Both the position numbers and the translations under genes were made by a program. A DNA stretch of 64,000 nt, taken from positions 64,001 to 128,000 of IMG/VR virus record IMGVR_UViG_3300042013_000056. The stretch is one strand, 5' to 3'. The stretch is from a virus. Below, piece by piece: positions 1 through 64,000 of this stretch. The notes beneath the pieces are model-generated. The model did no database searches and was not told the origin of the DNA. It saw only the letters and a list, made by a program, of their open reading frames with translations. Within the stretch, counting starts at the first letter, position 1, and the number at the start of each line of letters is the position of its first letter.

Positions 1-1
1 C

Positions 2-169
2 GTCTTTGTAGTCGCGAAAGATCACCGCCATTTCGTCGTCAGACAATTCGTACTTGTCGATAGCCCACTGCGCAGCACCACGATATTCATCATGGGAGTA
101 AACCTTTGTATCATTGACAATCACTTCAACATGACCGTTAGCAAAGTTCTCACGGAATTTGATGTTCAT
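2..169 (-). CDS. hypothetical protein, runs off the window edge (MNIKFRENFANGHVEVIV...)
   Basis: ATG at 169 read manually; frame open to the window edge. Confidence 0.6.
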   Translation of the reverse strand, partial: MNIKFRENFANGHVEVIVNDTKVYSHDEYRGAAQWAIDKYELSDDEMAVIFRDYKD

Positions 170-234
170 TTATATCATACCAGTTGGGTTAAGTGGAAAT
201 ATTCTAGCAGTATTAAAACAGAACTGCCAGAATA

Positions 235-627
235 TTAGGCGATGTAGACCAAGCCGTGGTTGATCGCGAAGTTTTTCAGTTCAAGTTCCCAATCATCCGG
301 TGCGCAACTGTCATGAATGTTTTGCAAATTGATAATGAGATTTTCATGACGATGTTCGGGGATCAACCCACGTTTGACAAGACTGCTCCAATTAGAGCCG
401 TAGGAAATATTGTTGATATACCCGGCCCGATCCATTTCCTGCTTGTATTCGTCGTCACCAATCAGACAACCAGCCGCACATTTCAACTTGCCGTCTTCAC
501 CACCACGATAGGCGCATTGGGAAGTGGCCAGTGTTTTGCATTGTTGATTCTGTTTCAACAGGTGAGCCGTAACCTGATCGAAGATTTGTTGTGGGGTTGC
601 GTCGTTCAAGGTAGCCAAAGTAATCAT
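235..627 (-). CDS. hypothetical protein, paralog of 18025-18420
   Basis: shares HLxKQNxQ...CxY...DGKxCAxGCLI with the 18025 ORF. Confidence 0.75.
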   Translation of the reverse strand: MITLATLNDATPQQIFDQVTAHLLKQNQQCKTLATSQCAYRGGEDGKLKCAAGCLIGDDEYKQEMDRAGYINNISYGSNWSSLVKRGLIPEHRHENLIINLQNIHDSCAPDDWELELKNFAINHGLVYIA

Positions 628-632
628 TTATA

Positions 633-836
633 TCAATCCCATGGAAGGTCTGGTTGAATTTTCGCATCTTCGGCCTTTTGTTTTTGCCGATAAATTGCAC
701 GTTGAATATATTTGTTGTGTTCTATTAGCTTGTTGACCAACCGAACGCGGTAGGCACTATACGGTAAAACCTCATCGTATGTATAGAACTGATTGATAGC
801 TGCTACGATATCTTCACTGAGTTGTTCGAGGTTCAT
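633..836 (-). CDS. hypothetical protein
   Basis: 67 aa ORF in a tightly coupled minus-strand run. Confidence 0.65.
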   Translation of the reverse strand: MNLEQLSEDIVAAINQFYTYDEVLPYSAYRVRLVNKLIEHNKYIQRAIYRQKQKAEDAKIQPDLPWD

Positions 837-919
837 TAATCGTGGTCGCTATCCCAATCTTCTTGGTTGCGGCGACGTTCTGCTAATTCTTCGGCTTCGC
901 GCCATTCTTGTTCGGTCAT
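836..919 (-). CDS. 27-aa acidic microprotein MTEQEWREAEELAERRRNQEDWDSDHD
   Basis: not in ORF track; fills the gap exactly, TAA abuts the upstream ATG and TAATG couples downstream. Confidence 0.6.
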   Translation of the reverse strand: MTEQEWREAEELAERRRNQEDWDSDHD

Positions 920-1033
920 TTAATCAAGACTCTTGGTCGGACTGCCACATTTAGGGCAGGTATAGTTCGGCCCCATGAACCGATAGTGTGCCCACCAACC
1001 ACACGCTGTACTGACGCACGCAACGTAATCCAT
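920..1033 (-). CDS. 37-aa zinc-ribbon microprotein (C-x4-C...CPKC)
   Basis: not in ORF track; MDYVACVSTACGWWAHYRFMGPNYTCPKCGSPTKSLD; start overlaps upstream TGA. Confidence 0.6.
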   Translation of the reverse strand: MDYVACVSTACGWWAHYRFMGPNYTCPKCGSPTKSLD

Positions 1034-1344
1034 CAATCCCCCAATGGTTTGCAATATTGACCCCAATCGCTTTCTTCTGTTAGAAGCACTGGGTCAATGA
1101 CTTTGAATGGCTCCCCGCGTTCTTGCAGGAATTTAATACCACCAACACAAGGTTTGGTGGGTTCTGCATGGCATGCCCACGTTTTACCGTGGTGTACCCG
1201 CATGTTACGGATGTCCCATGGTTCTGGGAGACACCCGTAGTTCTGTACACGTTCAGATGCTTCTGTCCACGCACACGGGCAGCAGCATTCTGGGTCGTTG
1301 AGGTCACACGTCATCGGTTTGCAACCATTCGGCAAGTCGTTCAA
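1033..1344 (-). CDS. Cys-rich hypothetical protein
   Basis: CCCPC, CH and C clusters; coupled stop/start. Confidence 0.6.
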   Translation of the reverse strand: MNDLPNGCKPMTCDLNDPECCCPCAWTEASERVQNYGCLPEPWDIRNMRVHHGKTWACHAEPTKPCVGGIKFLQERGEPFKVIDPVLLTEESDWGQYCKPLGD

Positions 1345-1564
1345 ACACTCTGGCTTCCAACATACCGTATACGCCGTAGCACAGTGTCGCCATCAACAGC
1401 ATGAATGAACAGATTGCCAGTGGGAATCCCCAAGCCAATTCCAATTGTGGGGACATGACCATCCCAACCCAACTCAAGATGAATACCAGACCAACGCCAA
1501 TCCATTTATGTTTCGATTTCAGCTTCACAACACAATCTCCGGGGTTTGCGGCAGGTAAGCCCAC
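1304..1564 (-). CDS. small membrane protein (2 TM)
   Basis: two hydrophobic segments; true start uncertain. Confidence 0.55.
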   Translation of the reverse strand: MGLPAANPGDCVVKLKSKHKWIGVGLVFILSWVGMVMSPQLELAWGFPLAICSFMLLMATLCYGVYGMLEARVFERLAEWLQTDDV

Positions 1565-1908
1565 CGAGGGTAACAGACTTTGTACAAGTCCCAGTGAGTC
1601 AATGATACAATCGACCAGCGTTTCTTGCCGACTTCCCAGACGATGATATTACCCCAAGCGTCACACAGCTCGATTTCGGGTTGATATGCACCGTCCGATG
1701 GGTACGTTCCTTGAAGTTTTTCAGATCGGGTTTTATCCAAGCTCATTTGTTTCAGTTTCAACGTTCGAACCATCGCCAACGCATTTTCGAATCGCATAAC
1801 ACGATCAACCAGCTCTTCATTAACCGGTTTGTCGCATTCCGGACATTCTTCCAGATGGCGGAGCGGGTATTGACACCACATGCAAGGCCGAACTTGATTG
1901 GCTGACAT
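1525..1908 (-). CDS. hypothetical protein with N-terminal zinc finger (CxxC...CPEC)
   Basis: CMWC and CPEC motifs. Confidence 0.65.
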   Translation of the reverse strand: MSANQVRPCMWCQYPLRHLEECPECDKPVNEELVDRVMRFENALAMVRTLKLKQMSLDKTRSEKLQGTYPSDGAYQPEIELCDAWGNIIVWEVGKKRWSIVSLTHWDLYKVCYPRWAYLPQTPEIVL

Positions 1909-2091
1909 TCAAACAATCTCATATTTCAATGGAAGGTCGCTGACAGTTGCATCACGCCAAAGGGTGTAATGCGAGAAGTCCATACCTTCACAGTGGTTGT
2001 GTTGGTAGGTGACTTCGATTTGAAGAATCAACTTACCACGCCAATTGGATCGATAACGAAACTTCCCAGTTACGCCGATTTCGTTGCTCAT
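1909..2091 (-). CDS. hypothetical protein
   Basis: ATGA coupling with upstream gene. Confidence 0.6.
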   Translation of the reverse strand: MSNEIGVTGKFRYRSNWRGKLILQIEVTYQHNHCEGMDFSHYTLWRDATVSDLPLKYEIV

Positions 2092-2576
2092 ACGATGGTC
2101 CCAGCAATGTTCATTTTGATATCACCCGGAACTAAATGTTCAGCATTTGGATAATTCGGAAGGATGTTCAAGCGATCATTCCAACTGCTACCGGTGCAAC
2201 GCCCACGGTCATGTTCGCGGTTGTAACGCCAAGCCCCATCATCAAACCGGGCACATTCATAACCTTTCAGGAAGGTCAGTTCAATACAAACGACCTTGTT
2301 ACCACTGATGGTCATGAGTTCATCACCGATTTTGAATGGGATAGAACCTTTCATGCCTTTTTCGTGGGTGGTCTTAGCCAAGGCCAGAATCCCACAAATA
2401 GGGCCGGGGAAATCATCACCGGTACGCGGCTTCGACATTGTGCGCAATTTATCAATCGTCACATAACCCAACCCACGGCAGTCTGCACACTCAACAGGGT
2501 TCTTGTTGATGTACTTGTAAATGATTTCACCTTCACCGTGGCAGCAGTCACATTCAAACAGAACTGGATCGGACAT
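2088..2576 (-). CDS. protein with DnaJ-type zinc-finger repeat (CxxCxGxG x2)
   Basis: CDCCHGEG and CADCRGLG. Confidence 0.7.
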   Translation of the reverse strand: MSDPVLFECDCCHGEGEIIYKYINKNPVECADCRGLGYVTIDKLRTMSKPRTGDDFPGPICGILALAKTTHEKGMKGSIPFKIGDELMTISGNKVVCIELTFLKGYECARFDDGAWRYNREHDRGRCTGSSWNDRLNILPNYPNAEHLVPGDIKMNIAGTIV

Positions 2577-2782
2577 TACAATTCTCTTTCTGTCAGAACC
2601 TGATAACCAGATTCATTAATCAATAGTGTTCGCATACAAGGAAGGTCGGGTAATCCGTAAACCCTTATCTGCGCCCGTTTTTCAGATGATAAAGGATGTC
2701 TATCTGTAAAGCAACAGAACCAACCAATTTTGTTCGTGTATTTTCCGCGAAGAATCTTGACCTGATTAGGTACTATCAACAA
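2576..2782 (-). CDS. hypothetical protein
   Basis: coupled to flanking genes. Confidence 0.55.
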   Translation of the reverse strand: MLIVPNQVKILRGKYTNKIGWFCCFTDRHPLSSEKRAQIRVYGLPDLPCMRTLLINESGYQVLTEREL

Positions 2783-3474
2783 AATTGATTCTCGGTTGGA
2801 TTTGTATCAATTTTGTTGATACGGTCTTCATCAGCTTTTTTGATCCGTACAACCAGTTGTTCCATTTCAAGGATGTGGTTGTAATCCGAAATCGACAGGA
2901 ACACTTCACCCTGCAAATTAATCAAACTACGCAACGACCCGGTGTAAATCCCATAGAACCGCATCGGACGTGGATACCGTGGTTGATCGTAACCCGGACG
3001 CAGTTCGTGGATCGCCTTGATAGTGATATGTCGCAACAAGACTTCGGTGTCCTGTTCCAACCACCATTCTTTCGGCAGATGCTTCCAGTAGTCTGGGTAC
3101 AATGCTTTCAAATTGGCGGCAATGGCCTTATGGGACTGGTTCAATGCACTATGGTGACGTTTGATGTAAGTGTACGACCGTTTCCACCAGAACATACCGA
3201 TATGACCGATTTCTTCGGTGATATATGGAGACATGATTTTGTTAAAATCAATCTTGTCTTGACCAGAATTGGCATATTCTTGCAGGTTTGCAAAGCGTTT
3301 ACGATCAGCTTCCTTGCGATCAACCACCGCTTGCCTACGTTTTTCATTTTCAATTTCAAGGAGAGAACCAAGCCTGATGTTTTCAACATCGATCACTTTC
3401 AAACACCGCGTAGCTCGACCCGCAATAGTCGAACCAATGACTTTGATAAAACCTTCGGAATGATTCAATTCCAC
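2776..3474 (-). CDS. hypothetical protein
   Basis: 232 aa ORF in operon orientation. Confidence 0.7.
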   Translation of the reverse strand: MELNHSEGFIKVIGSTIAGRATRCLKVIDVENIRLGSLLEIENEKRRQAVVDRKEADRKRFANLQEYANSGQDKIDFNKIMSPYITEEIGHIGMFWWKRSYTYIKRHHSALNQSHKAIAANLKALYPDYWKHLPKEWWLEQDTEVLLRHITIKAIHELRPGYDQPRYPRPMRFYGIYTGSLRSLINLQGEVFLSISDYNHILEMEQLVVRIKKADEDRINKIDTNPTENQFC

Positions 3475-4954
3475 GTTTCCTTCATTTTGGATGGATCAAC
3501 CTGTTTCCAATACGCGTTGTACGCTTTGAAGTAGTCGCTATAGAACAGATCGGCATCATCAGAACCGCAATTGTCCATATAATCGGCCCTTGCCAATGCC
3601 AATTCACTGAACATTTTTTCGACAGTCTTTGGTTCAGGCGTAATGCTCATTTTGTTACCCCAAAGTGATTGTGTAATAGGGAGACGAGCATGGTCGATCT
3701 TCACACTCCCATTTGACGCCAAACCCACGCGTGATCATTGCAGGTTCGAAGTTGGCTCTTGACCAAACAACCCGACTCGAATCAACTCTAATTGGCTTCC
3801 CATCAGATCGTATAAATGATGGTCGAATGTCATCGGTAATCCAAAGATCGATACCCTCACATTTTTGCAGGGATTTCAGTTCATCCTTAATGTGGTTGGC
3901 TGTTACTAATTGCATCATTTGTACTCTTTGTATCGTGGATTGCCACGATGTCTTCGTAAATTTTCTGGCGAGCTTCCAACGATTTGACGTACTCAGTGAT
4001 ATCACCCAATACCATCAAAAGCTGTGGGCCGGATAGTGGCATATTTGGATTAATCAAACCAAGATCAACCCCAGTTTGTGCAATGGATTCCATCAATACA
4101 TTACGTTGATGGATCACATCTTCCAATTTTTCTTGCGTAACGATCATTTAACAGGTCCGGTCGTTTGAGTTTGGTTAAATAACGCTCAATCCAACCGAGT
4201 ACATGTAATTGAAGATCGGTCATGTTGTCGCGTGCCATTAAAACTGGAAAGATTGCGAAAATCGCTTCCTTCATGTAGTTCATTGTGTAGTAATTGTCGA
4301 AATCATAACGAACATAATCATGCGTTGCTGCATCATCGGGCATCGTATGATTCCAAATCATCACAAACACATTGTACAGATGATCGGTTGTCATATCTTT
4401 TGGATACAACATTTTCAATGACGAATTACGCCATTGAAAACTGTGGGCCGGAAGCCCACGACCAAAGCCCTTTACCAGTTCTGTTGGCTTCATCGAATGT
4501 CACTATCTGGGAAACAGGTTTGAGTTGGACTGCTACCTTTTTCACCGCTTTCCGTGATGTAGCAGGTAACTTTATTACGGGTGTCATGCACAACCGCAAA
4601 TACGGTTGAATCATAGGTCACACCTGCATATTGCCGAACTTCTATATCCGCTTCATCGGTTGACTGTTCGGTGTACTTGGTAGTTTCGGCAAAAACGCTA
4701 CCAGACACCGCCAACAGAATCAAAAGAACCCAATATTTCATTGTATCAAATCCTCAGTTACGTTCGAAGAATGCTTGACTTTCAAGGCGAGCTTGGCTGA
4801 ACCAGACTGCACCGTACTGAGTCACCCAGTAAAATTCGGTGGTTGCATCGATCTTGACGCGTTCACCAGCTTGAAACTGATGGACCACTTCATTACGAGC
4901 GTTCTTAATTTCCAGCGATGTGTTGAGAATGATAAAACTGTAATTCACAGACAC
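3465..4954 (-). CDS. run of six small hypothetical genes (3465-~3647, 3655-~3918, 3887-4147, 4101-4493, 4490-4741 with signal peptide, 4754-4954)
   Basis: overlapping or abutting minus-strand ORFs; 4490-4741 begins MKYWVLLILLAVSGSVFA. Confidence 0.6.
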
Positions 4955-5202
4955 CCCATTTCTTTAGGATTTGTTTTTGGAACCCCAGCTTCGATTTGAG
5001 CCGCGACACACTGATTCTGTTCTGTTACAATAGTATTGACCATTTTGATACCACATGTCAACAACAGAATCACAGCAATTGTGCAAATTGTTGGTGCCGA
5101 ACTGATCAAAACTTGACCAGTTGTCGAGTCGCGGAAGCTTTCCCATGATTGGACCACGGATTTCATGCTTTCACATGGGGATTGATCGACCTTCTGTTCC
5201 AT
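4945..5202 (-). CDS. small membrane protein
   Basis: one TM segment then C-x12-C-type tail. Confidence 0.55.
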   Translation of the reverse strand: MEQKVDQSPCESMKSVVQSWESFRDSTTGQVLISSAPTICTIAVILLLTCGIKMVNTIVTEQNQCVAAQIEAGVPKTNPKEMGCL

Positions 5203-5366
5203 TAGTTACACGCCTTTGCTGCTTCGATGGCTGGGGAGCCGTTTTTGACCAGCGACTGAACACAATCTGTTCGAATTCTGGTGGTGTTGAAATTGTACAC
5301 CAGACTCAGAACCAAAATAAACAGTACCGCGTAGATTCCTGCGACCAAATTTGCGTTAGCTTTCAT
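5202..5366 (-). CDS. 54-aa membrane microprotein MKANANLVAGIYAVLFILVLSLVYNFNTTRIRTDCVQSLVKNGSPAIEAAKACN
   Basis: not in ORF track; first gene behind the 5397 promoter; TAATG coupling. Confidence 0.7.
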   Translation of the reverse strand: MKANANLVAGIYAVLFILVLSLVYNFNTTRIRTDCVQSLVKNGSPAIEAAKACN

Positions 5367-5396
5367 TTCGATCTTCCAATTTTGTTTGAGAACAGA

Positions 5397-5428
5397 AGCT
5401 TATCACATCAACCACCAGAAATAAACAG
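5397..5428 (-). promoter_or_regulatory. sigma70-type phage promoter
   Basis: TGTTTATT, 17-bp spacer, TAAGCT. Confidence 0.7.
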
Positions 5429-5445
5429 TTCTATCAAAATACATC

Positions 5446-5453
5446 GCTAAATA
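5446..5453 (+). promoter_or_regulatory. T4-type late promoter (GCTAAATA)
   Basis: TAAATA core 35 nt before the tailspike ATG; similar sites precede the other tailspikes. Confidence 0.55.
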
Positions 5454-5487
5454 TAAGATACAATTACCACATCCATTTGGAGTCATA

Positions 5488-8319
5488 ATGGAACTCAAGA
5501 ATTTTTTTGCACAAGATAGCCAAGGTAATGCACAACCAAATGCAACCTGCTATCTATATGCAGTTGGAACAGAAACCATTGTAACTGGCTTGGTTGATGT
5601 GACTGATACACCATTAGCTAACCCATTCAACAGTGACCCATACGGGCTTATTCAGTTTAAAGCTCCGAATGGAATTTATGATCTAAGAGTTGTATCTGGT
5701 GTTAGAGATTACCGCATTAGAGTTCAATGTAACGATCTTAATGAGTCCATTGCCGCTGCTAAGGCAGAGGCTGACCGCGCGCAAGCGATTGTTGACGGGT
5801 TTGATAATGACACTGCATATATTTCATACCCATTTTCATATGTTACAGGTACATCCACATATGATGTAAGAACGATTAGTGGCGAACAAACAACTACAAC
5901 CAATAACATGGGACTTTGGGTTGAAGGTGCAATCGAATTTGATTATGTGATAAATGATGATTTCACATTTACACTGGGTTCGGTATATCCAAATGGTATT
6001 AGCATGCGAATCCTTAGAGGTACTCGCAAATTCTCTGATATCAGTACCCAATTTGCAACCAGAAGTCAACTTGCTGCATCTGATGGTGCTAGTTTGGTAG
6101 GTACACCAATCGGTTTGGACCTTTCAACTACAACAATTTCAGTATCTAATTTGGCTGCATTACGAGCCGCAACTAAACCTGTCATTGCCGCTGGTAGAAC
6201 ACTATCTGTATGGGTATCCAGTCACACCATTGATAATGATGGTGGTGAAGGTATGTGGTATTGGCAAGGGGATAGCAACGAAGTTGATGATAACGCTTTG
6301 GTTGTGGTTCCAAATGGTGCAACTGTTGGTCGCTGGAAACGTGTATTCTCAGATTTCATTAAACCAGAGTGGTTTGGTGCAACTGGATTAGGATTGGTTG
6401 ATGATTCTACCGCAATTGGTAAGTTTTTTGATGCATGTTTGACCTACAGTGTTAAAGGCCGTGGTAAGCCGGGTGCGAAATACAAAATTTCAACTCAAAT
6501 CAGTAAAACACTGGTACAAAATCAAGTCTTGGATATTGATTGGAATGGTTCTACATTGATCCAAGGTGGAAATAACCTTGTACTCAGTTTACTAAACTCA
6601 GCTAATGGGTTGGTGAAGCCAACAACATCAATTACCGAAACATCGGTCAATCTTGGTGACGGTTCGACAAACACTATTGTCATGCAGATTGTAGCTACTG
6701 CACACCCGTTTACTACGGCTGGTGAAATCGGTAAGATTTTTAGCGATGATATCGTGCCAGATTCGGATGGGTCAAATCAGTTTCGTGGAGAATTCTTCAC
6801 GGTTGGTTCAATCATTGATGCAAATACATTTACCACAACTGGTGTGTTCGATGAAACTTATCTAACTAACCCAAAAGTTGTGAAACCATCAAATGCCAAA
6901 GTAGACTTCTCGAATCTATCTGGTGAATCTGTTTGGGTAGATACTACCACATCCAGCTTTATGAACATCCAAGGGTTTTTGTCGCCAAGACTTCAAAAGT
7001 TGTCTGCGAAAAATATTAACGCAGCTTTCTTGAACCTAACAAGTAACTACAAACCATCCGTACAAGGGATCATTGGTAGAAGCTTGAAGAACCGCCCGGA
7101 CTTAGGTGCCTACGGGTATCTGGTTAATGACAGTGCCGGTTTCTATGGTGATATCTCAAGAATCGATTGTGTATTAGCAAGACACGCATATACAACCACA
7201 ACACCAACCAGCACGATTGCAAATGATGACAAATGGTGGCTTCGTGGTAGAACCATTGGTTCTGTAGTAAGCGACAGTACCGCACAGGGATGCGCAAACG
7301 CATTTGATACACACTCACCAGCTTTGCGTATCACATTCGATAACTGCGTGTCTATAGACGACTTCCGTGGGAATGCTACTGGTGGTGCTGGTATTCAAAT
7401 CAGAGCGAATGATTGTCGAGTGATTGACTGTGATGTGACCAACTCTAAAATTGGTGTTGCGCAGAGCGGTGCAAATAAAACCAGTAATGCGACACTAACA
7501 ATTTCCGGTCTTAGATACAGAGGACCGAACGGTCATATACCAGTTGTGGTAAATGGTAGTGCTACATACGAAACCGTTGTTAACTTTGATGATGGGAACA
7601 TTACCACCATCAACGGTGTTGCATTTGATGTTACCAACGCATACTTGAACGTAACAAACACCAAAGTGTCTATGTCACCAGCAATAAATGGTGCATCGGT
7701 AGTTAAACTAAACGCTGGTGGTCGTCTGGATTGGGACAGTGGTAGTGTTTCAATACTCGCAGGTGTTTCACATAAACTAGTAGAACATGCCGAGACTGAT
7801 ACTATCTGTTACATGGACAATGTTAGAGTTCGTGGTGTTACTGGTAGATTGTCATATCTTTCATCATCAGCAGCACAATATGCAATCCAATCTAGATTCC
7901 GTGGAATGCAACTGGACGCTGCTCTACCGGGTGTGCCATTCCTAGGTGTTGAAGCTACGTTGCCTAAAGTATCGGCTGATTATGTTGTTGGGTTTAACTC
8001 AAGACCTATCGGATATCGCGTGTTCACGTTTGGTACGGCTGGTAACCAAACACTGGATTTGCAATTCACTGGTCATGAAAGTGTGTTTGTTCGCATTGAA
8101 GCCACAATTGCTGGTGTTGTTATTAACTCAATCACACAAGGTGCATTCCCCGGCCAGCGATTGATCATAAACAACCGAAATTCATCCACAAGCAGTTTTG
8201 TAATTGCAAACAACTCTAGTGGACTTCTGTTTATGGGCACATCTGCAACACTTACTGCGGGTAGAGGTATCACACTTGTGTGGGACGGTTCGAACTGGCG
8301 TTCTGCTGACATGCATTAA
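5488..8319 (+). CDS. tailspike / receptor-binding protein 1 (anchor domain, shared head module, beta-helix)
   Basis: 943 aa; N-terminal 80 aa shared with 10333; DGGEGMW...GRWKR...PEWFGA module; beta-helix-like repeats. Confidence 0.85.
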   Translation: MELKNFFAQDSQGNAQPNATCYLYAVGTETIVTGLVDVTDTPLANPFNSDPYGLIQFKAPNGIYDLRVVSGVRDYRIRVQCNDLNESIAAAKAEADRAQAIVDGFDNDTAYISYPFSYVTGTSTYDVRTISGEQTTTTNNMGLWVEGAIEFDYVINDDFTFTLGSVYPNGISMRILRGTRKFSDISTQFATRSQLAASDGASLVGTPIGLDLSTTTISVSNLAALRAATKPVIAAGRTLSVWVSSHTIDNDGGEGMWYWQGDSNEVDDNALVVVPNGATVGRWKRVFSDFIKPEWFGATGLGLVDDSTAIGKFFDACLTYSVKGRGKPGAKYKISTQISKTLVQNQVLDIDWNGSTLIQGGNNLVLSLLNSANGLVKPTTSITETSVNLGDGSTNTIVMQIVATAHPFTTAGEIGKIFSDDIVPDSDGSNQFRGEFFTVGSIIDANTFTTTGVFDETYLTNPKVVKPSNAKVDFSNLSGESVWVDTTTSSFMNIQGFLSPRLQKLSAKNINAAFLNLTSNYKPSVQGIIGRSLKNRPDLGAYGYLVNDSAGFYGDISRIDCVLARHAYTTTTPTSTIANDDKWWLRGRTIGSVVSDSTAQGCANAFDTHSPALRITFDNCVSIDDFRGNATGGAGIQIRANDCRVIDCDVTNSKIGVAQSGANKTSNATLTISGLRYRGPNGHIPVVVNGSATYETVVNFDDGNITTINGVAFDVTNAYLNVTNTKVSMSPAINGASVVKLNAGGRLDWDSGSVSILAGVSHKLVEHAETDTICYMDNVRVRGVTGRLSYLSSSAAQYAIQSRFRGMQLDAALPGVPFLGVEATLPKVSADYVVGFNSRPIGYRVFTFGTAGNQTLDLQFTGHESVFVRIEATIAGVVINSITQGAFPGQRLIINNRNSSTSSFVIANNSSGLLFMGTSATLTAGRGITLVWDGSNWRSADMH

Positions 8320-8324
8320 TAGAA

Positions 8325-8354
8325 AACCCGGCACATGTGCCGGGTTCATAAATA
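8325..8354 (+). terminator. 22-bp palindrome (terminator-like) followed by late promoter CATAAATA
   Basis: AACCCGGCACATGTGCCGGGTT then CATAAATA. Confidence 0.7.
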
Positions 8355-8380
8355 AAGATTATATGATTGGTAGACAATAA

Positions 8381-10258
8381 ATGACAATAGGTAAAATTAC
8401 ACAGCTAGTTAATTTGGCCAACACAACTGACCCAACACAAGGTGCTGGGATGGTTTCAAACACAACCGGATTGGATTTATCTACCGCCACCATTTCAATA
8501 TCTAACTTGGCGGCGTTGCGAAGCACAACAAAACCAACCGTCAAATCTGGTAGAACACTAACTGCTTGGGTTGCTGGGCATACCACAGATAATGATGGTG
8601 GTGAGGGTATGTGGTGTTGGCATGGTAACAGTAACGAAGTTGATGACAATGCGATGGTTGTTGCTCCGTCTGGTGCTACTGTGGGTCGTTGGAAACGCGT
8701 TGCTGCTGATAGCATTAGACCAGAGTATTTTGGTGCGTTTGGTGACTTTAACTGGACTACACAGACTGGTACAATTTGTACTGTAAATCTACAGAAAATG
8801 TTTAACTGGGCAAATAAGACCGGTGCGGAAATCCACCCAATGGCTGGTAAGAAGTATCTGACCGATACAATTTACTTGTTCTATGACGTGGTATTAAATC
8901 CGGCATGGCCCGGTAGAGGTGGGCGTACCAAGATTGTAGGTCAGGGTAATGGACATGCTACTGGTGCGTTGGAAGACCCCGGCTGTGCGTTTGTTCATGT
9001 CAACGGATCAACCGGACCACTACTGTATGTCAAGGGTATATTCTCAATTGAAAACCCAACTGGTATGGCTGGTTATTTCAGTTTAGAGGACTTCAACCTT
9101 GTTGGTGGTAATCTGAGTTCTGATGTTTTGAAAATTCAGGGTAGTCAAGGTAGCATTTTCCTTAAAAACTATACTGTAAAAGTTCAAAACCCAGCGGGTA
9201 ATGGTATTACAGAATCTACCACTTGGGAAACTATTCATCAGAATGGATTGATTCGTGGTGGTGCAACTGGTTTGGGTAACTGGACTGGTACTCTACTTGA
9301 TATTAAAACCGATGGTACGGCTGGTCAAACCAACATGAAGGTATATATCAACGTAGACTGCTATCGTGGTGGTAACGGTATTCGTATCGGTAGACGTGGA
9401 TCGGTAGAAGGTACATTTGGTCCATTGGTGTTCATTGGTGGGCAAACTTCTAACTCTGATCAGCATGGACTTTGGTTGGACGGTGGTGTTATTGCATTCT
9501 CGTCAATTGGTCAGCAGTTTGAGGGTGGTCAGAAAAACGCAATTAAGATTGATCGTGAATATGCACCGGGACTTCTATCAACTGACCTTGTTCGAAACAT
9601 TAAATTTGAACGCCCATATATTACTGGATGTGGGTTGATTGAGGATGGTACACCAGATAGTTATGCAATTCACGTTGCTAATGGTGATGGTATCTATTTC
9701 GAGGGAATTACATACAACAATATGGGTAACGGCATGGCTGTTAACCAAGAGTTTGTAACAAACTTCAAGAATATTAGTCCGTTGGTTCGTACTGTTCGTA
9801 CATATGGAGCTACTAGTGGTATCGGCAACTATTTCTACGGTGCAGCACAAGCAATTCAGAAATTTGAATGTCGTGACCCTATCTTTAACCAGAACCCAAG
9901 TGTTCAATTTAATGATGCGGCAATCGAGGCATTCAGTCGATATGATGCTGGTGGTTTTATTAGTAATGCTGGGAATACTGTACCAAGCATTTCTTTGGGT
10001 GGGACATATGGTTCTATGCCAGTGCATCAGCTTAACTTTAACAACCCAACACCACTAACAGTTACTAACATTACTGGTGGTCGATCTAGACAACATCTGT
10101 TGATCACATTCTCAAACACCGTTACAACTATTGCAAGTAACTCGAATATCAGATTGGTTGGTGGGGCTGCATTTACACCTACATCACAATATTCGACACT
10201 AACATTGCATTATGATGGTGTTGTATGGCGAGAAGTTACCAGATCACAAAACGCATAA
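8381..10258 (+). CDS. tailspike / receptor-binding protein 2 (putative depolymerase)
   Basis: 625 aa; residues ~30-120 nearly identical to ~210-300 of protein 1; beta-helix-like body. Confidence 0.85.
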   Translation: MTIGKITQLVNLANTTDPTQGAGMVSNTTGLDLSTATISISNLAALRSTTKPTVKSGRTLTAWVAGHTTDNDGGEGMWCWHGNSNEVDDNAMVVAPSGATVGRWKRVAADSIRPEYFGAFGDFNWTTQTGTICTVNLQKMFNWANKTGAEIHPMAGKKYLTDTIYLFYDVVLNPAWPGRGGRTKIVGQGNGHATGALEDPGCAFVHVNGSTGPLLYVKGIFSIENPTGMAGYFSLEDFNLVGGNLSSDVLKIQGSQGSIFLKNYTVKVQNPAGNGITESTTWETIHQNGLIRGGATGLGNWTGTLLDIKTDGTAGQTNMKVYINVDCYRGGNGIRIGRRGSVEGTFGPLVFIGGQTSNSDQHGLWLDGGVIAFSSIGQQFEGGQKNAIKIDREYAPGLLSTDLVRNIKFERPYITGCGLIEDGTPDSYAIHVANGDGIYFEGITYNNMGNGMAVNQEFVTNFKNISPLVRTVRTYGATSGIGNYFYGAAQAIQKFECRDPIFNQNPSVQFNDAAIEAFSRYDAGGFISNAGNTVPSISLGGTYGSMPVHQLNFNNPTPLTVTNITGGRSRQHLLITFSNTVTTIASNSNIRLVGGAAFTPTSQYSTLTLHYDGVVWREVTRSQNA

Positions 10259-10261
10259 ATT

Positions 10262-10299
10262 AAACCCGGCCATGTGCCGGGTTTTTACGTTGATAAATA
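10262..10299 (+). terminator. Rho-independent terminator followed by late promoter GATAAATA
   Basis: AAACCCGGC-CATGT-GCCGGGTTTTT, near-identical to the 8325 hairpin. Confidence 0.75.
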
Positions 10300-10332
10300 A
10301 AGAATATAACTAATAATCCATTTGGAGTCATA

Positions 10333-10899
10333 ATGGAACTCAAAAATTATTTTGCTCAAGATGCGGAAGGTAATGCGCAACCAAATGCAACTTGCTACCT
10401 GTATAACGCGGATACAACAAATCTTGCAAATGGATTGGTAGACGCGGATAACCAACCACTTACCAACCCATTTATCAGTAACGATTATGGTCTTATCCAA
10501 TTCAAAGCACCAAATGGTTTGTATGATCTTCGTGTAATTTCCGGGGTTCGAGATTACAAGATTCGTGTGCAGGCTGCTGATGCTTCCGAGTTAATTGGTG
10601 GTATTGCCGATGCGGTAGCGGCTGCCGAAGTCGCAACTGATGCCGCTAACAACGCAACAGCCAAATCTCAAATCGCAACAGATTCCGCTGATAATGCCGT
10701 TAATGCGCGGGATGCGGCTGAATCATATGCAGTTAGCGTATTAACATCAGTTAGTGAAGTTCAGCTTCTTACAATTCAGGCTCAACAAGCCGCTCTGGAC
10801 GCTGGTAACGCTGCGCAAATCAAAGTGGATGCACTAGCAAATACACCATTCAATTTCACCGCTCTAACAGCGATTGAACGCAAAGGAATTCGCCAATGA
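10333..10899 (+). CDS. tailspike adaptor/anchor protein (anchor domain plus Ala-rich coiled coil)
   Basis: N-terminal 80 aa paralogous to 5488; no catalytic body; ATGA overlap with the next gene. Confidence 0.8.
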   Translation: MELKNYFAQDAEGNAQPNATCYLYNADTTNLANGLVDADNQPLTNPFISNDYGLIQFKAPNGLYDLRVISGVRDYKIRVQAADASELIGGIADAVAAAEVATDAANNATAKSQIATDSADNAVNARDAAESYAVSVLTSVSEVQLLTIQAQQAALDAGNAAQIKVDALANTPFNFTALTAIERKGIRQ

Positions 10900-12947
10900 A
10901 ATATTATGTAAGTGCCCTTGGAAGTGATACCAACACTGGTACTCGACCAAGCACACCATGGAAAACACTCGATAAAGTAAACGCACAACGTTTTCAACCG
11001 GGTGACCAAATTGTGTTTCGTCGTGGTGACACATTCTACGGAAAGATCATTCCATTCGGCAACCGTTCTCAGAACGTGCGACCAATTTCATATGGTAACT
11101 ATGGTACTGGTGAACTTCCTATCATCAGTCGTTACAAAGTCATCCCAGCATCTTCATGGGTACTTCATAGTGCCGGTGTGTGGAAAGTTGATCTAACCAA
11201 CCTTGCTAACTTTACCGGTGATCAAGAAGTAACAACACAAGGTGTTAACGTAGGTTTCTTGAAATATGGGACTACGATTTACCCTAACAAGAAATGGAGT
11301 GTGGCGACCCTAGCAAACCAATGGGATTTCTACAGTGACAATACTCAGTACCTGTACGTTAAACTTGACACAATTCCGGGTGTGATTTCAGCACCAGTTG
11401 GTCAACGCATTATCGACTCAGTAACTTATAGTGCCACAGGATATCGCGTATCTGGTCTGCACCTAAAAGGTTGTGGTGGGCATGCCATTAACGGTACGCT
11501 CCAAGATACAGTCATTACAGGCTGTATGATGGGTGAACTTGGCGGTGGTGAACTAATTGGATTTCCAACGCCTAATACTCGTTATGGTAACGGCGTGGAA
11601 ATGTGGAACGGTTCATTCCGTACACTAGCGACCGGCAACGTCATCTATGATGTATATGATGTGGGTTGTACAATGCAAGGTAATCTGGTCACACCAGCAT
11701 CCGGTTGGTCCGATTGCTGGTTCACTAAAAACTTGATTATGCGTTGTAACCAGTCATTTGAAGTATGGGCTACCGGTGTAGATAATGTCACACCACCCGC
11801 CGCTGGTTCTGGGTTTCATCGCACAGGTTTTGTGGATAACATTTGTATTGATGCTGGTAAGTCGTGGGGTAGTTCCGCTCGCCCAGATCAAACAACCAAA
11901 GCACATTTGCTGTTGTATACCATCACAGTACCGGATGTAGATATTCTTGTAGCGGGTAATAAGTTTTATAAACCTGTTGGTGCATTAATCTCAAGGGGTG
12001 GTAACACTAGTCTACCTACAGGTTATGTACTTAAAAATAACCAAGTCTTCTTGGAAGCTGATGTACCAATTCTTTACGGATTGTCTTATAAGTGGTCTGA
12101 TTGGGAAGCTTTTGCTACTTATATCGGCACTGGGTCTGACACAGTATCGACGTTGGTAACTTCGGCAGATACAAACCTTACATTGGTACAAGCAGTAAAC
12201 AAATTGGGTGAGGCGGTTACTTCAAGTTCGTCTTCACAATCCTTCATGGAAAAAGTTACATGTGATTTGTTTGCAACAGCCGCCGCTGCACTTGATGATG
12301 TTACAAGCCTTCGTTCAGATTCATTGTTCACTGGGTTTGAATCGCAGTCGTCATCGGTAGTTGGTGATTACTACGCAAAATTGCTGGTTATCACTGGATT
12401 GGATTCACAAGCTCGTATTGATGGTTCATTCCTGTACCACATTGGTGGTGACTCAACAACCAACCGTCAAGGATTGGGTTTGGTATCGTTCCAGTTCAAC
12501 CCAATCTCGGGTGGTTCATACTTCAACATGGATGTGGTTGAACTACTACCATTCAGAACTGGACCAGATTATACGGACTTTAAAGCTGTATTTGTCGAAG
12601 ATGCGTTGGCTACAGGTGGTAAAGTACAACTAGAGGTTTACTTCAACATTGGTAAAGACAACTTCCAACGACTAAAAGTCATGCCTACAAGTATGATGAT
12701 TTCTGGTAGTTTGAATGGTGCATACCAATACAGAGGTGGTGATGCTCTAATTACTTCCCTACCAGCAGGTACACAAGTAACAGCTACAGGTAACTCAGCC
12801 GCGTGGCAAAAGAAACCGTTGACTGGTACAACTGCACCATCAAGCGTACCTTTGTTTGTTGGACAATCGTATTTGGATACTACCAACAAGAAATCGTACA
12901 CTGCGTTTGGTACAACCAGTTCTGCTGACTGGGTGGCATTGAACTAA
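10896..12947 (+). CDS. tailspike 3, right-handed beta-helix (pectin-lyase-like) depolymerase without anchor domain
   Basis: YYVSxxGSDxNxGT..PWKTLxKVN start typical of parallel beta-helix enzymes. Confidence 0.8.
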   Translation: MKYYVSALGSDTNTGTRPSTPWKTLDKVNAQRFQPGDQIVFRRGDTFYGKIIPFGNRSQNVRPISYGNYGTGELPIISRYKVIPASSWVLHSAGVWKVDLTNLANFTGDQEVTTQGVNVGFLKYGTTIYPNKKWSVATLANQWDFYSDNTQYLYVKLDTIPGVISAPVGQRIIDSVTYSATGYRVSGLHLKGCGGHAINGTLQDTVITGCMMGELGGGELIGFPTPNTRYGNGVEMWNGSFRTLATGNVIYDVYDVGCTMQGNLVTPASGWSDCWFTKNLIMRCNQSFEVWATGVDNVTPPAAGSGFHRTGFVDNICIDAGKSWGSSARPDQTTKAHLLLYTITVPDVDILVAGNKFYKPVGALISRGGNTSLPTGYVLKNNQVFLEADVPILYGLSYKWSDWEAFATYIGTGSDTVSTLVTSADTNLTLVQAVNKLGEAVTSSSSSQSFMEKVTCDLFATAAAALDDVTSLRSDSLFTGFESQSSSVVGDYYAKLLVITGLDSQARIDGSFLYHIGGDSTTNRQGLGLVSFQFNPISGGSYFNMDVVELLPFRTGPDYTDFKAVFVEDALATGGKVQLEVYFNIGKDNFQRLKVMPTSMMISGSLNGAYQYRGGDALITSLPAGTQVTATGNSAAWQKKPLTGTTAPSSVPLFVGQSYLDTTNKKSYTAFGTTSSADWVALN

Positions 12948-12951
12948 TAAT

Positions 12952-12983
12952 CATAAATAATTAGCCGTGTAGTGCGGCTAATT
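12952..12983 (+). promoter_or_regulatory. late promoter CATAAATA overlapping a 9-bp hairpin
   Basis: AATTAGCCG-tgtagtg-CGGCTAATT. Confidence 0.6.
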
Positions 12984-12999
12984 TAATAAGGTAACTTAA

Positions 13000-14901
13000 A
13001 TGTCCTACGAAACACTCGCCGCTTCGGTCGATGCACTTGCGGCAATTAATAATCAATTGGCAACCGAAGTCATTGAGACTCAAGTTGCCAGTAATGCTGC
13101 GAAATTAATCGCACAAACTAGTGCGGCATCTGCTGCCGCATCCGCTGCGGTTGCAGCTACAGAATCGCAGGCGAATGTAGATGCTGCTATGACAGCATTG
13201 GCAAGTCCAACTGGGGGTGGTTTAGTTGGTATGACTAGATCGTCACTATCCAAAGCCATTGCTGATGTGAACTCTGTAATATCGGGTCTGATTGTTAATA
13301 TCTGGGAATATGCTGGATTAGCAATTGGTTACGATCCCACGGGTGTGGTTCCACCATCCCAATGGGATTGGACTCCAGCGTCAACCGCCGCGTCGGCATA
13401 TGTCAAGTCTAAAGGTGGTGGCTGGATTCGTTATCCTGCTGGTAGCTACCCTCACACCAAGATGGTAAAACAACATGGTGTGAGTTGGGTTGGTGATGGT
13501 TCAAGTGTCACTTATATCACCACAAAAGCTTCATCTTCATCCGTACCTTATGGTCTTATCGAGGTTGAGCCGGGTGCTGTAAGTTCATCGCATATGATTG
13601 GTATGCATGTAATGGGTAGTGCGGTAGCTGGCTTTGCACAAGCTACAGTTAACCCAACTCAATGGGGTATGTACGCTAAAGCACAATGGGATGCAACTTA
13701 TCAACATGGTGGGTTGTGGTACTCTGAATTCCGCGATGTTCGATTCTCTAACTTCAACTACGGTGTTTGGACTCGTGGTGGATATACAATCAACAACTAC
13801 CAGCGACCAATTCAGTTCCTGACTTTCGACAAAGTGTTCATTCAAGTTCCTACAGGCGGTGAAGCACTTCGTATGACTGGTCAACATGGTCAGATTGAAT
13901 TCCGTGGTGGTTCTGCGGAAGGTCGTGACAGCGTTGTTGCAGCGCTCTGTATCAATATCGGTATGGACCCTGACCCATCGACTATGGCTGATAACGCAAG
14001 TGGTCATGGGGAGAGTACATCTGATACCGCTGGTACAGGTAATGCGGTACAGGCTCCATACAACGTAAACTTTGGTAATGGATTCTCCATTCAGAAGTCT
14101 CGCAAAGGTATTGCTGCTAGGAACTGCCGTCAAATCTCGGTACAAGGTGCTTGGGTCGAAGACATTGCAGAGCTGATTGACTTGTCGGCTAACGCTCACT
14201 TGACGTTTGAGTCAAACCACTTGGCTAACGCGGCTGACGGCTCTGTTGGTGGCACAGCAGGTACAGGTTATTTTATCAAGATGGCCACAAGTTCCGCATT
14301 AGAGTTCAAATCGACTTCTGATGTTATTGGTATAGTCGATAACTACCTTGAGCCTACTACTAACCTGAATAACCTTCGCAGTTTGAAAGTAGAAGGTCTT
14401 GCTTTCGGTGATACTTATCAGAAGTTTGCGGCTGCGGGTTACAAGACTATGGTTCTCACAGGTTCGGCTATCGACATCGGCGCGCACAAGTTTGTTATTA
14501 TCAACCCGGCACCTGCTGATCCTAGTTTGAAGTTGGATATCCTGAAAGCTACTATTGCTCCGGGTGAACGAGTAACCATCCGGGCATTGACTGGGCCTAT
14601 CACAGTAGTCAATACGGGCAACATTTCGTTGAACGGTGAACCTGCAATCTGTGTTCCTCTGTCTGGCGCGATGGTCCTTGAACGGCTCTATCAAGTCATT
14701 GGCAACGTTGAATGGGTACTGCTATCAGTAACCGAACAACGCGCTACTGCCGCACCTACAGACGGGTTCTATTACCCACAGGATCATCGGGTCTGGCGTC
14801 GTGGTGCAGCAGCTTCCGGGCCGATGGGGTGGATTTGCACAACAGCAGGTCTTGCCGGTACAACTGCTATATTCAAAGCTATGCCTAACCTAGCTGCATA
14901 A
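13000..14901 (+). CDS. tailspike 4 (N-terminal coiled coil, pectate-lyase-like beta-helix)
   Basis: GGGWIRYPAGSY...GDG motif; C-terminal PTDG...GWICTTAG motif seen in tailspikes. Confidence 0.85.
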   Translation: MSYETLAASVDALAAINNQLATEVIETQVASNAAKLIAQTSAASAAASAAVAATESQANVDAAMTALASPTGGGLVGMTRSSLSKAIADVNSVISGLIVNIWEYAGLAIGYDPTGVVPPSQWDWTPASTAASAYVKSKGGGWIRYPAGSYPHTKMVKQHGVSWVGDGSSVTYITTKASSSSVPYGLIEVEPGAVSSSHMIGMHVMGSAVAGFAQATVNPTQWGMYAKAQWDATYQHGGLWYSEFRDVRFSNFNYGVWTRGGYTINNYQRPIQFLTFDKVFIQVPTGGEALRMTGQHGQIEFRGGSAEGRDSVVAALCINIGMDPDPSTMADNASGHGESTSDTAGTGNAVQAPYNVNFGNGFSIQKSRKGIAARNCRQISVQGAWVEDIAELIDLSANAHLTFESNHLANAADGSVGGTAGTGYFIKMATSSALEFKSTSDVIGIVDNYLEPTTNLNNLRSLKVEGLAFGDTYQKFAAAGYKTMVLTGSAIDIGAHKFVIINPAPADPSLKLDILKATIAPGERVTIRALTGPITVVNTGNISLNGEPAICVPLSGAMVLERLYQVIGNVEWVLLSVTEQRATAAPTDGFYYPQDHRVWRRGAAASGPMGWICTTAGLAGTTAIFKAMPNLAA

Positions 14902-14938
14902 AACAAAAAAACCCGCTTATGCGGGTTTTTTTGTTTTT
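14901..14938. terminator. bidirectional terminator at the convergence point
   Basis: AAAACAAAAAACCCGC-TTAT-GCGGGTTTTTTTGTTTT. Confidence 0.85.
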
Positions 14939-16256
14939 GATTCTATCAAATCTTGTTTTGTAATTGTCCCACCGAAGCCACCCGGCATTCTATCATTCGC
15001 CTGAGTTTGTAATTGATACAATTCCTCATCTGAACGGCGTTGGGCTACTCTGGCAGCATGTTCGGATTCGTACACACCCGGTCGCCAACACCCATAAGCA
15101 GATATCACGAACCCAGTACCAGTATCTCTTATCATTTAATCATACCACCCAGAACGATCTAACAACCTAAATGATGAATTTTCTTCCCAGCCCAAAACCT
15201 CAGTTCCATTCCAGTTGCCTGATACCACCCGAAACGCAAACTCACGCTCTCCATGAATGATATAACCAACAATCTCATGGTTGCCACCTTCACGATCAAG
15301 CGAACAGCGATCAGTTACGATAACATCTTTACCGTTGCCGAATTCAGCGATTGATTCAAGTATGTCGGTTACAACAGACGATTCGAGGATGTTTTCTGCA
15401 AACTCAATGAATTCTTCGCAATACTGATCGCAGAATTTGAGCCATTTCAAAGCCCAATACCATTGTCTTGATTGATAGTATCGACCCCGAGTTGAGCAAC
15501 CCGGTTGACTGCAAGGAAGGTAACCAAGTCTTGAAACGAGTTGCCGACTTCACGAATCATCCGATTCTTATCGACAAACAACAGCTTGGTCTTATCGAGG
15601 GTCAGACCTTTGTAGACTGACACACCATGCTTGCGGGTGTGATATGACTCGCCGGGGATCATTGTAGGGAGAACATAAGCTCCCCGCATCCCCCGAATCA
15701 TGTGTATTGATCCGTTCGTTTCTGATTGGAATTTTCTTCCGGTGTACGGACAAACTTCAACATGCCACGCATTGCGGTTTCGGCTTGTTTCAAATCACCA
15801 TCAAATTCCTTGATTTGGAATTGGGTGACGTAACGCAGTTCTTGCAATGCTGCAAATGCTCGTTCGAGCTTTCCTTTAAATTCAGGTTCTTGAAATGCCA
15901 TTAATCCCTCACATGACTTTGATACACGCAGCCAGTTGCATCGCCGGGGTCAGTGACCAACCGTGGATGTCCGGGCCGATGAGTGCATTATAAGTTGCTC
16001 TGATATCTGGGTCTTTGTTCCATTCATTAATCTGATTGGTATAAGCCCAACGTTGTTCATCGTTGAAGTTCTCAACCATGTATTTGTTGAAATCAGCCTG
16101 ATCGCGTGGATCGGCAGAATTGTGTGCGATGGATGCAAACTGGTGCATTTCCATGCACTTAGCAACGACTGGAATGTCTTTCAGTTTCGCGGCGGGTGTT
16201 GCGTTAGCTACGCCTACCAAACTGATCAGTGCTAATGCGATGATTGTACGTTTCAT
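14917..16256 (-). CDS. run of five hypothetical genes (14917-15135, 15136-15450, 15447-15701, 15698-15901, 15909-16256 with signal peptide)
   Basis: abutting ORFs; 15909 ORF begins MKRTIIALALISLVGVANA. Confidence 0.65.
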
Positions 16257-16275
16257 GATTTAATCCATTTAAATG

Positions 16276-16317
16276 TATTGGGTACTTGCAATATACAAGT
16301 ACCCAATAATTTGTCAA
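16276..16317 (-). promoter_or_regulatory. sigma70 promoter inside a 13-bp perfect inverted repeat
   Basis: TTGACA-N16-TATATT; arms TATTGGGTACTTG / CAAGTACCCAATA with the -10 in the 7-nt loop. Confidence 0.7.
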
Positions 16318-16793
16318 GCGGTTGGCTTGGAATATTTGTTCTTCCACTTCATGGTCTTGTTATAGACTGTCTGTTTGACTTGAATATTGTCCAAAGAACC
16401 AAGTTCTGTGTAAATCACATCCAATGCACACAGAATGGTATCAATCGCTTCTCCAATAACGCCGTCTTTACCGGCAGGGCCAGATTTCAAGCCTTTTGCG
16501 ATTTTAATTTCTGTAGCAGTTTCACCAGCTTCTTCAAAAAGAGAAAGCATGATGTCTGGCTGATCAGCCTTGGTGTGACCAATGATTTCACAAGTTTCTT
16601 GAACGAATGCAAGAAGATTGAATTTTTCAAAGAATTCCACCCGTTCAGCATGCATTTTTTCAGCACATGTACGACATGAAACAGCTCGTTTATCAACATC
16701 GTTCGTAATTTGCTTACAATGCATGCAACTGAAAACGGTATAGTTACCGGGTGCGTATCCGAAGACCTTCAAGTGTTCCCATGTATTATTCAT
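16314..16793 (-). CDS. MazG-like NTP pyrophosphohydrolase with N-terminal zinc finger
   Basis: LFEEAGE...GEAIDTILCALD; CxxC...CxxC. Confidence 0.75.
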   Translation of the reverse strand: MNNTWEHLKVFGYAPGNYTVFSCMHCKQITNDVDKRAVSCRTCAEKMHAERVEFFEKFNLLAFVQETCEIIGHTKADQPDIMLSLFEEAGETATEIKIAKGLKSGPAGKDGVIGEAIDTILCALDVIYTELGSLDNIQVKQTVYNKTMKWKNKYSKPTA

Positions 16794-17689
16794 GTTCCAC
16801 CGGAACCGGGATGTAGATATTGCGTTTTTCTTTGTTGTTGTAACGCTGTGCCCAATAGAACGCCTGATCCTTGGTCAATTCTGTAGACGCAAACCGATTC
16901 CGGGTGGTATCCCAGATATTCCAGTGCTTGATTTTCAATGCATCAGCATCGGTGGGTTCTGGCAAGATCGGTCGTTTTGGTGGAGCCACAACCGTTGCTG
17001 GTGCGCCAAACCCAGCCAACCGGGCGTTACCATTCACTGGCTTAGGAACCGCCTGAGAAAGCTGTGCAGCTTCCCACGCTTTCTGTGCATATTCCTTGAC
17101 GTTGGCACGGATTGCATCTTGAAACCCAAAGTTCGGGTAAATCTGGTCAAACCAGACTTCGAATCGATTAGTATCCATACAACTCCATGTAAACTTTTTC
17201 ACCATGCTTGGAGAACATCACGTCGAATTGGTAGAATCCGTCGTTGTCCATCAGGATTTTCCCTTTACCAACCAATTCAAAGAACCGATTGGTTGAACTT
17301 CCACGCAACATCATTTCAAAACCAGCCGGACATTCAAGAATCAACCCAATGTCACTGTTACCGTGGTAGATGCGTTTGAACTTACCAGTTAAGCGAACAA
17401 CTGGGATGTGGTCGAACAACACTACATCATGCAGGCCGGGTCCGGTGTATGGTGGGTAGATGTAGGATCGGGTAGCTGAATCGTAAACCCCACCGAGGGC
17501 AACGCTCCCATCCGGTGTAACCGTACCATCAAGAGCATATGCATCTTTAGCTTTGTCGATTCTCGCTTGTTGTTGGGTTGGTTTGCCGCAATATACGGTT
17601 GGACAATGCCCGGTAAAGAAATGACCAGTTACTTTGTTCTGAGCTAAAAGCCAAGATTTACTTGGTGCGAGTTTATGAATTACCTGCAC
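16786..17689 (-). CDS. two hypothetical proteins (16786-17205, 17168-17689)
   Basis: operon-oriented ORFs. Confidence 0.65.
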
Positions 17690-18025
17690 TTATTTTCCTT
17701 TCAGTGTGAAACCAAGGCTGAGAACGTAACGAGTCCCACTTTCAACCTTGGAAACAGAATGTGTTGAGATATCCGGGCGAAAGAACGCCAGAAATCGATT
17801 TTGATAAATCACAGACCCGGCTCTGAACTCCCCACCAACCTTTGCAGGTTTGATGAAAATGTTCAGGCGGTAATGCCGACGATTGGTTACTTGATCTACA
17901 TGGGGTGCGATGTATGCACCTTCTTTGAATCTGAGTAACCATAGATCGAACGGCAACCAGCTTGCAGAAATGATCGGCAGTTTGTCGTAACCAGACTGTT
18001 GCCGACCGAGTGTCCATTTAAACAT
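17690..18025 (-). CDS. 2OG-Fe(II) oxygenase-like protein
   Basis: PHVD (HxD), GGEF, HSV...GTRYVL; start revised to the ATG at 18025. Confidence 0.8.
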   Translation of the reverse strand: MFKWTLGRQQSGYDKLPIISASWLPFDLWLLRFKEGAYIAPHVDQVTNRRHYRLNIFIKPAKVGGEFRAGSVIYQNRFLAFFRPDISTHSVSKVESGTRYVLSLGFTLKGK

Positions 18026-18420
18026 CAGAGCTTCCAATCGAAATTAACGCCGACCATGTAATCATGGTATACAGCCGGGGAACGGGCGTCATTGGCCCCA
18101 CCAACAAACGAATCGTATTCTTCATCGTGGTAAGCCTGCCAGCCGCTCAACATACCGTATGCAAGATCATCGTTGGCGTTACGATCAACAACCAATCCAA
18201 CAGAATTCGTCACCGCTTCGATAATATCAGCATCTGAAACGCCACGACCTTCGAACTTTTCGTTGTAGTATTCTGGTTTTATCAAACACCCGACAGCACA
18301 CATCTTACCATCATGCGATTTGTACAGGCAGTCACCGTTTGCAAATGCTTGTGCGTTCTGTTTGGTTAGATGGTCGCGGATAGTTTCCGAAACTTCGATC
18401 AATTTGGTTGTCTGAGTCAC
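18025..18420 (-). CDS. hypothetical protein, paralog of 235-627
   Basis: shared Cys motifs; GTG start 6 nt after GGAG. Confidence 0.7.
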   Translation of the reverse strand: MTQTTKLIEVSETIRDHLTKQNAQAFANGDCLYKSHDGKMCAVGCLIKPEYYNEKFEGRGVSDADIIEAVTNSVGLVVDRNANDDLAYGMLSGWQAYHDEEYDSFVGGANDARSPAVYHDYMVGVNFDWKL

Positions 18421-18468
18421 GTCTTGCTCCAATTCGTTAAGATATGCTTATTAAACCATATCAATGGT

Positions 18469-18918
18469 TCAGGCTAAACATTCAAGCATTTTATTTCGAT
18501 CTTCAAGGTATAGAATGTATTCACATAGCCGCTCAACACTACTCGCCACCCGAAACCCATTGGAGTCTCGATTTGCACGATAATCTTCCAACATCGGATG
18601 GTTGTTCAAGGTTTGATTCAATGTGATTTCATCACGCCACTTGTTACGGGCTGGTACAACCAGTTGTGGATAGTGTTTGATGCAAAATTTACCATCCTTG
18701 AAATGGATTGTATCAAACTCCTGCTCGATATCCGACCATCGAATCAAACCCTGTGCTGGACTGCAATAGTGGATGGTCAAATATTTGGCATCAGCGAACT
18801 GAGCTTTTTGACCAAACTGACCATCATCCCAGCGGTAACCAAGTTTGAATAGTTTTAACTGCGCCGAAATACTGTTGGCCGGACTGGTCACTTCAATTTG
18901 ATAATCGTCTTTAATCAT
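18469..18918 (-). CDS. hypothetical protein
   Basis: 149 aa ORF; weak RBS. Confidence 0.65.
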   Translation of the reverse strand: MIKDDYQIEVTSPANSISAQLKLFKLGYRWDDGQFGQKAQFADAKYLTIHYCSPAQGLIRWSDIEQEFDTIHFKDGKFCIKHYPQLVVPARNKWRDEITLNQTLNNHPMLEDYRANRDSNGFRVASSVERLCEYILYLEDRNKMLECLA

Positions 18919-18990
18919 ACAAGGCTCTGTAAGGCTATCTGAGAGGGTTTGATAGAATCCCTATACCATCGCATAGGTCATACAATGTAA

Positions 18991-19018
18991 AACGCCCCTG
19001 CAAGCTGCTAGGGGCGTT
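18991..19018 (-). terminator. terminator after the 19029 gene
   Basis: AACGCCCCT...AGGGGCGTT followed by TTAC. Confidence 0.6.
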
Positions 19019-19028
19019 CTGGGTGGGG

Positions 19029-19425
19029 TTAGATCAGATTCATGTGGTTGCCGATCAACAAACACAACCCAAACACCGCAATGATCATATTGAAGATCAT
19101 TTCAACCATGTCGGCTTTGTGGTTGTAATATTGAATCATTTTCGGTTGCTTACCCAATCGCCGGAGCCCAAAGTAAAACCGTACAAAGAAAATGAGTGTA
19201 ACCACAGCCGCATAATAGATCATTTTATTCCTTACTGATTTTGTTCTGTTTCGTATTGTAATTGATTACGCAGCCAACAAGCAACCCAAAAAACAACAAA
19301 AAGCACGTCGAACCAATAATGGTATGGTTTTCATGCTCAACCCAGCCCAACACGTAGAAACTCGCCACAATACCGAACGTGCTTAAAATTACATTGATAT
19401 AATACAACACCTTTTCCATTTCCAT
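19029..19425 (-). CDS. two small membrane proteins (19029-19223, 19225-19425)
   Basis: two hydrophobic segments each. Confidence 0.6.
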
Positions 19426-19462
19426 AGCTCCAAAGTTTTTATTATTCCTTACTATGGAGTCG

Positions 19463-19527
19463 ATTATATGGCAATGGTTGCATTGAAATAAACATTGGCG
19501 ATGAAAAAAGGGCCAATTGGCCCTTTT
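19463..19527 (-). promoter_or_regulatory. terminator (19506-19527) followed by promoter AATGTTTATT-N18-TATAAT
   Basis: AAAAGGGCC-AATT-GGCCCTTTT; conserved -35 element. Confidence 0.7.
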
Positions 19528-19530
19528 CTT

Positions 19531-20662
19531 TTAACGTTTTGGTGATGTGTAATCGAATCTATCTTTGTTCTTTTCGGTTAATTCATACCGCAGGTTCTCG
19601 CCAGCGGGTGTGGTTGTCAACTGTTCGTTTACAATCATTGAACATTGGGTATAAACCAAATCACCAGAATCAACCCGAACAGTTTTCGGGAGAATCTTGA
19701 CAACCACGTTTACACTGATACCGCTGTAAGTGCTGCTCCATGCAAGGATGTCACCAACCTTGACTTCACGGCCAATAATATCTTTTAACATTTTACGCTC
19801 GTTTGTTTAAATTGATTTCCGCAATACGTTTGAAGTGTTGGACCGCTTTAACTTTGTCACGCATTTCTGGTTTGGCACCGAAGAAGCATGGGTCTTTGAG
19901 TTCTGTTTTGATCTTCGAATCCGACCACCCAGAAAGAGTCTTACGACCGTGTGGGGTTTTTTGCAGTTCTTCTTTAATCAGACCAACAATAGTGTCGTAG
20001 ATAGACATCAGACTTACCTTTCGAAATAAAATGGAATTCAATCAAACTGTTGCGGCATTCACTTATGGGTGCCAGCTAAGTGACCTTGACTGGTTGCATG
20101 CCATTGGTTGCATTTTGGGCACTGGTAAACTTCGTTGCACTTGTAACCACGCTTGAACTTTGAAAGCCCAAGGATCAACAAGGCATCTGCTTCGGATTTG
20201 AAAGACCGTTTGAAACAGACGAAACTGTTATTGACTTTCCAGCCAATGATTTTTCCATCAAACCGAACTTCTTCGGCTCCAAACTTTTGATACAAAGCGT
20301 TAACCTTGTCACGACGTACACGTTTATCACGGTACTTGATACGGGTTTCTTGAACCAACTCCCTGCTAAAGCGATTATCTTGAATCATTCTACAAACTCC
20401 GATTCTGTTCTGTTGTTTCCGGTAACAGAATCATACCACTCAAGTGTCTCTTTCTAAACAGTTTTTTGAATTATTTGTAGCAAGCTGGTTTATCAGGCAT
20501 ACGTTGCCAATGGGTAACGGTTGGGTCAGATGTCAATAGAACAATTGCTCGTTCTAGGCGACTGGTGACCCAATACCCCATGGAGTTGTTCCACAGCATA
20601 ACCTGACCCAACTTGTCACAATCAAACGATGTCGGAAGGACACGCGCTGCGATTGCAATCAT
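19531..20662 (-). CDS. four hypothetical genes (19531-19791, 19793-20041, 20059-20388 with YxCPKCxxWH zinc motif, 20471-20662)
   Basis: operon-oriented ORFs. Confidence 0.65.
20430..20460 (-). promoter_or_regulatory. phage promoter TGTTTAGA-N17-TATGAT
   Basis: exact 17-bp spacer; leader carries a TTCTGTT/AACAGAA hairpin. Confidence 0.7.
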
Positions 20663-20964
20663 TCAATATCATCCATGTGATGGGCGTATTGGAGGAATCT
20701 GATACGCTTCTTGAGCTTGAGTGCATCCCATTCAGTTGCATCAATCACACCATTTTCGATCAACAGATCGGTCATGGCTGCAATATCGGCAAGTTCGGCG
20801 GTCAGGTTGTCCCGATTAGGCAACGAGTCCGGGTTTGTTGGCTTTCGTGAGTCCAACCCATGGCGAAGAATCTTGCCGATGACTTGAACGACTTCGCCGC
20901 ATTCCTCTGAGGTTCCACCTAACAATTCAAGTTGCTTCGGTGTTAATTTGTTGAAGTGGTTCAT
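20659..20964 (-). CDS. MazG-like NTP pyrophosphohydrolase
   Basis: SEECGEVVQVIGK...AELADIAAM; start revised to MNHFNK. Confidence 0.7.
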   Translation of the reverse strand: MNHFNKLTPKQLELLGGTSEECGEVVQVIGKILRHGLDSRKPTNPDSLPNRDNLTAELADIAAMTDLLIENGVIDATEWDALKLKKRIRFLQYAHHMDDIE

Positions 20965-21403
20965 TTGATACAAATCCTGCTTTCTTTCGATGGAAATCGA
21001 CGAAATTGGGAATTGCCAACCATTCAGTTGGACAGAACCCGGCCTTATCATCGACGATGATTGACATGTAGAACTTTTCAGCGACGTTACAGGTAACATT
21101 GCCGGGTTCCATTGGATTGGAATTGAAACCGGAAATCCGAATGCCTTGATCTTCAAAGAACTTGATGATATGGGGCTTTTCTTCTTCCTGCACCGAACTC
21201 CACAGAATCAGATGGGTTTCCGGGAACTCAACCAAACGTTGGATTGCACGTTTGATGTAATAGTCGTCAATCCACTCATAGGTGAATTGCTTGTACGTGG
21301 ATTTGATACAAGTGCCGTGAAGATCGAGTGCCCAATACACCCGATCCCATTTACGTTCAGCAGTTTTTTGGTATGCGGCTTCAATTGCTCGGAAGATCGA
21401 CAT
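20927..21403 (-). CDS. HAD-superfamily phosphatase-like protein
   Basis: ALDLHGT (DxxGT), LWSS, IVDDKA. Confidence 0.65.
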   Translation of the reverse strand: MSIFRAIEAAYQKTAERKWDRVYWALDLHGTCIKSTYKQFTYEWIDDYYIKRAIQRLVEFPETHLILWSSVQEEEKPHIIKFFEDQGIRISGFNSNPMEPGNVTCNVAEKFYMSIIVDDKAGFCPTEWLAIPNFVDFHRKKAGFVSNEPLQQINTEAT

Positions 21404-21617
21404 TTGTTTTAACCAGCTCCATAATTTTCAACAGACCAATCGCACGCTGACCAGATTCAGAAATCAAGGTCGGCAAAGAACGAATGTTGTTTTCAACGGC
21501 GAGTTCATGTTGCTCATCGATGTTGATGTATTCGTAATCCACACCAAGTGCATCGAGTTGAGTTTTTGTTTGATTACAGTTGCCGCACCAAGGGGCACCA
21601 AAGATTTTGTATTTCAA
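21381..21617 (-). CDS. glutaredoxin/thioredoxin-like protein
   Basis: APWCGNC and RSLPTL; TTG start overlapping upstream TGA. Confidence 0.85.
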   Translation of the reverse strand: MKYKIFGAPWCGNCNQTKTQLDALGVDYEYINIDEQHELAVENNIRSLPTLISESGQRAIGLLKIMELVKTNVDLPSN

Positions 21618-21868
21618 CGAATTTTTACCTTGTTTTCGATATATGGTTTCAGCCAGAAGTTGTACAGGCCGCGAAACCACAAGAGGGTGATTGCTGTAGT
21701 TGTTACCAGCACACCGACTTCACCCGAACGAATGGCGATCACGTACCAGAACGGTTGGGAGACAATACCAAACAAACATCCATACTTGACAAGTGTTGGT
21801 GAATTTACACACCACATGCCAGCCAATGTCAGGAACATTTGGAGTGCCCCAATAAAATCAAGATGCAT
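21614..21868 (-). CDS. 3-TM membrane protein, possibly half-size PnuC-like
   Basis: three hydrophobic helices, GxxSQPFW motif; family call is inference. Confidence 0.5.
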   Translation of the reverse strand: MHLDFIGALQMFLTLAGMWCVNSPTLVKYGCLFGIVSQPFWYVIAIRSGEVGVLVTTTAITLLWFRGLYNFWLKPYIENKVKIR

Positions 21869-22727
21869 GATTACCATCCAGTCGGCTTTGCAGCCGGTTG
21901 CTAAAGAATTTGCCGGGAAACGGCTTGTTTACATGAGAGTCGTTGAAGTCGGTAGGAACCAGCTTACGACCAAGACGGGATTCGACATGCCCAATACAGA
22001 GCATGCCTTTGTTGGAGTCATGAATTGCGTTCCATGTTGTATCAATCAACATGTAGTGTTCACCGATCTTGCCAGTATCCACACCACAATCCATACACAA
22101 GAATTTCTTACGAGACATTCTAACCAAGCCCATTCTGTTTTGAAACTGAATCATATCAGATTAAAACAGAATAGCAAACATTAGGTTGGTGTATTTTCGT
22201 AGATTGGTAAAAGCTCTTTCGGGATGATCATCAAGCTTTCGCGGACGGTCAGTGAAATTTTACCACCACTACGGTAACCATCAGTTTCATTCTTATCCAG
22301 ATACAGACGCTGAACCTGAACGTTCTTTTCGCGGGCCAATGTGACCTTGTAGAATGCCAAACCGGAACGATTTACCGAATATACAAGGTAATCATTGTTG
22401 GAAATTTCGTTACCAATTACATCTTTCACGGTAAAAAGTCCTTGAGCAATTCGAATGGATAGATCAAAAGCGAATTTGGGCATTTAATGGTTTGTGGTTT
22501 TCTAACCGGCACCAATGTAAGTGGGCGATCAACACGTTCAGCCACTGGCAACGACCAGTCAGGGCCACTAACAATGTTATATTCATGGACATTCAATCGC
22601 CCATCGTCCGCATAACCTTTGATGTAGTAGTATCGAGCGTATGCCTGACCACAGTTACCGAAAATCGAAACAATCCACGAATCTGCGTGAATCTCACGAC
22701 CAAAATTATCTTTATGCAGTTCCATCA
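21858..22727 (-). CDS. three hypothetical genes (21858-~22139 with CMDC, 22181-22483, 22426-22727)
   Basis: starts revised around the 22150 promoter and 22745 terminator. Confidence 0.6.
22132..22180 (-). promoter_or_regulatory. promoter TGTTTGCT-N17-TATGAT inside a 10-bp inverted repeat
   Basis: arms ATTCTGTTTT (22132-22141) and AAAACAGAAT (22163-22172). Confidence 0.65.
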
Positions 22728-22744
22728 ATAAATTCCGGGCAATA

Positions 22745-22768
22745 AAAAAGGCCGCTAACGGCCTTTTT
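22745..22768. terminator. bidirectional terminator
   Basis: AAAAAGGCCG-CTAA-CGGCCTTTTT. Confidence 0.8.
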
Positions 22769-22783
22769 AAAGGGGTTGTAAAA

Positions 22784-23047
22784 TCAGCCTTTGTCGTCCA
22801 ACAGACGATCACACGCAAGGCTACGGGCGGTTTCTTCGCATTCCTGCCGATTGGCCTTGGTCTTCGGTGCCATCATGTAGCAACCGTTGAACTGTTGGAT
22901 TGCCAACTGTTTTTGAGCCAGTGTCGAACAGGTATACATCACACGGGACGAATCAACTCGACCTTCAACGTGCATCTGTTCTTCTTTCGAGGCACAGCCG
23001 GTCATTGCGAGTGCAGCCAGTGCCAGTGCAGCAAATTTCGTTTTCAT
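22784..23047 (-). CDS. lipoprotein
   Basis: signal peptide with lipobox-like AMTGC. Confidence 0.75.
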   Translation of the reverse strand: MKTKFAALALAALAMTGCASKEEQMHVEGRVDSSRVMYTCSTLAQKQLAIQQFNGCYMMAPKTKANRQECEETARSLACDRLLDDKG

Positions 23048-23057
23048 GGTTTAATCC

Positions 23058-23714
23058 TTAATGAATTGGGTCAGTGAGAACCAGTTGCGAGTTTCTACGC
23101 ATCCAGTTAGCACCATGACAGTCAATCGTTACCTTAGTACCCTTACCGGCTAACCAAAGAACAATGTCGGCCAGATGTGTATGACTATAGCCACCCATCC
23201 AACGCAAGTCAAACCAAGAATTCAAATAATAACTAATCCGTTGACGCTTCCGCTTCCGGGTCATATTCATCACCCCGAACATCGGTGAACGAACTGCTTT
23301 AACCACGTTCCACATACCAACACTATGGTCGATTTGGGCGTCTTCAAGCAGTTCCATGCGGGAAACACACCACCCACCAAGCTCGTACAGTTCGAACACC
23401 TTTGGCAGCATCGGATTCGATTCGTGGTGATCCAACGCAAATTTTGCGTATTCGACCCACTTATCCCGCCGATTATAAACCAGTTTGATCGCACCATCAC
23501 GGTTCGGGTGTGAGATAACAATCGAGTACATCCCGGCCCCGAGAATTTTACACCCGTAAAATTTCAACTGTTCGATGAAATATGTACGATCCAAACTCTC
23601 ATCGTCTTTGAACAGATTAGTCATACGTTCAGGGATTTTACTGAGGTCGCCCCACACAACCATATCGGAAATGATAGAATACCGATCCAATAACCGCGAC
23701 ATTACATCGTCCAT
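23058..23714 (-). CDS. protein kinase, T7 gp0.7-like
   Basis: LGAGMYS Gly loop, AIK Lys, DCHGAN catalytic loop, LTDP. Confidence 0.85.
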   Translation of the reverse strand: MDDVMSRLLDRYSIISDMVVWGDLSKIPERMTNLFKDDESLDRTYFIEQLKFYGCKILGAGMYSIVISHPNRDGAIKLVYNRRDKWVEYAKFALDHHESNPMLPKVFELYELGGWCVSRMELLEDAQIDHSVGMWNVVKAVRSPMFGVMNMTRKRKRQRISYYLNSWFDLRWMGGYSHTHLADIVLWLAGKGTKVTIDCHGANWMRRNSQLVLTDPIH

Positions 23715-24607
23715 TCGAAAACATTACCTTCAACAAGCTCTTTGGAATTTGATGTGCCGAACGGATCGTTCACCACCGGGATTTTACCACGAAGCATCAT
23801 ATTGAAATCTGACAGGTCATCGCCATTGTTATTATTGACTTTGACCGCAGTTGCATCAAACACCATGGACATCTGAATCAGGTCGTCGCGGTTGATAGCA
23901 GCCATGAAAACAAACGTCTCATGTTCCATCATGTCGCTGATGTATTCGCCAAAGTTCAAGTCTGGGTGATACGACTCTGCCAAATCACGGAAGCAGCCAC
24001 CATCCGGGGCTTCCACGTCATGATTTTCATGCAGGCTTTCAACAACCATCGCATAGACACCACCCTTTTGATACAAAGCGGCGATCTTCGGTGCAAAGAT
24101 GTTGCCTTGAATCTCAGTGCATGCCTTAGCCCAATCGAAACCGCCGTCTTCACCCCACTCATAGGCGACATCAGCGATGTTCATTTTGATGATCCATTGT
24201 TCACTCAGACGGTATGCAACGCTGAACGAACCAGACCCAAGGTGGCTGAATACCGATTCCATTGCAGATGTTGCAAATTCACGATCAATCCCAACACCAG
24301 ATTCATGACCGGCATAGTCAGCACCCAGACTTTCTTCACTGGCATATTCAGTGAACAGTTCGACCAAAGCTTTGGGAATTTGGGTAATGTCCATGGATTT
24401 GATGATCTTCAACTGACTATCAACATGATTCCGAGCGATATCCCATTGAGTCTTTTCATCTGGAATGAAATCAACCGGTGATTCAATTGTATCAATCACC
24501 CGTGGCGTTTGAACATCCAGTTGATTGATCTGATGCAAGTACATGTGGCACACGTCCATATCAACAAACGGACGTACTTCGGCCAAGAGTTGTTGTTCCA
24601 GCTCCAT
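23702..24607 (-). CDS. second T7 gp0.7-like kinase with ~110-aa N-terminal extension
   Basis: LGSGSFS, IIK, DLSDFN (DxxxxN), VNDP. Confidence 0.75.
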   Translation of the reverse strand: MELEQQLLAEVRPFVDMDVCHMYLHQINQLDVQTPRVIDTIESPVDFIPDEKTQWDIARNHVDSQLKIIKSMDITQIPKALVELFTEYASEESLGADYAGHESGVGIDREFATSAMESVFSHLGSGSFSVAYRLSEQWIIKMNIADVAYEWGEDGGFDWAKACTEIQGNIFAPKIAALYQKGGVYAMVVESLHENHDVEAPDGGCFRDLAESYHPDLNFGEYISDMMEHETFVFMAAINRDDLIQMSMVFDATAVKVNNNNGDDLSDFNMMLRGKIPVVNDPFGTSNSKELVEGNVFEWTM

Positions 24608-24671
24608 TCCCCAAATCCCCAATACTAAAATTGTCTGTCATCGCCTCGTTTTGTTCCAAGGCGTATGCGAT

Positions 24672-25151
24672 TCAGTTATTTTCCAGAAGTTTCTGTGCCC
24701 GGTCAAGCTCCAAATACGAAATTTGGTACTTTTTCATTCTGTTGATGTCATTTTCTGTAACACCTTTCAGACGCGTCAGACTGGAATTGTGTTTGATGTC
24801 GCCTTTTTTGATCTTGATCAGACGAACATTTTGTGATTTCACGATCCGATCAATGAACACCCGATACGATTCATCAGGGCGACGGGTCAGCGCATCAACC
24901 AAACTTAACAATGCAATACGGTTATATTTCATTGCGATGTTGACAAGCCGATCCATGTAATCAGGTTTATCTTCTTTCAGGTCATGGGCGAAGGCAGCGG
25001 CCAGATAAACGTCACTGTCAACACCCATGTGACGGGCATTCTCCATGACGGCGAAGCAATGCAGCACGTAAGGACGACCGCCCTTATCAACATCGTTCGC
25101 AAACGCTTCCGACACCAACGCAATTACTTCACCTAGGAGAGTTCCCATCAC
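24672..25151 (-). CDS. HD-domain hydrolase, SpoT/Mesh1-like
   Basis: DKGGRPYVLH...AAAFAHDLKED...IKKGDIKHN. Confidence 0.8.
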   Translation of the reverse strand: MMGTLLGEVIALVSEAFANDVDKGGRPYVLHCFAVMENARHMGVDSDVYLAAAFAHDLKEDKPDYMDRLVNIAMKYNRIALLSLVDALTRRPDESYRVFIDRIVKSQNVRLIKIKKGDIKHNSSLTRLKGVTENDINRMKKYQISYLELDRAQKLLENN

Positions 25152-25822
25152 TTAACCTCTTTGTATTCGACTACGTTCGGGAACCAGCTCAAGACTGGTG
25201 CAATACGATAACCACTGACACGGAAGTCGTAGGTTTTACCGACCTTGATGTCATTGTAGAAATCGGCAGAATCCCATTTCCAGTTGATGATGGAATCGGT
25301 GTTCTGGAACACACCCTTGTCGGTATAGAACATATACTTGCAGGAATCACGCGATTTGCAGCGCTCACCCTTTTCGGTAACCGTTACCGACATCACATCT
25401 TCTTTGATGAACGGTTTGGTGGCAGCAGCAAGAATCACACCAGCAATTGCCAATGCTGCGATTCCGTACAGAACAGTACCGAGTGTCAAATTTTTACTCA
25501 CGAATTACCCCACATTTTCAGTGTAATAGCCGACAATCTGGGTCAAAGACTTGACCGCTTCGTTGATCGACTCAGTATCGCCACGATTGGCTTGTTGCAT
25601 TGCATCAATCACAAACTCAATGTGTTTGCGTTCTTCGATAGGCATTGGAGTCTTGTCGGCCAGATATGCCAGAATCGAAACGCCAGCCAATGCGGCTGAA
25701 CGATTCAACATGTCACTTTGGGCCAGCTCACGAACAGCAACAACCTCGACCTTGATTTTTCCATTGCCGGGAATCTTTGCGATGTCACCCAGCAGCTTTG
25801 TTACCTTTGCGTTTGTAGTCAT
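25148..25822 (-). CDS. two hypothetical genes (25148-25501 membrane-anchored; 25505-25822)
   Basis: GTG start with GGGGT SD; second start revised to MTTNAK. Confidence 0.65.
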
Positions 25823-25842
25823 TTTTGCTTCCTTTGAGTTCA

Positions 25843-25873
25843 ATTCTATACCAACACACGAACAGAATAAACA
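25843..25873 (-). promoter_or_regulatory. phage promoter AATGTTTATT-N17-TAGAAT
   Basis: 17-bp spacer containing TTCTGTT. Confidence 0.7.
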
Positions 25874-26018
25874 TTTGGGCGAAATAAAGCCATGTGAGCT
25901 TCTGTAAGGCGCAGAAATGCTAACCGCGTATGTTGGGGTGCAGTTTGATACAAACCACCTCAGAACGGATTCTGGGTGGTTCTGTGGCTATGCAGGAGAG
26001 GTATGGATAGAGACTGAG

Positions 26019-26624
26019 TTAAACAAACTCAAAAAACTCTGACAGGACGCCAGAATTTGAAGATGCTTCCATGTGCTGCAATTCATCCTTTATCCCCATG
26101 CGCTCTAATACGAACGCAAAAAATAGTCGTTGACCTTCTTTTGTCCATAGGTTAAAGGCTGGAATTCCTTTGGCCCGCGCTAAATTGAACGCAGACGCAG
26201 TTCCACCCTTAACACTAATCCCGGCTGGTGGTGCATAGGCAGCAACAACATCGGTTTTGCTTTTTAAGTCCAACCCTAGGACTTGAAATACATTGCGTGT
26301 ATGCATCGCTTGGGCGTACTCACTGAGGTTATCCCACCTCGGGTGGAGCTTGCTTGCGATGTCTTCCGCTTCGAACCATATATCACCATAGTCAGATATA
26401 TGGCCGCAAGTAGAGTTTTTTGCGATAACCTCGGAAGTTCCCTTGACAACATAAATTTCTTTTCTATCAAAGCCCAACCAGCCTTGTTCCCATGCAGTGT
26501 CCGCGCCGATAGCCCCACCAGACCTGAGTTCCCAGCCTTGACGTGCCATTCGTCGGGCAATCTGATACAGCATATCGAACGCTTGTTTATTGACCTTCCG
26601 GGTGCCGATTCCAGTAACGATCAT
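26019..26624 (-). CDS. SLOG-superfamily (DprA/YspA-like) protein
   Basis: TGIGTR, RSGGAIGAD, RN, GGTA...AxxxGIPxFNL. Confidence 0.8.
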   Translation of the reverse strand: MIVTGIGTRKVNKQAFDMLYQIARRMARQGWELRSGGAIGADTAWEQGWLGFDRKEIYVVKGTSEVIAKNSTCGHISDYGDIWFEAEDIASKLHPRWDNLSEYAQAMHTRNVFQVLGLDLKSKTDVVAAYAPPAGISVKGGTASAFNLARAKGIPAFNLWTKEGQRLFFAFVLERMGIKDELQHMEASSNSGVLSEFFEFV

Positions 26625-26639
26625 AAATCACCGCCACTG

Positions 26640-27089
26640 TCAACCATTGTCTCTAAGCCGGGTAAGGATGCCGCAAAACTCACGCTCGGTCAGTACCGTA
26701 TAACTAGGATCACTAGACCCAATTGTGTGAGTCAGGTGCATCCCCTTAGTTGCCTTTAGGGCCGACTGAAACCCGTCACTCTGTCTGTACATAGAGCAAT
26801 AAGCTTGCCAGAGAAGGTGTTTGTACTCTGGTGAATGCCGACCAATTGGGCAACCCTTCCACCAGAGTGTTTGTGCTTGACGCCAAGCCTTGTTACGTGC
26901 TTTGCCTCTGAACTTCGCTGCCTTACCGATCAACTTGCAGACTTCAACTTGAATATGGGGCTTGTCAAACTTGAGTGATTGTAGTAGCCCCTCCATTGAG
27001 GCGCAATCAATTCCATCAAATATAAACCCATGTCCAGCGAAGTTGGAGAGAGCCGAACTAGGCCAGCCATTTCCACCTTGGATATTCAT
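26640..27089 (-). CDS. NADAR-family protein, T4 gp30.3-like
   Basis: WPSSALSNFA...DG...EGLLQ..K...TLWW...LTEREF..IL..LR follows recalled T4 gp30.3. Confidence 0.8.
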   Translation of the reverse strand: MNIQGGNGWPSSALSNFAGHGFIFDGIDCASMEGLLQSLKFDKPHIQVEVCKLIGKAAKFRGKARNKAWRQAQTLWWKGCPIGRHSPEYKHLLWQAYCSMYRQSDGFQSALKATKGMHLTHTIGSSDPSYTVLTEREFCGILTRLRDNG

Positions 27090-27367
27090 TCTACTTCAAT
27101 CTGTTCTTTGAGGATTTGTATCAAATCTTCTGCGTTGGTGCATGACCCTTTCAAGTCGTCCAACAGTTGAATCAACTTGATTGGATTAATCAATTGAATC
27201 ACAACGTCGTCTGTTTGGTCTGGGAACTTTCGACCTTTATCACGACAGTATGAGTATCTGGTTTTTGCATTCCGTGCAGTATCAACCACAGAACACCAGT
27301 CTGCTAATTTACCGGTGGTTTTGTTGGCAACTATGTACGCTTGTTCTTTCAGTATGTTTTGTGTCAT
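27086..27367 (-). CDS. hypothetical protein
   Basis: ATGA coupling. Confidence 0.6.
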   Translation of the reverse strand: MTQNILKEQAYIVANKTTGKLADWCSVVDTARNAKTRYSYCRDKGRKFPDQTDDVVIQLINPIKLIQLLDDLKGSCTNAEDLIQILKEQIEVE

Positions 27368-27386
27368 TACTTTATCCTTGGCAATA

Positions 27387-27413
27387 AAAAACCCGACCTA
27401 TGGCCGGGTTTTT
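27387..27413 (-). terminator. terminator after the SPFH gene
   Basis: AAAAACCCG...CGGGTTTTT. Confidence 0.7.
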
Positions 27414-27426
27414 AACTTCTGTTTGA

Positions 27427-28779
27427 TTACTGGGCGACTTTCATGTCCAGCATCAGGTCTTTGGCGTACTTGACCGAAGCCAGTTGTGCCAAGTTGCTGA
27501 TTTCACCTTGACGGCTGGACCCTTCACCAGTACCACCCATGACCATTTGTGGTACAGGGGCTTTAGCAGCGGCAGCGGCCCAAGCTTTGTTAGCTTCGAC
27601 GTATGCAGCCAGTTTCTGGGTCAAAGCACCATCCGCAACCATTACCACTTTCTTGGCGTAAGCTTCTGCTTCGGCCTTTTCTTTGGTGGTCTTTGCATCA
27701 ATCTGCGCACGGTCAAAAACCAGTTGTGCAGTTTGTTTCTCGATGGCAGCACGTTCTTTTTCACGTTCTGCTACGGTGATTGCCAGTTTTTTATCGGTTT
27801 CAGCGTTAGTGGTACGTTCTACCTGATCACGCATTGTAATCTGGCGTTTTTCTTCCACTTCCTTTTCACCGTTAGCGGTAACCAGTTTCTTCTGTTCGTC
27901 CGCAGTCTGACGACCTTGGCGAGCCAGCATCAGGTCAGCTTGCGACTTCTGGATGTTGACCATACGATCTTTGAACTGTTTCGACGGATCGATGTTCAGG
28001 ATGTTCGCATCGGCAACGGTTACACCGAGTTTCGAGAACTGACGTTCCAGACGAATCGGTTGACCAGCTTTGTTCAGAACCTTTTGGGTAATAATAACGG
28101 TAGATGTATCACCGCCGAATTCACCTTGTTCAGTACCGTTCTGTGCGATGGCAGTACCAGCCGCTACACGGGTGTTCTGAACTTGTTTTTCTACACGCTC
28201 AACCACATAAGCGCCTTCCGAGATTTGGTCTTGGAAGCTTTGACGGAAGCCAGTAGCACCACCGCTGTAGTAGTCATCCGCAGTCATCAACTGTGCAGTC
28301 GATTGCAGCGTGGATTTCATTACCGGAACGATACTTTGCAGAACAAAGTTATCAGGGGTACGGTAGGTACGAGCAAGTTGCAGGAACTGTTCACCGTCTG
28401 GCAGAGCCACACGAACGTTCGCATCCACATTCGCAGTCACACCACCCAGAAAGGTGATAGGGAATGCGGAAATCAGTGACGATCCCAGTCCATCTTGATC
28501 AGCACCCTTCGGCAGAGACGCTACGTCAGAAACAGATTGCACCGACATTTGACGCGGCCATGGGGTGTAGTTACCGAAACCGATGTAGGTGTAACCAGTA
28601 GTGCTTACGACCTTTTCAGTTTGAAGCGGGAACTTGGTTGTCACTTGCGTGATGTAACCTGCGTTGTTGTAATAGAACATGCTGCTGAACATGATCCAAA
28701 CAAACAGCAAAGCTGCAATCGCACCACCGACAATGTACGTCAGTTTTTGGTTTTGTTTCAAAGTCTCAATAAAAGACAT
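27427..28779 (-). CDS. SPFH/band-7 (flotillin-like) membrane protein
   Basis: N-terminal TM, SPFH-like core, long AEA-rich coiled coil; start revised to MSFIET. Confidence 0.8.
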   Translation of the reverse strand: MSFIETLKQNQKLTYIVGGAIAALLFVWIMFSSMFYYNNAGYITQVTTKFPLQTEKVVSTTGYTYIGFGNYTPWPRQMSVQSVSDVASLPKGADQDGLGSSLISAFPITFLGGVTANVDANVRVALPDGEQFLQLARTYRTPDNFVLQSIVPVMKSTLQSTAQLMTADDYYSGGATGFRQSFQDQISEGAYVVERVEKQVQNTRVAAGTAIAQNGTEQGEFGGDTSTVIITQKVLNKAGQPIRLERQFSKLGVTVADANILNIDPSKQFKDRMVNIQKSQADLMLARQGRQTADEQKKLVTANGEKEVEEKRQITMRDQVERTTNAETDKKLAITVAEREKERAAIEKQTAQLVFDRAQIDAKTTKEKAEAEAYAKKVVMVADGALTQKLAAYVEANKAWAAAAAKAPVPQMVMGGTGEGSSRQGEISNLAQLASVKYAKDLMLDMKVAQ

Positions 28780-28834
28780 CAATTTTCCTTTCCGTAATAT
28801 GGGGCGTTTCCGCCGTCGCTTTGTTACTGAACAC

Positions 28835-28947
28835 ACTATACCGCACATTCAGTTCCATTTAAACATTCTCAAGCATTTTGTTTCGTTTGATTCTGTTTGT
28901 TGCCGCTTGATGTGATGAATTCTACGGAATGAAACAGAACCCGTCAA
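28835..28947 (-). promoter_or_regulatory. two tandem promoters: TTGACG-N17-TAGAAT and AATGTTTAAA-N17-TATAGT
   Basis: both have exact 17-bp spacers. Confidence 0.75.
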
Positions 28948-28965
28948 CACCTTTTTCAAATCTTT

Positions 28966-29199
28966 TTACGAAACCCACTGCAACGAACCATATTGCTGTG
29001 CAACCGCGATATCTCTCACGTAGTCGCAGACACCACCAGCCAACGCACGATCAACAAACAATGTGCGAATGCAGATGTTCAGGACATTATTCATATCAAT
29101 CCCACCGGCATATACACCAGTTTCCCATGCGTTATAGATGGTAGGTTCAATCTCAGCGACTGCAAACCGCATGAATTCGGCTTCTGATACCTCACGCAT
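28966..29199 (-). CDS. hypothetical protein (MREVSEAEF...)
   Basis: start revised; the longer track ORF overlaps the phosphoesterase. Confidence 0.55.
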   Translation of the reverse strand: MREVSEAEFMRFAVAEIEPTIYNAWETGVYAGGIDMNNVLNICIRTLFVDRALAGGVCDYVRDIAVAQQYGSLQWVS

Positions 29200-29989
29200 C
29201 GTAATAACTCCTGTCCAGAAAGGCGACATCTTCCCCGGCGTAACCGTATGGGTTACAGATAACGTTCGTACAACCAATGATATAATCGCTTGGTGAGTGA
29301 ATATGACCATGCAACCAATGGGTAATCTGTGGGTGACAGTGAATGAACTGATCCAAGTCACTGTGGTAGCCGTGGTTTCCGTCGATATCCCAAGCAAAAT
29401 TTGGATCAATGCTTTGATAGCTAGGTGCGTGGTGCGTAACCACAATACACGGTTCATCAGAGGCTTCGACGGTTTCTGCGATGTAAGATAAATCGGCTTT
29501 GTGTTCCATTAACCAGTGATGTGGTTTGTATCTTTGATAGTTCTGTCTGATCGGATGGAAATATGTGATGGCTTTGAAATCGTTCATTTTTTGACCAAGG
29601 TGAAATTCCACCAATGGGCATTGACGATTCATGTTCGTCCATAGCGTAGCACCGACGAATCGGACACCATCAATCACAACAGAATCACGAATCAGGAAAT
29701 GAATGTTGGATAACCCTTCCGGGTTCATGTCTTGGAACTTCTTTCTTGCGGCAACTGGATCAATCCGGTAACCGTAATACTCATGGTTCCCCGGAACATA
29801 CACAACAGCTTTGAATCGTTTTGCCATGGATGTCAACGCATCAGCCGTTTTAGCAGCACGCTTGAGCATAGTGAAATCACCGGCAATGACCAGAACGCGT
29901 TCACTATCGCCACCCAGATACGGCAAGGTATATTGGGCGGCTTCGTGATAAAACTCATTGTGTACATCGGATATTAACCGAAATTCCAT
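29192..29989 (-). CDS. calcineurin-like metallophosphoesterase
   Basis: SDVH, AGD, PGNHE, THHAP, HGHIH. Confidence 0.9.
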   Translation of the reverse strand: MEFRLISDVHNEFYHEAAQYTLPYLGGDSERVLVIAGDFTMLKRAAKTADALTSMAKRFKAVVYVPGNHEYYGYRIDPVAARKKFQDMNPEGLSNIHFLIRDSVVIDGVRFVGATLWTNMNRQCPLVEFHLGQKMNDFKAITYFHPIRQNYQRYKPHHWLMEHKADLSYIAETVEASDEPCIVVTHHAPSYQSIDPNFAWDIDGNHGYHSDLDQFIHCHPQITHWLHGHIHSPSDYIIGCTNVICNPYGYAGEDVAFLDRSYYDA

Positions 29990-30243
29990 TACTCTTTCAG
30001 CTTTTTGGACATTTTTACCGCTCGCTCATACAGATCACTTGCAGCATCTGCCAGTTTATCACGGTCCATTGGAGTTACATCAATCGAACGATTGTGTTTG
30101 GCTGCAATGAAATACGACAACATGAACTGACGCTTTTCAAGATTTGCAGTTGCAGTTGCAGTTGCAGTTGCAGTTGCAGTTTCAACCGGAAGTTCACCCA
30201 AGTTAGTTTGTGGCGGCTTATAAGGATGTGGGTTATGCGACAT
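29989..30243 (-). CDS. hypothetical protein with (Thr-Ala)6 tract
   Basis: promoter and GAGG SD upstream. Confidence 0.65.
   Translation of the reverse strand: MSHNPHPYKPPQTNLGELPVETATATATATATANLEKRQFMLSYFIAAKHNRSIDVTPMDRDKLADAASDLYERAVKMSKKLKE
30146..30181. repeat. hexanucleotide tandem repeat (GCAGTT)x6
   Basis: read directly from the sequence. Confidence 0.95.
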
Positions 30244-30269
30244 TTGAAAATCCTCTTAGATAGATCAAT

Positions 30270-30325
30270 ATCATATCACGTTTGATATGTATATTAAACA
30301 AAAAAGGACGCCGAAGCGTCCTTTT
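30270..30325 (-). terminator. UUCG terminator followed by promoter TGTTTAAT-N17-TATGAT
   Basis: AAAAGGACGC-TTCG-GCGTCCTTTT. Confidence 0.8.
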
Positions 30326-30337
30326 CATTTGTATCAA

Positions 30338-31786
30338 TTACGCAACTTTGATGTCGTCGAAAGTCCATTCAGTCTGGAAATCGCCGTCTTCCCAGACGGT
30401 GTACATCTGGTCAACGATCTTGTGATTGGTCAGTTGCAGTTCTTCACGGTCAGAGAAGAATTTACCTTCTGCGTCCTTGTAGGTAACCACACGACCTTTC
30501 TTGGAACGTTTCACCGAGTCGGTGTCCGGGTCTTTGAACAGATCACGCCAGATGCCGTCTACACACAGTGCAGAAGCTTTCATTGCGAACTTGAACCAGT
30601 CACGGTCGCAGTGTTGCAGCAAAGCACCACCCATACCGAACACGATGTTATCGGCAGAGTACATCAGTGCGAACATATTGGCGTAGATACCACGAATACT
30701 TGCTTCGTTGATACCGTCGCCTTGCAGAACGCGGATGCAGCTTGGCAGAACCTTGTAACCTTTGCTGTTGACGGTGTAACCGAAACCTTCCATCAAAATA
30801 CCGATGATCTTGACCGGAATATCCAGAGGATTGCCTGAGTCTGGACGCACTACGAAAGTGCCACCAGAATTCATCACACGGGTTTTGATAGGATCGCTGG
30901 CAACCCAGCGGGCGAAACGTTCGATGCTGTAGGTATCACCCACACATGCAACGATACCGCCGTGTTTTTCCAGCAACTGAACGGCCATTTCCAGAGCGTC
31001 AGAGTCGTCGCGGTTGTCTGCATCGGAGTTTGCGCAAACAACAGAGTGTTCAGTCGCACGCACCGAGAACGCAGGCATTTGCCCTTTCTTCAAGCCGTAG
31101 TATTCTTTCAGTTCCACGATACCTTGAATGGTATCTGTGCCCATCCAACCGGCTGCAAGGTGGGCAGCACCGCCGATACGGGCGGATTCAACACTGGACA
31201 CGCCACGGAAGCCGAAATCATGCAGTTTGAAGCGACTTTCAGTTCCATCATCAACAGTCAAATCGAAAGCTTGTTGAACGACTTTACGGATGCTGTACGA
31301 AACAGAAGCCACGGTTGTTGGATACCAGACTTGCAGGAACAGCGGCTCGAAGTACGAAACCAGCCATGCGAAATCCGGGTGGGTGTTTTCTACGGTCATC
31401 ATGACGTTACCGGTTGGAACAATAGTTCCTTCCTTCAACGCACGGATACGCAGTGGCAGACGACCTTTGAACTTGGTAACGATTTGTTCCCAACCTTTAC
31501 GGTTGAAGATACCCGGCCCCATGTGCAGTTCAACCATTTCTTCGGCTTCGTCCACATCTTTCATGGTCAGACGACCGGAGAAGTGACGTTTCAGAATGGC
31601 TTGCAGGCCGATGAAAACTGTTTCGGTGTAGCCTTGATTTACACCACGAACCGCCCATTGATCAGAACCACGCGATTCCACGTAGGAATACAGGTAGTTC
31701 GCACCAGCCGGGAGCATTTCCCAGTGTGGAATCTTGTAGGAATCGGTTTTCAGAATCATGTTGTTTGGATTAAATGCAGCGCCCAT
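30338..31786 (-). CDS. nadV: nicotinamide phosphoribosyltransferase
   Basis: TDSYKxxHW, LHDFGFRG, TEHSV, RPDSG, QGDG, FGMGG; start revised to MGAAF. Confidence 0.95.
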   Translation of the reverse strand: MGAAFNPNNMILKTDSYKIPHWEMLPAGANYLYSYVESRGSDQWAVRGVNQGYTETVFIGLQAILKRHFSGRLTMKDVDEAEEMVELHMGPGIFNRKGWEQIVTKFKGRLPLRIRALKEGTIVPTGNVMMTVENTHPDFAWLVSYFEPLFLQVWYPTTVASVSYSIRKVVQQAFDLTVDDGTESRFKLHDFGFRGVSSVESARIGGAAHLAAGWMGTDTIQGIVELKEYYGLKKGQMPAFSVRATEHSVVCANSDADNRDDSDALEMAVQLLEKHGGIVACVGDTYSIERFARWVASDPIKTRVMNSGGTFVVRPDSGNPLDIPVKIIGILMEGFGYTVNSKGYKVLPSCIRVLQGDGINEASIRGIYANMFALMYSADNIVFGMGGALLQHCDRDWFKFAMKASALCVDGIWRDLFKDPDTDSVKRSKKGRVVTYKDAEGKFFSDREELQLTNHKIVDQMYTVWEDGDFQTEWTFDDIKVA

Positions 31787-31787
31787 C

Positions 31788-31806
31788 TTTTTGAACCCCT
31801 CAAAAA
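31788..31806 (-). promoter_or_regulatory. SD-containing hairpin TTTTTGA-GGGGT-TCAAAAA before nadV
   Basis: core identical to the hairpin at 32874. Confidence 0.7.
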
Positions 31807-31811
31807 TTGAA

Positions 31812-32870
31812 TTATTTGTCTTGTTTCGCAGCACGACCGATCATGGTCATGATGATATTGTGATGATCTTCGAAGAAATCAGTTGCCTTTTCAGGGGCCA
31901 TGATATCCGCGATAGGAACCCAGAACGCCTTGTCTGCATCATCGGAACCGTAAACCCGTGGCAAACTACCGTCATGATTTGTATCAATCTTGAAGGTGTG
32001 TGCAAAGGTCATCAGGCGACCGCGCAGAGAACGTTTCGGGTTGTCGAACAATTTTACATCAATGATCGACTTGCGCAGCACCTTTTCAGGCACATGCAGT
32101 TTTGTTTCTTCGAACAGTTCGCGAAGCGCACCGTCTTCTACAGTTTCATCTGTCTGGACGAACCCACCGGGGAGAGCCAATTGCCCTTTGCCGGGGATGT
32201 TCTTACGACGGATCAACAGAATGTGGCTCTTGCACAACACAACAGCATCGGCAGTCACATCGTTGATTGGATACTTCTTGCGACGGTTTTCCGGGTACGC
32301 TTTGTGAAAACGATACTCGGCCATGATCCCACGGAACAGTTCTGTACCAATGTATTTCTCATTGATATAGTTCCAAACCGGATACGGCATCATGCAACCA
32401 GCGTCATCAAAATCGCCTTCGAACATAAGTTCGCGAATCTTGGTGGCTGCCATTTCATCGTCGCCATGCATTTTTGCACCGGTTTCAATGAAATCCCACG
32501 TTGGGAACAGGTCAAGATAGAAGCTTGTGGCATCTTTCTTGTGGCCGACAATGGCGATGTTGGTATTTGATGTAACGTGACGACCTGCAAGACGCATGAT
32601 TTCAGCGGCCCACAGATCATTTGACGGCATGTCGTTCATGAGTTCGACTACAACCATAGGTTCGGTCAAACCGTTCGTTGCGTGATACACCATCAGTTCG
32701 CGTTGGTCATTGGTGAATGGATTTCGTTCATCGCGTGGTGCGTTGGAACTACCCAGAACAACCAGAACTTTGTCTGCGATGCTGGCAGCGTGTTTGATGT
32801 TTTCCAAATGGGCATCATGCAATGGTGCCATCCGGCCAATGAATACAGCGAGTTGATATTTCTTTGACAC
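31812..32870 (-). CDS. bifunctional NMN adenylyltransferase / Nudix ADP-ribose pyrophosphatase (NadM-Nudix, NatV-like)
   Basis: GRMAPLHDAH (HxGH-like), Nudix box GGFV...ALRELFEET, DDA, FEDH; GTG start. Confidence 0.92.
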   Translation of the reverse strand: MSKKYQLAVFIGRMAPLHDAHLENIKHAASIADKVLVVLGSSNAPRDERNPFTNDQRELMVYHATNGLTEPMVVVELMNDMPSNDLWAAEIMRLAGRHVTSNTNIAIVGHKKDATSFYLDLFPTWDFIETGAKMHGDDEMAATKIRELMFEGDFDDAGCMMPYPVWNYINEKYIGTELFRGIMAEYRFHKAYPENRRKKYPINDVTADAVVLCKSHILLIRRKNIPGKGQLALPGGFVQTDETVEDGALRELFEETKLHVPEKVLRKSIIDVKLFDNPKRSLRGRLMTFAHTFKIDTNHDGSLPRVYGSDDADKAFWVPIADIMAPEKATDFFEDHHNIIMTMIGRAAKQDK

Positions 32871-32873
32871 CTC

Positions 32874-32888
32874 TTTGAACCCCTCAAA
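32874..32888 (-). promoter_or_regulatory. SD-containing hairpin TTTGA-GGGGT-TCAAA before NadM-Nudix
   Basis: core identical to the hairpin at 31788. Confidence 0.7.
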
Positions 32889-32906
32889 ATTTGTGTCGAG
32901 TATTAA

Positions 32907-32941
32907 AACAGAACCACCAACAGAATGCAAGTGGTTCTGTT
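32907..32941 (-). terminator. terminator after the lysozyme gene, with a TTGCAT -35 in its loop
   Basis: AACAGAACCAC...GTGGTTCTGTT then TTAAT; TTGCAT-N17-TTTAAT. Confidence 0.65.
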
Positions 32942-32945
32942 CGTT

Positions 32946-33431
32946 TTATTCTGCCGCTCGAATCAACCAGCCTCTTATGAAGACTGCTTTCTTCGGATCG
33001 GCTGCAACCAGACTCTTATAATACTCTGCTTGGACGCTACGATAAACATTCAACAGAACAGAATTGTCCACTGAGTTGATTGCTGCAAGCGTACCGGGGC
33101 CGAACACACCGTCTACCACAAGGGATTTGCCCATCTGGTTCAGTGCTTGTTGGATGAATTTCACCCCACGTTTGGTGCCGGTGTTGACAGATGTATCAAA
33201 CAGCTTGGTCGCCATTGCATCATCTACGATTTCTTCGTAACGATACGGTTTCCAGAAATCATCAAAATAAATCTGTTTCGCTTTCGCGATGGTCAGATTC
33301 TTTATGTCCACATGTGGGTATGAACGTTTGCTGATTCCATATTTTGTTTCACCGCCCGGATCATTAGGGTTATTGACATAACCACCTTCATGTGCCAGAA
33401 CGATGGATACTGCTTTTTCAAAATTCGACAT
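32946..33431 (-). CDS. endolysin, glycoside hydrolase family 108 with peptidoglycan-binding domain
   Basis: HEGGYVNNPNDPGGETKYGI; DGVFGPGT; GW..R. Confidence 0.92.
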   Translation of the reverse strand: MSNFEKAVSIVLAHEGGYVNNPNDPGGETKYGISKRSYPHVDIKNLTIAKAKQIYFDDFWKPYRYEEIVDDAMATKLFDTSVNTGTKRGVKFIQQALNQMGKSLVVDGVFGPGTLAAINSVDNSVLLNVYRSVQAEYYKSLVAADPKKAVFIRGWLIRAAE

Positions 33432-33468
33432 TTGTTGTGTCCTCCATCCCTATTTACGGGGCAAAGGA

Positions 33469-33705
33469 TCACTTACAAAACAGATCAAACAATGCAGGTT
33501 GTATCAAAGCCTTTTCGTGATGCTCGAACCATCCAGTGAATGGTTTATCACCATAAATGAGCAAACAGAACGGCAGATCATCAGGCGTCCAATAAGTCAT
33601 GGCGTAACCATGGTATCCGAAGCCAATGCCTGAATATCTGGTCACATCCATGAGATATTTCGAAACAAATGATCCCCGACGTTCTTCGACGGGGGTATAA
33701 ATCAT
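33469..33705 (-). CDS. hypothetical protein
   Basis: ATGA coupling. Confidence 0.55.
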   Translation of the reverse strand: MIYTPVEERRGSFVSKYLMDVTRYSGIGFGYHGYAMTYWTPDDLPFCLLIYGDKPFTGWFEHHEKALIQPALFDLFCK

Positions 33706-34763
33706 TCCGCAGTCGAATCAATCAGATTCAACCACTGACCACGAATGGTCAACGCGGTATGGGCACCAACACGTTTCGACAGCAACGACCAGCTTTCGTC
33801 ATCAGACAGTTTGTAGCCTTCGTCTTTCTCGAAGTCTTCCAGAGCATCGCGGGTCAGATCGCCTTGCAGACGACCGAAATCCTTCTGCGTAACAACACCG
33901 ATCTTTGATACAACCGAGTTCAGACGGTTCACGTTGATGTACGAACAGATTTTATCCAACTTGGCTTGGGTGTCTTCGTCCAGAGTCGCAGCCGACTTGA
34001 TCTTGACTTCTTTTTCTTTCTCGTTGAACAGCTTGTTTTTCTGTTTCAAGATCACACGATCACCGTTATCCGTGCGGTAATCTTCTGTGTAACCACGAAT
34101 CACAAAGCCTTCGCCGTAGTCTGCATCGGTTCGAGGATGATTTTGATCAATCCCGTAGGCCGCTGGAACCTTGGTGTAAAACAATGGATCGATTTTGATC
34201 AGTTCTTCGAGGGTATCAACCGCGATTACTGGCACAGTTTTCAGGTGCTTCATGGAATCTGGTTCCATGAAATTCGCGTCTTCCAACAGTTCTTGGATAG
34301 CAACGAACGGGATGTAACGAGATACGCCGGTTTCGAATTCCAGTCGAATATCAAACACCATGAATTCGTTGTCTGGGTGGTAGTTCATACCAGCCTGAAC
34401 CTGCTTGGCACCGGTATTGGTCACGCCTTGGTAACGACCACCGAAGATTTCACCGTAAACCGTCATCTGGTTCAAGGTTGGGAATTCGGCCTTGATCAGT
34501 TCATAGACGGTTTTGATGATTGACGAATACTTGCCGTAGAAACGGGTGTGCCCGTAGAACGTCGAAATATCATCGATCAGACCAGAACGTTTTGCAACGC
34601 GCATGTCACCGTTGGCAACCACGAACGAAAAGTTCGCACCATGGATTTTTTCCAGTGCAACCATGGTATTGCTACCAACAGCAAACGCGCATTTGTCCAA
34701 CCATGCTTGACGGTACGAGTTTTCGATGGAATTGTATTTGGTAAAGACGAGTTTGTTGCTCAC
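33702..34763 (-). CDS. rnlB: RNA ligase 2
   Basis: EKIHGANF (KxHGxN), GEIFG, VFDI, EGFV, KQKN..F.E. Confidence 0.92.
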   Translation of the reverse strand: MSNKLVFTKYNSIENSYRQAWLDKCAFAVGSNTMVALEKIHGANFSFVVANGDMRVAKRSGLIDDISTFYGHTRFYGKYSSIIKTVYELIKAEFPTLNQMTVYGEIFGGRYQGVTNTGAKQVQAGMNYHPDNEFMVFDIRLEFETGVSRYIPFVAIQELLEDANFMEPDSMKHLKTVPVIAVDTLEELIKIDPLFYTKVPAAYGIDQNHPRTDADYGEGFVIRGYTEDYRTDNGDRVILKQKNKLFNEKEKEVKIKSAATLDEDTQAKLDKICSYINVNRLNSVVSKIGVVTQKDFGRLQGDLTRDALEDFEKDEGYKLSDDESWSLLSKRVGAHTALTIRGQWLNLIDSTAE

Positions 34764-34766
34764 GAA

Positions 34767-35422
34767 TTATTCCTCAGTTTCGGTATCACCGTTCGAGTTC
34801 ATTCCCCGAGCGGCATTTTTAATTGATTTCACTTTGTCTATCAGAATCGATATTTGAAGTTTCGTCATAGGGATTGTCCCATCACCTTGCATCAATGTTG
34901 TATCAATCATCCCTTTCAAACGAAATTCAGCGCGTTTGCTGGCACGTTCGCCATTTATAAACACCTTGATATCGATGAATGTTATTTCCAGACGGTGTTG
35001 CCACAACAACTTCAAGTAATCTTGAATGATGTCAAAGTTGACTGTGATTTCGTCACGGTAATATCTGGTAGTTTCAGCACGGACGAAAACTGAATGAACT
35101 AATCGAACCGTGCTGAAAACACATCTAATTTCTCTCAATCGATATCTGGTTCAAGTTTGTCGTACAGGTCATCATCGTAAGACATCTGAATTTCGGTCTT
35201 GATTTTATCCAAGAAGAAATTCGATGCGAACATATCCATGTTCGTGATGAAGTCAGGCAAACCGTCATCGTCGATAGTAATCATGATGTGACGTTTGTTG
35301 TCCATGACACGACTAATCAGTTCGTCTCGATGCTCGACGTATTGCTCTGTTACCGAAGGCAATGTCGTGACATTAATCTTCGGCACCAGAGAAAACACAT
35401 TATTCTTTTTGTCATCAGACAT
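34767..35422 (-). CDS. two hypothetical genes (34767-35138, 35135-35422)
   Basis: coupled ORFs. Confidence 0.6.
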
Positions 35423-36291
35423 TAGAAGTTACCCAGTTGAACTTGGTAGCAACGCAGACCCATCGCACGCCACATGGCAACTACTTGGTTGCGATCATCG
35501 AATACACCACGCACGTTGTAGAACGGTGCGATGTCGCGGTGATAGATATCGTGCTTGATGATCGAATCACGTACCTGAGAGCCCGCAGGGCGCATCAGAA
35601 GCTGATCGCAGATAACATCGTTATCATCCAGCCACTGTTGAGTTTCTTCGCGGCATACACCATCACGGCCACTCACAACGATGATTTCATGACCAGTCTC
35701 GCAAAGATCGCGGGTCATTTGAATTACATCTTCATATGGGGCATCTTTACCGACTTTCTTCCAATCGAACGGTCCACGAACACCTTCCATGTTGGCAAGA
35801 GTTCCATCGATATCGAAAACAAATGCCTTCGGCACACTCGCATTGCTATAATCAGCTTTCTGCAACGGGAACTGTTCACGGTATTCGGTATAAAACCGGG
35901 TAACCACCTTGTCGTCTACAACTTTGGATTGATCATCACGATTGCGGTTGCGTTCGATCAAATCATCCAAGAGCAAATGACCGCCAACATGAATAACATC
36001 AACTTCCGAACCCATAGACGAACAGAAATGAATCCATTTGTTACGTGTTTCCGGGTTGATGCAAGTGTCAGAGATAACAATGCTTTTACCGGCAAGTAAT
36101 GCCCTACGTGCGCGTTCAACTTGAACTGCCGTAACTTTGTTTTCATCAATCCCGCCGCCGTACCACACCCCGTAGAGTTCCATCCGAATAAGGTCACGTT
36201 CAAGTTGCACATAACCTTTATCCACGAATTGACGGGCGACGGTCGATTTACCTGAACCGGGAACGCCCACCAAAATTTTAGTTTTCCGCAC
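35422..36291 (-). CDS. pseT: polynucleotide 5'-kinase / 3'-phosphatase
   Basis: GVPGSGKST P-loop, ERD, FDIDGTLA, SGR, FDDR. Confidence 0.95.
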   Translation of the reverse strand: MRKTKILVGVPGSGKSTVARQFVDKGYVQLERDLIRMELYGVWYGGGIDENKVTAVQVERARRALLAGKSIVISDTCINPETRNKWIHFCSSMGSEVDVIHVGGHLLLDDLIERNRNRDDQSKVVDDKVVTRFYTEYREQFPLQKADYSNASVPKAFVFDIDGTLANMEGVRGPFDWKKVGKDAPYEDVIQMTRDLCETGHEIIVVSGRDGVCREETQQWLDDNDVICDQLLMRPAGSQVRDSIIKHDIYHRDIAPFYNVRGVFDDRNQVVAMWRAMGLRCYQVQLGNF

Positions 36292-37426
36292 TATCTCTTT
36301 CGAACTCCTTCAAAATATAATCACTGGCATTGCGAATCATCAGTTGTTTAACCTGACTTTCAAAGTCTTTGCCTTGCATGATGCTCATCTGCGCATGGAA
36401 ACCCCATGGTTCAGATGTTGTGTCCCAATATTCTTTGGCTGCAATTGCGTAGGTCTTTCGATCTTCGCCTTGGTGACCGATATGGAACAATTCTACATGG
36501 GTAACAACCCGATTATAAACATTCGAAACAGAAATCTCATATGCATTGATTTTGTCAATAACCAACTGATCACCGGTGAACATGGATTTCAGGTCATCGA
36601 CCTTTTCCATCAGGACCAATTCAATCAAAGCCTTGCTGTTTGATACAGAGTCTTTGTTGCGATGCAAACTCAGATACCAGTCGCCCTTGAGCTTGAAGGG
36701 TACATTGTTTGATGTAATCCCTACACAGCCTTCGGAGCCAACCAGATTCTTGACCGCTTCGACCAGATCACCTTCATATTCGAACTGTTCAACCCAGCAC
36801 CCGAGCAAATCCCACAGTTCCAAGTCTTCGACGATATCAGACCCGTACATAATCCCGGTGTCATTGTCGATCACCGAGAACGCAACCAGAGCTGGTTTTT
36901 CATAACCAACAACGATTCGGTTCCATGGTGCAGTCCATTCGAGATTGACTGTGAAATCCCGTGCTGCAAGGCGTCTCAGATCAGCCAGCAGAGCCGGTTG
37001 GGTCTTGAGCCATGCCATTGCATCATTCGCTTGTTCCGAGCCTGTAGAGCCCTTAGATTTCAAGCGGAGTTCACCATTGGTGTGGATGTAGGTAGACATC
37101 AACGAACCATCTTCCTTGACCATGCACGAATACAAGTCGGTCAAGTCCAAATCCATGGTCATTGGGTTTTCGTTCAGGTTGAAGAATTTCTTCTGTGGTC
37201 GGCAAACCAAATCCACATACGAACCATCACGGCCTACCAGAAACATTGTTCCTCGGCATTCCAATGCACCCGGCAACAGAAAATCTGAGTAAGATGCCAA
37301 CCGATAGTTGAAAATCCTGTACATGGTGTGTTGTTCGTCTGCTGGAAAGTCCTTGAAAAAGAACGCATCCGATTCAGTCAATGCCATAAGGTTTTGATAC
37401 AATTGTTCTGGGGCCACGTTGTTCAT
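36278..37426 (-). CDS. rnlA: RNA ligase 1
   Basis: KKFFNLNEN, KEDGSL, EW, EG, FKLKGDWY. Confidence 0.92.
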   Translation of the reverse strand: MNNVAPEQLYQNLMALTESDAFFFKDFPADEQHTMYRIFNYRLASYSDFLLPGALECRGTMFLVGRDGSYVDLVCRPQKKFFNLNENPMTMDLDLTDLYSCMVKEDGSLMSTYIHTNGELRLKSKGSTGSEQANDAMAWLKTQPALLADLRRLAARDFTVNLEWTAPWNRIVVGYEKPALVAFSVIDNDTGIMYGSDIVEDLELWDLLGCWVEQFEYEGDLVEAVKNLVGSEGCVGITSNNVPFKLKGDWYLSLHRNKDSVSNSKALIELVLMEKVDDLKSMFTGDQLVIDKINAYEISVSNVYNRVVTHVELFHIGHQGEDRKTYAIAAKEYWDTTSEPWGFHAQMSIMQGKDFESQVKQLMIRNASDYILKEFERDSAEN

Positions 37427-37755
37427 TAAATTTCCTCAATCCATATATTCGTGGGGTTATCTTTGGAAAATAGCTGTTCGAATCCGGCTACGGTAAGTAT
37501 CCCGATCAGTTCATCCATTTGTCTTGCAACGAAGTAACGCACTTCGGTTCCATTAAATTCCACACGAACGGTATCCACAAATTCACCCGGAATTAGTGGG
37601 ACATTAACGTCTAGAACTGTAATGTAAGAGTTTTGTGATTCATCCCAGACGCAACATTTTGGAATGTGGCTCCACAGGAATGAATCGTTTGCAACTAAAC
37701 GATACTTTGTTTTGGTATCGAAGGCCGGACCAACCCGGCCTATCAGTGGATTCAG
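37426..37755 (-). CDS. 109-codon ORF without an upstream canonical start (possible CTG start)
   Basis: open frame fills the whole gap; CTGA overlap upstream, TAATG coupling to rnlA. Confidence 0.55.
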   Translation of the reverse strand: MNPLIGRVGPAFDTKTKYRLVANDSFLWSHIPKCCVWDESQNSYITVLDVNVPLIPGEFVDTVRVEFNGTEVRYFVARQMDELIGILTVAGFEQLFSKDNPTNIWIEEI

Positions 37756-38135
37756 GCAGCACCCGCCAACCAGCGACCGATGTGATTCATCGAACTCGCG
37801 GTTTCCGTCAGTACATCATTGATAGAATTCAACATCTTTTCCATCAAAGGTGCTTGGAGATTTGGTGTCTTTTTCAAGAACACAACTTCTTCACCTTTCC
37901 CACGCAGGTAATCTTGAACCGTGAAATACGGTTTCTTACCCTGATGGAATTCGTACTTGTACACCACACCATGTTTCTGGTCTGGTTTCTCAAAGATACG
38001 AATCTTATAGTCAGGCAGAATGATCCATTGAATGTAGCCTTCATCATCCATTTTGAATTTCGCCACGGAAGCGCATTCAAGCAGGTCACGGTTTTGGATC
38101 AAACTAGTAATTAACAAAACGGCTTTATGTGTCAA
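37752..38135 (-). CDS. hypothetical protein
   Basis: TTG start with GGGGA SD. Confidence 0.65.
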   Translation of the reverse strand: MTHKAVLLITSLIQNRDLLECASVAKFKMDDEGYIQWIILPDYKIRIFEKPDQKHGVVYKYEFHQGKKPYFTVQDYLRGKGEEVVFLKKTPNLQAPLMEKMLNSINDVLTETASSMNHIGRWLAGAA

Positions 38136-38155
38136 TGTAAATTCCCCGTGATTGA

Positions 38156-38827
38156 TTAAATATCTTTGCTTGCGTAAAACGTGTGGTCACCGATTTTCAC
38201 GGTTTTGTTGAACGCGTAAACCCACGTTGGCAACGTTTTGACCTTTGATTTGTTCAAATAATGATCAGCACCTTTGGTTGTATCTTTCAAAATACCATTG
38301 GTTGCTTTCCATGCCACGTAGCCAGCTTTGTACCGCGATTCTTCGTCAGCCATTTTCCGGTTTTTCAACTGGCACATGTAACTGAACTGGCAAACCCAGC
38401 CATTTTTAGTCCACTTTTTCTGGTTCACGACACCCGCAACAGAATTCGGATACTTACCCGAGTTCACACGGTTCATGACCACATTCGCAACAGCTTTCAT
38501 ACCTTCAAGGTCACCGCCGCGATCTTCAAAGTAAACAGCTTCCGCCAGCTTCGCACACTCCCGAACCTTGAAACATTTCTTGGAATGTGACAGAAATTCT
38601 GGTTCTTTCTGTTGTTTGATATGATCCAATTCTTTATCGGCTGCAACCTGCTTGGATTGAATCATCAGAATACGTTCAACCGCATCACGGCCTACGGATT
38701 CGTTTGCATCAATCCTAGCTTCCTTTGTATCATTCAAACGCTCTTGCGTACTGTTCATGTTGTTGATCAGGGGCACAGTCATAATGCCAGCGAACACCAA
38801 CGCGCCTACTTCAAGATATTTGAGCAT
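38156..38827 (-). CDS. cell-wall hydrolase, SleB/Hydrolase_2 family
   Basis: LAEAVYFEDRG...AVANVVMNRV...QFS...HTFY; N-terminal TM. Confidence 0.9.
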   Translation of the reverse strand: MLKYLEVGALVFAGIMTVPLINNMNSTQERLNDTKEARIDANESVGRDAVERILMIQSKQVAADKELDHIKQQKEPEFLSHSKKCFKVRECAKLAEAVYFEDRGGDLEGMKAVANVVMNRVNSGKYPNSVAGVVNQKKWTKNGWVCQFSYMCQLKNRKMADEESRYKAGYVAWKATNGILKDTTKGADHYLNKSKVKTLPTWVYAFNKTVKIGDHTFYASKDI

Positions 38828-38837
38828 TATTTTTACC

Positions 38838-39131
38838 TTAGAAGGGTAACAAAACCGCTACAGGTTCATGAGAAATCTTCTCAATGAAACGACGGATCAT
38901 ACCTTGATCGGCACGTTCCATCATTTTGCGATAACCCATGTACGTCAGCGGTTTCCCATAAGTGCTGGTGAACCCCAACATGTTCAGAACTTCGACCAGC
39001 CACTTTTCGTTTTCGACTTCTTCTTCGAAGCCCATTTTGATCAAAAGTTGTACAGTTACAACGATTTCTTGCACGATTTCTTCGGTCTTGGCTTTCTTAC
39101 CAGAAACGATTTCATTTTCAATTGCAGTCAT
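38838..39131 (-). CDS. asiA: anti-sigma70 factor AsiA-like
   Basis: VxEIxxxxxxLIK..E..VEN......LN..G.T..G..L....RK pattern matches recalled T4 AsiA. Confidence 0.7.
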   Translation of the reverse strand: MTAIENEIVSGKKAKTEEIVQEIVVTVQLLIKMGFEEEVENEKWLVEVLNMLGFTSTYGKPLTYMGYRKMMERADQGMIRRFIEKISHEPVAVLLPF

Positions 39132-39175
39132 TCTTATCTCACAATGGGCACATGGTTGATTTACTACGAACAGAA

Positions 39176-40474
39176 TTAAATCTGTTTCAAATCAGATTGG
39201 AACTGATCTTGTGGGGTAGCATCTTTCCAGAATTTCCGTTGAGTGTCAAGCTCTTTCGCCGCCGTAATCTGTTTCGTGATTTCATCCGTGGTTAACGAAT
39301 AGAAGTCCATCCCCAGAAGGCTTGGAATGAGTTCTGTTTCAAACGAAACAGAAAGCTCTTTGGTCAGTTCAGATTTGGATTTTCCCTTGAAAACCAATGT
39401 GTTGTCAAGAACAGATCGAATAAATTTGATCTTGGCTACGGCAACCCTCAGTTTCCATTCGGTTTCAGCCAGCCGCTTAGCAATTCGCTGGGTGTAGTAC
39501 GGCAACCGGAAGTCACAGAATTCCTTTACGATTTCGTGTGGACCATCGAATTTCCGCAGTTTACGACCGTCATCCAGAACTGTCAGGTTCTCGGTGAACG
39601 ATGATCGAAGCTTGAACAATTTGATCAAATCATCATTGGTCTTTGTATCAAACCCACGCTTCAAATCGACCTTGAAACAGAATCCGTTTTCACCACAGTC
39701 TTCGTCGTACCTGAGAATGATTCCTTTCTCTTTCAGTTCTTCCAGAACAGCGATGTACTTCACACGGTCGTACTTGAATGGAACTTCACTGATGATCGCG
39801 GTTGTCTTGCCTTTCAGCTCAACGATACCGATTTGATCAAACCCACCCTTGGAATTTGGTTCGATCCGACCTTTGAACCCATAGAACTTCGGGGCTACTT
39901 TGATTGTATCAATGTCCTTACCCTGTACATACTTCAAGCACAGGTTTTTGATATCATCCAACGCATACGGTGGGATGTCAGTTGCGTAGCCGGTTGCGAT
40001 CCCAGAGATACCGTTTACCAGAACCATTGGAATGATCGGCAAATAGAACTTCGGTGGGATGTGTTCCGGGTCTTCATGTGGTGGGCAAAGGTCGTTATCT
40101 TTGAAAATCTTATCCATCAAAGGGTGAACCTGTGCAAACACATAACGCGGGCTGGCAGCTTCTTTGATCAATCGATCACCGAAGTAACCATCACCCAGAA
40201 GGCACGGTTGGTTATTACACCAATCAGCCGCCATCAGACTTGCCGCTTCCTGTGCAGCCGCATCACCGTGGTGATAACCATACTCGGCAATAGCAGCCAA
40301 TGACGATACTTTCAACCATCGGTTATGTGCATTCTTGAACGCAGAGTACATGATGAATCGTTGGGATGGTTTGAATCCATCCACCATGGAAGGAATCGCC
40401 CGGTTCTCGATTGTGTAAATCGAAAACTCACGCCAAGGCCCGTGGGCAAACTGGCTCAATGTAATTTCTGTCAT
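39176..40474 (-). CDS. 52: DNA topoisomerase II medium subunit (gp52)
   Basis: DGFKPSQR, YHHGD, AASPRY catalytic Tyr, NGISGIATGY. Confidence 0.95.
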   Translation of the reverse strand: MTEITLSQFAHGPWREFSIYTIENRAIPSMVDGFKPSQRFIMYSAFKNAHNRWLKVSSLAAIAEYGYHHGDAAAQEAASLMAADWCNNQPCLLGDGYFGDRLIKEAASPRYVFAQVHPLMDKIFKDNDLCPPHEDPEHIPPKFYLPIIPMVLVNGISGIATGYATDIPPYALDDIKNLCLKYVQGKDIDTIKVAPKFYGFKGRIEPNSKGGFDQIGIVELKGKTTAIISEVPFKYDRVKYIAVLEELKEKGIILRYDEDCGENGFCFKVDLKRGFDTKTNDDLIKLFKLRSSFTENLTVLDDGRKLRKFDGPHEIVKEFCDFRLPYYTQRIAKRLAETEWKLRVAVAKIKFIRSVLDNTLVFKGKSKSELTKELSVSFETELIPSLLGMDFYSLTTDEITKQITAAKELDTQRKFWKDATPQDQFQSDLKQI

Positions 40475-42297
40475 ACGTCACCAATCAGTTTCTTACGGGC
40501 GTCACCAAATTTGATGTAATCGCCATACATTGCATCAAACAAGCTTGGGTCATCAATCTTGACCGTCACCATGACAGGACTGGACAAAATGTCTTTGTAC
40601 TCGGCTTTACGCAGAGAACCAAGACCTTTGATATATCGAATTTCATACCCTTTGAGTTTTGATGAAACTGCATCGAACTCGGCTTTGTCATAGTAGTATT
40701 TTCGATCATCTTTCTTGGTTGCCACATACAGTGGTGTCTTAACGATCTTGACCCGATTCATTTGATACAACTCAGGCCACAACCAGAAGAAATTCAGCAA
40801 TAACCCTTGGATCGAGAATCCGTCAAGGTCTTGGTCGGTCATGATCGCAATCGTCCCGTAATTCGGGTTGACTACTTTTTGACCAATCTTCAAACCAAGG
40901 ATGTTGATCAGCTCGCCAAGCTCTTTTGTTCCAAGGATTTCCGACGTTTTCATGCCGGTCACGTTTGGAATCTTGCCTCGCAATGGATACCCACCGTAAA
41001 TCTTTTTCAGTTCCTCTGTACGGGCCGAAACGAATGGACCAATAGCAGAGTCACCTTCTGCGATGAACAACGTCTTCTCGTTCGAATAGCGGCCTGTAGC
41101 GGGGATATGCTTCGCTACGGTCTTGGCAGCAACAGCTTTTTCAGCCATGGTTGCAGCACGGGCATCAGCGGCCATCTGTTTTGCAAGCTGGGCTTGGATG
41201 ATCGGCATAATCAACGCATCATTTTTCAGAATGCTTGCAGCCAGCTTGTCGAACTTGACAGACTCGAAATAACCTGAGATTTCACCACGCGGGTTTGTGA
41301 TTCGTTCCTTGGTCTGGGAATCGAATTTCATGTTCTTCATACCACGGATCACAGAAATCAATTGCAAGTGGCTTTTGATTTGACCCGGTGTCACTTCGAG
41401 CTTGTGTTTCTTTTTGATGCCTTCACGCAGAACATCACACAACTGACCCATGATGTAATCAATGTGCGAACCACCGTTGATGATACTCAGACCATTCACC
41501 AGAGACAAGCAACGGAATTCTTCTGCTTCACTGTTCATGATCCCAATGATAACACCGTCGTCGCTGTGCAGAACGTGTTCTTCCGCAAACTTGGTCATCC
41601 AAGCCTTTGGGGTTCCCAGCTTGACAGTTTCGTCATTGAATTTGAACGTGATTGCAGGGTAACAAACAGCCAAGTTATTCAGGCGGTTGAGAATCAAACC
41701 CTTGAGCGTTTCGTCGATGTTTTTAACACCGAATCTTGAAAACTCTGGCTCAATATAAACCTCTGTAAACTTCTTCGTGCTTTTCTTGACATCAACATTG
41801 CGGATAGTGGCGTTATCGTCACATTCCACAACCAACTTAAACTTACCATCCGAGGTTGTACCGATGAATTTGGAACTGAAAATGTTAGCCAGTGCCGAAC
41901 CCACGCCGTTCATACCGATGGTGTCACGATCTGCATCCGAACCGAAGTTAGAACCTGCTTTGGTTTTACACCATGCAGCTACTGGCAAATAAATGTCTTC
42001 GCCGTCAAGGTCTTTGGTCAGAGTAACCGGGATACCACGGCCATTGTCTTTGATCCAAAACGATTTGTCGGTTACTTTGATATCGATTTGATTGGCATAT
42101 TCCCCACCGGTACGAATGAATTCGTCGATAGAGTTATCAATCAGCTCGTTGAGGATTTTGAACAAACCCGGCACGTATTGAAACGGTTGCCATTTGTAGT
42201 TCAAAAATTGATTGTGTAGCTCGCTAGTTACCGATCCGCAATACATGCCCGGACGTAACAGGATGTGGGCTTTATCATCCAGAATTTGGAACGACAT
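40471..42297 (-). CDS. 39: DNA topoisomerase II large subunit (gp39 and gp60 in one ORF)
   Basis: HILLRPGMY, ELIDNSID, GMNGVG, EGDSA, PLRGK, DQDLDG, YIKGLG. Confidence 0.95.
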   Translation of the reverse strand: MSFQILDDKAHILLRPGMYCGSVTSELHNQFLNYKWQPFQYVPGLFKILNELIDNSIDEFIRTGGEYANQIDIKVTDKSFWIKDNGRGIPVTLTKDLDGEDIYLPVAAWCKTKAGSNFGSDADRDTIGMNGVGSALANIFSSKFIGTTSDGKFKLVVECDDNATIRNVDVKKSTKKFTEVYIEPEFSRFGVKNIDETLKGLILNRLNNLAVCYPAITFKFNDETVKLGTPKAWMTKFAEEHVLHSDDGVIIGIMNSEAEEFRCLSLVNGLSIINGGSHIDYIMGQLCDVLREGIKKKHKLEVTPGQIKSHLQLISVIRGMKNMKFDSQTKERITNPRGEISGYFESVKFDKLAASILKNDALIMPIIQAQLAKQMAADARAATMAEKAVAAKTVAKHIPATGRYSNEKTLFIAEGDSAIGPFVSARTEELKKIYGGYPLRGKIPNVTGMKTSEILGTKELGELINILGLKIGQKVVNPNYGTIAIMTDQDLDGFSIQGLLLNFFWLWPELYQMNRVKIVKTPLYVATKKDDRKYYYDKAEFDAVSSKLKGYEIRYIKGLGSLRKAEYKDILSSPVMVTVKIDDPSLFDAMYGDYIKFGDARKKLIGDV

Positions 42298-42316
42298 TGA
42301 ATCTCCTAAAACAGAA

Positions 42317-42341
42317 AAGGGATTCTATCACGAATCCCCTT
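42317..42341 (-). terminator. terminator after dexA
   Basis: GGGATTC...GAATCCC followed by TTTTCTGTTTT. Confidence 0.65.
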
Positions 42342-42352
42342 CCAGTTAAACA

Positions 42353-42997
42353 TTACAGGTCTTCGGTCGTAATCTCGCCGGTAACCAGTCGAACCACGTT
42401 CTGCATTTCAACAACAGCTTTCGCAATGTCGTGACGCGCATCGTGGATACGGAAGCCCGGAATAGTTTTGTATTCGCGGTCATCCTTGTAGATGGTGGTC
42501 ATGGTGAAATCCAGTGTTGCCGCCGCAATGAAAGTACGGATGTCACGGGAGTTCCAGAAAGCACCCGGCAGGGTTTCCCCAACCATTTCCATCAAACTAC
42601 CAAGAATCGGGATATCGAAATCCTGACCACGGCAGAAACGAATGGTGTTCTTTTCCACGTTCTTATCAATACCTTTGGACGCAAGGTATTCTTTGATTTG
42701 TTTCGTACCTTCAGCCATGGTTACATCATTTGCAGATGGCATCAGCTCACGACGAACAACGTCGTCCTGTTTCTTCCACCATTCCAGAGTATCAGGGTCG
42801 ATCTTGCGGCCAGCTTTCTTCTGTTCGGCAATGCTGAACTTCACGTAGAAAGCATCTTTCACGTATTCTTCAAAGCTTTTGCGTTCGTTGAAGTCGAACA
42901 CCAAGAATGCAGCAGAAACAACAACTGCATCAGACTTAGTTCCAAGGGTTTCAATATCGAACCCGTAGAACTTAGTCCCTTTACGCATGGTCAGCAT
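42353..42997 (-). CDS. dexA: 3'-5' exonuclease DexA-like
   Basis: FDIETL, RGQDFD, RDIRT, HDARHD. Confidence 0.85.
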   Translation of the reverse strand: MLTMRKGTKFYGFDIETLGTKSDAVVVSAAFLVFDFNERKSFEEYVKDAFYVKFSIAEQKKAGRKIDPDTLEWWKKQDDVVRRELMPSANDVTMAEGTKQIKEYLASKGIDKNVEKNTIRFCRGQDFDIPILGSLMEMVGETLPGAFWNSRDIRTFIAAATLDFTMTTIYKDDREYKTIPGFRIHDARHDIAKAVVEMQNVVRLVTGEITTEDL

Positions 42998-43560
42998 TAA
43001 GAAGCAACACCGTAAGCAGCCAAATCAGCTTCTTTGATGAACGCACCGTCGATCATACGGCCTTTACGGTCTTTGATCACGTTGTACGACTTGTCCAAGT
43101 TTTCTTCGATGGTTGTATCAAAGCGGTAGCTGATGCTTTCGATGATACGGAACGCAGTACCAATGCCTTGCTGTGCCTTGGTCAAATCTTTCTTGGAAAT
43201 ACCGGTAGCCAGTCGGCCAACAGCATTGAACAACGAATGAAGCAAACCGGATACACCCTGTGCTTTACACAGAAGACCACCACGGGCATTTGCATCTTCA
43301 AGTTGATCATCGAAAGTTGCAATACAGGTTTCGATATCAGTACCCAGTTGAGCGGCAACAATGGTCAGAACAACCACAGAGTCACCAAGACCGTCGATGA
43401 TTTCGAATTCATCACCGTCATCAATACCTTGTGTGAACTCACTGATTTCTTCAATCAGTTTGGTAAATTGAGCTTGTGGAGTTGCACCGGCAATCAGATT
43501 GCGAGCTTCGCCCCATTCACGGACCAGTTGGAAGTTTTCAGTAATTTCTTTAATGCTCAT
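42997..43560 (-). CDS. MazG-like / all-alpha dNTP pyrophosphatase with internal duplication
   Basis: KLIEEISE, DGLGDSVV, IKDRKG; located at the T4 gp56 position next to primase. Confidence 0.75.
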   Translation of the reverse strand: MSIKEITENFQLVREWGEARNLIAGATPQAQFTKLIEEISEFTQGIDDGDEFEIIDGLGDSVVVLTIVAAQLGTDIETCIATFDDQLEDANARGGLLCKAQGVSGLLHSLFNAVGRLATGISKKDLTKAQQGIGTAFRIIESISYRFDTTIEENLDKSYNVIKDRKGRMIDGAFIKEADLAAYGVAS

Positions 43561-44612
43561 AGGGGAATCTTACACCATTTATCAAATTGAAGTTGTGCGG
43601 CTAAACCGCTCACAGTATTGCGTTCGAAATATTGTTGAATCTCTTGTGGACTGACACCGTTTTGAACGCAGAGGTTGATGTCTTTCCACTTGTATTTCCA
43701 GTTCATCCACGATACGAACTTCGCACCGCGTTTAATCAGAGTTTGATACCGGCGACATACCGATTGGTTTCTCGGTTCGTTATCGAGTACAAACACCCAG
43801 TCAAAATCAGGATCAAGTAAGTCTGGGTTGGCAGAACCACCTAAGATGGCCGCTGTGTTGTCTAGGAACATTGCATCAAACGCACCTTCAAGCAGGAACA
43901 CCGGTTTAGTGTCCTTAACCTTGTCCATGCCCCAAATCTTGAGTTCTTCTTTGACCAATACAGTCAAATACTTCTTTTCATCACAATTTGGGTCTAAGCT
44001 TCGGCCTTGAAAGCAAATCAATTCACCGGCTTTGTTATACGCCGGAATTACAATACGGGGTTCATCTTTGAAGATTTTGTCGTATGTTTGTTCAAACTGG
44101 TTTGTTAACAGTTTCCATTTATCTGTAAAGTAAATCTTATTCCACAGATGAATTGGAATCAGTCGATCAGCAATGTACTTGCGTGCAAAATGATCGGACG
44201 GTAATGATGCAATGGTTGGCAACTCATGGAGAAATGCAGGATCACCCGATTTCTTTGGAGCAACTTCATCAATATCATCAAACACCGAACTAGTTGTTGA
44301 ACTTGCTCGTTTGTTCGCCTGCCCGTATTCTTTAAACTTGTCTAAGCGGTATTCACCGGCAAGAGACTTATCCACTCGGAACAGGAAGTATGAGAGATTC
44401 GAACCACAAGTTTCGTCGTTGAAACAGTGAAACTTCGCTTCACCATCTTTATCAAACAACCAACCACGGGCTTTATTCTTATCTTTTGCAGAGTCACCAC
44501 AAATGGGACATCTGAAATTGAATCGACCGCGTTGCCGTTCCTTGAATCTCTCAAGTCTTATGGAAACGCGGTTGATATACGCTGCGTCAATCCAATCCAA
44601 AATCATCACCAA
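43557..44612 (-). CDS. 61: DNA primase (gp61)
   Basis: RCPICGDS zinc finger, FQGR, EGAFD, DNEPRN. Confidence 0.95.
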   Translation of the reverse strand: MVMILDWIDAAYINRVSIRLERFKERQRGRFNFRCPICGDSAKDKNKARGWLFDKDGEAKFHCFNDETCGSNLSYFLFRVDKSLAGEYRLDKFKEYGQANKRASSTTSSVFDDIDEVAPKKSGDPAFLHELPTIASLPSDHFARKYIADRLIPIHLWNKIYFTDKWKLLTNQFEQTYDKIFKDEPRIVIPAYNKAGELICFQGRSLDPNCDEKKYLTVLVKEELKIWGMDKVKDTKPVFLLEGAFDAMFLDNTAAILGGSANPDLLDPDFDWVFVLDNEPRNQSVCRRYQTLIKRGAKFVSWMNWKYKWKDINLCVQNGVSPQEIQQYFERNTVSGLAAQLQFDKWCKIPL

Positions 44613-44628
44613 TCAAAAACGTACTATA

Positions 44629-45006
44629 TCACAGTTTGATGTAATCATTAAACTTTGGAATGATATATTCCTCAGTCACGAAATTCATCGAGTCGATCCA
44701 TGTAGTTGTATCAAACGATTCAAGCAAAGCTTCATCGTCTGTATCCTCTTTGTAGAGGGCATACGCGGCCACCAGCTTACCGATTTTGGACTTACCACCC
44801 GGAACAGTTTCTATCAATCTCTTGAGGTTCGCTGCAAGCCGGTGAAAATACGTCCATGCGGTAGTTTCAGCCGATGTTACGGCTGGTTTTATCTGGTTAC
44901 CGGTTTTATCAATTATGCCTTTCTTGAAGGCGTCCCACTGTGTCCAATCTTGGTACAGCAAAGCAGCCATTCTGGCGGCATAAATGTTGTCTATCAGTTT
45001 AGGCAT
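44629..45006 (-). CDS. conserved T4-like protein gp61.1-like
   Basis: AFKxGIID..G...K...FHRL..NLKR; TAAATA at 45047-45052 upstream. Confidence 0.7.
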   Translation of the reverse strand: MPKLIDNIYAARMAALLYQDWTQWDAFKKGIIDKTGNQIKPAVTSAETTAWTYFHRLAANLKRLIETVPGGKSKIGKLVAAYALYKEDTDDEALLESFDTTTWIDSMNFVTEEYIIPKFNDYIKL

Positions 45007-45061
45007 ATTACCATCAGTTTTAAGTATTCGTGGGGAATCCACTGATTATTTACCAGAATAC

Positions 45062-45328
45062 TTACACGTCGAAGAAGGGGTTGGCTAATTCTATCAAAAC
45101 GTCACCATGACAGGCGAGTGGTTTGCAGAAGCAGACCAAATCACACCCTTGAAGTTCATGGATGTCTTTGATCAGGCCGGATGTGTACAAGTAGTCCTTG
45201 TACATTTGAATTACAACGGAACGTGGACCATCAACACCGGCCTTGAACGGGTTTCCCCATTTACCGGGCCGGCTGATGTGTACTGCGTTTTGCGGAAACG
45301 GTTTGTTCCGGTTCCAGACTTTAGGCAT
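45062..45328 (-). CDS. DUF4326-family protein
   Basis: RPGKWGNPF...LVCFCKPLACHGDVL. Confidence 0.8.
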   Translation of the reverse strand: MPKVWNRNKPFPQNAVHISRPGKWGNPFKAGVDGPRSVVIQMYKDYLYTSGLIKDIHELQGCDLVCFCKPLACHGDVLIELANPFFDV

Positions 45329-46003
45329 CAACTCGTTCAACGAACTCAATATCAGTTCGAGCGTAGCGGGTTGATTGACCATAGCGTCTGGATGTTTGCA
45401 CCAGCACGGTTTTCAATGTGATATCCAGAATTTCCATTTCGACCAACGAAACAGCACCCGGAAGCTTCACAAACCAAACTTCACCTTTCTGTTGTTCAAA
45501 CAGACTGACCGGACCAACAGCTTGTGGACCACCAACAGATTTCATCGGCTCAAGCTTGTAATCACCCCATTGTTCTGGCAGTGTTGTTACAACCGTGGTC
45601 AGTGTTGGCTGATTCTGTTCTTTCCAGTGCCGTGATAACATAGACCCCATTGAGTCTGGGTACGGCTCTGGTTGGAATCCAGCATCATTATCACCCAGTT
45701 TCATTACACAGCCTTTGGTGTAAGCAGTGCAGTGATGTTGTCGATTGCAGCATTTGCACCGACGATTTCAGCACCAGCGGCTTCATGTTTGGCTTGCAGT
45801 GCTTTGATTTCAGCATCATGCGCAGCTTGTTGTTCCTTGTGATGGGTGACGGCGGTTTTCAGCTCATCAACAATCGAATGGAACGTACCGAGGATTTCAT
45901 TGACAGCACGAACTTTCTTACCGCCGCCGAACAGATTCGACAGAAAGCCTTGGGATTGTTCATTGGTCGATGCGCCTACAGTTGGTTCAGTACGAGTAGT
46001 CAT
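45321..46003 (-). CDS. two hypothetical genes (45321-45704, 45704-46003 coiled coil)
   Basis: TAATG coupling; promoter upstream. Confidence 0.65.
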
Positions 46004-46042
46004 TTTGTTGCCCTGTGTTGGGTTGTTCTTGAATGTGTGGCT

Positions 46043-46105
46043 ATCTTACGACAGGTTCTGTTCGAAATAAACATTGGACGCAACAAAATCGCTTCTGCTG
46101 CGTCC
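46043..46105 (-). promoter_or_regulatory. 13-bp GNRA-capped hairpin followed by promoter AATGTTTATT-N17-TAAGAT
   Basis: GGACGCAGCAGAA-GCGA-TTTTGTTGCGTCC. Confidence 0.7.
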
Positions 46106-46115
46106 TACGCTTAAA

Positions 46116-47534
46116 TCAGGCCCACTCTACCCCTTCACCGTTTGCGATTGCTACGGTCGTGCCTGAGCCTGTTACAGCGGCCTTAACTGTGACGGCTGGT
46201 GGCATGGTCTGATCATCCGGGAACGTGTTGTTTTCAAGCTGTGTCCAGCGTTGAAGACCTTTATCCACGGCAAGGAAGAACCTACTCCACTTGGATTTGT
46301 CACCGTAACGCGATTTCACCTGTTTGAACATCTGCTGACCCTGTTGGGCCAATGCTTCTGTTTCAACAATACCCAGAATAAAGTCAGCGGTATGGACCAA
46401 GCCAGCGGATTCCGCCGTATCGCCCATATCGATGTCGCTTTTCTCCCACGAACTACGGGTGGTTTGTGCCGCAGTCCACACACAGGTATTTGTCTCAATC
46501 GCCAGACCACGGATTTCTTCCGCAATGGCTTTGACGTAACCGTATGAGTTTTCACCACCATAACCGATACGCTGGCTCGCACAGATACCAAGGTAGTCGA
46601 TAATGATAATTTGTGGTACGAAATTCTGTTTCGTTCTGAGTTCTTGCAGCAAGGTGCGGAAATGCCCAACGTGGGCTGCACCGGTAGGGAACTGTTTGAA
46701 GAACAGATTACCCACAACCTTTTCACGCAGCTTAGCGATTTTCTTACCGAACATCGCCTTTGGAATCGCTTCAAGGTCATCCATCGTCACGTTCAGAAGG
46801 TTTGCATCAATCCGCTTACCGATTGCTTCCTCAGACATTTCCATCGAAATATAGAGGACGTTCATACCTTGGTTCAGGTAACCGGCTGCTAAGTGACACA
46901 ACCCCAACGACTTACCAGCGTTCGAGCCTGCAAGCAAGATGTTCAGGGTTTTATATTCAGCACCACCTTTCGTTACACGATTGAGAATGTCGATGTCAAA
47001 CGGAATTTTCGCCGCTTTGTCGTGGTACGAATTGTACCGGGTTTCCCAGTCGGTAATGTAGTTGTGACCAACGGATGTATCAAAGCACACGCCTAGGGCA
47101 TCCCGCATCATTTCCGGGATCGATCCCACGTCTAGAAGCTTCTTGTTTCGCTTCTCTGGTGGTAAGTCGGCGTTTGATTTGATTTCCAAGGCTTTGGACA
47201 ACGCATTGTACAGAGCTTGTTGTTTGCAGAACCCTTCCGTTTCTTCAACAATAAAAGCTGTCTGGCCGAGGTCTGGTCGTTTTGTGTCCAGTACATCGAT
47301 TTGAGCTTCAAGTGCTACGTGGGTACTATCAGTCAGGTTGTTGTCTTTTTCAAGCAGAATTTTCAGAACAGATGCATCAGGACGTTTGTTGTACTTGTCA
47401 CCAAAGAATTTGATGTAATTAAACAAACGTTCATCAGCCGAATCAATAAAGTATTCGCGTTTAAGATGTGGCAGAACCGAGCGAAAGTATTCCTCGTTGT
47501 GCATCAGGTTTAGAAAAATACTTTCTACGATCAT
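46116..47534 (-). CDS. 41: replicative helicase (gp41)
   Basis: AGSNAGKS, SMEMSE, IDYLG, AQTTRS, KSRYG. Confidence 0.95.
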   Translation of the reverse strand: MIVESIFLNLMHNEEYFRSVLPHLKREYFIDSADERLFNYIKFFGDKYNKRPDASVLKILLEKDNNLTDSTHVALEAQIDVLDTKRPDLGQTAFIVEETEGFCKQQALYNALSKALEIKSNADLPPEKRNKKLLDVGSIPEMMRDALGVCFDTSVGHNYITDWETRYNSYHDKAAKIPFDIDILNRVTKGGAEYKTLNILLAGSNAGKSLGLCHLAAGYLNQGMNVLYISMEMSEEAIGKRIDANLLNVTMDDLEAIPKAMFGKKIAKLREKVVGNLFFKQFPTGAAHVGHFRTLLQELRTKQNFVPQIIIIDYLGICASQRIGYGGENSYGYVKAIAEEIRGLAIETNTCVWTAAQTTRSSWEKSDIDMGDTAESAGLVHTADFILGIVETEALAQQGQQMFKQVKSRYGDKSKWSRFFLAVDKGLQRWTQLENNTFPDDQTMPPAVTVKAAVTGSGTTVAIANGEGVEWA

Positions 47535-47831
47535 TTACCAAAGCTCTTTGATTTTGTTTAAAAGGGTTCGCCATATCGGCAAGTTAAGGTCGGGTTCTGG
47601 TTCTGGAATTTCGTCATCATCTGGCGTCTTTTCGATGTTCTCTAACAAGAACTTGAATGCCTGAGCCAACATTTTATCGGTTACATCATCAGACCAAAGA
47701 CGTTCACCGAGAATGACCCAATCGGTTTTAAATCTACCATCTTGGGTCACTTCAAAGTTGGTCACCGCTACCTGTTGCCCGCTCAAGTCGAACAACAGGT
47801 ATTGGCTAGGGGCCGCAGTCGGCTCGATCAA
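47535..47831 (-). CDS. probable gp40 / head vertex assembly chaperone homolog
   Basis: T4 synteny uvsX-40-41; sequence support weak. Confidence 0.45.
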   Translation of the reverse strand: MIEPTAAPSQYLLFDLSGQQVAVTNFEVTQDGRFKTDWVILGERLWSDDVTDKMLAQAFKFLLENIEKTPDDDEIPEPEPDLNLPIWRTLLNKIKELW

Positions 47832-48913
47832 TCCTCAACACCTTTAAGGAAGGTATCAAACTCGGCTTCGTGGTTTGTATCCATTTCGGTTGCTTTCAAC
47901 ATGTACGTGTTTTCAACGTAGTCACGGAACGACTTGCGTTTCATGATTTCCATCAAGTAGTTGTTGGTCGCTTCCAGCTCTGCTCTACGGAACTTCTTAC
48001 CGTCGTACAGGATTTCGCCGGTATCCGGGTTGATCATTTGATAGAACCCTTTGGTTGGGCTAATCAACGAACCTTCTTCCAGTGCCAGTTCAAAGATGCC
48101 AGACATTGCCTGAACACCACCCTCAAACGAAACGTGAATCGGGAACTTGGACTTTTCAACCACGAATCGCGATTTCTCGATGATCAGTGTGAACTTGAAG
48201 CCGGTCAGCTCTTGGCCGTCTTTGTCCTGTGCCTTGGAAATAAACAGTACGGTGTTCGAAGACAACATACCACCCTGACCACCACCCATGATTTGTTTCG
48301 GGAACATGCCTTGTTCGTTGTATGTGTGGTTAATCACAATGCAAGGAATGTTCTTTGCTTGGAAGTGCGGGGTGATGATACGGAACATTGATTTCAGTTG
48401 CTTCGCACGGGTCATGTCCGCAGCACTGTTTTCATTCAATGCGTCATCAACTTCTTTCTTCGAAGCCAAGTTACCGATGGAATCCACCAAGAAAACAACT
48501 TTTTCGTTACGCTTGATTTGTTCAAGCAAGTTCGCGAATTCGAATTTCAGTTGTTCAATGTTGTAAATCGGAATGTGCATCAAACGGGATGGATCAATAC
48601 CGAACGACTTCAAGTATTCCGGGGTAATACCAAATTCGGAGTCAAGCAATACGCACATGGCGTCTTTGTGCTTCCGAAGATATGCAGCGACCAACAGCAA
48701 TGCGAAGTTGGTTTTAAAGTGCTTCGACTCTGCCGCGATGGACAGAATACCCGATGGAAGACCACCGTTGATTTTACCACTCAATGCCACGTTCAGGATC
48801 GGGACGGATGTTGGGGCAAAATCTTTTTCGTTAAACAGTGTCGAGTCGGACAACACCGCAACATCATCACGGGTTGTCGCTTTCAACAGTCTTTGCATCA
48901 AAGCTGGATTCAT
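47828..48913 (-). CDS. uvsX: RecA-like recombinase UvsX
   Basis: AAESKHFKT, DSEFG, DSIGNLASKKE, KSRF; start revised to MNPALM. Confidence 0.95.
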   Translation of the reverse strand: MNPALMQRLLKATTRDDVAVLSDSTLFNEKDFAPTSVPILNVALSGKINGGLPSGILSIAAESKHFKTNFALLLVAAYLRKHKDAMCVLLDSEFGITPEYLKSFGIDPSRLMHIPIYNIEQLKFEFANLLEQIKRNEKVVFLVDSIGNLASKKEVDDALNENSAADMTRAKQLKSMFRIITPHFQAKNIPCIVINHTYNEQGMFPKQIMGGGQGGMLSSNTVLFISKAQDKDGQELTGFKFTLIIEKSRFVVEKSKFPIHVSFEGGVQAMSGIFELALEEGSLISPTKGFYQMINPDTGEILYDGKKFRRAELEATNNYLMEIMKRKSFRDYVENTYMLKATEMDTNHEAEFDTFLKGVED

Positions 48914-48929
48914 CTTTTTCTCAGTTCTC

Positions 48930-51455
48930 TTACATAAAATCGTCAAGTGAGATTTCGTCTTTGTACTTCCAACCAATTGCATCGCAAATAGTTGCCAAAG
49001 GCTTGATGAATGATTTATCAAACATCGTCTCACGGTCCATAAACCGCAGAATATTATCTGGGTCCATTTCGTCTGGAATTCGCATACCAGATTTGAACGC
49101 AAATCGCTCACAGCCGTAACTATTCGGCTCTCTCAAAAGGATACTGGCAATCTTCTCGCCTTCTTTGATCATGTCCACGCCGTCGATCTTTCGAGCCACA
49201 CGGTTGAACGCCAAAACACCTTTGATATGACCCGGACATCTGAACCCCGGCTGCATGTCACCCATGGTGTACTTGGCTAAGTTGTTCGCGGAAGACACAC
49301 CGGCAATTTCCCGGTAGTCGATCACACCATAACGCTTGTGTACGTCATCGATCAGGGTCAGAAGCTGTGCTTGTTGTCCGTCAAGGATCAAATCAATCGC
49401 CTCTTTCAGACCATCCCGCGCAAGTTGTGGTGTACTCGCTCGCTGGGTTTCAATACCCATGATCTTTGTTTCTGGTTCTTTGTAGCGGTAACCTTCCATG
49501 TCCCACACTGCCAACGCATAACGTTTCTTGGCAATGAAGAATCCAGTTGAAGAAATCGCTTCTCGTTTCATGTACATCACAGACGCGTAATGGTTCATGT
49601 ACGTTGCAAGTTCTGCATACCACTTGTTCAACATCGGTTGAATCTTTTCTTCGGCAAACCGATCCAGCATGGTTACCGTTGCATCTGTACCTTTGTTTGC
49701 ATAGAACTTATCAACAAAGTCTTCGAAACATACATAACAAGAGTCAGTATCAATTGCCACAACACGATCTTTAGGCTTGCCACCGATAGCCTTGTTCAAC
49801 ATTTCATTGAAGTGTTTAGCCGACCATTTGATAATCACTTGACCCGTGAGAGTTACAGCTTCTGCGTTTCGAATGTCGTAGTATCGGAAATACGCGTTAC
49901 CCAATGCACCATAAGCCGAGTTGATCGCGATCTTAGCCGCTTTCTGCAACAGGTCGTACTTACGAACATCATCGTCATTGCCAGCATGCTTGGCATCTTT
50001 CATCAGGTTCTTGAAAATTTTACGCTGATTAAAGACATGCTCAACTACGGTTGGGATCACACCACGGATATCTTTGCGGTATCTTGTACCGTTAGCACCG
50101 ATGGAATAAGTTTCACCATTCATGTTGACTTTGCCAGCAACGTAATCATCAACATCAGCGTTGTAAAGCTTATCAACCAGTGTCTCTGGGCTGATATTTA
50201 GCTGACGGATAATACCCGGATACAGCGATTCCAAGTCGAATGACATAATCCAGCGGAAGTATCCAACCAATGGGTCTTTTACAAACGCACCTTCAAATGG
50301 CACAGCTTGGCTATTCCGTTTCATCGGAACAACAACTTTTTGCTTCTTCAAGTGATTGAAGATGATTGAATCCCACTGTTTGATTGGTGAATATCCATCC
50401 TCGAACGTCATTCCTGCGTCATAGGTCATGTACATCATCAGATCAATCAATAGCAACTTCTCATTGATTCGTTTAACCAAATCAACGTCGTAGATGTTGT
50501 AATCCACGTATTTCTGTGGGTCGTTGATTGCCAGATCAACCAGCGAACCTTCAAAGTCCAACTTGTCGTCTTGAATCTCGACTTTCGCGATGTAGCCCAA
50601 GCGGAAGTTTGATCGAGGCTCCAATACGAACTTTTTGTACAACTCAATGTAGTCAAGTTGTGCAATACCAACCAATTTGACGAACTGTCTTTGACCGTTC
50701 TGGTTATCCTGCATGGTTTTGATATCAGTACGACCATACGGACTCAATGAGTCAGCAGCGGCTTCACCCAGAACCATCGTAATGCGTTTGTGCATGTACG
50801 GGATGTCAAAGCTGTTCGAATACCAACCAGTAACGATGTCCGGGAAGCATTCACGCCAGTCTTGAATAAATTCAACCAACATGTTCTTTTCAGTTGCGAA
50901 ATACTTGTAACGAACACGTTTCAGAAGCGATTCTTTGAGTGTCGATTCTTCTTTGGTCCACTTCCGAGTTGAATACACGGTGTAGATATCGTCAATGTTG
51001 TCGTACAGGGTAATCGCGTCAACTTCCCACTTCGCAATCTCAGGCGATGGGAATCCATCAGGTCTTGCAGTGGTTGGGTCGTTTGGGTCGGTGTAAGTCG
51101 CGGCGTGAACTTCGATGTCGAGGTTCTTGATCCGAACAAGCTTGGTGTTTGGTGTCTGCTTGCCGAACTGATCAGCAATGAACGCCAAAGTGAAGTTGTC
51201 CATACCATTTACAACACCGTTGGAAACGGCCTTGGTGTCGCGTATAAACGCCGATGCGTCATACATGTTGTCGAAGTGCATGGGCATCTGGGAAACGCCG
51301 TAGATGTCCTTGTAGCCTGTTTCTTTGCTGGTTGGGACAAATAGCGTAGGGGAATAAGTGTGTTTCTCTCTGAAAGGCTGTCCGTTTTCATCATATCCAC
51401 GAACCAGCATGTGTTGGCCTAATCGGTCAACAGCGGTGAAAAATTTCTTTGACAA
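48930..51455 (-). CDS. 43: family B DNA polymerase (gp43), uninterrupted
   Basis: DIE, SFDLESLYP, KIAINSAYG, IDTDS, KKRY; TTG start after AGGA. Confidence 0.97.
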   Translation of the reverse strand: MSKKFFTAVDRLGQHMLVRGYDENGQPFREKHTYSPTLFVPTSKETGYKDIYGVSQMPMHFDNMYDASAFIRDTKAVSNGVVNGMDNFTLAFIADQFGKQTPNTKLVRIKNLDIEVHAATYTDPNDPTTARPDGFPSPEIAKWEVDAITLYDNIDDIYTVYSTRKWTKEESTLKESLLKRVRYKYFATEKNMLVEFIQDWRECFPDIVTGWYSNSFDIPYMHKRITMVLGEAAADSLSPYGRTDIKTMQDNQNGQRQFVKLVGIAQLDYIELYKKFVLEPRSNFRLGYIAKVEIQDDKLDFEGSLVDLAINDPQKYVDYNIYDVDLVKRINEKLLLIDLMMYMTYDAGMTFEDGYSPIKQWDSIIFNHLKKQKVVVPMKRNSQAVPFEGAFVKDPLVGYFRWIMSFDLESLYPGIIRQLNISPETLVDKLYNADVDDYVAGKVNMNGETYSIGANGTRYRKDIRGVIPTVVEHVFNQRKIFKNLMKDAKHAGNDDDVRKYDLLQKAAKIAINSAYGALGNAYFRYYDIRNAEAVTLTGQVIIKWSAKHFNEMLNKAIGGKPKDRVVAIDTDSCYVCFEDFVDKFYANKGTDATVTMLDRFAEEKIQPMLNKWYAELATYMNHYASVMYMKREAISSTGFFIAKKRYALAVWDMEGYRYKEPETKIMGIETQRASTPQLARDGLKEAIDLILDGQQAQLLTLIDDVHKRYGVIDYREIAGVSSANNLAKYTMGDMQPGFRCPGHIKGVLAFNRVARKIDGVDMIKEGEKIASILLREPNSYGCERFAFKSGMRIPDEMDPDNILRFMDRETMFDKSFIKPLATICDAIGWKYKDEISLDDFM

Positions 51456-51495
51456 TGAGTTTCCTAAAGCAAGCATTAAGGCGATGCAGACCTAT

Positions 51496-51539
51496 ATTGT
51501 AAATGAAAAGGGTCGTGAACTAAACATTCAACGACCCTT
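51496..51539 (-). terminator. regA terminator whose loop holds the -35 of a gene 43 promoter (TGTTTAGT-N17-TACAAT)
   Basis: AAGGGTCGT...ACGACCCTT then TTCATTT. Confidence 0.7.
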
Positions 51540-51544
51540 GTGTA

Positions 51545-51916
51545 TTACTTCTGACCGATGTTGTACTTGTAGACTTTCTGCCATCCATCGTTTGCATCTG
51601 CAAATGAAATGATTCTGAACAAATTACGTCGTTCGGAAACAGCTTGGCTGTGGTCAACGATACGGCACAGGTTCCAGTCTTCAAGAAGCTTGGCAATGTC
51701 GTTTCGTCTTTCAGTATCTTCATCAGTCATTTTTGCATCACGCCCATCAAGCTCTAACAGCTCTTTGAAATGCACGATGTATACCTTGCCACGTTTGTTT
51801 AGAATGTGGCATGACTGGTAAATGGTTTTGGTTTTGTTGTTGGCTATACCAACTCTGGTCAGTGTTTCCCGGATTTTCGGAAAACTATCTTGACTGGTTA
51901 ATTCAATCTCAATCAT
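51545..51916 (-). CDS. regA: translational repressor RegA
   Basis: FxKIRETLTRVGIA...YQSCHIL.KRG..YIVHFKELL.LDG. Confidence 0.97.
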   Translation of the reverse strand: MIEIELTSQDSFPKIRETLTRVGIANNKTKTIYQSCHILNKRGKVYIVHFKELLELDGRDAKMTDEDTERRNDIAKLLEDWNLCRIVDHSQAVSERRNLFRIISFADANDGWQKVYKYNIGQK

Positions 51917-51932
51917 CAGTGAAATACTCCTA

Positions 51933-52337
51933 TCACGGTGTATTTACTGATGGCCGCAAGCCACCAAAATTGGTCATCTTTCCGCGAAGTGCTTTCAATT
52001 GATCTTCTGTAAGTCGCTCAATCATGCCAATGGCTTTTCGTTGACTGACTTCGAAGTATTTCATCACATCTTCGAGGTATTCATGTTTCTCAAGTTTGTT
52101 CCACTTACCAAACCGTTTCATCTTACGCAACCCGTAATACAGGTAGTCGTATTGCATCTTGTTTGGCAGATGTGGGTGCATATTCAAAAAATGAACATAC
52201 GGCACGGCATCAATAAAGTTGCTTAAAGCCCGATTGATCACGAACGGTACATAAGCCCGTTCTGCTTCTGGCCCGAATGGAACGTATTTCTTATCGTTGA
52301 TTGACCCAATCAGATCGAATGGGCTTAACTTGCTCAT
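51933..52337 (-). CDS. 62: clamp loader small subunit (gp62)
   Basis: YVPFVINRALS, MQYDYLY, KRFGKW; start revised to MSKLSPF. Confidence 0.93.
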   Translation of the reverse strand: MSKLSPFDLIGSINDKKYVPFGPEAERAYVPFVINRALSNFIDAVPYVHFLNMHPHLPNKMQYDYLYYGLRKMKRFGKWNKLEKHEYLEDVMKYFEVSQRKAIGMIERLTEDQLKALRGKMTNFGGLRPSVNTP

Positions 52338-53290
52338 TACTTGAAGTCCATGTTCATCATCAACTGAACACACAGGCATTCCATGTGAATTTCGATGTCT
52401 GGTACAGTGTTGTAGAACTTCTGGTTTTCACCGATGTATTCGATCATTGCAGGGATGTGGCTTGGTTTCACAGCAGAGAACATCGCGTCATACAAAGCCC
52501 GAATAAACGTCGGATAATCAGACGCATATTTTGGGATCAACGCACGAATTTCTTTGAACTGTTTCGCCTTCAAGTGCCCGACCATGACATCAACTTCGGA
52601 CGCGGATGTAACTTGACCAAGAATACCTTCATCGATCACACCTTTCATAGCGTATGATTGCAGATCAACCAACATGGACCGGTTGTCTGGGAAGTGCTTC
52701 TTGACCAGTTCCATAACTACTTGCTTGTTATCAACTTGAACGTTTTCGAGCTTCAAGATTTCCAACAGGCGAATAACCTGACCTTTGATCATCTGGTTCT
52801 TTTCATCGGCTGGAATCACGAACTCTTTAACGTTCATCCGGCTTCTGATTGGCTCAATGATTCGGTTCAGTTGGTTGCATGTCAGAATGAATCGGCAGTT
52901 GCACGAAAATTCTTCAATGATTCCACGGAACGCTTTCTGTGCCGGTTCAGACAAGTTGTCTGCTTCGTCGAGGATCACAACTTTACCAGACCCCATCATA
53001 GATACGGTCGATGCAAACTTGGTGATGTCGGTACGGAATACGTCGATACCAGCTTCGGACGATGCGTTGATGAACAACAAATCCATGTCCATTTCTTCAA
53101 CCATCGCTCTTGCCATGGTTGTTTTGCCAGTACCCGGATTACTCGAACACAAAATCATGTTCTGCAATTCACCAGCCGCAACCAGTTCTTTGAAGTATTC
53201 TTTCAAACTGACAGGCAGGATACTTTCATCAATGGACTTTGGGCGATACTTCAATTCCCAAAGCCATTCGTTAGGGGTTACACTGATCAT
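52337..53290 (-). CDS. 44: clamp loader large subunit (gp44)
   Basis: WELKYRP, PGTGKTT, ILDEAD, IRSR. Confidence 0.95.
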   Translation of the reverse strand: MISVTPNEWLWELKYRPKSIDESILPVSLKEYFKELVAAGELQNMILCSSNPGTGKTTMARAMVEEMDMDLLFINASSEAGIDVFRTDITKFASTVSMMGSGKVVILDEADNLSEPAQKAFRGIIEEFSCNCRFILTCNQLNRIIEPIRSRMNVKEFVIPADEKNQMIKGQVIRLLEILKLENVQVDNKQVVMELVKKHFPDNRSMLVDLQSYAMKGVIDEGILGQVTSASEVDVMVGHLKAKQFKEIRALIPKYASDYPTFIRALYDAMFSAVKPSHIPAMIEYIGENQKFYNTVPDIEIHMECLCVQLMMNMDFK

Positions 53291-53300
53291 CTTTCACCAA

Positions 53301-53987
53301 TTAAGAAGCGATTTCGATTTTAGTTCCGCTGAACTCACTAGACTTTTCAGCCGCGACAAAGTATTCGATGTCAGATGCAGAGAACCGGCACAGGCAACGA
53401 CTAGAAATCGAAACCTTGTAATCAGCTCGTACCATCTTCAACAGATCGGTTTGAATCTGGAAGTTGTACGTGTTATCCGACAGGTCTTGACCAACGACCA
53501 CACTGAATGCGTTAGCATTAGGGTTCTTCGGGTCAATCGCTTTGAGTACGATATTGTTCTTTTCATCTTTGGTCACAGCCAACATCGGCAGACCCAAAGT
53601 CGAACTTGCTTTCATGATCCGATCAAATGTATCTTTCGGAAGATCAAATTCAACTTCGCCACCGGGGAACTTAACGCGGTTCTTCGGTGAAATGATTACT
53701 TGTTCTTCTGCGTACCCGTAAGAACACTTCGATGCACCACCAGTGATGGTCATGTAATTGGTGTTGAATTCTACATCGGCTTCTTCGAACAGATTGACTG
53801 TAGCAATGAAGTTGTTCAGGTCATAGATACCAAACTGCACCGGGAAATCTTCTGGAACTTTTGCAAATGCTACAACAGTCTTTGCGATGTTCACGGTGCT
53901 GATTTCGTTACCCGGTTTAACGATGATCGACGTGTTGATACCACTAAAATTCTTCAACAGATCGAGGGTGTTTTTGCTAATTTTCAT
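53301..53987 (-). CDS. 45: sliding clamp (gp45)
   Basis: MKISKNTLDLLKNFSGIN, FGIYDLNNF. Confidence 0.95.
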   Translation of the reverse strand: MKISKNTLDLLKNFSGINTSIIVKPGNEISTVNIAKTVVAFAKVPEDFPVQFGIYDLNNFIATVNLFEEADVEFNTNYMTITGGASKCSYGYAEEQVIISPKNRVKFPGGEVEFDLPKDTFDRIMKASSTLGLPMLAVTKDEKNNIVLKAIDPKNPNANAFSVVVGQDLSDNTYNFQIQTDLLKMVRADYKVSISSRCLCRFSASDIEYFVAAEKSSEFSGTKIEIAS

Positions 53988-53993
53988 GTTCTA

Positions 53994-54308
53994 TTAGTTA
54001 CTCACAATGTAGCCAGATTCAGTCAAAACGTCGTGGGTGACGCTTTCAAGGACCAGATCAAGCGGTTGTTGATTCGTGGATTGACGCAGTGGACCAAAAC
54101 CTTTCAGTTGAATTACAACAAGGTTTTTATTCAGTTCGCGGAGGGTTTCGAGGTATCGGGTTTTGATTTTTGCATCAATGTCTTGATACAGGGCCAGTCG
54201 GGCCGGTTGTGCGATCAAACTAAATTTCTTCGCTACATCAGCGTCAATCAGGGAAACCCAAGCATTACGCACGTTTACATCATGTTCAACAAGATCACTA
54301 CGATTCAT
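53994..54308 (-). CDS. rpbA: RNA polymerase-binding protein RpbA-like
   Basis: RxAWV...PARxAxYxxID matches recalled T4 RpbA; T4 position upstream of gene 45. Confidence 0.65.
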   Translation of the reverse strand: MNRSDLVEHDVNVRNAWVSLIDADVAKKFSLIAQPARLALYQDIDAKIKTRYLETLRELNKNLVVIQLKGFGPLRQSTNQQPLDLVLESVTHDVLTESGYIVSN

Positions 54309-54329
54309 TACTATATTCTCACAAGGTGG

Positions 54330-54378
54330 CAGGGGTTTGATGGGATTACTATACCAGCTAAACCCCTGTTTCTAAACA
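54330..54378 (-). promoter_or_regulatory. promoter AATGTTTAGA-N17-TATAGT with the -10 in the loop of a 9-bp inverted repeat
   Basis: CAGGGGTTT (54330-54338) / AAACCCCTG (54360-54368). Confidence 0.7.
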
Positions 54379-56088
54379 TTAAACAGAAATTTCGATTTCG
54401 GAAAATTTACCGGTCATTCGAACGTCAATGGTTCTATCAAACTCCATAGACTCGATCTTTTCACTGTGACTGATCACATAGATTGAGTCATTGATTTGAT
54501 CCAGAATCTCAACCAAGGCTTCGATTCCGTCTGTGTCGCTTGAGCCGTCCATGACTTCATCCAGTACCAGCACGTTCACGCTACCACCAGAAATCAGTTT
54601 CACCAGATCACGCCATGCGAACAGAATCGCGATGTCAATCCGGTACTTCTGACCTTCGGAAAAACTGTTGTACGTGAAGTTTTCCATACCACGGGTCTTG
54701 ACACTCTCACTGAATTCTGCATCCAGCTCGAACGTGTACATCGCACCCATCTTGGTCAGGTACTCATTGATCAGTTTGTTGATCACAGGAATGTACTGAC
54801 CGATGATCACGGTTTTAACACCAGAATCCTTGAGAATGGCATTGATTGCCGCATAGCAATATTTGTCATTCATCAGTTCCAACCGATGTTCACTGACCTT
54901 GTTCAGCATTTGTTCCAGTTTAATCAGTTGTTGGCTCACGTCTTTGAACTCTTTCTGCTCAAGGGCAGCAATCGAATTCTGTGTCATTTGAATTGCGGAT
55001 TCATAATGACGAACGCTTGATTCATCAACGGCTTTCTGACTCTGGACTTCTTGAATCTTGGTCTTGATTTTCTGATCGCGTGTGCGGTCTACTTCTTTGG
55101 CGTTGATCCCGGTGACCTTTTCATCCAGTCGCAGCCCAACTTCGTCGATACTCATATCCAGTTCGAAGGTTTTCTTCGATTTGAAGGTTGTATCAATCTT
55201 CTGGGTACACACCGGACAGTTATCGTTGTTGGTCAGGAAGTGCAACATCTTTTTGTGTTCTTCGATCTTGGCTTGCAGTTGACCACGTTCCGCATACAAG
55301 GCCGGTAAGGCTGTCTGGTATGAACCATCGCTCAACATAGGTGCTAGCTTACCCAAGACATTAGTGCCCGCCAGAACGTCTGCTAGAGCGCGATCCAGCT
55401 TATGTGCAAGGTCATCCAGCTTGACTTTTTCAGCCTTGATCAATTCGTCAACTTTACCCTTGTCATCAGCCTGTTGTTTTTGCAACATCGACTGTTTTTG
55501 GGTCAGCAGTTGAATGTTATGTTCTGCTTGAACAATATCGCTCTGACAGATTGCATGTCGTTCTTTGTTCTTTGCAGCCATGATGCTAAGCAGTTGGATA
55601 TCCAACAGGTCTTCGATCACTTCACGGCGTTTCGGTGCTGTCAACTGCATGAACGGTGTAAACCCGGCTGTACCAAGAACCACAATTTGCTTGAATGATT
55701 TCAAACTCATTTGGAGAATCTTGTTCTCAAGGTAGTCTTGGTAATCACCGGTACTGGCATCTTCTTCGATCAGTTCAGAATCCTTGCGGATTTCAAATAC
55801 TTTCGGGCCGATGCCGCGTGTTACTTCATATGGAACACCATCGACTTCAAACTCAAGCTTGACCACCATACCCTTTTTGTTAGTGGTGTTCACCAACTGG
55901 GGCATGTTGATGCTTCGATATGGTTTACCGAACATCGCGTAAGTCAAGGCTTCAATCAGGATCGTTGATTTACCTGTACCATTCTTGCCGGTAATCAGGT
56001 TCTTTTTATGTGTGTCAAGCTCAATGATGATTGGAACATTACCAACGCTCATTAGATTCTTGATCGTAATCTTTTTCAGATTGATCAC
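54379..56088 (-). CDS. 46: recombination endonuclease, SMC-like subunit (gp46)
   Basis: GKNGTGKST, CPVC zinc hook, FSEGQK, LDEVMD, SH. Confidence 0.95.
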   Translation of the reverse strand: MINLKKITIKNLMSVGNVPIIIELDTHKKNLITGKNGTGKSTILIEALTYAMFGKPYRSINMPQLVNTTNKKGMVVKLEFEVDGVPYEVTRGIGPKVFEIRKDSELIEEDASTGDYQDYLENKILQMSLKSFKQIVVLGTAGFTPFMQLTAPKRREVIEDLLDIQLLSIMAAKNKERHAICQSDIVQAEHNIQLLTQKQSMLQKQQADDKGKVDELIKAEKVKLDDLAHKLDRALADVLAGTNVLGKLAPMLSDGSYQTALPALYAERGQLQAKIEEHKKMLHFLTNNDNCPVCTQKIDTTFKSKKTFELDMSIDEVGLRLDEKVTGINAKEVDRTRDQKIKTKIQEVQSQKAVDESSVRHYESAIQMTQNSIAALEQKEFKDVSQQLIKLEQMLNKVSEHRLELMNDKYCYAAINAILKDSGVKTVIIGQYIPVINKLINEYLTKMGAMYTFELDAEFSESVKTRGMENFTYNSFSEGQKYRIDIAILFAWRDLVKLISGGSVNVLVLDEVMDGSSDTDGIEALVEILDQINDSIYVISHSEKIESMEFDRTIDVRMTGKFSEIEISV

Positions 56089-57122
56089 TGTGTTTCAGCC
56101 TCGCGGTATAAGTCCAGAATGAATCGTTTGATTTTCTTCCGATCTTCATCGGTTTCTTCCAAGGTATCAACGTATTCATCAATGATGTCAGCCGTGGTCA
56201 ACATGTTATTGAGTGACACAGTTGCAGCCACACCATTACCGGAATCCAACACATCTTTTACTTTGACTTCTTTGGCAATAAGAATCAGCTTATCAATCAG
56301 CTTATCGAATTTCTTGGTGTCGCCTCGGGATTTGACTTGAATGTTCAAGTTCATTCCTTTGTATCGATCCAAGTTCTTTTCATCAAATGTTTCATGATCG
56401 TAGTAGATGCGCGAAAATCGCGGCATGTTGTTGTTATGGAACTCGAACTTACCGTCATCTGTATCATAAACCCAGACACCACGATCATCATCCGCATCAC
56501 CAAACGTCAATTGGTATGGAGTACCAACGTACAGGATATGGTTTGCTTTTGAGATTGTATGGAAGTGACCCGACCAAACTTGACTGTAATTTGCCAAGAA
56601 GTGTGCGTCTTCGCCCTGTGATGCCATACCACGGTAATACTGGAACCCAGCCAACTCAAAGTGACCAACTGCAATGTTCCGGTCGCTGTTAGCGATGAAC
56701 TCAAGGACTTGTTTGCGGTTGTCCCGGCAAATCCACGGAATCATGTCGATTCGAATTCCATCAATCTCAAGGACGCCCGGTTCGTTGTAGATCGTGAAGT
56801 TGTCGTACCCTGCCAGCAACTCGTTACACGAATTGGGGAAGATCGATTCTTTCAAGTGCATATCGTGGTTACCCACCAGCACATGCCATTCTTGACCCTT
56901 GGTCTTGGGGATCAGTTTTTCCCGTACAAGTTCCATGGTGTCATGTCGAATAGCTTTGCGAGCATCAAAGAAGTCGCCGGTTTGAATAACGTGTTTGATT
57001 CCGAGTTTGGACATCAACGGGAAAATGAATTCATCAAAAACCCGTATTTGATATTCGGCGGTTTCTCGGTCGCCACTTCGGTGACCCAAATGTTGGTCAC
57101 CGATAACCATCAGTTTTGCCAT
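56085..57122 (-). CDS. 47: recombination endonuclease, Mre11-like subunit (gp47)
   Basis: GDQHLG, TGDFFD, GNHD, GHFEL, SGHFH, GTPYQL. Confidence 0.95.
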   Translation of the reverse strand: MAKLMVIGDQHLGHRSGDRETAEYQIRVFDEFIFPLMSKLGIKHVIQTGDFFDARKAIRHDTMELVREKLIPKTKGQEWHVLVGNHDMHLKESIFPNSCNELLAGYDNFTIYNEPGVLEIDGIRIDMIPWICRDNRKQVLEFIANSDRNIAVGHFELAGFQYYRGMASQGEDAHFLANYSQVWSGHFHTISKANHILYVGTPYQLTFGDADDDRGVWVYDTDDGKFEFHNNNMPRFSRIYYDHETFDEKNLDRYKGMNLNIQVKSRGDTKKFDKLIDKLILIAKEVKVKDVLDSGNGVAATVSLNNMLTTADIIDEYVDTLEETDEDRKKIKRFILDLYREAETQ

Positions 57123-57619
57123 TAATCAATAAATTCCGCTAAACCACCTTCCTCTACAGGTTCAAGTGGCACAATTTTTTTACCCGGTGCTTCTTTCAAC
57201 TTTTCACCGATATCTTTAAAGAACGAATAATCAATCTGGATGGCGTTTCCGTCATCGTCGAATTCTTCAAGGTCGGGGATAGCTTGCAGGTAGTATTTGT
57301 ACTTGATACGGGTTTGCTTGTTTTCTTTCTTTAAACGGTTTACACAAGCCCGTTCACATATCCGAGTGATATATGCATGGACGTTAGTGTATTGGGTGTT
57401 GTATTTGTGAAGATATCTGGCACAGACTTCAATCGCGTCCAACGCCATTTCATCACGCCATGTGTAGTTCTGGAAGTTCCAGCGCTTGACGAGATTATTA
57501 GCAATCAGGATTACCGACTTTGCGGTGTAATCGCCCATCTTTGCGACGGGGTTTGTTTCACGACGTTTATGCCATTCGACAATATCTTCGTACAACAGTT
57601 TATTGTCAACGTACATCAT
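57122..57619 (-). CDS. 55: late sigma factor (gp55)
   Basis: YVDNK.L, NFQNYTWRDEM..DAIE, AYIT. Confidence 0.93.
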   Translation of the reverse strand: MMYVDNKLLYEDIVEWHKRRETNPVAKMGDYTAKSVILIANNLVKRWNFQNYTWRDEMALDAIEVCARYLHKYNTQYTNVHAYITRICERACVNRLKKENKQTRIKYKYYLQAIPDLEEFDDDGNAIQIDYSFFKDIGEKLKEAPGKKIVPLEPVEEGGLAEFID

Positions 57620-57638
57620 TTCTCCTACTGGTCAGACT

Positions 57639-57719
57639 ATTCTACCAGTGTTTGTATCAAATATAAACATTCCCCAGAAATGCAAAAGGCCACTCATCGA
57701 TTAAAATGAGTGGCCTTTT
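57639..57719 (-). promoter_or_regulatory. terminator (57684-57719) followed by gene 55 promoter AATGTTTATA-N17-TAGAAT
   Basis: 14-bp stem; spacer contains TTTGATACAAA. Confidence 0.75.
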
Positions 57720-57726
57720 TGGTGCG

Positions 57727-58002
57727 TCAAGCGCTACTGGATTTCTTGTAAATCTCAAAGTTCTTATAGAACTCGTCGATGATCATATCAAACGTACCAA
57801 AGAACTCTTTGGTTTTTGCATCAAAGGTTCTAAGCCGCATGTTCTGTGTCTCGATGGATAGCGTCAACACCTGAGCCAGCAATCGGTTTGATCCAACCAC
57901 TACACGCTCATAAGTGCCGTCATCCCGTTTGATATATTCCAAAACGTCTCTATCAAACTCGAACCAGTATGGAGAATCAATTCTCCCATTTGTATTAATC
58001 AT
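57727..58002 (-). CDS. hypothetical protein
   Basis: 91 aa ORF. Confidence 0.65.
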   Translation of the reverse strand: MINTNGRIDSPYWFEFDRDVLEYIKRDDGTYERVVVGSNRLLAQVLTLSIETQNMRLRTFDAKTKEFFGTFDMIIDEFYKNFEIYKKSSSA

Positions 58003-58432
58003 GCAACGTTACGATCTTACCAGCCCTGATATCAACTCTACCGTCACCGACAACCACCATTTGATAGCGTGAGTCCGGTAGTTCCCTCAGTTCTTTCCAA
58101 CAGGAACCCCAAGGCCCGGTGATAAGCAGGGTACGGCATCCGTCACTTTTGGTGATACGATGATACTCATTCTTTGGAATGTATATCAAACGGCGTCTGT
58201 TTCGATCAAGTCGGACGACCTTACCACCATCCTGCACGATTTCTTCAACATAATTGCCCTTGAGCAAAACGCTGATCGCACCAAATGCATGGGTATGGTA
58301 TCGGTCTTGACACCCGGTTGATTTATGGAAATGGAACAGTTTGATACTGAACAGTTTCTTCCATTCCAACAGCGTGATTTCAGTTATTGGTTGATCACCT
58401 TGATTGATTAGTTTCTTCTTGAGAAATATCAT
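57995..58432 (-). CDS. cupin-fold protein
   Basis: YHTHAF...GNYVE...YHRI...TLLITGPW; start revised to MIFLKK (track ORF runs through tRNAs). Confidence 0.7.
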   Translation of the reverse strand: MIFLKKKLINQGDQPITEITLLEWKKLFSIKLFHFHKSTGCQDRYHTHAFGAISVLLKGNYVEEIVQDGGKVVRLDRNRRRLIYIPKNEYHRITKSDGCRTLLITGPWGSCWKELRELPDSRYQMVVVGDGRVDIRAGKIVTLHD

Positions 58433-58446
58433 TTGGTAACCATAAT

Positions 58447-58532
58447 TGGTGCCGATGGTGGGATTCGAACCCACGATCCCTTCCGGGCGCCACTTTTTGA
58501 GAATGGTGTGTATGCCACTCCACCACATCGGC
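58447..58532 (-). tRNA. tRNA-Leu(CAA)
   Basis: cloverleaf with long variable arm, GTTCGAATC, encoded CCA. Confidence 0.92.
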
Positions 58533-58539
58533 TTGAAAT

Positions 58540-58617
58540 TGGAAGGACGGGTCGGATTTGAACCGACGGGTTTACGGATTTGCAATCCGGTGCATTGGGC
58601 CTCTCTGCCACCGCCCC
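58540..58617 (-). tRNA. tRNA-Cys(GCA)
   Basis: loop TTGCAAA, GTTCAAATC, U73, CCA. Confidence 0.9.
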
Positions 58618-58625
58618 TTTGTTAT

Positions 58626-59009
58626 TTAGTGTGAGTTGACAAGAATCTTCAACACATCACGCGCTTTTTTGTATTCACCCAGCTTGATCAAACGGGCTGC
58701 TGTTCGTTCAAGTTCAACGATTGCAGCATCCCTTGGGGTTTCCACCGGCTCGATATTCGCAATCAGTGTCGGTGTACCCAGCTTGATCATGACGTTGCTA
58801 GTGAGGAAACGAAATTTAATATCCGACTGAGAATCAAGCACCAAGTATGACGCTCGACGACCGTTCAGTTCGTAGGTCAGCCAATCGGCTACATCTTTTG
58901 ATTCTTTCAGACTACATCCGGTTTGTTCCCGGAAATCTTTGATCCAATTGATTTTACGATCCGCTACGAACAAGCCGGTTGGGCCGAATGTGGAAACCTT
59001 AAATTTCAT
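58626..59009 (-). CDS. protein with ribosomal bL12 CTD-like segment
   Basis: KINWIKDFREQTGCSLKESKDVAD resembles KIxVIKxVRExTGLGLKEAKDLVE. Confidence 0.55.
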   Translation of the reverse strand: MKFKVSTFGPTGLFVADRKINWIKDFREQTGCSLKESKDVADWLTYELNGRRASYLVLDSQSDIKFRFLTSNVMIKLGTPTLIANIEPVETPRDAAIVELERTAARLIKLGEYKKARDVLKILVNSH

Positions 59010-59016
59010 CTAATTC

Positions 59017-59409
59017 TCACTTGTTAGTTAGTACCGCATAAGCTCGAACCACACCAAACAACACATACTTGATAACAGGGTTCACTTTGGAAACACCCAT
59101 TGCTTCAAGGAAGATGTAATCACCTTCTTTACGTGTACAAGTTCTGGTCGAACCATCTTTCAATGTAATGGTTTTGTAGTCGCACAGATAGTCGTGAACA
59201 ACAGCAGCTTTACCATAAGTTCCTGTTGGTGGAAATAACCACTTGAACCCTTTGGTTGTTGCAAAATCGGTCACAAATCCTTTTGGAACAATAACGCGGT
59301 CATCGCCTTCCAATTCTCCAATCACATACGTGAATTGTTTGTTGAGAATCCAAAGAGTCATTGCATCATTGAACGGCGAAACTTCTAGTACATCTGTATA
59401 GCTGCTCAT
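59017..59409 (-). CDS. DUF1353-family protein
   Basis: VPKGFVTDFA, AAVVHDYL, D..FLEAM. Confidence 0.85.
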   Translation of the reverse strand: MSSYTDVLEVSPFNDAMTLWILNKQFTYVIGELEGDDRVIVPKGFVTDFATTKGFKWLFPPTGTYGKAAVVHDYLCDYKTITLKDGSTRTCTRKEGDYIFLEAMGVSKVNPVIKYVLFGVVRAYAVLTNK

Positions 59410-59420
59410 CTGTTTTGTCC

Positions 59421-59753
59421 TTATAGACGTTCGAGGAAAATTTCTTCCTGATGCCTATGCAGACCATCCGTGTATAAATCAGCAAGCTCCTTTCTCAATG
59501 CGACTCGCAGCACGATATCTTTCGACGTGCCAACAATTGCATATGCAGCCCGCGACTTTTGATCAGCGGTCAGCTTGTTACCACGAATGAATTGCAGTTT
59601 GATACATTCCATATTCGGAAAGTATTTTTCAACGATCCATTCCATCAAACTTCGACTGAATGAAACGCGATGCAATTTGTTGGTTGCTGGGTCAAAGACA
59701 CCATAAACCAGATCGGAGGATTTGCAGTTACAACTAATGTTCTACACTTTCAT
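59421..59753 (-). CDS. 110-codon gene with in-frame TAG at codon 4 (amber read-through candidate or pseudogene)
   Basis: TAAGGT-7nt-ATG AAA GTG TAG AAC ATT..., in frame with the track ORF 59421-59675. Confidence 0.7.
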
Positions 59754-59771
59754 CGGTATTACCTTATTTAG

Positions 59772-60029
59772 TTACCATCTTGAATATGCAAGTTCACATG
59801 ATTGCGACCCTGCAACTAAGCGTTGATTTTTAATCAACACACAAATATCGGCTCTGGTGAACTTGTACGGCAAGATAGGTGATGACATATGGTCAGGTCG
59901 GTGGACCCACATTTCAACCATGTCAGAATCAACCGTATGCCACGACAGTTCACGCACACTACCATTGATAAGAAACATACCATTACAACGTCGCAACAGT
60001 ATGTCTATCAGTTCATTCATCGGGATCAT
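59772..60029 (-). CDS. hypothetical protein
   Basis: ATGA coupling to the endonuclease gene. Confidence 0.6.
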   Translation of the reverse strand: MIPMNELIDILLRRCNGMFLINGSVRELSWHTVDSDMVEMWVHRPDHMSSPILPYKFTRADICVLIKNQRLVAGSQSCELAYSRW

Positions 60030-60694
60030 TGAATTACCATCTTTCGCCCAAGTACCCACCCAGACGGCTCATATTCACCGAGTGTTGCTTTCGGTATCTT
60101 TTTATTGCCTAGGGTTGGGTGTGTTATCCAACAAGTTCCATATTGACTATTATCGGATGGCTTAGTATGTCTCGCACGCGCTTTTTCAGAAATCAACCGT
60201 TTGGTTTCTTCACGATGTGTTTTACCAGTCCAGTCATAGTCAATCTTCTGCGTATCACCAACATGGCGGAGTTTCTTTGCTTCTCGGAATCTTTCTTTAT
60301 TTGCGTCCGTGCTAGACCTAGCTCTGATCACTTTGGTCACAGCACCCCGATACTCAGGGTTTTCCCAATTCCGTTTAGCAATCTCCGATGACTGCCCACC
60401 TTCACCACCAAGCTTTAAATTCAAGCATTGTGGATCGGTTAACGTTTCTGGGTTGACTAGCTCTGATTCTCTCAAAGCCAATTCATCCCTTGATTCATGA
60501 TATTCCAAAATCTCAACACTATGGTTTTCCAGCCCATGTTTTCGAATCGAATATCGCAATCGTTTACCAGACCCAACATAACCATCGTTTAAATCGTCGG
60601 TTGAGTGCATACCGATGTAATATCGGTTTGATACAAGACATGTGGTCTTGTAGATGTAGTGAAATTTTCGTTTCTCTACTCGAACGTAAGTCAT
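60026..60694 (-). mobile_element. free-standing GIY-YIG homing endonuclease (Seg-like) with NUMOD3-like motif
   Basis: HYIYKTT...YYIGMH...YVGSG...LESEL; GKTHREETKRLIS; in the tRNA region like T4 segB. Confidence 0.88.
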
Positions 60695-60702
60695 TTTTGC
60701 AT

Positions 60703-60736
60703 ACCTGTATTTTGTTCATGAACACAGGTATTTATA
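60703..60736 (-). promoter_or_regulatory. perfect T4 late promoter TATAAATA overlapping an RBS-sequestering hairpin
   Basis: ATACCTGT...ACAGGTAT, with AGGT SD in the 3' arm. Confidence 0.75.
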
Positions 60737-60761
60737 TCAATTGATATGCAAAAATGGTCAA

Positions 60762-60837
60762 TGGTGCAGCCAACGGGACTCGAACCCGTGCTTGGAGAAT
60801 TTAGAGTTCCCTGCCTTGCCAACTTGGCTATGGCTGC
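60762..60837 (-). tRNA. amber suppressor tRNA (anticodon CUA)
   Basis: 76-nt canonical cloverleaf; anticodon arm GGGAA-CTCTAAA-TTCTC; TTCGAGT T-loop; A73; CCA. Confidence 0.9.
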
Positions 60838-60844
60838 TTTAATT

Positions 60845-60921
60845 TGGTGTGGCTGGTGGGAGTCGAACCCAACATCACCGGTGTCACAAACCAGTATTCT
60901 AACCATTAAACTACAACCACC
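60845..60921 (-). tRNA. tRNA-His(GUG) with encoded G-1
   Basis: loop TTGTGAC, GTTCGACTC, CCA. Confidence 0.9.
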
Positions 60922-60964
60922 ATCAAGCGTTGTTTGTGCTGCGTTGTTGCTGTGACGTGAAACA

Positions 60965-60996
60965 ATATTAGCACCAGTTCTGTTCGAAATAAACAT
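60965..60996 (-). promoter_or_regulatory. tRNA-cluster promoter AATGTTTATT-N17-TAATAT
   Basis: 21-bp identity AATGTTTATTTCGAACAGAAC with the promoter at 46043. Confidence 0.75.
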
Positions 60997-61352
60997 TCAT
61001 TCGTACAATTTTAGTGCTTCCTGCAATTCTCTTACCAGAGCCTCGGCTTTGTTAGCCCGCAAAGCCCACTGATGTCTGCTTAGAACCGTGCATGGAAGGC
61101 ATTCTGTAGGGCACCCCACTTCAAGCATTCTACCCGGCACACCAGCTTCTGGGTGAGGGTTCACCGACATCGGGAACCCGCATTTGTAACAGATCAATCT
61201 AGGATGCTGCCTACAAGGTCACCCACGCCGTCTAAGATCGACCACCATACAAACGCATCAACTGCATCACCGGCAACCTGTGCGGCGTTCACGTTGGACG
61301 TGGTAGGCTTCTGTTTGACCTTCGGTTCTTCTTTCTTTTCAGGTTCTGTCAT
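60997..61352 (-). CDS. two small genes (60997-61197 Cys-rich; 61194-61352, 52 aa, not in track)
   Basis: TTGA and ATGA couplings. Confidence 0.6.
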
Positions 61353-61855
61353 TTGCCTGTCCACGATGGGTCAATGTCATCGCCGTATTCTTCAACGATC
61401 ACGATCTTTCTGTCTGATATAAAGGACGTTGGCCCAAGCTCGATTTTCATATCACCGATGTCATACGACAGGGTGATGTGTGGAATGAAGCTAGGATGAT
61501 CCCACGTACCGCCGTGTTCTTTCATCAACTCACTATGACGGTTTGATAGAAAGCTACTTTCATATGCCAGTACCAATGCGTTCTTCCCGGATGCCGTCTT
61601 GAACACCTTTAAATCAAACTGATTTGTGTCTGAGGTTGGTGTGGTCAGGTACATCCCGAATGGAACATAATTTGGTAGGGGTTTACGACTATACAGCAAT
61701 GTGCTATGGAATTTTGCCGGATCAAGTCGATTCGGAAGATTCAGCATGTCTTGCATGATCATCAAATCACGCACCGTTAATGGATCAAAACGCACCCCGG
61801 CGTATGTTCCATGAATCCCTTCCATCAGGAAGGGAAGCATATCTCTAAAATTCAA
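61349..61855 (-). CDS. acb1: 2H phosphoesterase, anti-CBASS nuclease Acb1 (T4 gp57B-like)
   Basis: HSTLLYSR and PHITLSY HxT motifs; follows recalled T4 57B along its length. Confidence 0.88.
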   Translation of the reverse strand: MNFRDMLPFLMEGIHGTYAGVRFDPLTVRDLMIMQDMLNLPNRLDPAKFHSTLLYSRKPLPNYVPFGMYLTTPTSDTNQFDLKVFKTASGKNALVLAYESSFLSNRHSELMKEHGGTWDHPSFIPHITLSYDIGDMKIELGPTSFISDRKIVIVEEYGDDIDPSWTGK

Positions 61856-62731
61856 TTATTTCTTCCTGCCGACCCAACGACCTTCGGAATCCATAACAAG
61901 CGGTTCAAGTACAGGCATCGAATCGATGATTAAAGCTGTACCGATGATTGGGCGTTTGATGTTTACGTTGTTGTAGTTGAAAGCCAATGCATCGTCATCG
62001 ACCAGACAACCGGTCTGTAAGCCCCAGTACAAGCCTGTAGGATTACGCCAGTAGCTAACCTTAAAGGTTTCGTGATAGTGGCCCTGAACAGCGTTCATGC
62101 CCATCTGCTGGCTAAGTTGAATGACATCGCTCGACTTACCGTGATGGAAGTAGCAATTCTGACCATTTGGCAGTTTGATAGTAAGTTCAAATGACCATTT
62201 CCAGTTCGGACCCACACCAAGAACTTCGTTGTACGATTTGATGTAGTGTTTTGGAATTCCGTTGGTTTTTGCTTTACGCCATACCAGTGAGCCGTGGTTT
62301 GATTCAATGATGTCCATTTTCGGGAACATTTGATACAATTCAGCGATCACTGCTTGGCTTTGACGCAATTCATCACCGGCACTTGGCAGATCAGGGTCAT
62401 GGTCGTGGAAGCTCAACGCGTGTTTGTCAAGTTCATCGCCCATTGAGATAATTCGAGTCGGCTTGTATTTCTTTTTCAGATAAGCCAGAAACTCCAACAG
62501 GTCAGGGTGATGATACGGAATGTGCATATCACTGATGACTAAAATTCGATCATTGTTTTCCGTCGCTGCATCCAGCTTGCGGATGGCGAATTTTGTTCCA
62601 ACGGGTTTACCGAACTCTTTGCGTAGAAAGTCCGAGACTGTTGACTTTGGTTGCCCTACAGTTTCAGAAATACTGCGCCACGATAAGTTCTGTTTGGCTA
62701 ATTCAACAGCCTTCGATTTCCATTCTTGCAT
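61856..62731 (-). CDS. metallophosphoesterase with N-terminal HTH
   Basis: SWRSISETVGQPKSTVSD HTH; SDMH, GDELD, SNH, HHG, GHYH. Confidence 0.8.
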   Translation of the reverse strand: MQEWKSKAVELAKQNLSWRSISETVGQPKSTVSDFLRKEFGKPVGTKFAIRKLDAATENNDRILVISDMHIPYHHPDLLEFLAYLKKKYKPTRIISMGDELDKHALSFHDHDPDLPSAGDELRQSQAVIAELYQMFPKMDIIESNHGSLVWRKAKTNGIPKHYIKSYNEVLGVGPNWKWSFELTIKLPNGQNCYFHHGKSSDVIQLSQQMGMNAVQGHYHETFKVSYWRNPTGLYWGLQTGCLVDDDALAFNYNNVNIKRPIIGTALIIDSMPVLEPLVMDSEGRWVGRKK

Positions 62732-62772
62732 TAGTTATCTCGTTGAGAGGTTGGCCCGGTGGGCATCACACT

Positions 62773-62809
62773 TATTTACGGGCGTAAAAAAAGGGCCATT
62801 CGGCCCTTT
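62773..62809 (-). terminator. terminator followed by late-type TAAATA
   Basis: AAAGGGCC-GAAT-GGCCCTTTTTTT. Confidence 0.75.
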
Positions 62810-62823
62810 CATATGATTTTGCA

Positions 62824-63219
62824 TCAGCTACGTGCGATGGTTGAAGCCAGACTTTTATCAAACTGACCAGCGTAGTTGCCGTTGAGGTATTGCATTACCG
62901 CTGGGACACCGACCAAACCATTAGCTGTAATCAAATCACGGATTTGAGATTCACTAAGTTGTTTCGGCAAAAGTCCAGCGAGAACTTGGTTTTCGGTTTC
63001 AAGCTTTGGATTGGCACGGTGTTTCAGACTTTCATCGTTGGACTTGATCAGTTTCTTGACCGCATCAACAACTTGAGCTTCTGTGTAAACCTTGCCAGTA
63101 CGCTTTTCAACTGTTTCGATTTCACCCAAAAGCAGGTTGAGAATCGCAACTTCAATTGCGCGGGATGGGTCACGTCGGGCATCCAGTTTCTGGGCACCGA
63201 TTGTTTCAATCAAACTCAT
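62824..63219 (-). CDS. GatB/YqeY-domain protein
   Basis: VKKLIKS..ES...E..VL..LLPKQLSE..I...I. Confidence 0.8.
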   Translation of the reverse strand: MSLIETIGAQKLDARRDPSRAIEVAILNLLLGEIETVEKRTGKVYTEAQVVDAVKKLIKSNDESLKHRANPKLETENQVLAGLLPKQLSESQIRDLITANGLVGVPAVMQYLNGNYAGQFDKSLASTIARS

Positions 63220-63240
63220 TATGTAATACTCACTAATTAA

Positions 63241-63954
63241 TCAAAGTTCGTGTGAGATTTCCAACTTGTGGAATACAGCACGACTACCCTCATCGGGTGT
63301 GGTTGTGTCGGTTGGGTCTTCTTGGTTGTAAACACCAGCTTTCATGTACAGTTCACGAACACCCCAGCTAGGTTCGAACGCCAAGTCTAGTTTTCCATCA
63401 CGTCGTAGACCGGTTTTATCGGTGTAACTCGCATTGAAAATAACCTTCCCAGATTTGGTTACGTGGATAACGAATGTGAATCGAGCCCCAAGAGGGATAT
63501 CTTTCAACAAAGCGTAATCTACAGGATTCGTCTGATCGAATGCCTTACGGAATCCAACAGTCAGTTGACCAATACCGTCTGCTGCTTTATCAAAAGACAG
63601 TTTGACAGGTGGTCTAGTTGAATCTTTAACATGAATCTGACCAATAACAGTTTCGCCACCCTTTGGAACTTGATTAACAGTCATTGCTACACGCAGCCAA
63701 TGGTCACTGAAATCAGCGAACTTCCAATTATACGTGGCACCTTGAGCGGTTACTTCACGCAGTTCTGTGCGGGTACGACTTGTTGACTTGGATGATGCGC
63801 CCTTGGTAGGTGCCCATAGACGGATATCACCATTCGATTCAACTGAAAAGTATTCGTTCTGTGGGAAAGTACCCGGTGCATATGTAATACATTCATCACT
63901 ACCGGGGAACTTTGGTTCTGGGGTAGTGAGGTTAAGCAGATTTAACAGAATCAT
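63241..63954 (-). CDS. polysaccharide lyase family 7 (alginate lyase-like)
   Basis: RTELRE, QIH, YMKAGVYNQ. Confidence 0.88.
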   Translation of the reverse strand: MILLNLLNLTTPEPKFPGSDECITYAPGTFPQNEYFSVESNGDIRLWAPTKGASSKSTSRTRTELREVTAQGATYNWKFADFSDHWLRVAMTVNQVPKGGETVIGQIHVKDSTRPPVKLSFDKAADGIGQLTVGFRKAFDQTNPVDYALLKDIPLGARFTFVIHVTKSGKVIFNASYTDKTGLRRDGKLDLAFEPSWGVRELYMKAGVYNQEDPTDTTTPDEGSRAVFHKLEISHEL

Positions 63955-64000
63955 GAAAACACCTTTAAATTTTAGAAATTACAATCAAGGTATATTCATC

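Follow-up and report, generated by a model that had tools for sequence, protein, structure and literature searches.

The window, by which we mean the whole 64-kb stretch of DNA that was analysed, lies on the 183-kb contig of a T4-like, Pseudomonas-type phage, and a short word recurs throughout its genes and the gaps between them (Table 1). The preliminary description had given this word as TTSTATCAA and counted 38 copies. All 38 exist in the window, and 37 of the 38 coordinates were exact, the last site lying at 62330-62338 rather than beginning at 62329. The description's figure of about 20-fold enrichment is also right, because dinucleotide-preserving shuffles of the window give only 2.02 +/- 1.39 matches (maximum 6), with 2.0 expected.

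The consensus was refined to TT-N-B-ATCAA-W, with TTGYATCAAW as the best form. Position 3 prefers G and position 4 prefers T; C7, T1 and T2 are strict, G3 is loose, and one-mismatch neighbours at the strict positions occur at or below expectation. The S of the original pattern is a mixture of two things, namely a weaker variant of the word, TTCTATCAA, and, outside the window, some reverse-strand matches (TTGATAGAAT) that belong to early promoters as their extended -10 elements. With the C variant TTGCATCAA included, the window total is 53 sites. As TTG(T/C)ATCAA(A/T), the word occurs about once per kilobase, spread over both strands, and its density in the phage is about 100 times the value expected for a host of 58-66% GC.

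Table 1. Copies of the word in the window, with their surroundings and their state in related genomes
Sequence	Position	Strand	Location	Relatives and remarks
TTGTATCAA	2802..2810	+	in ORF 2776-3474(-)	inverted partial copy follows
TTGTATCAA	4741..4749	+	between ORFs	
TTCTATCAA	5429..5437	+	beside late-type promoter CTAAATAT (+ gene 5488-8319), 12 nt upstream	
TTGCATCAA (C variant)	6815..6823	-	in ORF 5488-8319(+)	
TTCTATCAA	9573..9581	+	in ORF 8381-10258(+)	
TTCTATCAA	14941..14949	+	intergenic, past T-run terminator	
TTGTATCAA	15013..15021	-	intergenic	inverted relative to 14941 copy, 72 nt away
TTGCATCAA	18677..18685	-	in ORF 18469-18918(-)	
TTGTATCAA	18708..18716	+	in ORF 18469-18918(-)	G001 identical
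TTCTATCAA	18949..18957	-	intergenic	G001 identical
TTGTATCAA	20287..20295	-	in ORF 20059-20388(-)	G001 identical
TTGCATCAA	20736..20744	+	between called ORFs	
TTGTATCAA	20965..20973	-	in ORF 20927-21403(-)	
TTGTATCAA	21303..21311	-	in ORF 20927-21403(-)	
TTGTATCAA	22037..22045	+	in ORF 21858-22154(-)	
TTGCATCAA	23851..23859	+	in ORF 23702-24622(-)	G001 identical
TTGTATCAA	24068..24076	-	in ORF 23702-24622(-)	G001 identical
TTGTATCAA	24487..24495	+	in ORF 23702-24622(-)	G001 identical
TTGCATCAA	25600..25608	+	in ORF 25505-25843(-)	G001 identical
TTGTATCAA	25945..25953	-	intergenic	
TTCTATCAA	26462..26470	+	in ORF 26019-26624(-)	TTGTATCAA in G001, Astolliot, Milchi
TTGTATCAA	27116..27124	+	in ORF 27086-27367(-)	
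TTGCATCAA	27693..27701	+	in ORF 27427-28848(-)	G002 identical
TTGTATCAA	30329..30337	+	directly past stop of ORF 30338-31834(-), adjoins terminator hairpin	G001 identical
TTGTATCAA	31979..31987	+	in ORF 31812-32930(-)	G001, G002 identical
TTGTATCAA	33499..33507	+	between called ORFs	
TTGTATCAA	33905..33913	-	in ORF 33702-34763(-)	G001 identical; G002 has TTCTATCAA variant
TTGCATCAA	34887..34895	+	in ORF 34767-35138(-)	next copy 2 nt on
TTGTATCAA	34898..34906	+	in ORF 34767-35138(-)	
TTGCATCAA	36056..36064	-	in ORF 35422-36291(-)	G001 identical
TTGTATCAA	37394..37402	-	in RNA ligase 1 gene 36278-37426(-)	G001 identical
TTCTATCAA	37819..37827	-	in ORF 37752-38135(-)	Astolliot, Milchi identical
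TTGCATCAA	38704..38712	+	in cell-wall hydrolase gene 38156-38827(-)	
TTGTATCAA	39643..39651	+	in topoisomerase subunit gene 39176-40474(-)	G001, G002 identical
TTGTATCAA	39904..39912	+	in topoisomerase subunit gene 39176-40474(-)	G001 identical
TTGCATCAA	40530..40538	+	in topoisomerase large-subunit gene 40471-42297(-)	G002 identical
TTGTATCAA	40762..40770	-	in topoisomerase large-subunit gene 40471-42297(-)	
TTGTATCAA	43113..43121	+	in MazG-like gene 42997-43560(-)	
TTGCATCAA	43871..43879	+	in primase gene 43557-44612(-)	G002 identical
TTGTATCAA	44706..44714	+	in ORF 44629-45042(-)	G001 identical
TTCTATCAA	44809..44817	+	in ORF 44629-45042(-)	G001 identical
TTCTATCAA	45089..45097	+	between called ORFs	G001 identical
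TTGCATCAA	46802..46810	+	in replicative helicase gene 46116-47534(-)	G001, G002 identical
TTCTATCAA	48038..48046	-	in UvsX/RecA-like gene 47828-49111(-)	G001, G002 identical
TTGCATCAA	48893..48901	+	in UvsX/RecA-like gene 47828-49111(-)	G001, G002 identical
TTGCATCAA	54170..54178	+	in ORF 53994-54308(-)	
TTCTATCAA	54432..54440	+	in gp46-like (SbcC-like) gene 54379-56088(-)	
TTGTATCAA	55188..55196	+	in gp46-like gene 54379-56088(-)	G001 identical
TTGTATCAA	57652..57660	+	gene 55 promoter spacer; - strand AATGTTTA-tat-TTGATACAA-acactgg-TAGAAT	G001 identical
TTGCATCAA	57816..57824	+	in ORF 57727-58002(-)	
TTGTATCAA	60628..60636	-	in ORF 60026-60694(-)	
TTCTATCAA	61543..61551	-	in ORF 61349-61855(-)	G001 identical
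TTGTATCAA	62330..62338	-	in HTH-metallophosphoesterase gene 61856-62731(-)	G001, G002 identical

Enrichment and conservation of the word

The enrichment survived dinucleotide, Markov, synonymous-codon and codon-order null models. The called ORFs of the window hold 28 sites, against 4.5 +/- 1.95 (maximum 11) in 500 synonymous-codon shuffles, and the ORFs of the whole genome hold 51, against 9.4 in synonymous and 4.5 in codon-order shuffles; the excess over codon-preserving nulls is 5-6 fold. Each orientation stands about 4-5 fold above the coding null in the studied phage. Across this phage and its relatives G001, G002 and G003 the excess is 4-7 fold in either orientation; for Astolliot and Milchi the corresponding figure is 2-4 fold. 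All gene classes are enriched, and the spread along the genome is Poisson-like, two-stranded and inclusive of late genes, with a density in prereplicative blocks 2-6 times that of late genes.

Whole sites are conserved above their surroundings: 27 of 49 are identical in G001 versus 23% of flanking 9-mers (p=1.6e-6), and 11 of 30 in G002 versus 10.7%. Third-codon positions are 82% conserved within the word and 63% in the flanks for G001 (p=4e-5), and 74-83% versus 52% for G002. Sites have been gained through point substitution without additional amino-acid change, and in conserved core genes they lie in frame, set apart from the relatives' sequences by point changes and not by insertions. These data support selection of the word at the DNA level, genome-wide and on both strands, rather than as a peptide or codon by-product. 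The preliminary description had likewise argued against a peptide motif, and both the persistence of the enrichment under codon-preserving shuffles and the conservation of synonymous positions bear it out.

It is highly improbable that the word has no function of its own and arose through mutational bias, through codon or dipeptide usage, or from pieces of promoter cassettes that recombination had scattered. Such cassettes are mobile in T4-like phages (PMC2839356, PMC4122927), and proteins tolerate the word easily because the synonymous null exceeds the codon-order null; but the copies have no flanking promoter sequence, and the codon nulls, the point-change origin and the conservation of sites and synonymous positions largely refute this explanation.

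The word is clade-specific. The whole contig contains 101 TTSTATCAA sites, Astolliot 28 and Milchi 23, compared to 1 in Boevelstad, 4 in Vibrio D480 and 3 in T4, with reversed-pattern controls of 0-4 per genome. No enrichment was found in T4, in the Vibrio T4-like phage D480 or in Boevelstad, an unrelated Pseudomonas poae phage whose GC content equals that of the studied phage, and a search of T4 for a comparable two-strand word found none.

Placement of the word in promoters

Outside the window, 23 of about 25 early sigma-70 promoters (defined by their leaders) contain the word as a fixed module, on or beside the -35 hexamer. Three fixed registers occur: -49 to -41, directly upstream of the -35 hexamer, which in some promoters is a perfect TTGACA; -35 to -26, over the hexamer and spacer; and -27 to -19, flipped and within the spacer. 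In some middle-type promoters the word occupies the spacer or the upstream edge, and some late promoters have it adjacent. Hairpin early promoters, likewise outside the window and repeated between small early ORFs, read GGGGTTGTA-7 nt-TACAACCCC followed by the -10; in the forward ones the 10-mer occupies -35 to -26, 13 bp (studied phage) or 12 bp (G002) from the -10. The preliminary description had missed this fixed part of early-promoter architecture. Such geometry could stem from common descent of mobile promoter cassettes, not function.

The T form predominates among promoter and dispersed copies alike in the studied phage and in G001. The promoter stems of G002 and G003 read GGGGTTGCA, and in these two genomes TTGCATCAA is the predominant form in both settings (98 versus 8.7 expected, and 85 versus 8.2). 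The word and early-promoter architecture thus change together between relatives, a co-variation that rests on essentially one phylogenetic split. In Astolliot and Milchi the early promoters retain the -35 TTGTAT and the hairpin, yet ATCAA is mostly missing from them; the word is therefore an addition to the core promoter and not a part of it. Across three genomes, the dispersed copies showed neither flanking conservation nor a -10 at promoter spacing, and since they have no -10 element they are not promoters.

Could the word be the box of a MotA-like co-activator working with AsiA in sigma appropriation, the hairpin promoters being activator-dependent or dual and the dispersed copies non-productive sites or an activator sink? 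We regard this as unlikely. AsiA is present (PF09010, E=1e-15), but MotA is undetectable, and the place it occupies in T4, between asiA and gene 52, lacks it. The asymmetric 10-mer resembles the 9-10 bp, monomer-bound MotA box, with distances to the -10 in forward hairpin promoters that fit the T4 rule of 12 +/- 1 bp (PMC2988021). Elsewhere, however, the word is flipped or stands at -49 upstream of the perfect -35, and about 35 conserved prereplicative promoters have a different box, AATGTTTA, at the upstream position. Most copies lie outside promoters, with neither a -10 nor an orientation preference, and this reading does not account for why about 70 copies outside promoters should be under selection.

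Reading by a host component, either RNA polymerase alpha or sigma at an extended promoter element or a nucleoid or regulatory protein, with the dispersed copies drawing the host factor in question to phage DNA, is distinctly unlikely. Early promoters need to function with unmodified host polymerase, the word sits where UP or extended -35 contacts would be, its reverse strand TTGATA matches the -35 consensus at 5 of 6 positions, its core ATCAA is that of IHF and an FNR/Anr half-site, and the T/C differences between lineages could mirror different hosts. Yet the relatives' promoters function without ATCAA, and strict C7, T1 and T2 with loose G3 misfit A/T-tract reading by alpha or recognition by sigma region 4. 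A general host factor, one option in the preliminary description, is unlikely because Boevelstad, a phage of the same host species, has a single copy, there is no enrichment of the IHF 3' element (13/263 versus 53/1300), and full Anr/FNR sites are few and likewise not enriched.

Promoter placement and the joint change between relatives point to transcription control, not packaging or recombination. The genome-wide site of the preliminary description stands as regards DNA-level selection on both strands; protein binding, and the roles in organisation, recombination, packaging or shielding offered for it, are putative. A DNA-transaction site is fairly unlikely, whether it served recombination-dependent replication as a hotspot or loading site, packaging as a recognition word, protection of the DNA in the manner of Chi, or a site-specific nickase as its target, although the Poisson-like spread on both strands, late genes included, is what one would expect of a signal that works by density in a circularly permuted genome. 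Pseudomonas phages of the Rembedalsseter/tf group do carry a dispersed, lineage-conserved 9-mer, WACTRTGAC, coding regions included, which is linked to strand breaks (PMC11780129). That word, however, has about 13 copies and, like known nick words, keeps to a single strand, whereas the present one is two-stranded and about 10 times more frequent; motif-associated breaks are reported only for another phage (PMC11780129), and native nanopore data of the relative Milchi contain no modification motif. Motif-rich genomes share a clade-restricted HTH-metallophosphoesterase, but it belongs to a widespread family, and only 7 sites occur in 82 kb of Nitrincola phage 1M3-16, whose copy of the protein is 61% identical. 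Such a site would also leave unexplained the fixed place in nearly all early promoters, the T/C switch and the higher prereplicative density, and the genome already has a gp2-type DNA end protector.

Proposed role and related systems

Selection on both strands together with presence in nearly all early promoters makes the word most likely a putative docking site of a clade-specific DNA-binding protein, an operator-like reading to which we give about an even chance of being correct. Its nearest counterparts are the stoperators of Cluster A mycobacteriophages (L5 gp71-type repressor), 13-mers present in 20-30 copies in short intergenic gaps, which act in one orientation only relative to transcription and serve lysogenic immunity in temperate siphoviruses (PMC9283540). 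Both are short asymmetric words (monomer-read in stoperators) that differ between lineages, with some copies overlapping early promoters and many more over the whole phage genome. Unlike stoperators, the phage word is 9-10 bp long, has at least 100 copies, is mostly intragenic and orientation-free, and belongs to a T4-like phage whose cultured relatives are predicted to be virulent (lytic), with no repressor known. The hairpin early promoters resemble the PeSL cassettes of T4-like phages, a repeated promoter plus stem-loop between small early ORFs, but PeSLs are whole intergenic cassettes of 50-70 bp (PMC2839356, PMC4122927), whereas what recurs within genes of the studied phage is a 10-bp sub-module alone; a term search of PMC2839356 returned no mention of intragenic PeSL copies.

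TT-N-B-ATCAA-W would be the double-stranded recognition word of one sequence-specific protein of the clade, probably phage-encoded and binding its asymmetric 10-bp site as a monomer or small unit. A comparable case is TF1 of SPO1, a phage-encoded protein whose preferred sites overlap early promoters, but the studied genome has no HU/TF1-type gene. Searches of the genome for MotA, HU, HTH_3 and sigma-70 region 4 Pfam domains detected none, and the evidence for two candidate binding proteins is weak.

Because the word sits at the -35 or spacer of early promoters and near middle and late ones, the putative bound protein may gate access of RNA polymerase, and we infer mainly repression, that is, a timed shut-off of early promoters. 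How early promoters are shut off in T4 is itself still open (PMC2988021). The further 60-100 or so intragenic copies per genome, in either orientation, may bring this protein onto the phage chromosome over its full length, where they could be orientation-independent roadblocks or silencers, or a self-marking coat. The enrichment in late genes (18 versus 5.0) is not required by a pure early-gene silencer. In its abundance the word is akin to DUS, USS and Chi, hyper-abundant short words that occur in all reading frames under selection on density; Chi is polar, and neither DUS nor Chi is known to have a promoter role. The orientation independence of the present word departs from stoperators, the only well-studied dispersed-operator system.

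Abundance of the word in the window and in coding sequence

A pattern search of the window found 38 TTSTATCAA sites (23 on the plus and 15 on the minus strand), compared to 2.02 ± 1.39 in dinucleotide-preserving shuffles, which bears out the roughly 20-fold enrichment claimed in the preliminary description. The coordinates read there by eye are all correct save the last, a minus-strand match that lies at 62330 and not at 62329. The whole contig (182,859 bp, 44.9% GC; the window is bases 64001-128000) carries 101 sites, 50 on the plus and 51 on the minus strand, made up of 72 copies of TTGTATCAA and 29 of TTCTATCAA. Single-substitution counts lead to T-T-N-B-A-T-C-A-A, with G and T favoured at positions 3 and 4 and the other bases strict, and A or T follows 39 of the 42 TTGTATCAA copies outside the early region. 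The word, as borne by TTGTATCAAA and TTGCATCAAA, is written here TT-N-B-ATCAA-W, its best form being TTGYATCAAW. A further enriched form, TTGCATCAA (35 vs. 8.8), brings the window total to 53, while one-mismatch neighbours at the strict positions show no excess and are at or below expectation.

ORFs were called by a codon-usage score, a rough procedure that covered 82% of the genome. Within the called ORFs of the window, along which they are evenly distributed, lie 28 of the 38 sites, and this enrichment persists under a codon-preserving null (4.5 ± 1.95, with a maximum of 11 in 500 shuffles). Genome-wide, 51 sites are ORF-internal. Permuting the synonymous codons of each gene leaves 9.4 ± 2.6, and shuffling the codon order 4.5 ± 2.1. 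All gene classes are enriched, including the late plus-strand genes (18 vs. 5.0) and the replication block (38 vs. 6.4). Regular spacing of the sites was rejected (gap CV of 1.02, as in random placement), as was a preferred position within genes, sites being uniform along ORFs.

Selection at the DNA level

The gene set of this phage is that of T4-like replication and late transcription, and the T4 gene order is kept in the window (topoisomerase, exonuclease, primase, helicase, UvsX, polymerase, RegA, clamp loader, clamp, gp46/47 and gp55). Its DNA polymerase shares 77% identity with the polymerases of Astolliot and Milchi, T4-like Pseudomonas phages that are cultured relatives and were predicted to be virulent (PMC11780129). 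Related IMG/VR contigs are G001 (85% polymerase identity, a partial contig), G002 and G003 (78%), and the fragments G004 and G005 (76%). Relative to the coding strand and against the coding null, both orientations of the word are enriched 4-7 fold in the source contig, G001, G002 and G003, with a lower enrichment of 2-4 fold in Astolliot and Milchi. An orientation bias was discarded, as the raw imbalance vanishes against this null.

G001, with 81% nucleotide identity across its aligned parts, shares 27 of 49 sites outside the early region unchanged, compared to 23% of flanking 9-mers (p = 1.6e-6); in G002, 11 of 30 sites are unchanged vs. 10.7%. Third-codon positions within the word are 82% conserved in G001 vs. 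63% in the flanks (p = 4e-5), and 74-83% vs. 52% in G002. Against Astolliot and Milchi, sites showed no excess conservation. The preliminary description had held that its proposal would fall if enrichment disappeared under a codon-preserving null or if synonymous positions of the word were not conserved; given the codon-null enrichment and the third-codon conservation, neither outcome was found. The explanation of the word as a by-product is largely excluded. Fragments of promoter cassettes were rejected as a source of the dispersed sites, since the differences from relatives are point changes and no insertions, and so was the forcing of amino-acid changes by word creation, the motif codons showing no excess change. 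The word is written where the protein permits.

The word in early promoters

Most of about 50 small minus-strand ORFs outside the window are served by individual promoters that end in a common leader, ACACCAAC, and 23 of about 25 leader-defined promoters contain the word, at fixed registers. In type A promoters (an A/T tract, TTSTATCAAACC, 1-2 nt, TTGACA, 17 bp, and TAGAAT or CATAAT) the word lies at -49 to -41, often with a second, inverted partial copy on the far side of the -35. In type C promoters (hairpin ATAGGGG-TTGTATCAAACC-TACAACCCC, then TACAAT) TTGTAT is the -35 and the word lies at -35 to -26, whereas in the flipped type C form the 7-nt hairpin centre is inverted, which puts the word on the opposite strand, at -27 to -19. 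Type B promoters have TTGATAGAAT as an extended -10, which is a separate cause of some TTCTATCAA matches. As these registers are several and all overlap polymerase contacts, an operator fits better than an activator site, which would need one geometry.

In Astolliot and Milchi the stem and the -35 TTGTAT are retained but the loops are variable and mostly lack ATCAA, which marks the word as something added to the core promoter. TTGCATCAA is the most enriched 9-mer of both G002 and G003 (98 vs. 8.7 and 85 vs. 8.2, respectively), whose promoter stems read GGGGTTGCA. This C form, with C at word position 4, dominates both the promoters and the dispersed copies of these two genomes, whereas the T form prevails at both kinds of site in the source contig and G001; two further C-type contigs agree (C16:T7 and C10:T2 in about 15-20 kb). 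Such co-variation, although it amounts to essentially one phylogenetic split, argues for a single putative reader, i.e., a protein recognising the word, at both site classes.

In the hairpin promoters of the form GGGGTTGTA-7 nt-TACAACCCC, the 7-nt centre occurs either way round between otherwise identical flanks, which points to inversion between the 9-bp arms or to template switching.

Coordinates of features (window positions, or positions in the source contig G000 and its loci L042 and L043)
Feature	Position	Strand	Remarks
Small early ORFs	genome 38-57 kb	-	outside window
Hairpin promoters with two-way centre	G000 40.7-54.3 kb (L043; outside window)		
8-mers of (T)TCTGTTYC-AATGTTTA	window 18475, 19489, 25868, 28860, 33043, 36516, 42347, 46068, 51521, 54373, 57664, 60990	-	
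Late promoters (examples)	window 5450, 8350, 10300; G000 166.9, 177.6, 178.5 kb		upstream of + strand genes
Word in gene 55 promoter spacer	window 57652		
Palindrome GGGCCAATTGGCCC (example)	window about 19500		AAAGGGCCAATTGGCCCTTTTTT
AsiA anti-sigma factor	window 38838-39131	-	PF09010, E=1e-15
HTH_23 domain fused to phage metallophosphoesterase	window 61856-62731	-	phrog_221
Candidate reader	G000 28071-28802 = L042:8071-8802	-	243 aa, basic
Second candidate reader	G000 38536-39057 = L042:18536-19057	-	173 aa, basic, fast-evolving; edge of early-gene array

Dispersed copies and other promoter classes

Besides those in early promoters there are about 70 dispersed copies of the word. In the source contig, G001 and G002 they were rejected as sigma-70 promoters (TANNNT is absent at 17 ± 1 whichever way they are read), and no flank is conserved around them beyond the W at position 10. 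Another promoter class comprises about 35 minus-strand copies of (T)TCTGTTYC-AATGTTTA, about 19 nt, and (TGn)TAKAAT, all co-directional with prereplicative genes (e.g., upstream of gene 55 and gp46). It may represent the middle-type, activator-dependent promoters of a phage with AsiA but no recognisable MotA, or a T4-early-like class with a GTTTA -35. Late promoters read (C/T)TAAATA, and exact matches to the full T4 TATAAATA number only 6 genome-wide. Beside these recognisable promoter classes, the word constitutes a fourth element. As the preliminary description had pointed out, it lies within the promoter spacer of gene 55; we also found it in the spacer of another AATGTTTA-class promoter. 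In several others it overlaps AATGTTTA at its upstream edge, and it adjoins two late promoters.

The perfect palindrome GGGCCAATTGGCCC, bordered by runs of A and T, occurs in 9 copies genome-wide and is probably a shared bidirectional terminator.

Restriction of the word to a clade

At least 10 contigs of about 180 kb in ENA and Logan come from this clade. Counts of TTGYATCAAW and a control are given below. The most enriched words of T4 are terminator hairpins and one-strand promoter pieces, with at most 20 copies.

Counts of TTGYATCAAW and of the reversed pattern (control)
Genome	TTGYATCAAW	Control
Source contig	101	1
Astolliot	28	3
Milchi	23	2
Boevelstad (unrelated P. poae phage, 44.9% GC)	1	1
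Vibrio T4-like D480	4	4
T4	3	4

From base composition, a host of 58-66% GC should carry 0.003-0.007 sites/kb, compared to 0.585 in the phage. A host-read element was given lower odds. An IHF site (WATCAA, 4 bp, TTR) was rejected, as it accompanies 13 of 263 words vs. 53 of 1300 for all ATCAA, and so was an FNR/Anr box (TTGAT-N4-ATCAA), with 3 palindromes in 183 kb, a number not in excess of other spacings.

Comparison with known systems and interpretation

The most economical reading is that this is a predicted protein-binding word, whose intragenic copies would load the promoter-binding protein along the chromosome. Among known systems, the operator/stoperator set of Cluster A mycobacteriophages (PMC9283540) comes closest; it likewise combines one asymmetric word at an early promoter (-35 region) with many dispersed sites. 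However, stoperators follow the direction of transcription, lie in short intergenic spaces and are bound by the HTH immunity repressor of a temperate phage, whereas here four genomes are enriched in both orientations, most window sites are inside ORFs, and a T4-like gene set comes with no HTH_3 match. The resemblance is therefore one of mechanism, not of membership. The hairpin promoters are also PeSL-like (PMC2839356, PMC4122927), in that a sigma-70 early promoter and a conserved stem-loop recur as a unit between the small ORFs of a hyperplastic region, a description that does not extend to the dispersed copies.

That the word is the box of a MotA analogue is also less probable. The T4 system has AsiA and MotA; here AsiA was found, whereas a genome-wide Pfam search detected neither MotA domain (MotA_activ, MotCF). 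The MotA box lies near -30, 12 ± 1 bp upstream of the -10 and in one orientation, an arrangement seen here in the forward hairpin promoters only, and the dispersed copies have a -10 at no fixed offset. The AsiA gene directly adjoins the gene 52-like topoisomerase subunit; in T4 motA lies between them, and here there is no gene.

Lower odds likewise go to a DNA-transaction site. Chi and uptake-type density signals are hyper-abundant in all frames, kept by selection, and read by a recombination or uptake machine. The abundance, frames and selection of the word would suit such a signal; to our knowledge, these families have no link to promoters. Nick-associated words of the tf, Rembedalsseter and T5 type coincide with strand breaks and are confined to one strand, unlike the even strand distribution here.

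Returning to a protein-binding word, we propose, with more doubt than confidence, a dedicated word-reader system in lytic T4-like phages with unmodified DNA, in which a putative clade-specific protein at about 100-140 TTGYATCAAW sites per genome would shut early promoters and coat or silence the whole chromosome independently of orientation. Native nanopore data for Milchi revealed neither a modification motif nor a methyltransferase (PMC11780129). If the proposal is true, stoperator-like global control evolved independently in Straboviridae, and early shut-off in T4-type phages gains a concrete handle. These phages are a classic model for timed gene expression. Their early-promoter shut-off is still not understood and persists without AsiA (PMC2988021). 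This clade has a short, countable word that is present in almost every early promoter, co-evolves with these promoters, and is selected at about 1 site/kb through essential genes. Identifying its reader would uncover something new, either a global regulator of T4-like development or a means by which an unmodified phage chromosome is self-marked. The word is also a ready clade signature for metagenomes and a constraint for recoding or engineering these phages.

Candidate reader proteins

The genome-wide Pfam search also returned nothing for HU, HTH_3 or sigma-70 region 4. Pfam or PHROGs profiles were run against about 40 proteins. Roughly 30-45 genes are common to the source contig and G002 and/or G003 and missing from Astolliot and Milchi; about 20 of these, scanned with Pfam, had no clear DNA-binding domain except the HTH_23-metallophosphoesterase. 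The latter was found only in motif-rich genomes and is absent from Astolliot and Milchi. It is about 70% identical to proteins of many 85-107 kb contigs, belongs to a widespread family (3151 homologues, many in Autographiviridae), and looks like a horizontally acquired gene. It is not supported as the reader, since Nitrincola phage 1M3-16 carries a 61% homologue but no more than 7 sites in its 82 kb.

One possible candidate is the AT-hook, perhaps ribbon-helix-helix, protein of 243 aa, which is clade-restricted (21 clusters among 5.8 billion proteins). Pfam gave no match, and no informative relatives came from a profile search of 1.8 billion representatives. The protein carries a nearly invariant AT-hook, KRxRGRPKG (five tandem AT-hooks in one homologue), and a strand-helix-helix segment with a possible resemblance to ribbon-helix-helix; profile matches are weak (NikR, E=0.17; HMG-I/Y, E=0.25) and the AF2 monomer model has a pLDDT of 59. 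Its putative recognition strand differs with lineage, reading KVNLNAF in the source phage and nearer homologues, including that of the contig carrying P0128, and KIGIHIF, KITIHID or KINVNLF in C-type genomes. A late-type promoter (GATAAATAA) lies upstream of its gene. The second candidate, with only 8 homologue clusters known, has a C-terminus that by eye looks like a winged helix-turn-helix, and its Atlas scores of 0.81-0.84 to viral HTH clusters serve as a lead only.

Follow-up and report, generated by a model that had tools for sequence, protein, structure and literature searches.

The window, by which we mean the whole 64,000-nucleotide stretch of DNA that was analysed, corresponds to bases 64001–128000 of a phage genome (G000) of 182,859 bp, with a GC content of 44.9% and 32 tRNA genes. 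Its minus strand carries, at 60762–60837, a tRNA gene with the anticodon CUA, of the amber-suppressor type, and, 7 nt 5′ of it, a tRNA-His(GUG) gene (60845–60920; called by ARAGORN, with the anticodon GTG, and by the Rfam tRNA model); the two tRNAs probably form one precursor. About 1 kb 3′ of tRNA(CUA), on the same strand, lies the gene considered here. It consists of a leader, ATG AAA GTG, closed by an in-frame TAG (59742–59753), which we call the gate, and of an ORF of 106 codons plus TAA (59421–59741), which codes for an orphan protein and is supported by the reading of the sequence, by dN/dS and by a structural model. Directly 5′ of the leader are a CTAAATA motif and a Shine-Dalgarno (SD) sequence (59761–59771). 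Two other minus-strand genes separate the tRNA from the gated gene: a GIY-YIG homing endonuclease (60026–60694; PHROG 314, E 8e-38) and a small orphan ORF of about 85 aa (59772–60029), recognized from the sequence and from relatives. The endonuclease is missing from the same place in the Pseudomonas phages Milchi and Astolliot (see below); it is an insertion and lies outside the tRNA/gated-gene module. The small ORF is kept in the close clade only and had no match in Pfam or PHROGs. The CTAAATA motif is also found directly 5′ of tRNA-Tyr, tRNA-Ala and tRNA-Cys; we considered it as a promoter and rejected it, as it shows no enrichment genome-wide (13 occurrences on the strand against about 11 expected).

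The earlier note had described 60762–60837 as a canonical 76-nt tRNA with U33 and the anticodon CUA, and ARAGORN and Rfam agree on this: the former calls a 76-nt tRNA with the anticodon CTA on the minus strand, and model RF00005 scores 64.9 bits (E 4e-13; cut-off, 29 bits), the top score among the four tRNAs of its stretch. The same note had the tRNA transcribed from a promoter behind tRNA-His, a claim that we could not substantiate, as no sigma-70-like promoter was detected on the minus strand. The cloverleaf has an acceptor stem of 7 bp, an anticodon stem of 5 bp and a variable loop of 5 nt; the 7-nt anticodon loop, C-U-CUA-A-A, combines U33 with a purine at position 37, the discriminator base is A73 and the CCA end is encoded. 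ARAGORN applies the label 'tRNA-Pyl' to any CUA anticodon. The Pyl-type shape has an anticodon stem of 6 bp, a variable loop of 3 nt and a tiny D-loop devoid of GG; that identity was rejected for tRNA(CUA), with its 5-bp anticodon stem, its 5-nt variable loop and GG in the D-loop. In an alignment of 19 CUA tRNAs from equivalent loci, compensatory changes were found in 17 of the 20 stem pairs, and U33-CUA-A37 was invariant. Judged by sequence comparison, tRNA(CUA) is genuine and under selection. A clear paralogue was sought among the 31 other tRNAs of the phage and none was found, and the identity elements (A73, G1-C72) are ambiguous. The pairing of tRNA-His with tRNA(CUA) also occurs in loci L003, L006 and L011.

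Direct reading of the gated gene confirmed the arrangement first noted: AAGGT at 59765–59761, a 7-nt spacer, ATG at 59753–59751, AAA, GTG, TAG at 59744–59742, and then 106 sense codons up to a TAA at 59423–59421. As had also been said, the code 11 ORF list holds at this place just a fragment of 84 aa with a TTG start (59421–59675). A near-identity DNA search of the phage collection returned no match; a search in distant mode led to Otagovirus relatives, the nearest cultured ones being Milchi and Astolliot (Otagovirus), with about 70% DNA identity over the gene. In both phages an ATG, two codons and a TAG precede the same conserved residues, a CUA tRNA lies about 360 nt upstream, and the annotated CDS of the gene is a truncated piece of 75 aa. 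The CUA tRNA is labelled 'suppressor tRNA' in the Milchi record and tRNA-Leu in the Astolliot record. The same layout was found in five IMG/VR contigs and in five more assemblies, which together make up the close clade. The leader before the TAG reads M-K-V, M-K-E, M-K-M, M-E-M or M-N in this clade and is variable across relatives at large (M-K-V, M-K-E, M-N-E, M-N, M-S, M-T and others); in every close relative the TAG stands at codon 2–11, after a leader of 1–10 codons. In a collection of 5.8 billion proteins, all 18 close-clade proteins were truncated at assorted internal starts, and family proteins in databases in general are either truncated in this way or called with TAG as Gln.

The stretch immediately after the TAG bears the marks of a translated sequence. 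Over the first 27 codons past the gate, the mean pairwise dN was 0.08 and dS 1.9, a ratio of 0.04; the next 33 codons are less constrained (dN/dS 0.19). In most relatives the 27 codons are located 5′ of any ATG, GTG or TTG. Though upstream of the usual starts, they form the most strongly conserved portion of the protein and are evidently translated; the sequence past the TAG is under strong purifying selection. The codons directly following the gate differ from one relative to another (AAC ATT, AAA ATC, AAA GTA, AAA GTT, ACT AAT, GTT TGT and GTA TGT), so that no alternative start is conserved, and in the loci tabulated the interval from the gate to the first conserved codons contained no SD-preceded ATG, GTG or TTG. 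At the gated loci we found neither a sense codon in place of the TAG nor other lesions, two of the observations that the earlier note would have taken as refuting its reading; some members of the family, however, are ungated (see below).

Homologues with 33–50% identity were detected by tblastn in Klebsiella phages (Stephanstirmvirinae) and in Alishewanella phage Slickus01. The genes of the Klebsiella phages (KP13-26, phi1_175008) begin with GGAG, 7 nt and ATG TCA TAG (M-S-TAG), and are unannotated in three of four records; in loci of this type the CUA tRNA gene starts within the last codons of the gated gene, the two overlapping at its 3′ end. In Slickus01 the TAG is codon 6. Exhaustive searching with HMMER yielded 54 representative clusters. 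The 'full-length' cluster members that we looked up translate only with TAG as Gln; their N-terminal Gln is therefore the amber codon. Scans with sub-alignments of IMG/VR and of 241 million metagenome records added 39 more loci. A TAG gate at codon 2–11 behind a good SD was seen in 32 tabulated loci, and the base 3′ of the TAG is A in 27, G in 5 and a pyrimidine in none of the 32, counts that overstate the number of independent events since the loci are phylogenetically non-independent. A purine after TAG is reportedly the context that suppressor tRNAs read best. In every TAG-gated tabulated locus with enough flanking sequence, a CUA tRNA is found in the interval from −4.2 kb to +0.34 kb around the gene and often abuts it, and the family is always in or beside tRNA clusters. 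The pairing of TAG and CUA tRNA persists down to about 30% protein identity, through phages of Pseudomonas, Klebsiella and Alishewanella, IMG/VR and metagenome contigs, and the co-occurrence in relatives, which the earlier note had named as a check, is borne out by the tblastn searches and the locus tables. A match to a 1038-aa protein (P0019) was discarded as a tandem-repeat artefact. The 185,579 genomes of prokaryote species yielded no relative of the gated protein, and the family therefore appears to be phage-restricted.

The reverse situation, relatives with the TAG that lack the tRNA, was encountered in part. In the complete genomes of Slickus01 and of a 381-kb jumbo phage no canonical CUA tRNA was found, despite the TAG gate, but each has an odd CUA tRNA-like element nearby: in Slickus01, a D-arm-less element 24 nt before the gene, with the loop C-C-C-C-U-A-A-C and an ACCA end, and in the jumbo phage a tRNA-like gene 5 kb from the gated gene, with a 14-nt loop containing U-CUA-G. 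Ungated members of the family also exist, some of them beside a CUA tRNA (L020/L021 and L022), others (L027, L120 and L126) with no CUA tRNA on the contig DNA examined. Cases of both kinds weaken the link between gate and tRNA, as does L028 (see below).

Further members carry gates of other kinds. In L034, an ATG and three to four codons are followed by TGA and then by the conserved Cys motif, and a canonical, non-Sec-type tRNA with the anticodon UCA is found about 3 kb downstream; L033 has an in-frame TGA and, in a distant tRNA cluster of the same genome, a UCA tRNA; and L024, on a short contig, has a TGA at codon 10. This pattern supports a covariation of the gate codon with the anticodon of the putative suppressor, TGA occurring with UCA. 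L028 has TAA at the gate, where its relatives L117 and L121 carry TAG; no UUA tRNA was found on its 34-kb fragment. In L026, L123 and L129 a TAG is placed in the loop that follows the first helix, a second site for the gate. Finally, in three high-GC members (L119, L124 and L125) the sole SD-preceded ATG stands in another frame, and the conserved frame is regained if a conserved C-A-U-U is decoded as a single codon; an odd tRNA with a 9-nt anticodon loop containing U-AAUG-A adjoins the gene in all three. L033 has a four-base site as well, G-A-U-U, together with a loop containing U-AAUC-A. Two scans with single proteins brought up no more frame-shifted members. Tentatively, and at somewhat less than even odds, we suggest that the orphan family accompanies non-standard decoders in large phages quite generally: UAG with CUA, UGA with UCA (L034 and L033), perhaps UAA (L028), and a four-base codon in the high-GC members. 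If so, these would be natural orthogonal tRNA/codon pairs, quadruplet decoding included, that operate a one-gene switch, and the four-base versions, if real, would have no precedent in viruses as natural pairs of a quadruplet tRNA and its target, going by the literature found.

Whether other genes share the arrangement was examined with a scan for an SD and ATG followed by at most 12 codons, a TAG and 70 or more open codons, leaving out frames with an SD-preceded start close by. In the whole of G000 the scan returned the gated gene and one ordinary gene of 853 codons, which was rejected as gated since it has a start 12 codons past the TAG; in Milchi and in the jumbo phage it returned the homologue alone. 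Run with TGA or TAA, the scan gave one to four chance matches per genome, which on inspection were apparently non-coding frames. The gated gene is the sole convincing SD-ATG-TAG gate in the three whole genomes scanned. G000 also has a PTH2-like gene, which is ungated; the gated family itself showed no Pfam PTH2 match. A 447-codon read-through ORF (genome positions 11234–12577) was dismissed as the antisense shadow of minus-strand genes and had no PHROG match. A genome-wide blastp comparison of TAG-spanning frames with two relatives was swamped by conserved non-coding frames of real genes. The claim that this is not a code 15 phage stands: TAG is the rarest stop in G000, and still terminates 22 of 274 crude ORF calls (about 8%), and a lone convincing gated gene was found in G000, as in Milchi and the jumbo phage. 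With TAG at the end of about 8% of the ORFs, a strong suppressor would lengthen those proteins. Coding density under code 11 is high in the relatives' loci tested, which are thus not recoded wholesale.

The product of the gated gene is an orphan, with a confidently predicted model and no known fold. AlphaFold2 gave a poor model from the single sequence (pLDDT 48) and, with an alignment of 48 sequences, a model with a pLDDT of 92.4 and a pTM of 0.80, which consists of two tandem beta-beta-alpha-beta units preceded by five disordered post-gate residues. The conserved residues comprise an N-terminal Cys pair, the motif H-R-x-T/S-F-S, one Tyr, an L-R pair and a late Arg. No match to the protein or to the alignment was obtained in Pfam, PHROGs and NCBIfam scans and in a PDB profile search. 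Comparison of the alignment-based model with the PDB by Foldseek (best E 0.16), the wide VIA-align search (best Z 4.1, partial) and the ESM Atlas, by shape (TM ≤0.44) or by features (≤0.85), revealed no relative. A predicted complex of the gated protein with Pseudomonas RF1 scored 0.00, a result to which we attach no weight either way.

Taken together, we think it likely that tRNA(CUA) and the small gene are a dedicated pair of suppressor and gated gene in a phage that uses the standard code, and act as a conditional read-through switch. Our reasons are that the gate is conserved, that the sequence past it is translated, that the cognate tRNA travels along with it and that the scanned genomes have no second gene of this kind. 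Such a switch had been put forward in the earlier note from the single locus; the co-conservation of TAG and CUA tRNA, the purifying selection past the TAG and the covariation of TGA with UCA now lend it strong comparative support. Ribosomes would start at the SD-preceded ATG, to which the SD spacing fits, read two sense codons and reach the UAG. There, the RF1 of the host would release a tripeptide unless a charged phage tRNA(CUA) inserts an amino acid, in which case suppression would give a protein of 110 residues; charging and suppression by tRNA(CUA) are steps that we infer. Protein output would require that the suppressor be expressed, processed and charged and that it win over RF1, and would rise roughly in line with this, so that the UAG codon would serve as a translational gate or sensor in a gene that the host machinery alone cannot translate. 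The leader is only a few codons long, differs between relatives and is disordered by prediction; which residue is inserted therefore probably makes no difference, and what selection appears to preserve is the stop codon.

Other explanations have to be weighed against this one. The main job of tRNA(CUA) could lie elsewhere, in read-through of host or phage TAG codons, as insurance against nonsense mutations or in the replacement of tRNAs cut by host defences, the gated gene being a passenger that merely reports its presence. The tRNA sets of phages may serve against defences that cleave tRNAs, and a set of 32 tRNAs in this phage, as well as the ungated members that occur together with a CUA tRNA in L020 and L022, would fit such a role. 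Left unexplained, however, would be the repeated gating of one orphan family and of no other gene, the use of TAG, TGA and possibly TAA or four-base gates at two gate positions, and the close physical linkage, which goes as far as an overlap of gated gene and tRNA gene. We regard a main role of this kind as rather improbable.

The ATG-x-x-TAG could also be a separate mini-ORF of three codons, unrelated to the tRNA, with translation of the protein beginning past the TAG, either through re-initiation or from a non-canonical start codon. Bacteria do have tiny upstream ORFs that are coupled to a restart, and an ATT does stand two codons past the TAG in the window, as one does after the TAA of L028. 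But the post-gate codons vary and no start of any kind is conserved among them, the spacing of the SD suits the ATG, the gate is TGA where the tRNA is UCA, and the base after the TAG is always a purine, which leaves only a small chance for a protein that begins downstream of the gate.

The earlier note had offered, besides the switch, an early stage of TAG capture, in which a suppressor has been acquired and TAG is starting to enter genes on the way to code 15. A path of this kind was proposed by Borges et al. (bioRxiv 10.1101/2021.08.26.457843), who report that standard-code relatives of recoded phages carry suppressor tRNAs, and the rarity of TAG among the stops of G000 (22/274) is in line with it. 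Against it, the same lone gene is gated across saturated synonymous sites and among proteins about 30% identical, no second gated gene was found in G000, Milchi or the jumbo phage, and the gate has stayed directly behind the start, as would be expected of regulation and not of drift. An arrangement this old, with no spread in three genomes, speaks against a transition, the chance of which we put lower still. As for a pseudogene, or a TAG due to an assembly or sequencing error, the truncation of the gene by gene callers might suggest it, but the recurrence of the TAG in more than 30 independently assembled loci, the lack of further lesions, a dN/dS of 0.04 right after the TAG and the confident model (pLDDT 92) effectively refute it, as far as comparative data can.

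If tRNA(CUA) and the gated gene do form a dedicated pair, two purposes may be envisaged. In the first, the protein would target the suppressor, termination or tRNA metabolism, and the gate would provide feedback in the manner of prfB, which it resembles in having a conserved early in-frame stop; we hold this to be possible, at a little under an even chance. In the second, which we consider a weaker possibility, the gate would time the production of a protein whose function lies elsewhere, or set a threshold for it. We lean towards feedback because ungated members persist beside CUA tRNAs and because the family resides in tRNA clusters. The ungated members with no CUA tRNA weaken the feedback purpose. 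Should the product act back on suppression or termination, it would represent a new kind of decoding control during infection.

Full-text literature searches produced no description of a single conserved gene gated by a phage's own suppressor. Most of what is known of phage suppressor tRNAs comes from genomes recoded wholesale, and their role in standard-code phages has been an open question, to which the minimal natural circuit described here is apparently an answer. With it, tRNA(CUA) acquires a definite target that can be tested in cultured phages, in a gene that annotation pipelines systematically truncate or miss, and natural tRNA/codon pairs of this sort may serve as parts for genetic-code engineering.

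Phages with recoded stop codons, whether with code 15 (TAG as Gln) or with TGA as Trp, such as the crAss-like, Lak, Jade and Agate phages, share with the present case a phage suppressor tRNA that reads in-frame stops in a standard-code host, as well as a proposed role in delaying or conditioning expression. They differ in that recoding affects tens to hundreds of their genes and the stop no longer serves as a terminator, whereas here one orphan gene is concerned and TAG still terminates; moreover, their hosts are gut anaerobes, and here the hosts are Proteobacteria. In Jade phages, a 'code change module' adjoins the recoded genes (Borges et al., bioRxiv 10.1101/2021.08.26.457843). A second parallel is prfB, which codes for RF2 and has an in-frame UGA at codon 26; there too the yield of full-length protein is set by termination versus alternative decoding, but the stop is passed by a +1 frameshift with no special tRNA and it is the product that reads the stop, whereas here a cognate tRNA would do so. 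Laboratory amber systems (amber mutants of T4 and lambda on supE or supF hosts, and biocontainment by orthogonal tRNA/amber pairs) likewise make expression conditional on a CUA tRNA, and the anticodon loop of tRNA(CUA), C-U-CUA-A-A, is presumably the same as that of supF. Those systems are artificial or mutational, whereas the present one appears to be natural and kept by selection, with tRNA and target side by side; a switch of one tRNA, one codon and one gene looks like a new form of phage stop-codon recoding in standard-code phages.

Four high-GC loci of the orphan family to which the gated gene belongs (L119:7955-8379, L124:250-976, L125:540-958 and L033:5960-7266) present a candidate for decoding of a different kind. 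In each, the sole ATG preceded by a Shine-Dalgarno (SD) sequence does not share the frame of the conserved ORF; in L119, L124 and L125 the frame is restored if a conserved C-A-U-U is read as one four-base codon, and the frame-restoring site in L033 is G-A-U-U, not C-A-U-U. At all four loci the orphan-family gene has as its neighbour an odd 'tRNA-Ile(aat)' whose anticodon loop is 9 nt long. The loop contains U-AAUG-A in L119, L124 and L125, and U-AAUC-A in L033, so that AAUG or AAUC is the exact complement of the four-base site of its own locus. The odd tRNA and the adjoining gene are a candidate for a natural quadruplet-decoding tRNA with its target.

Unusual elements carrying CUA were also found at loci where the gate is a stop codon. 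Just upstream of the TAG-gated gene of Alishewanella phage Slickus01 lies a tRNA-like element (L008:2847-2918) with a 7-bp acceptor stem, a T-arm, an ACCA end and an 8-nt loop containing CUA; it lacks a D-arm, and was not detected by ARAGORN or Rfam. In a 381-kb IMG/VR jumbo phage, a tRNA-like gene (G002:C1:370349-370429) with U-CUA-G within a 14-nt anticodon loop is located 5 kb from an orphan-family member (L032) in which the TAG is codon 2; a canonical CUA tRNA is absent from this complete genome.

The position of the gate also varies. A second position, an in-frame TAG at about residue 45, in the loop following the first helix, was found at three loci (L026:1416-1721, L123:2226-2531 and L129:1876-2094). 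It is the sole gate in L026 and L129, the latter with a CUA tRNA 1.2 kb upstream, and comes on top of an N-terminal TAG in L123.

At the Klebsiella-type loci (L009:2975-3360, phage KP13-26; L010:2981-3366, phage phi1_175008; L016:702-1087; and L103-L110), the 3' end of the gated ORF overlaps the 5' portion of the CUA tRNA gene. For KP13-26, phi1_175008 and L103-L110, the ORF's own stop is a TAG within the tRNA D-arm, and a TAA two codons beyond serves as a backup stop. Because the stop lies inside the tRNA gene, processing of the tRNA by RNase P would strip the mRNA of its stop codon.

In the window, a GIY-YIG homing endonuclease gene (60026-60694, minus strand) has been inserted into the interval that separates the CUA tRNA from the gated gene; the related Pseudomonas phages Milchi and Astolliot lack it at the corresponding place, and their tRNA-gated gene gap is about 360 nt. 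Two genes after the gated gene, a 127-aa ORF (58626-59009, minus strand) shows a weak, below-cut-off Pfam match to the ribosomal protein L7/L12 C-terminal domain (E 0.0026). Outside the window, the same genome encodes a PTH2-like peptidyl-tRNA hydrolase (G000:C1:8268-8672, minus strand; E 1e-30), the gene for which has no stop-codon gate. Elsewhere, a TROVE (Ro60-like) gene (L020:730-2037) is found within a tRNA cluster, 2 kb upstream of an ungated orphan-family member and its CUA tRNA.

Lastly, the heptamer CTAAATA, which is not enriched genome-wide, occurs on the minus strand about 11 nt ahead of the ATG of the gated gene (window 59765-59771) and 6-14 nt ahead of tRNA-Tyr, tRNA-Ala and tRNA-Cys (genome positions 134524, 129991 and 122629). 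It resembles a T4-type late promoter.
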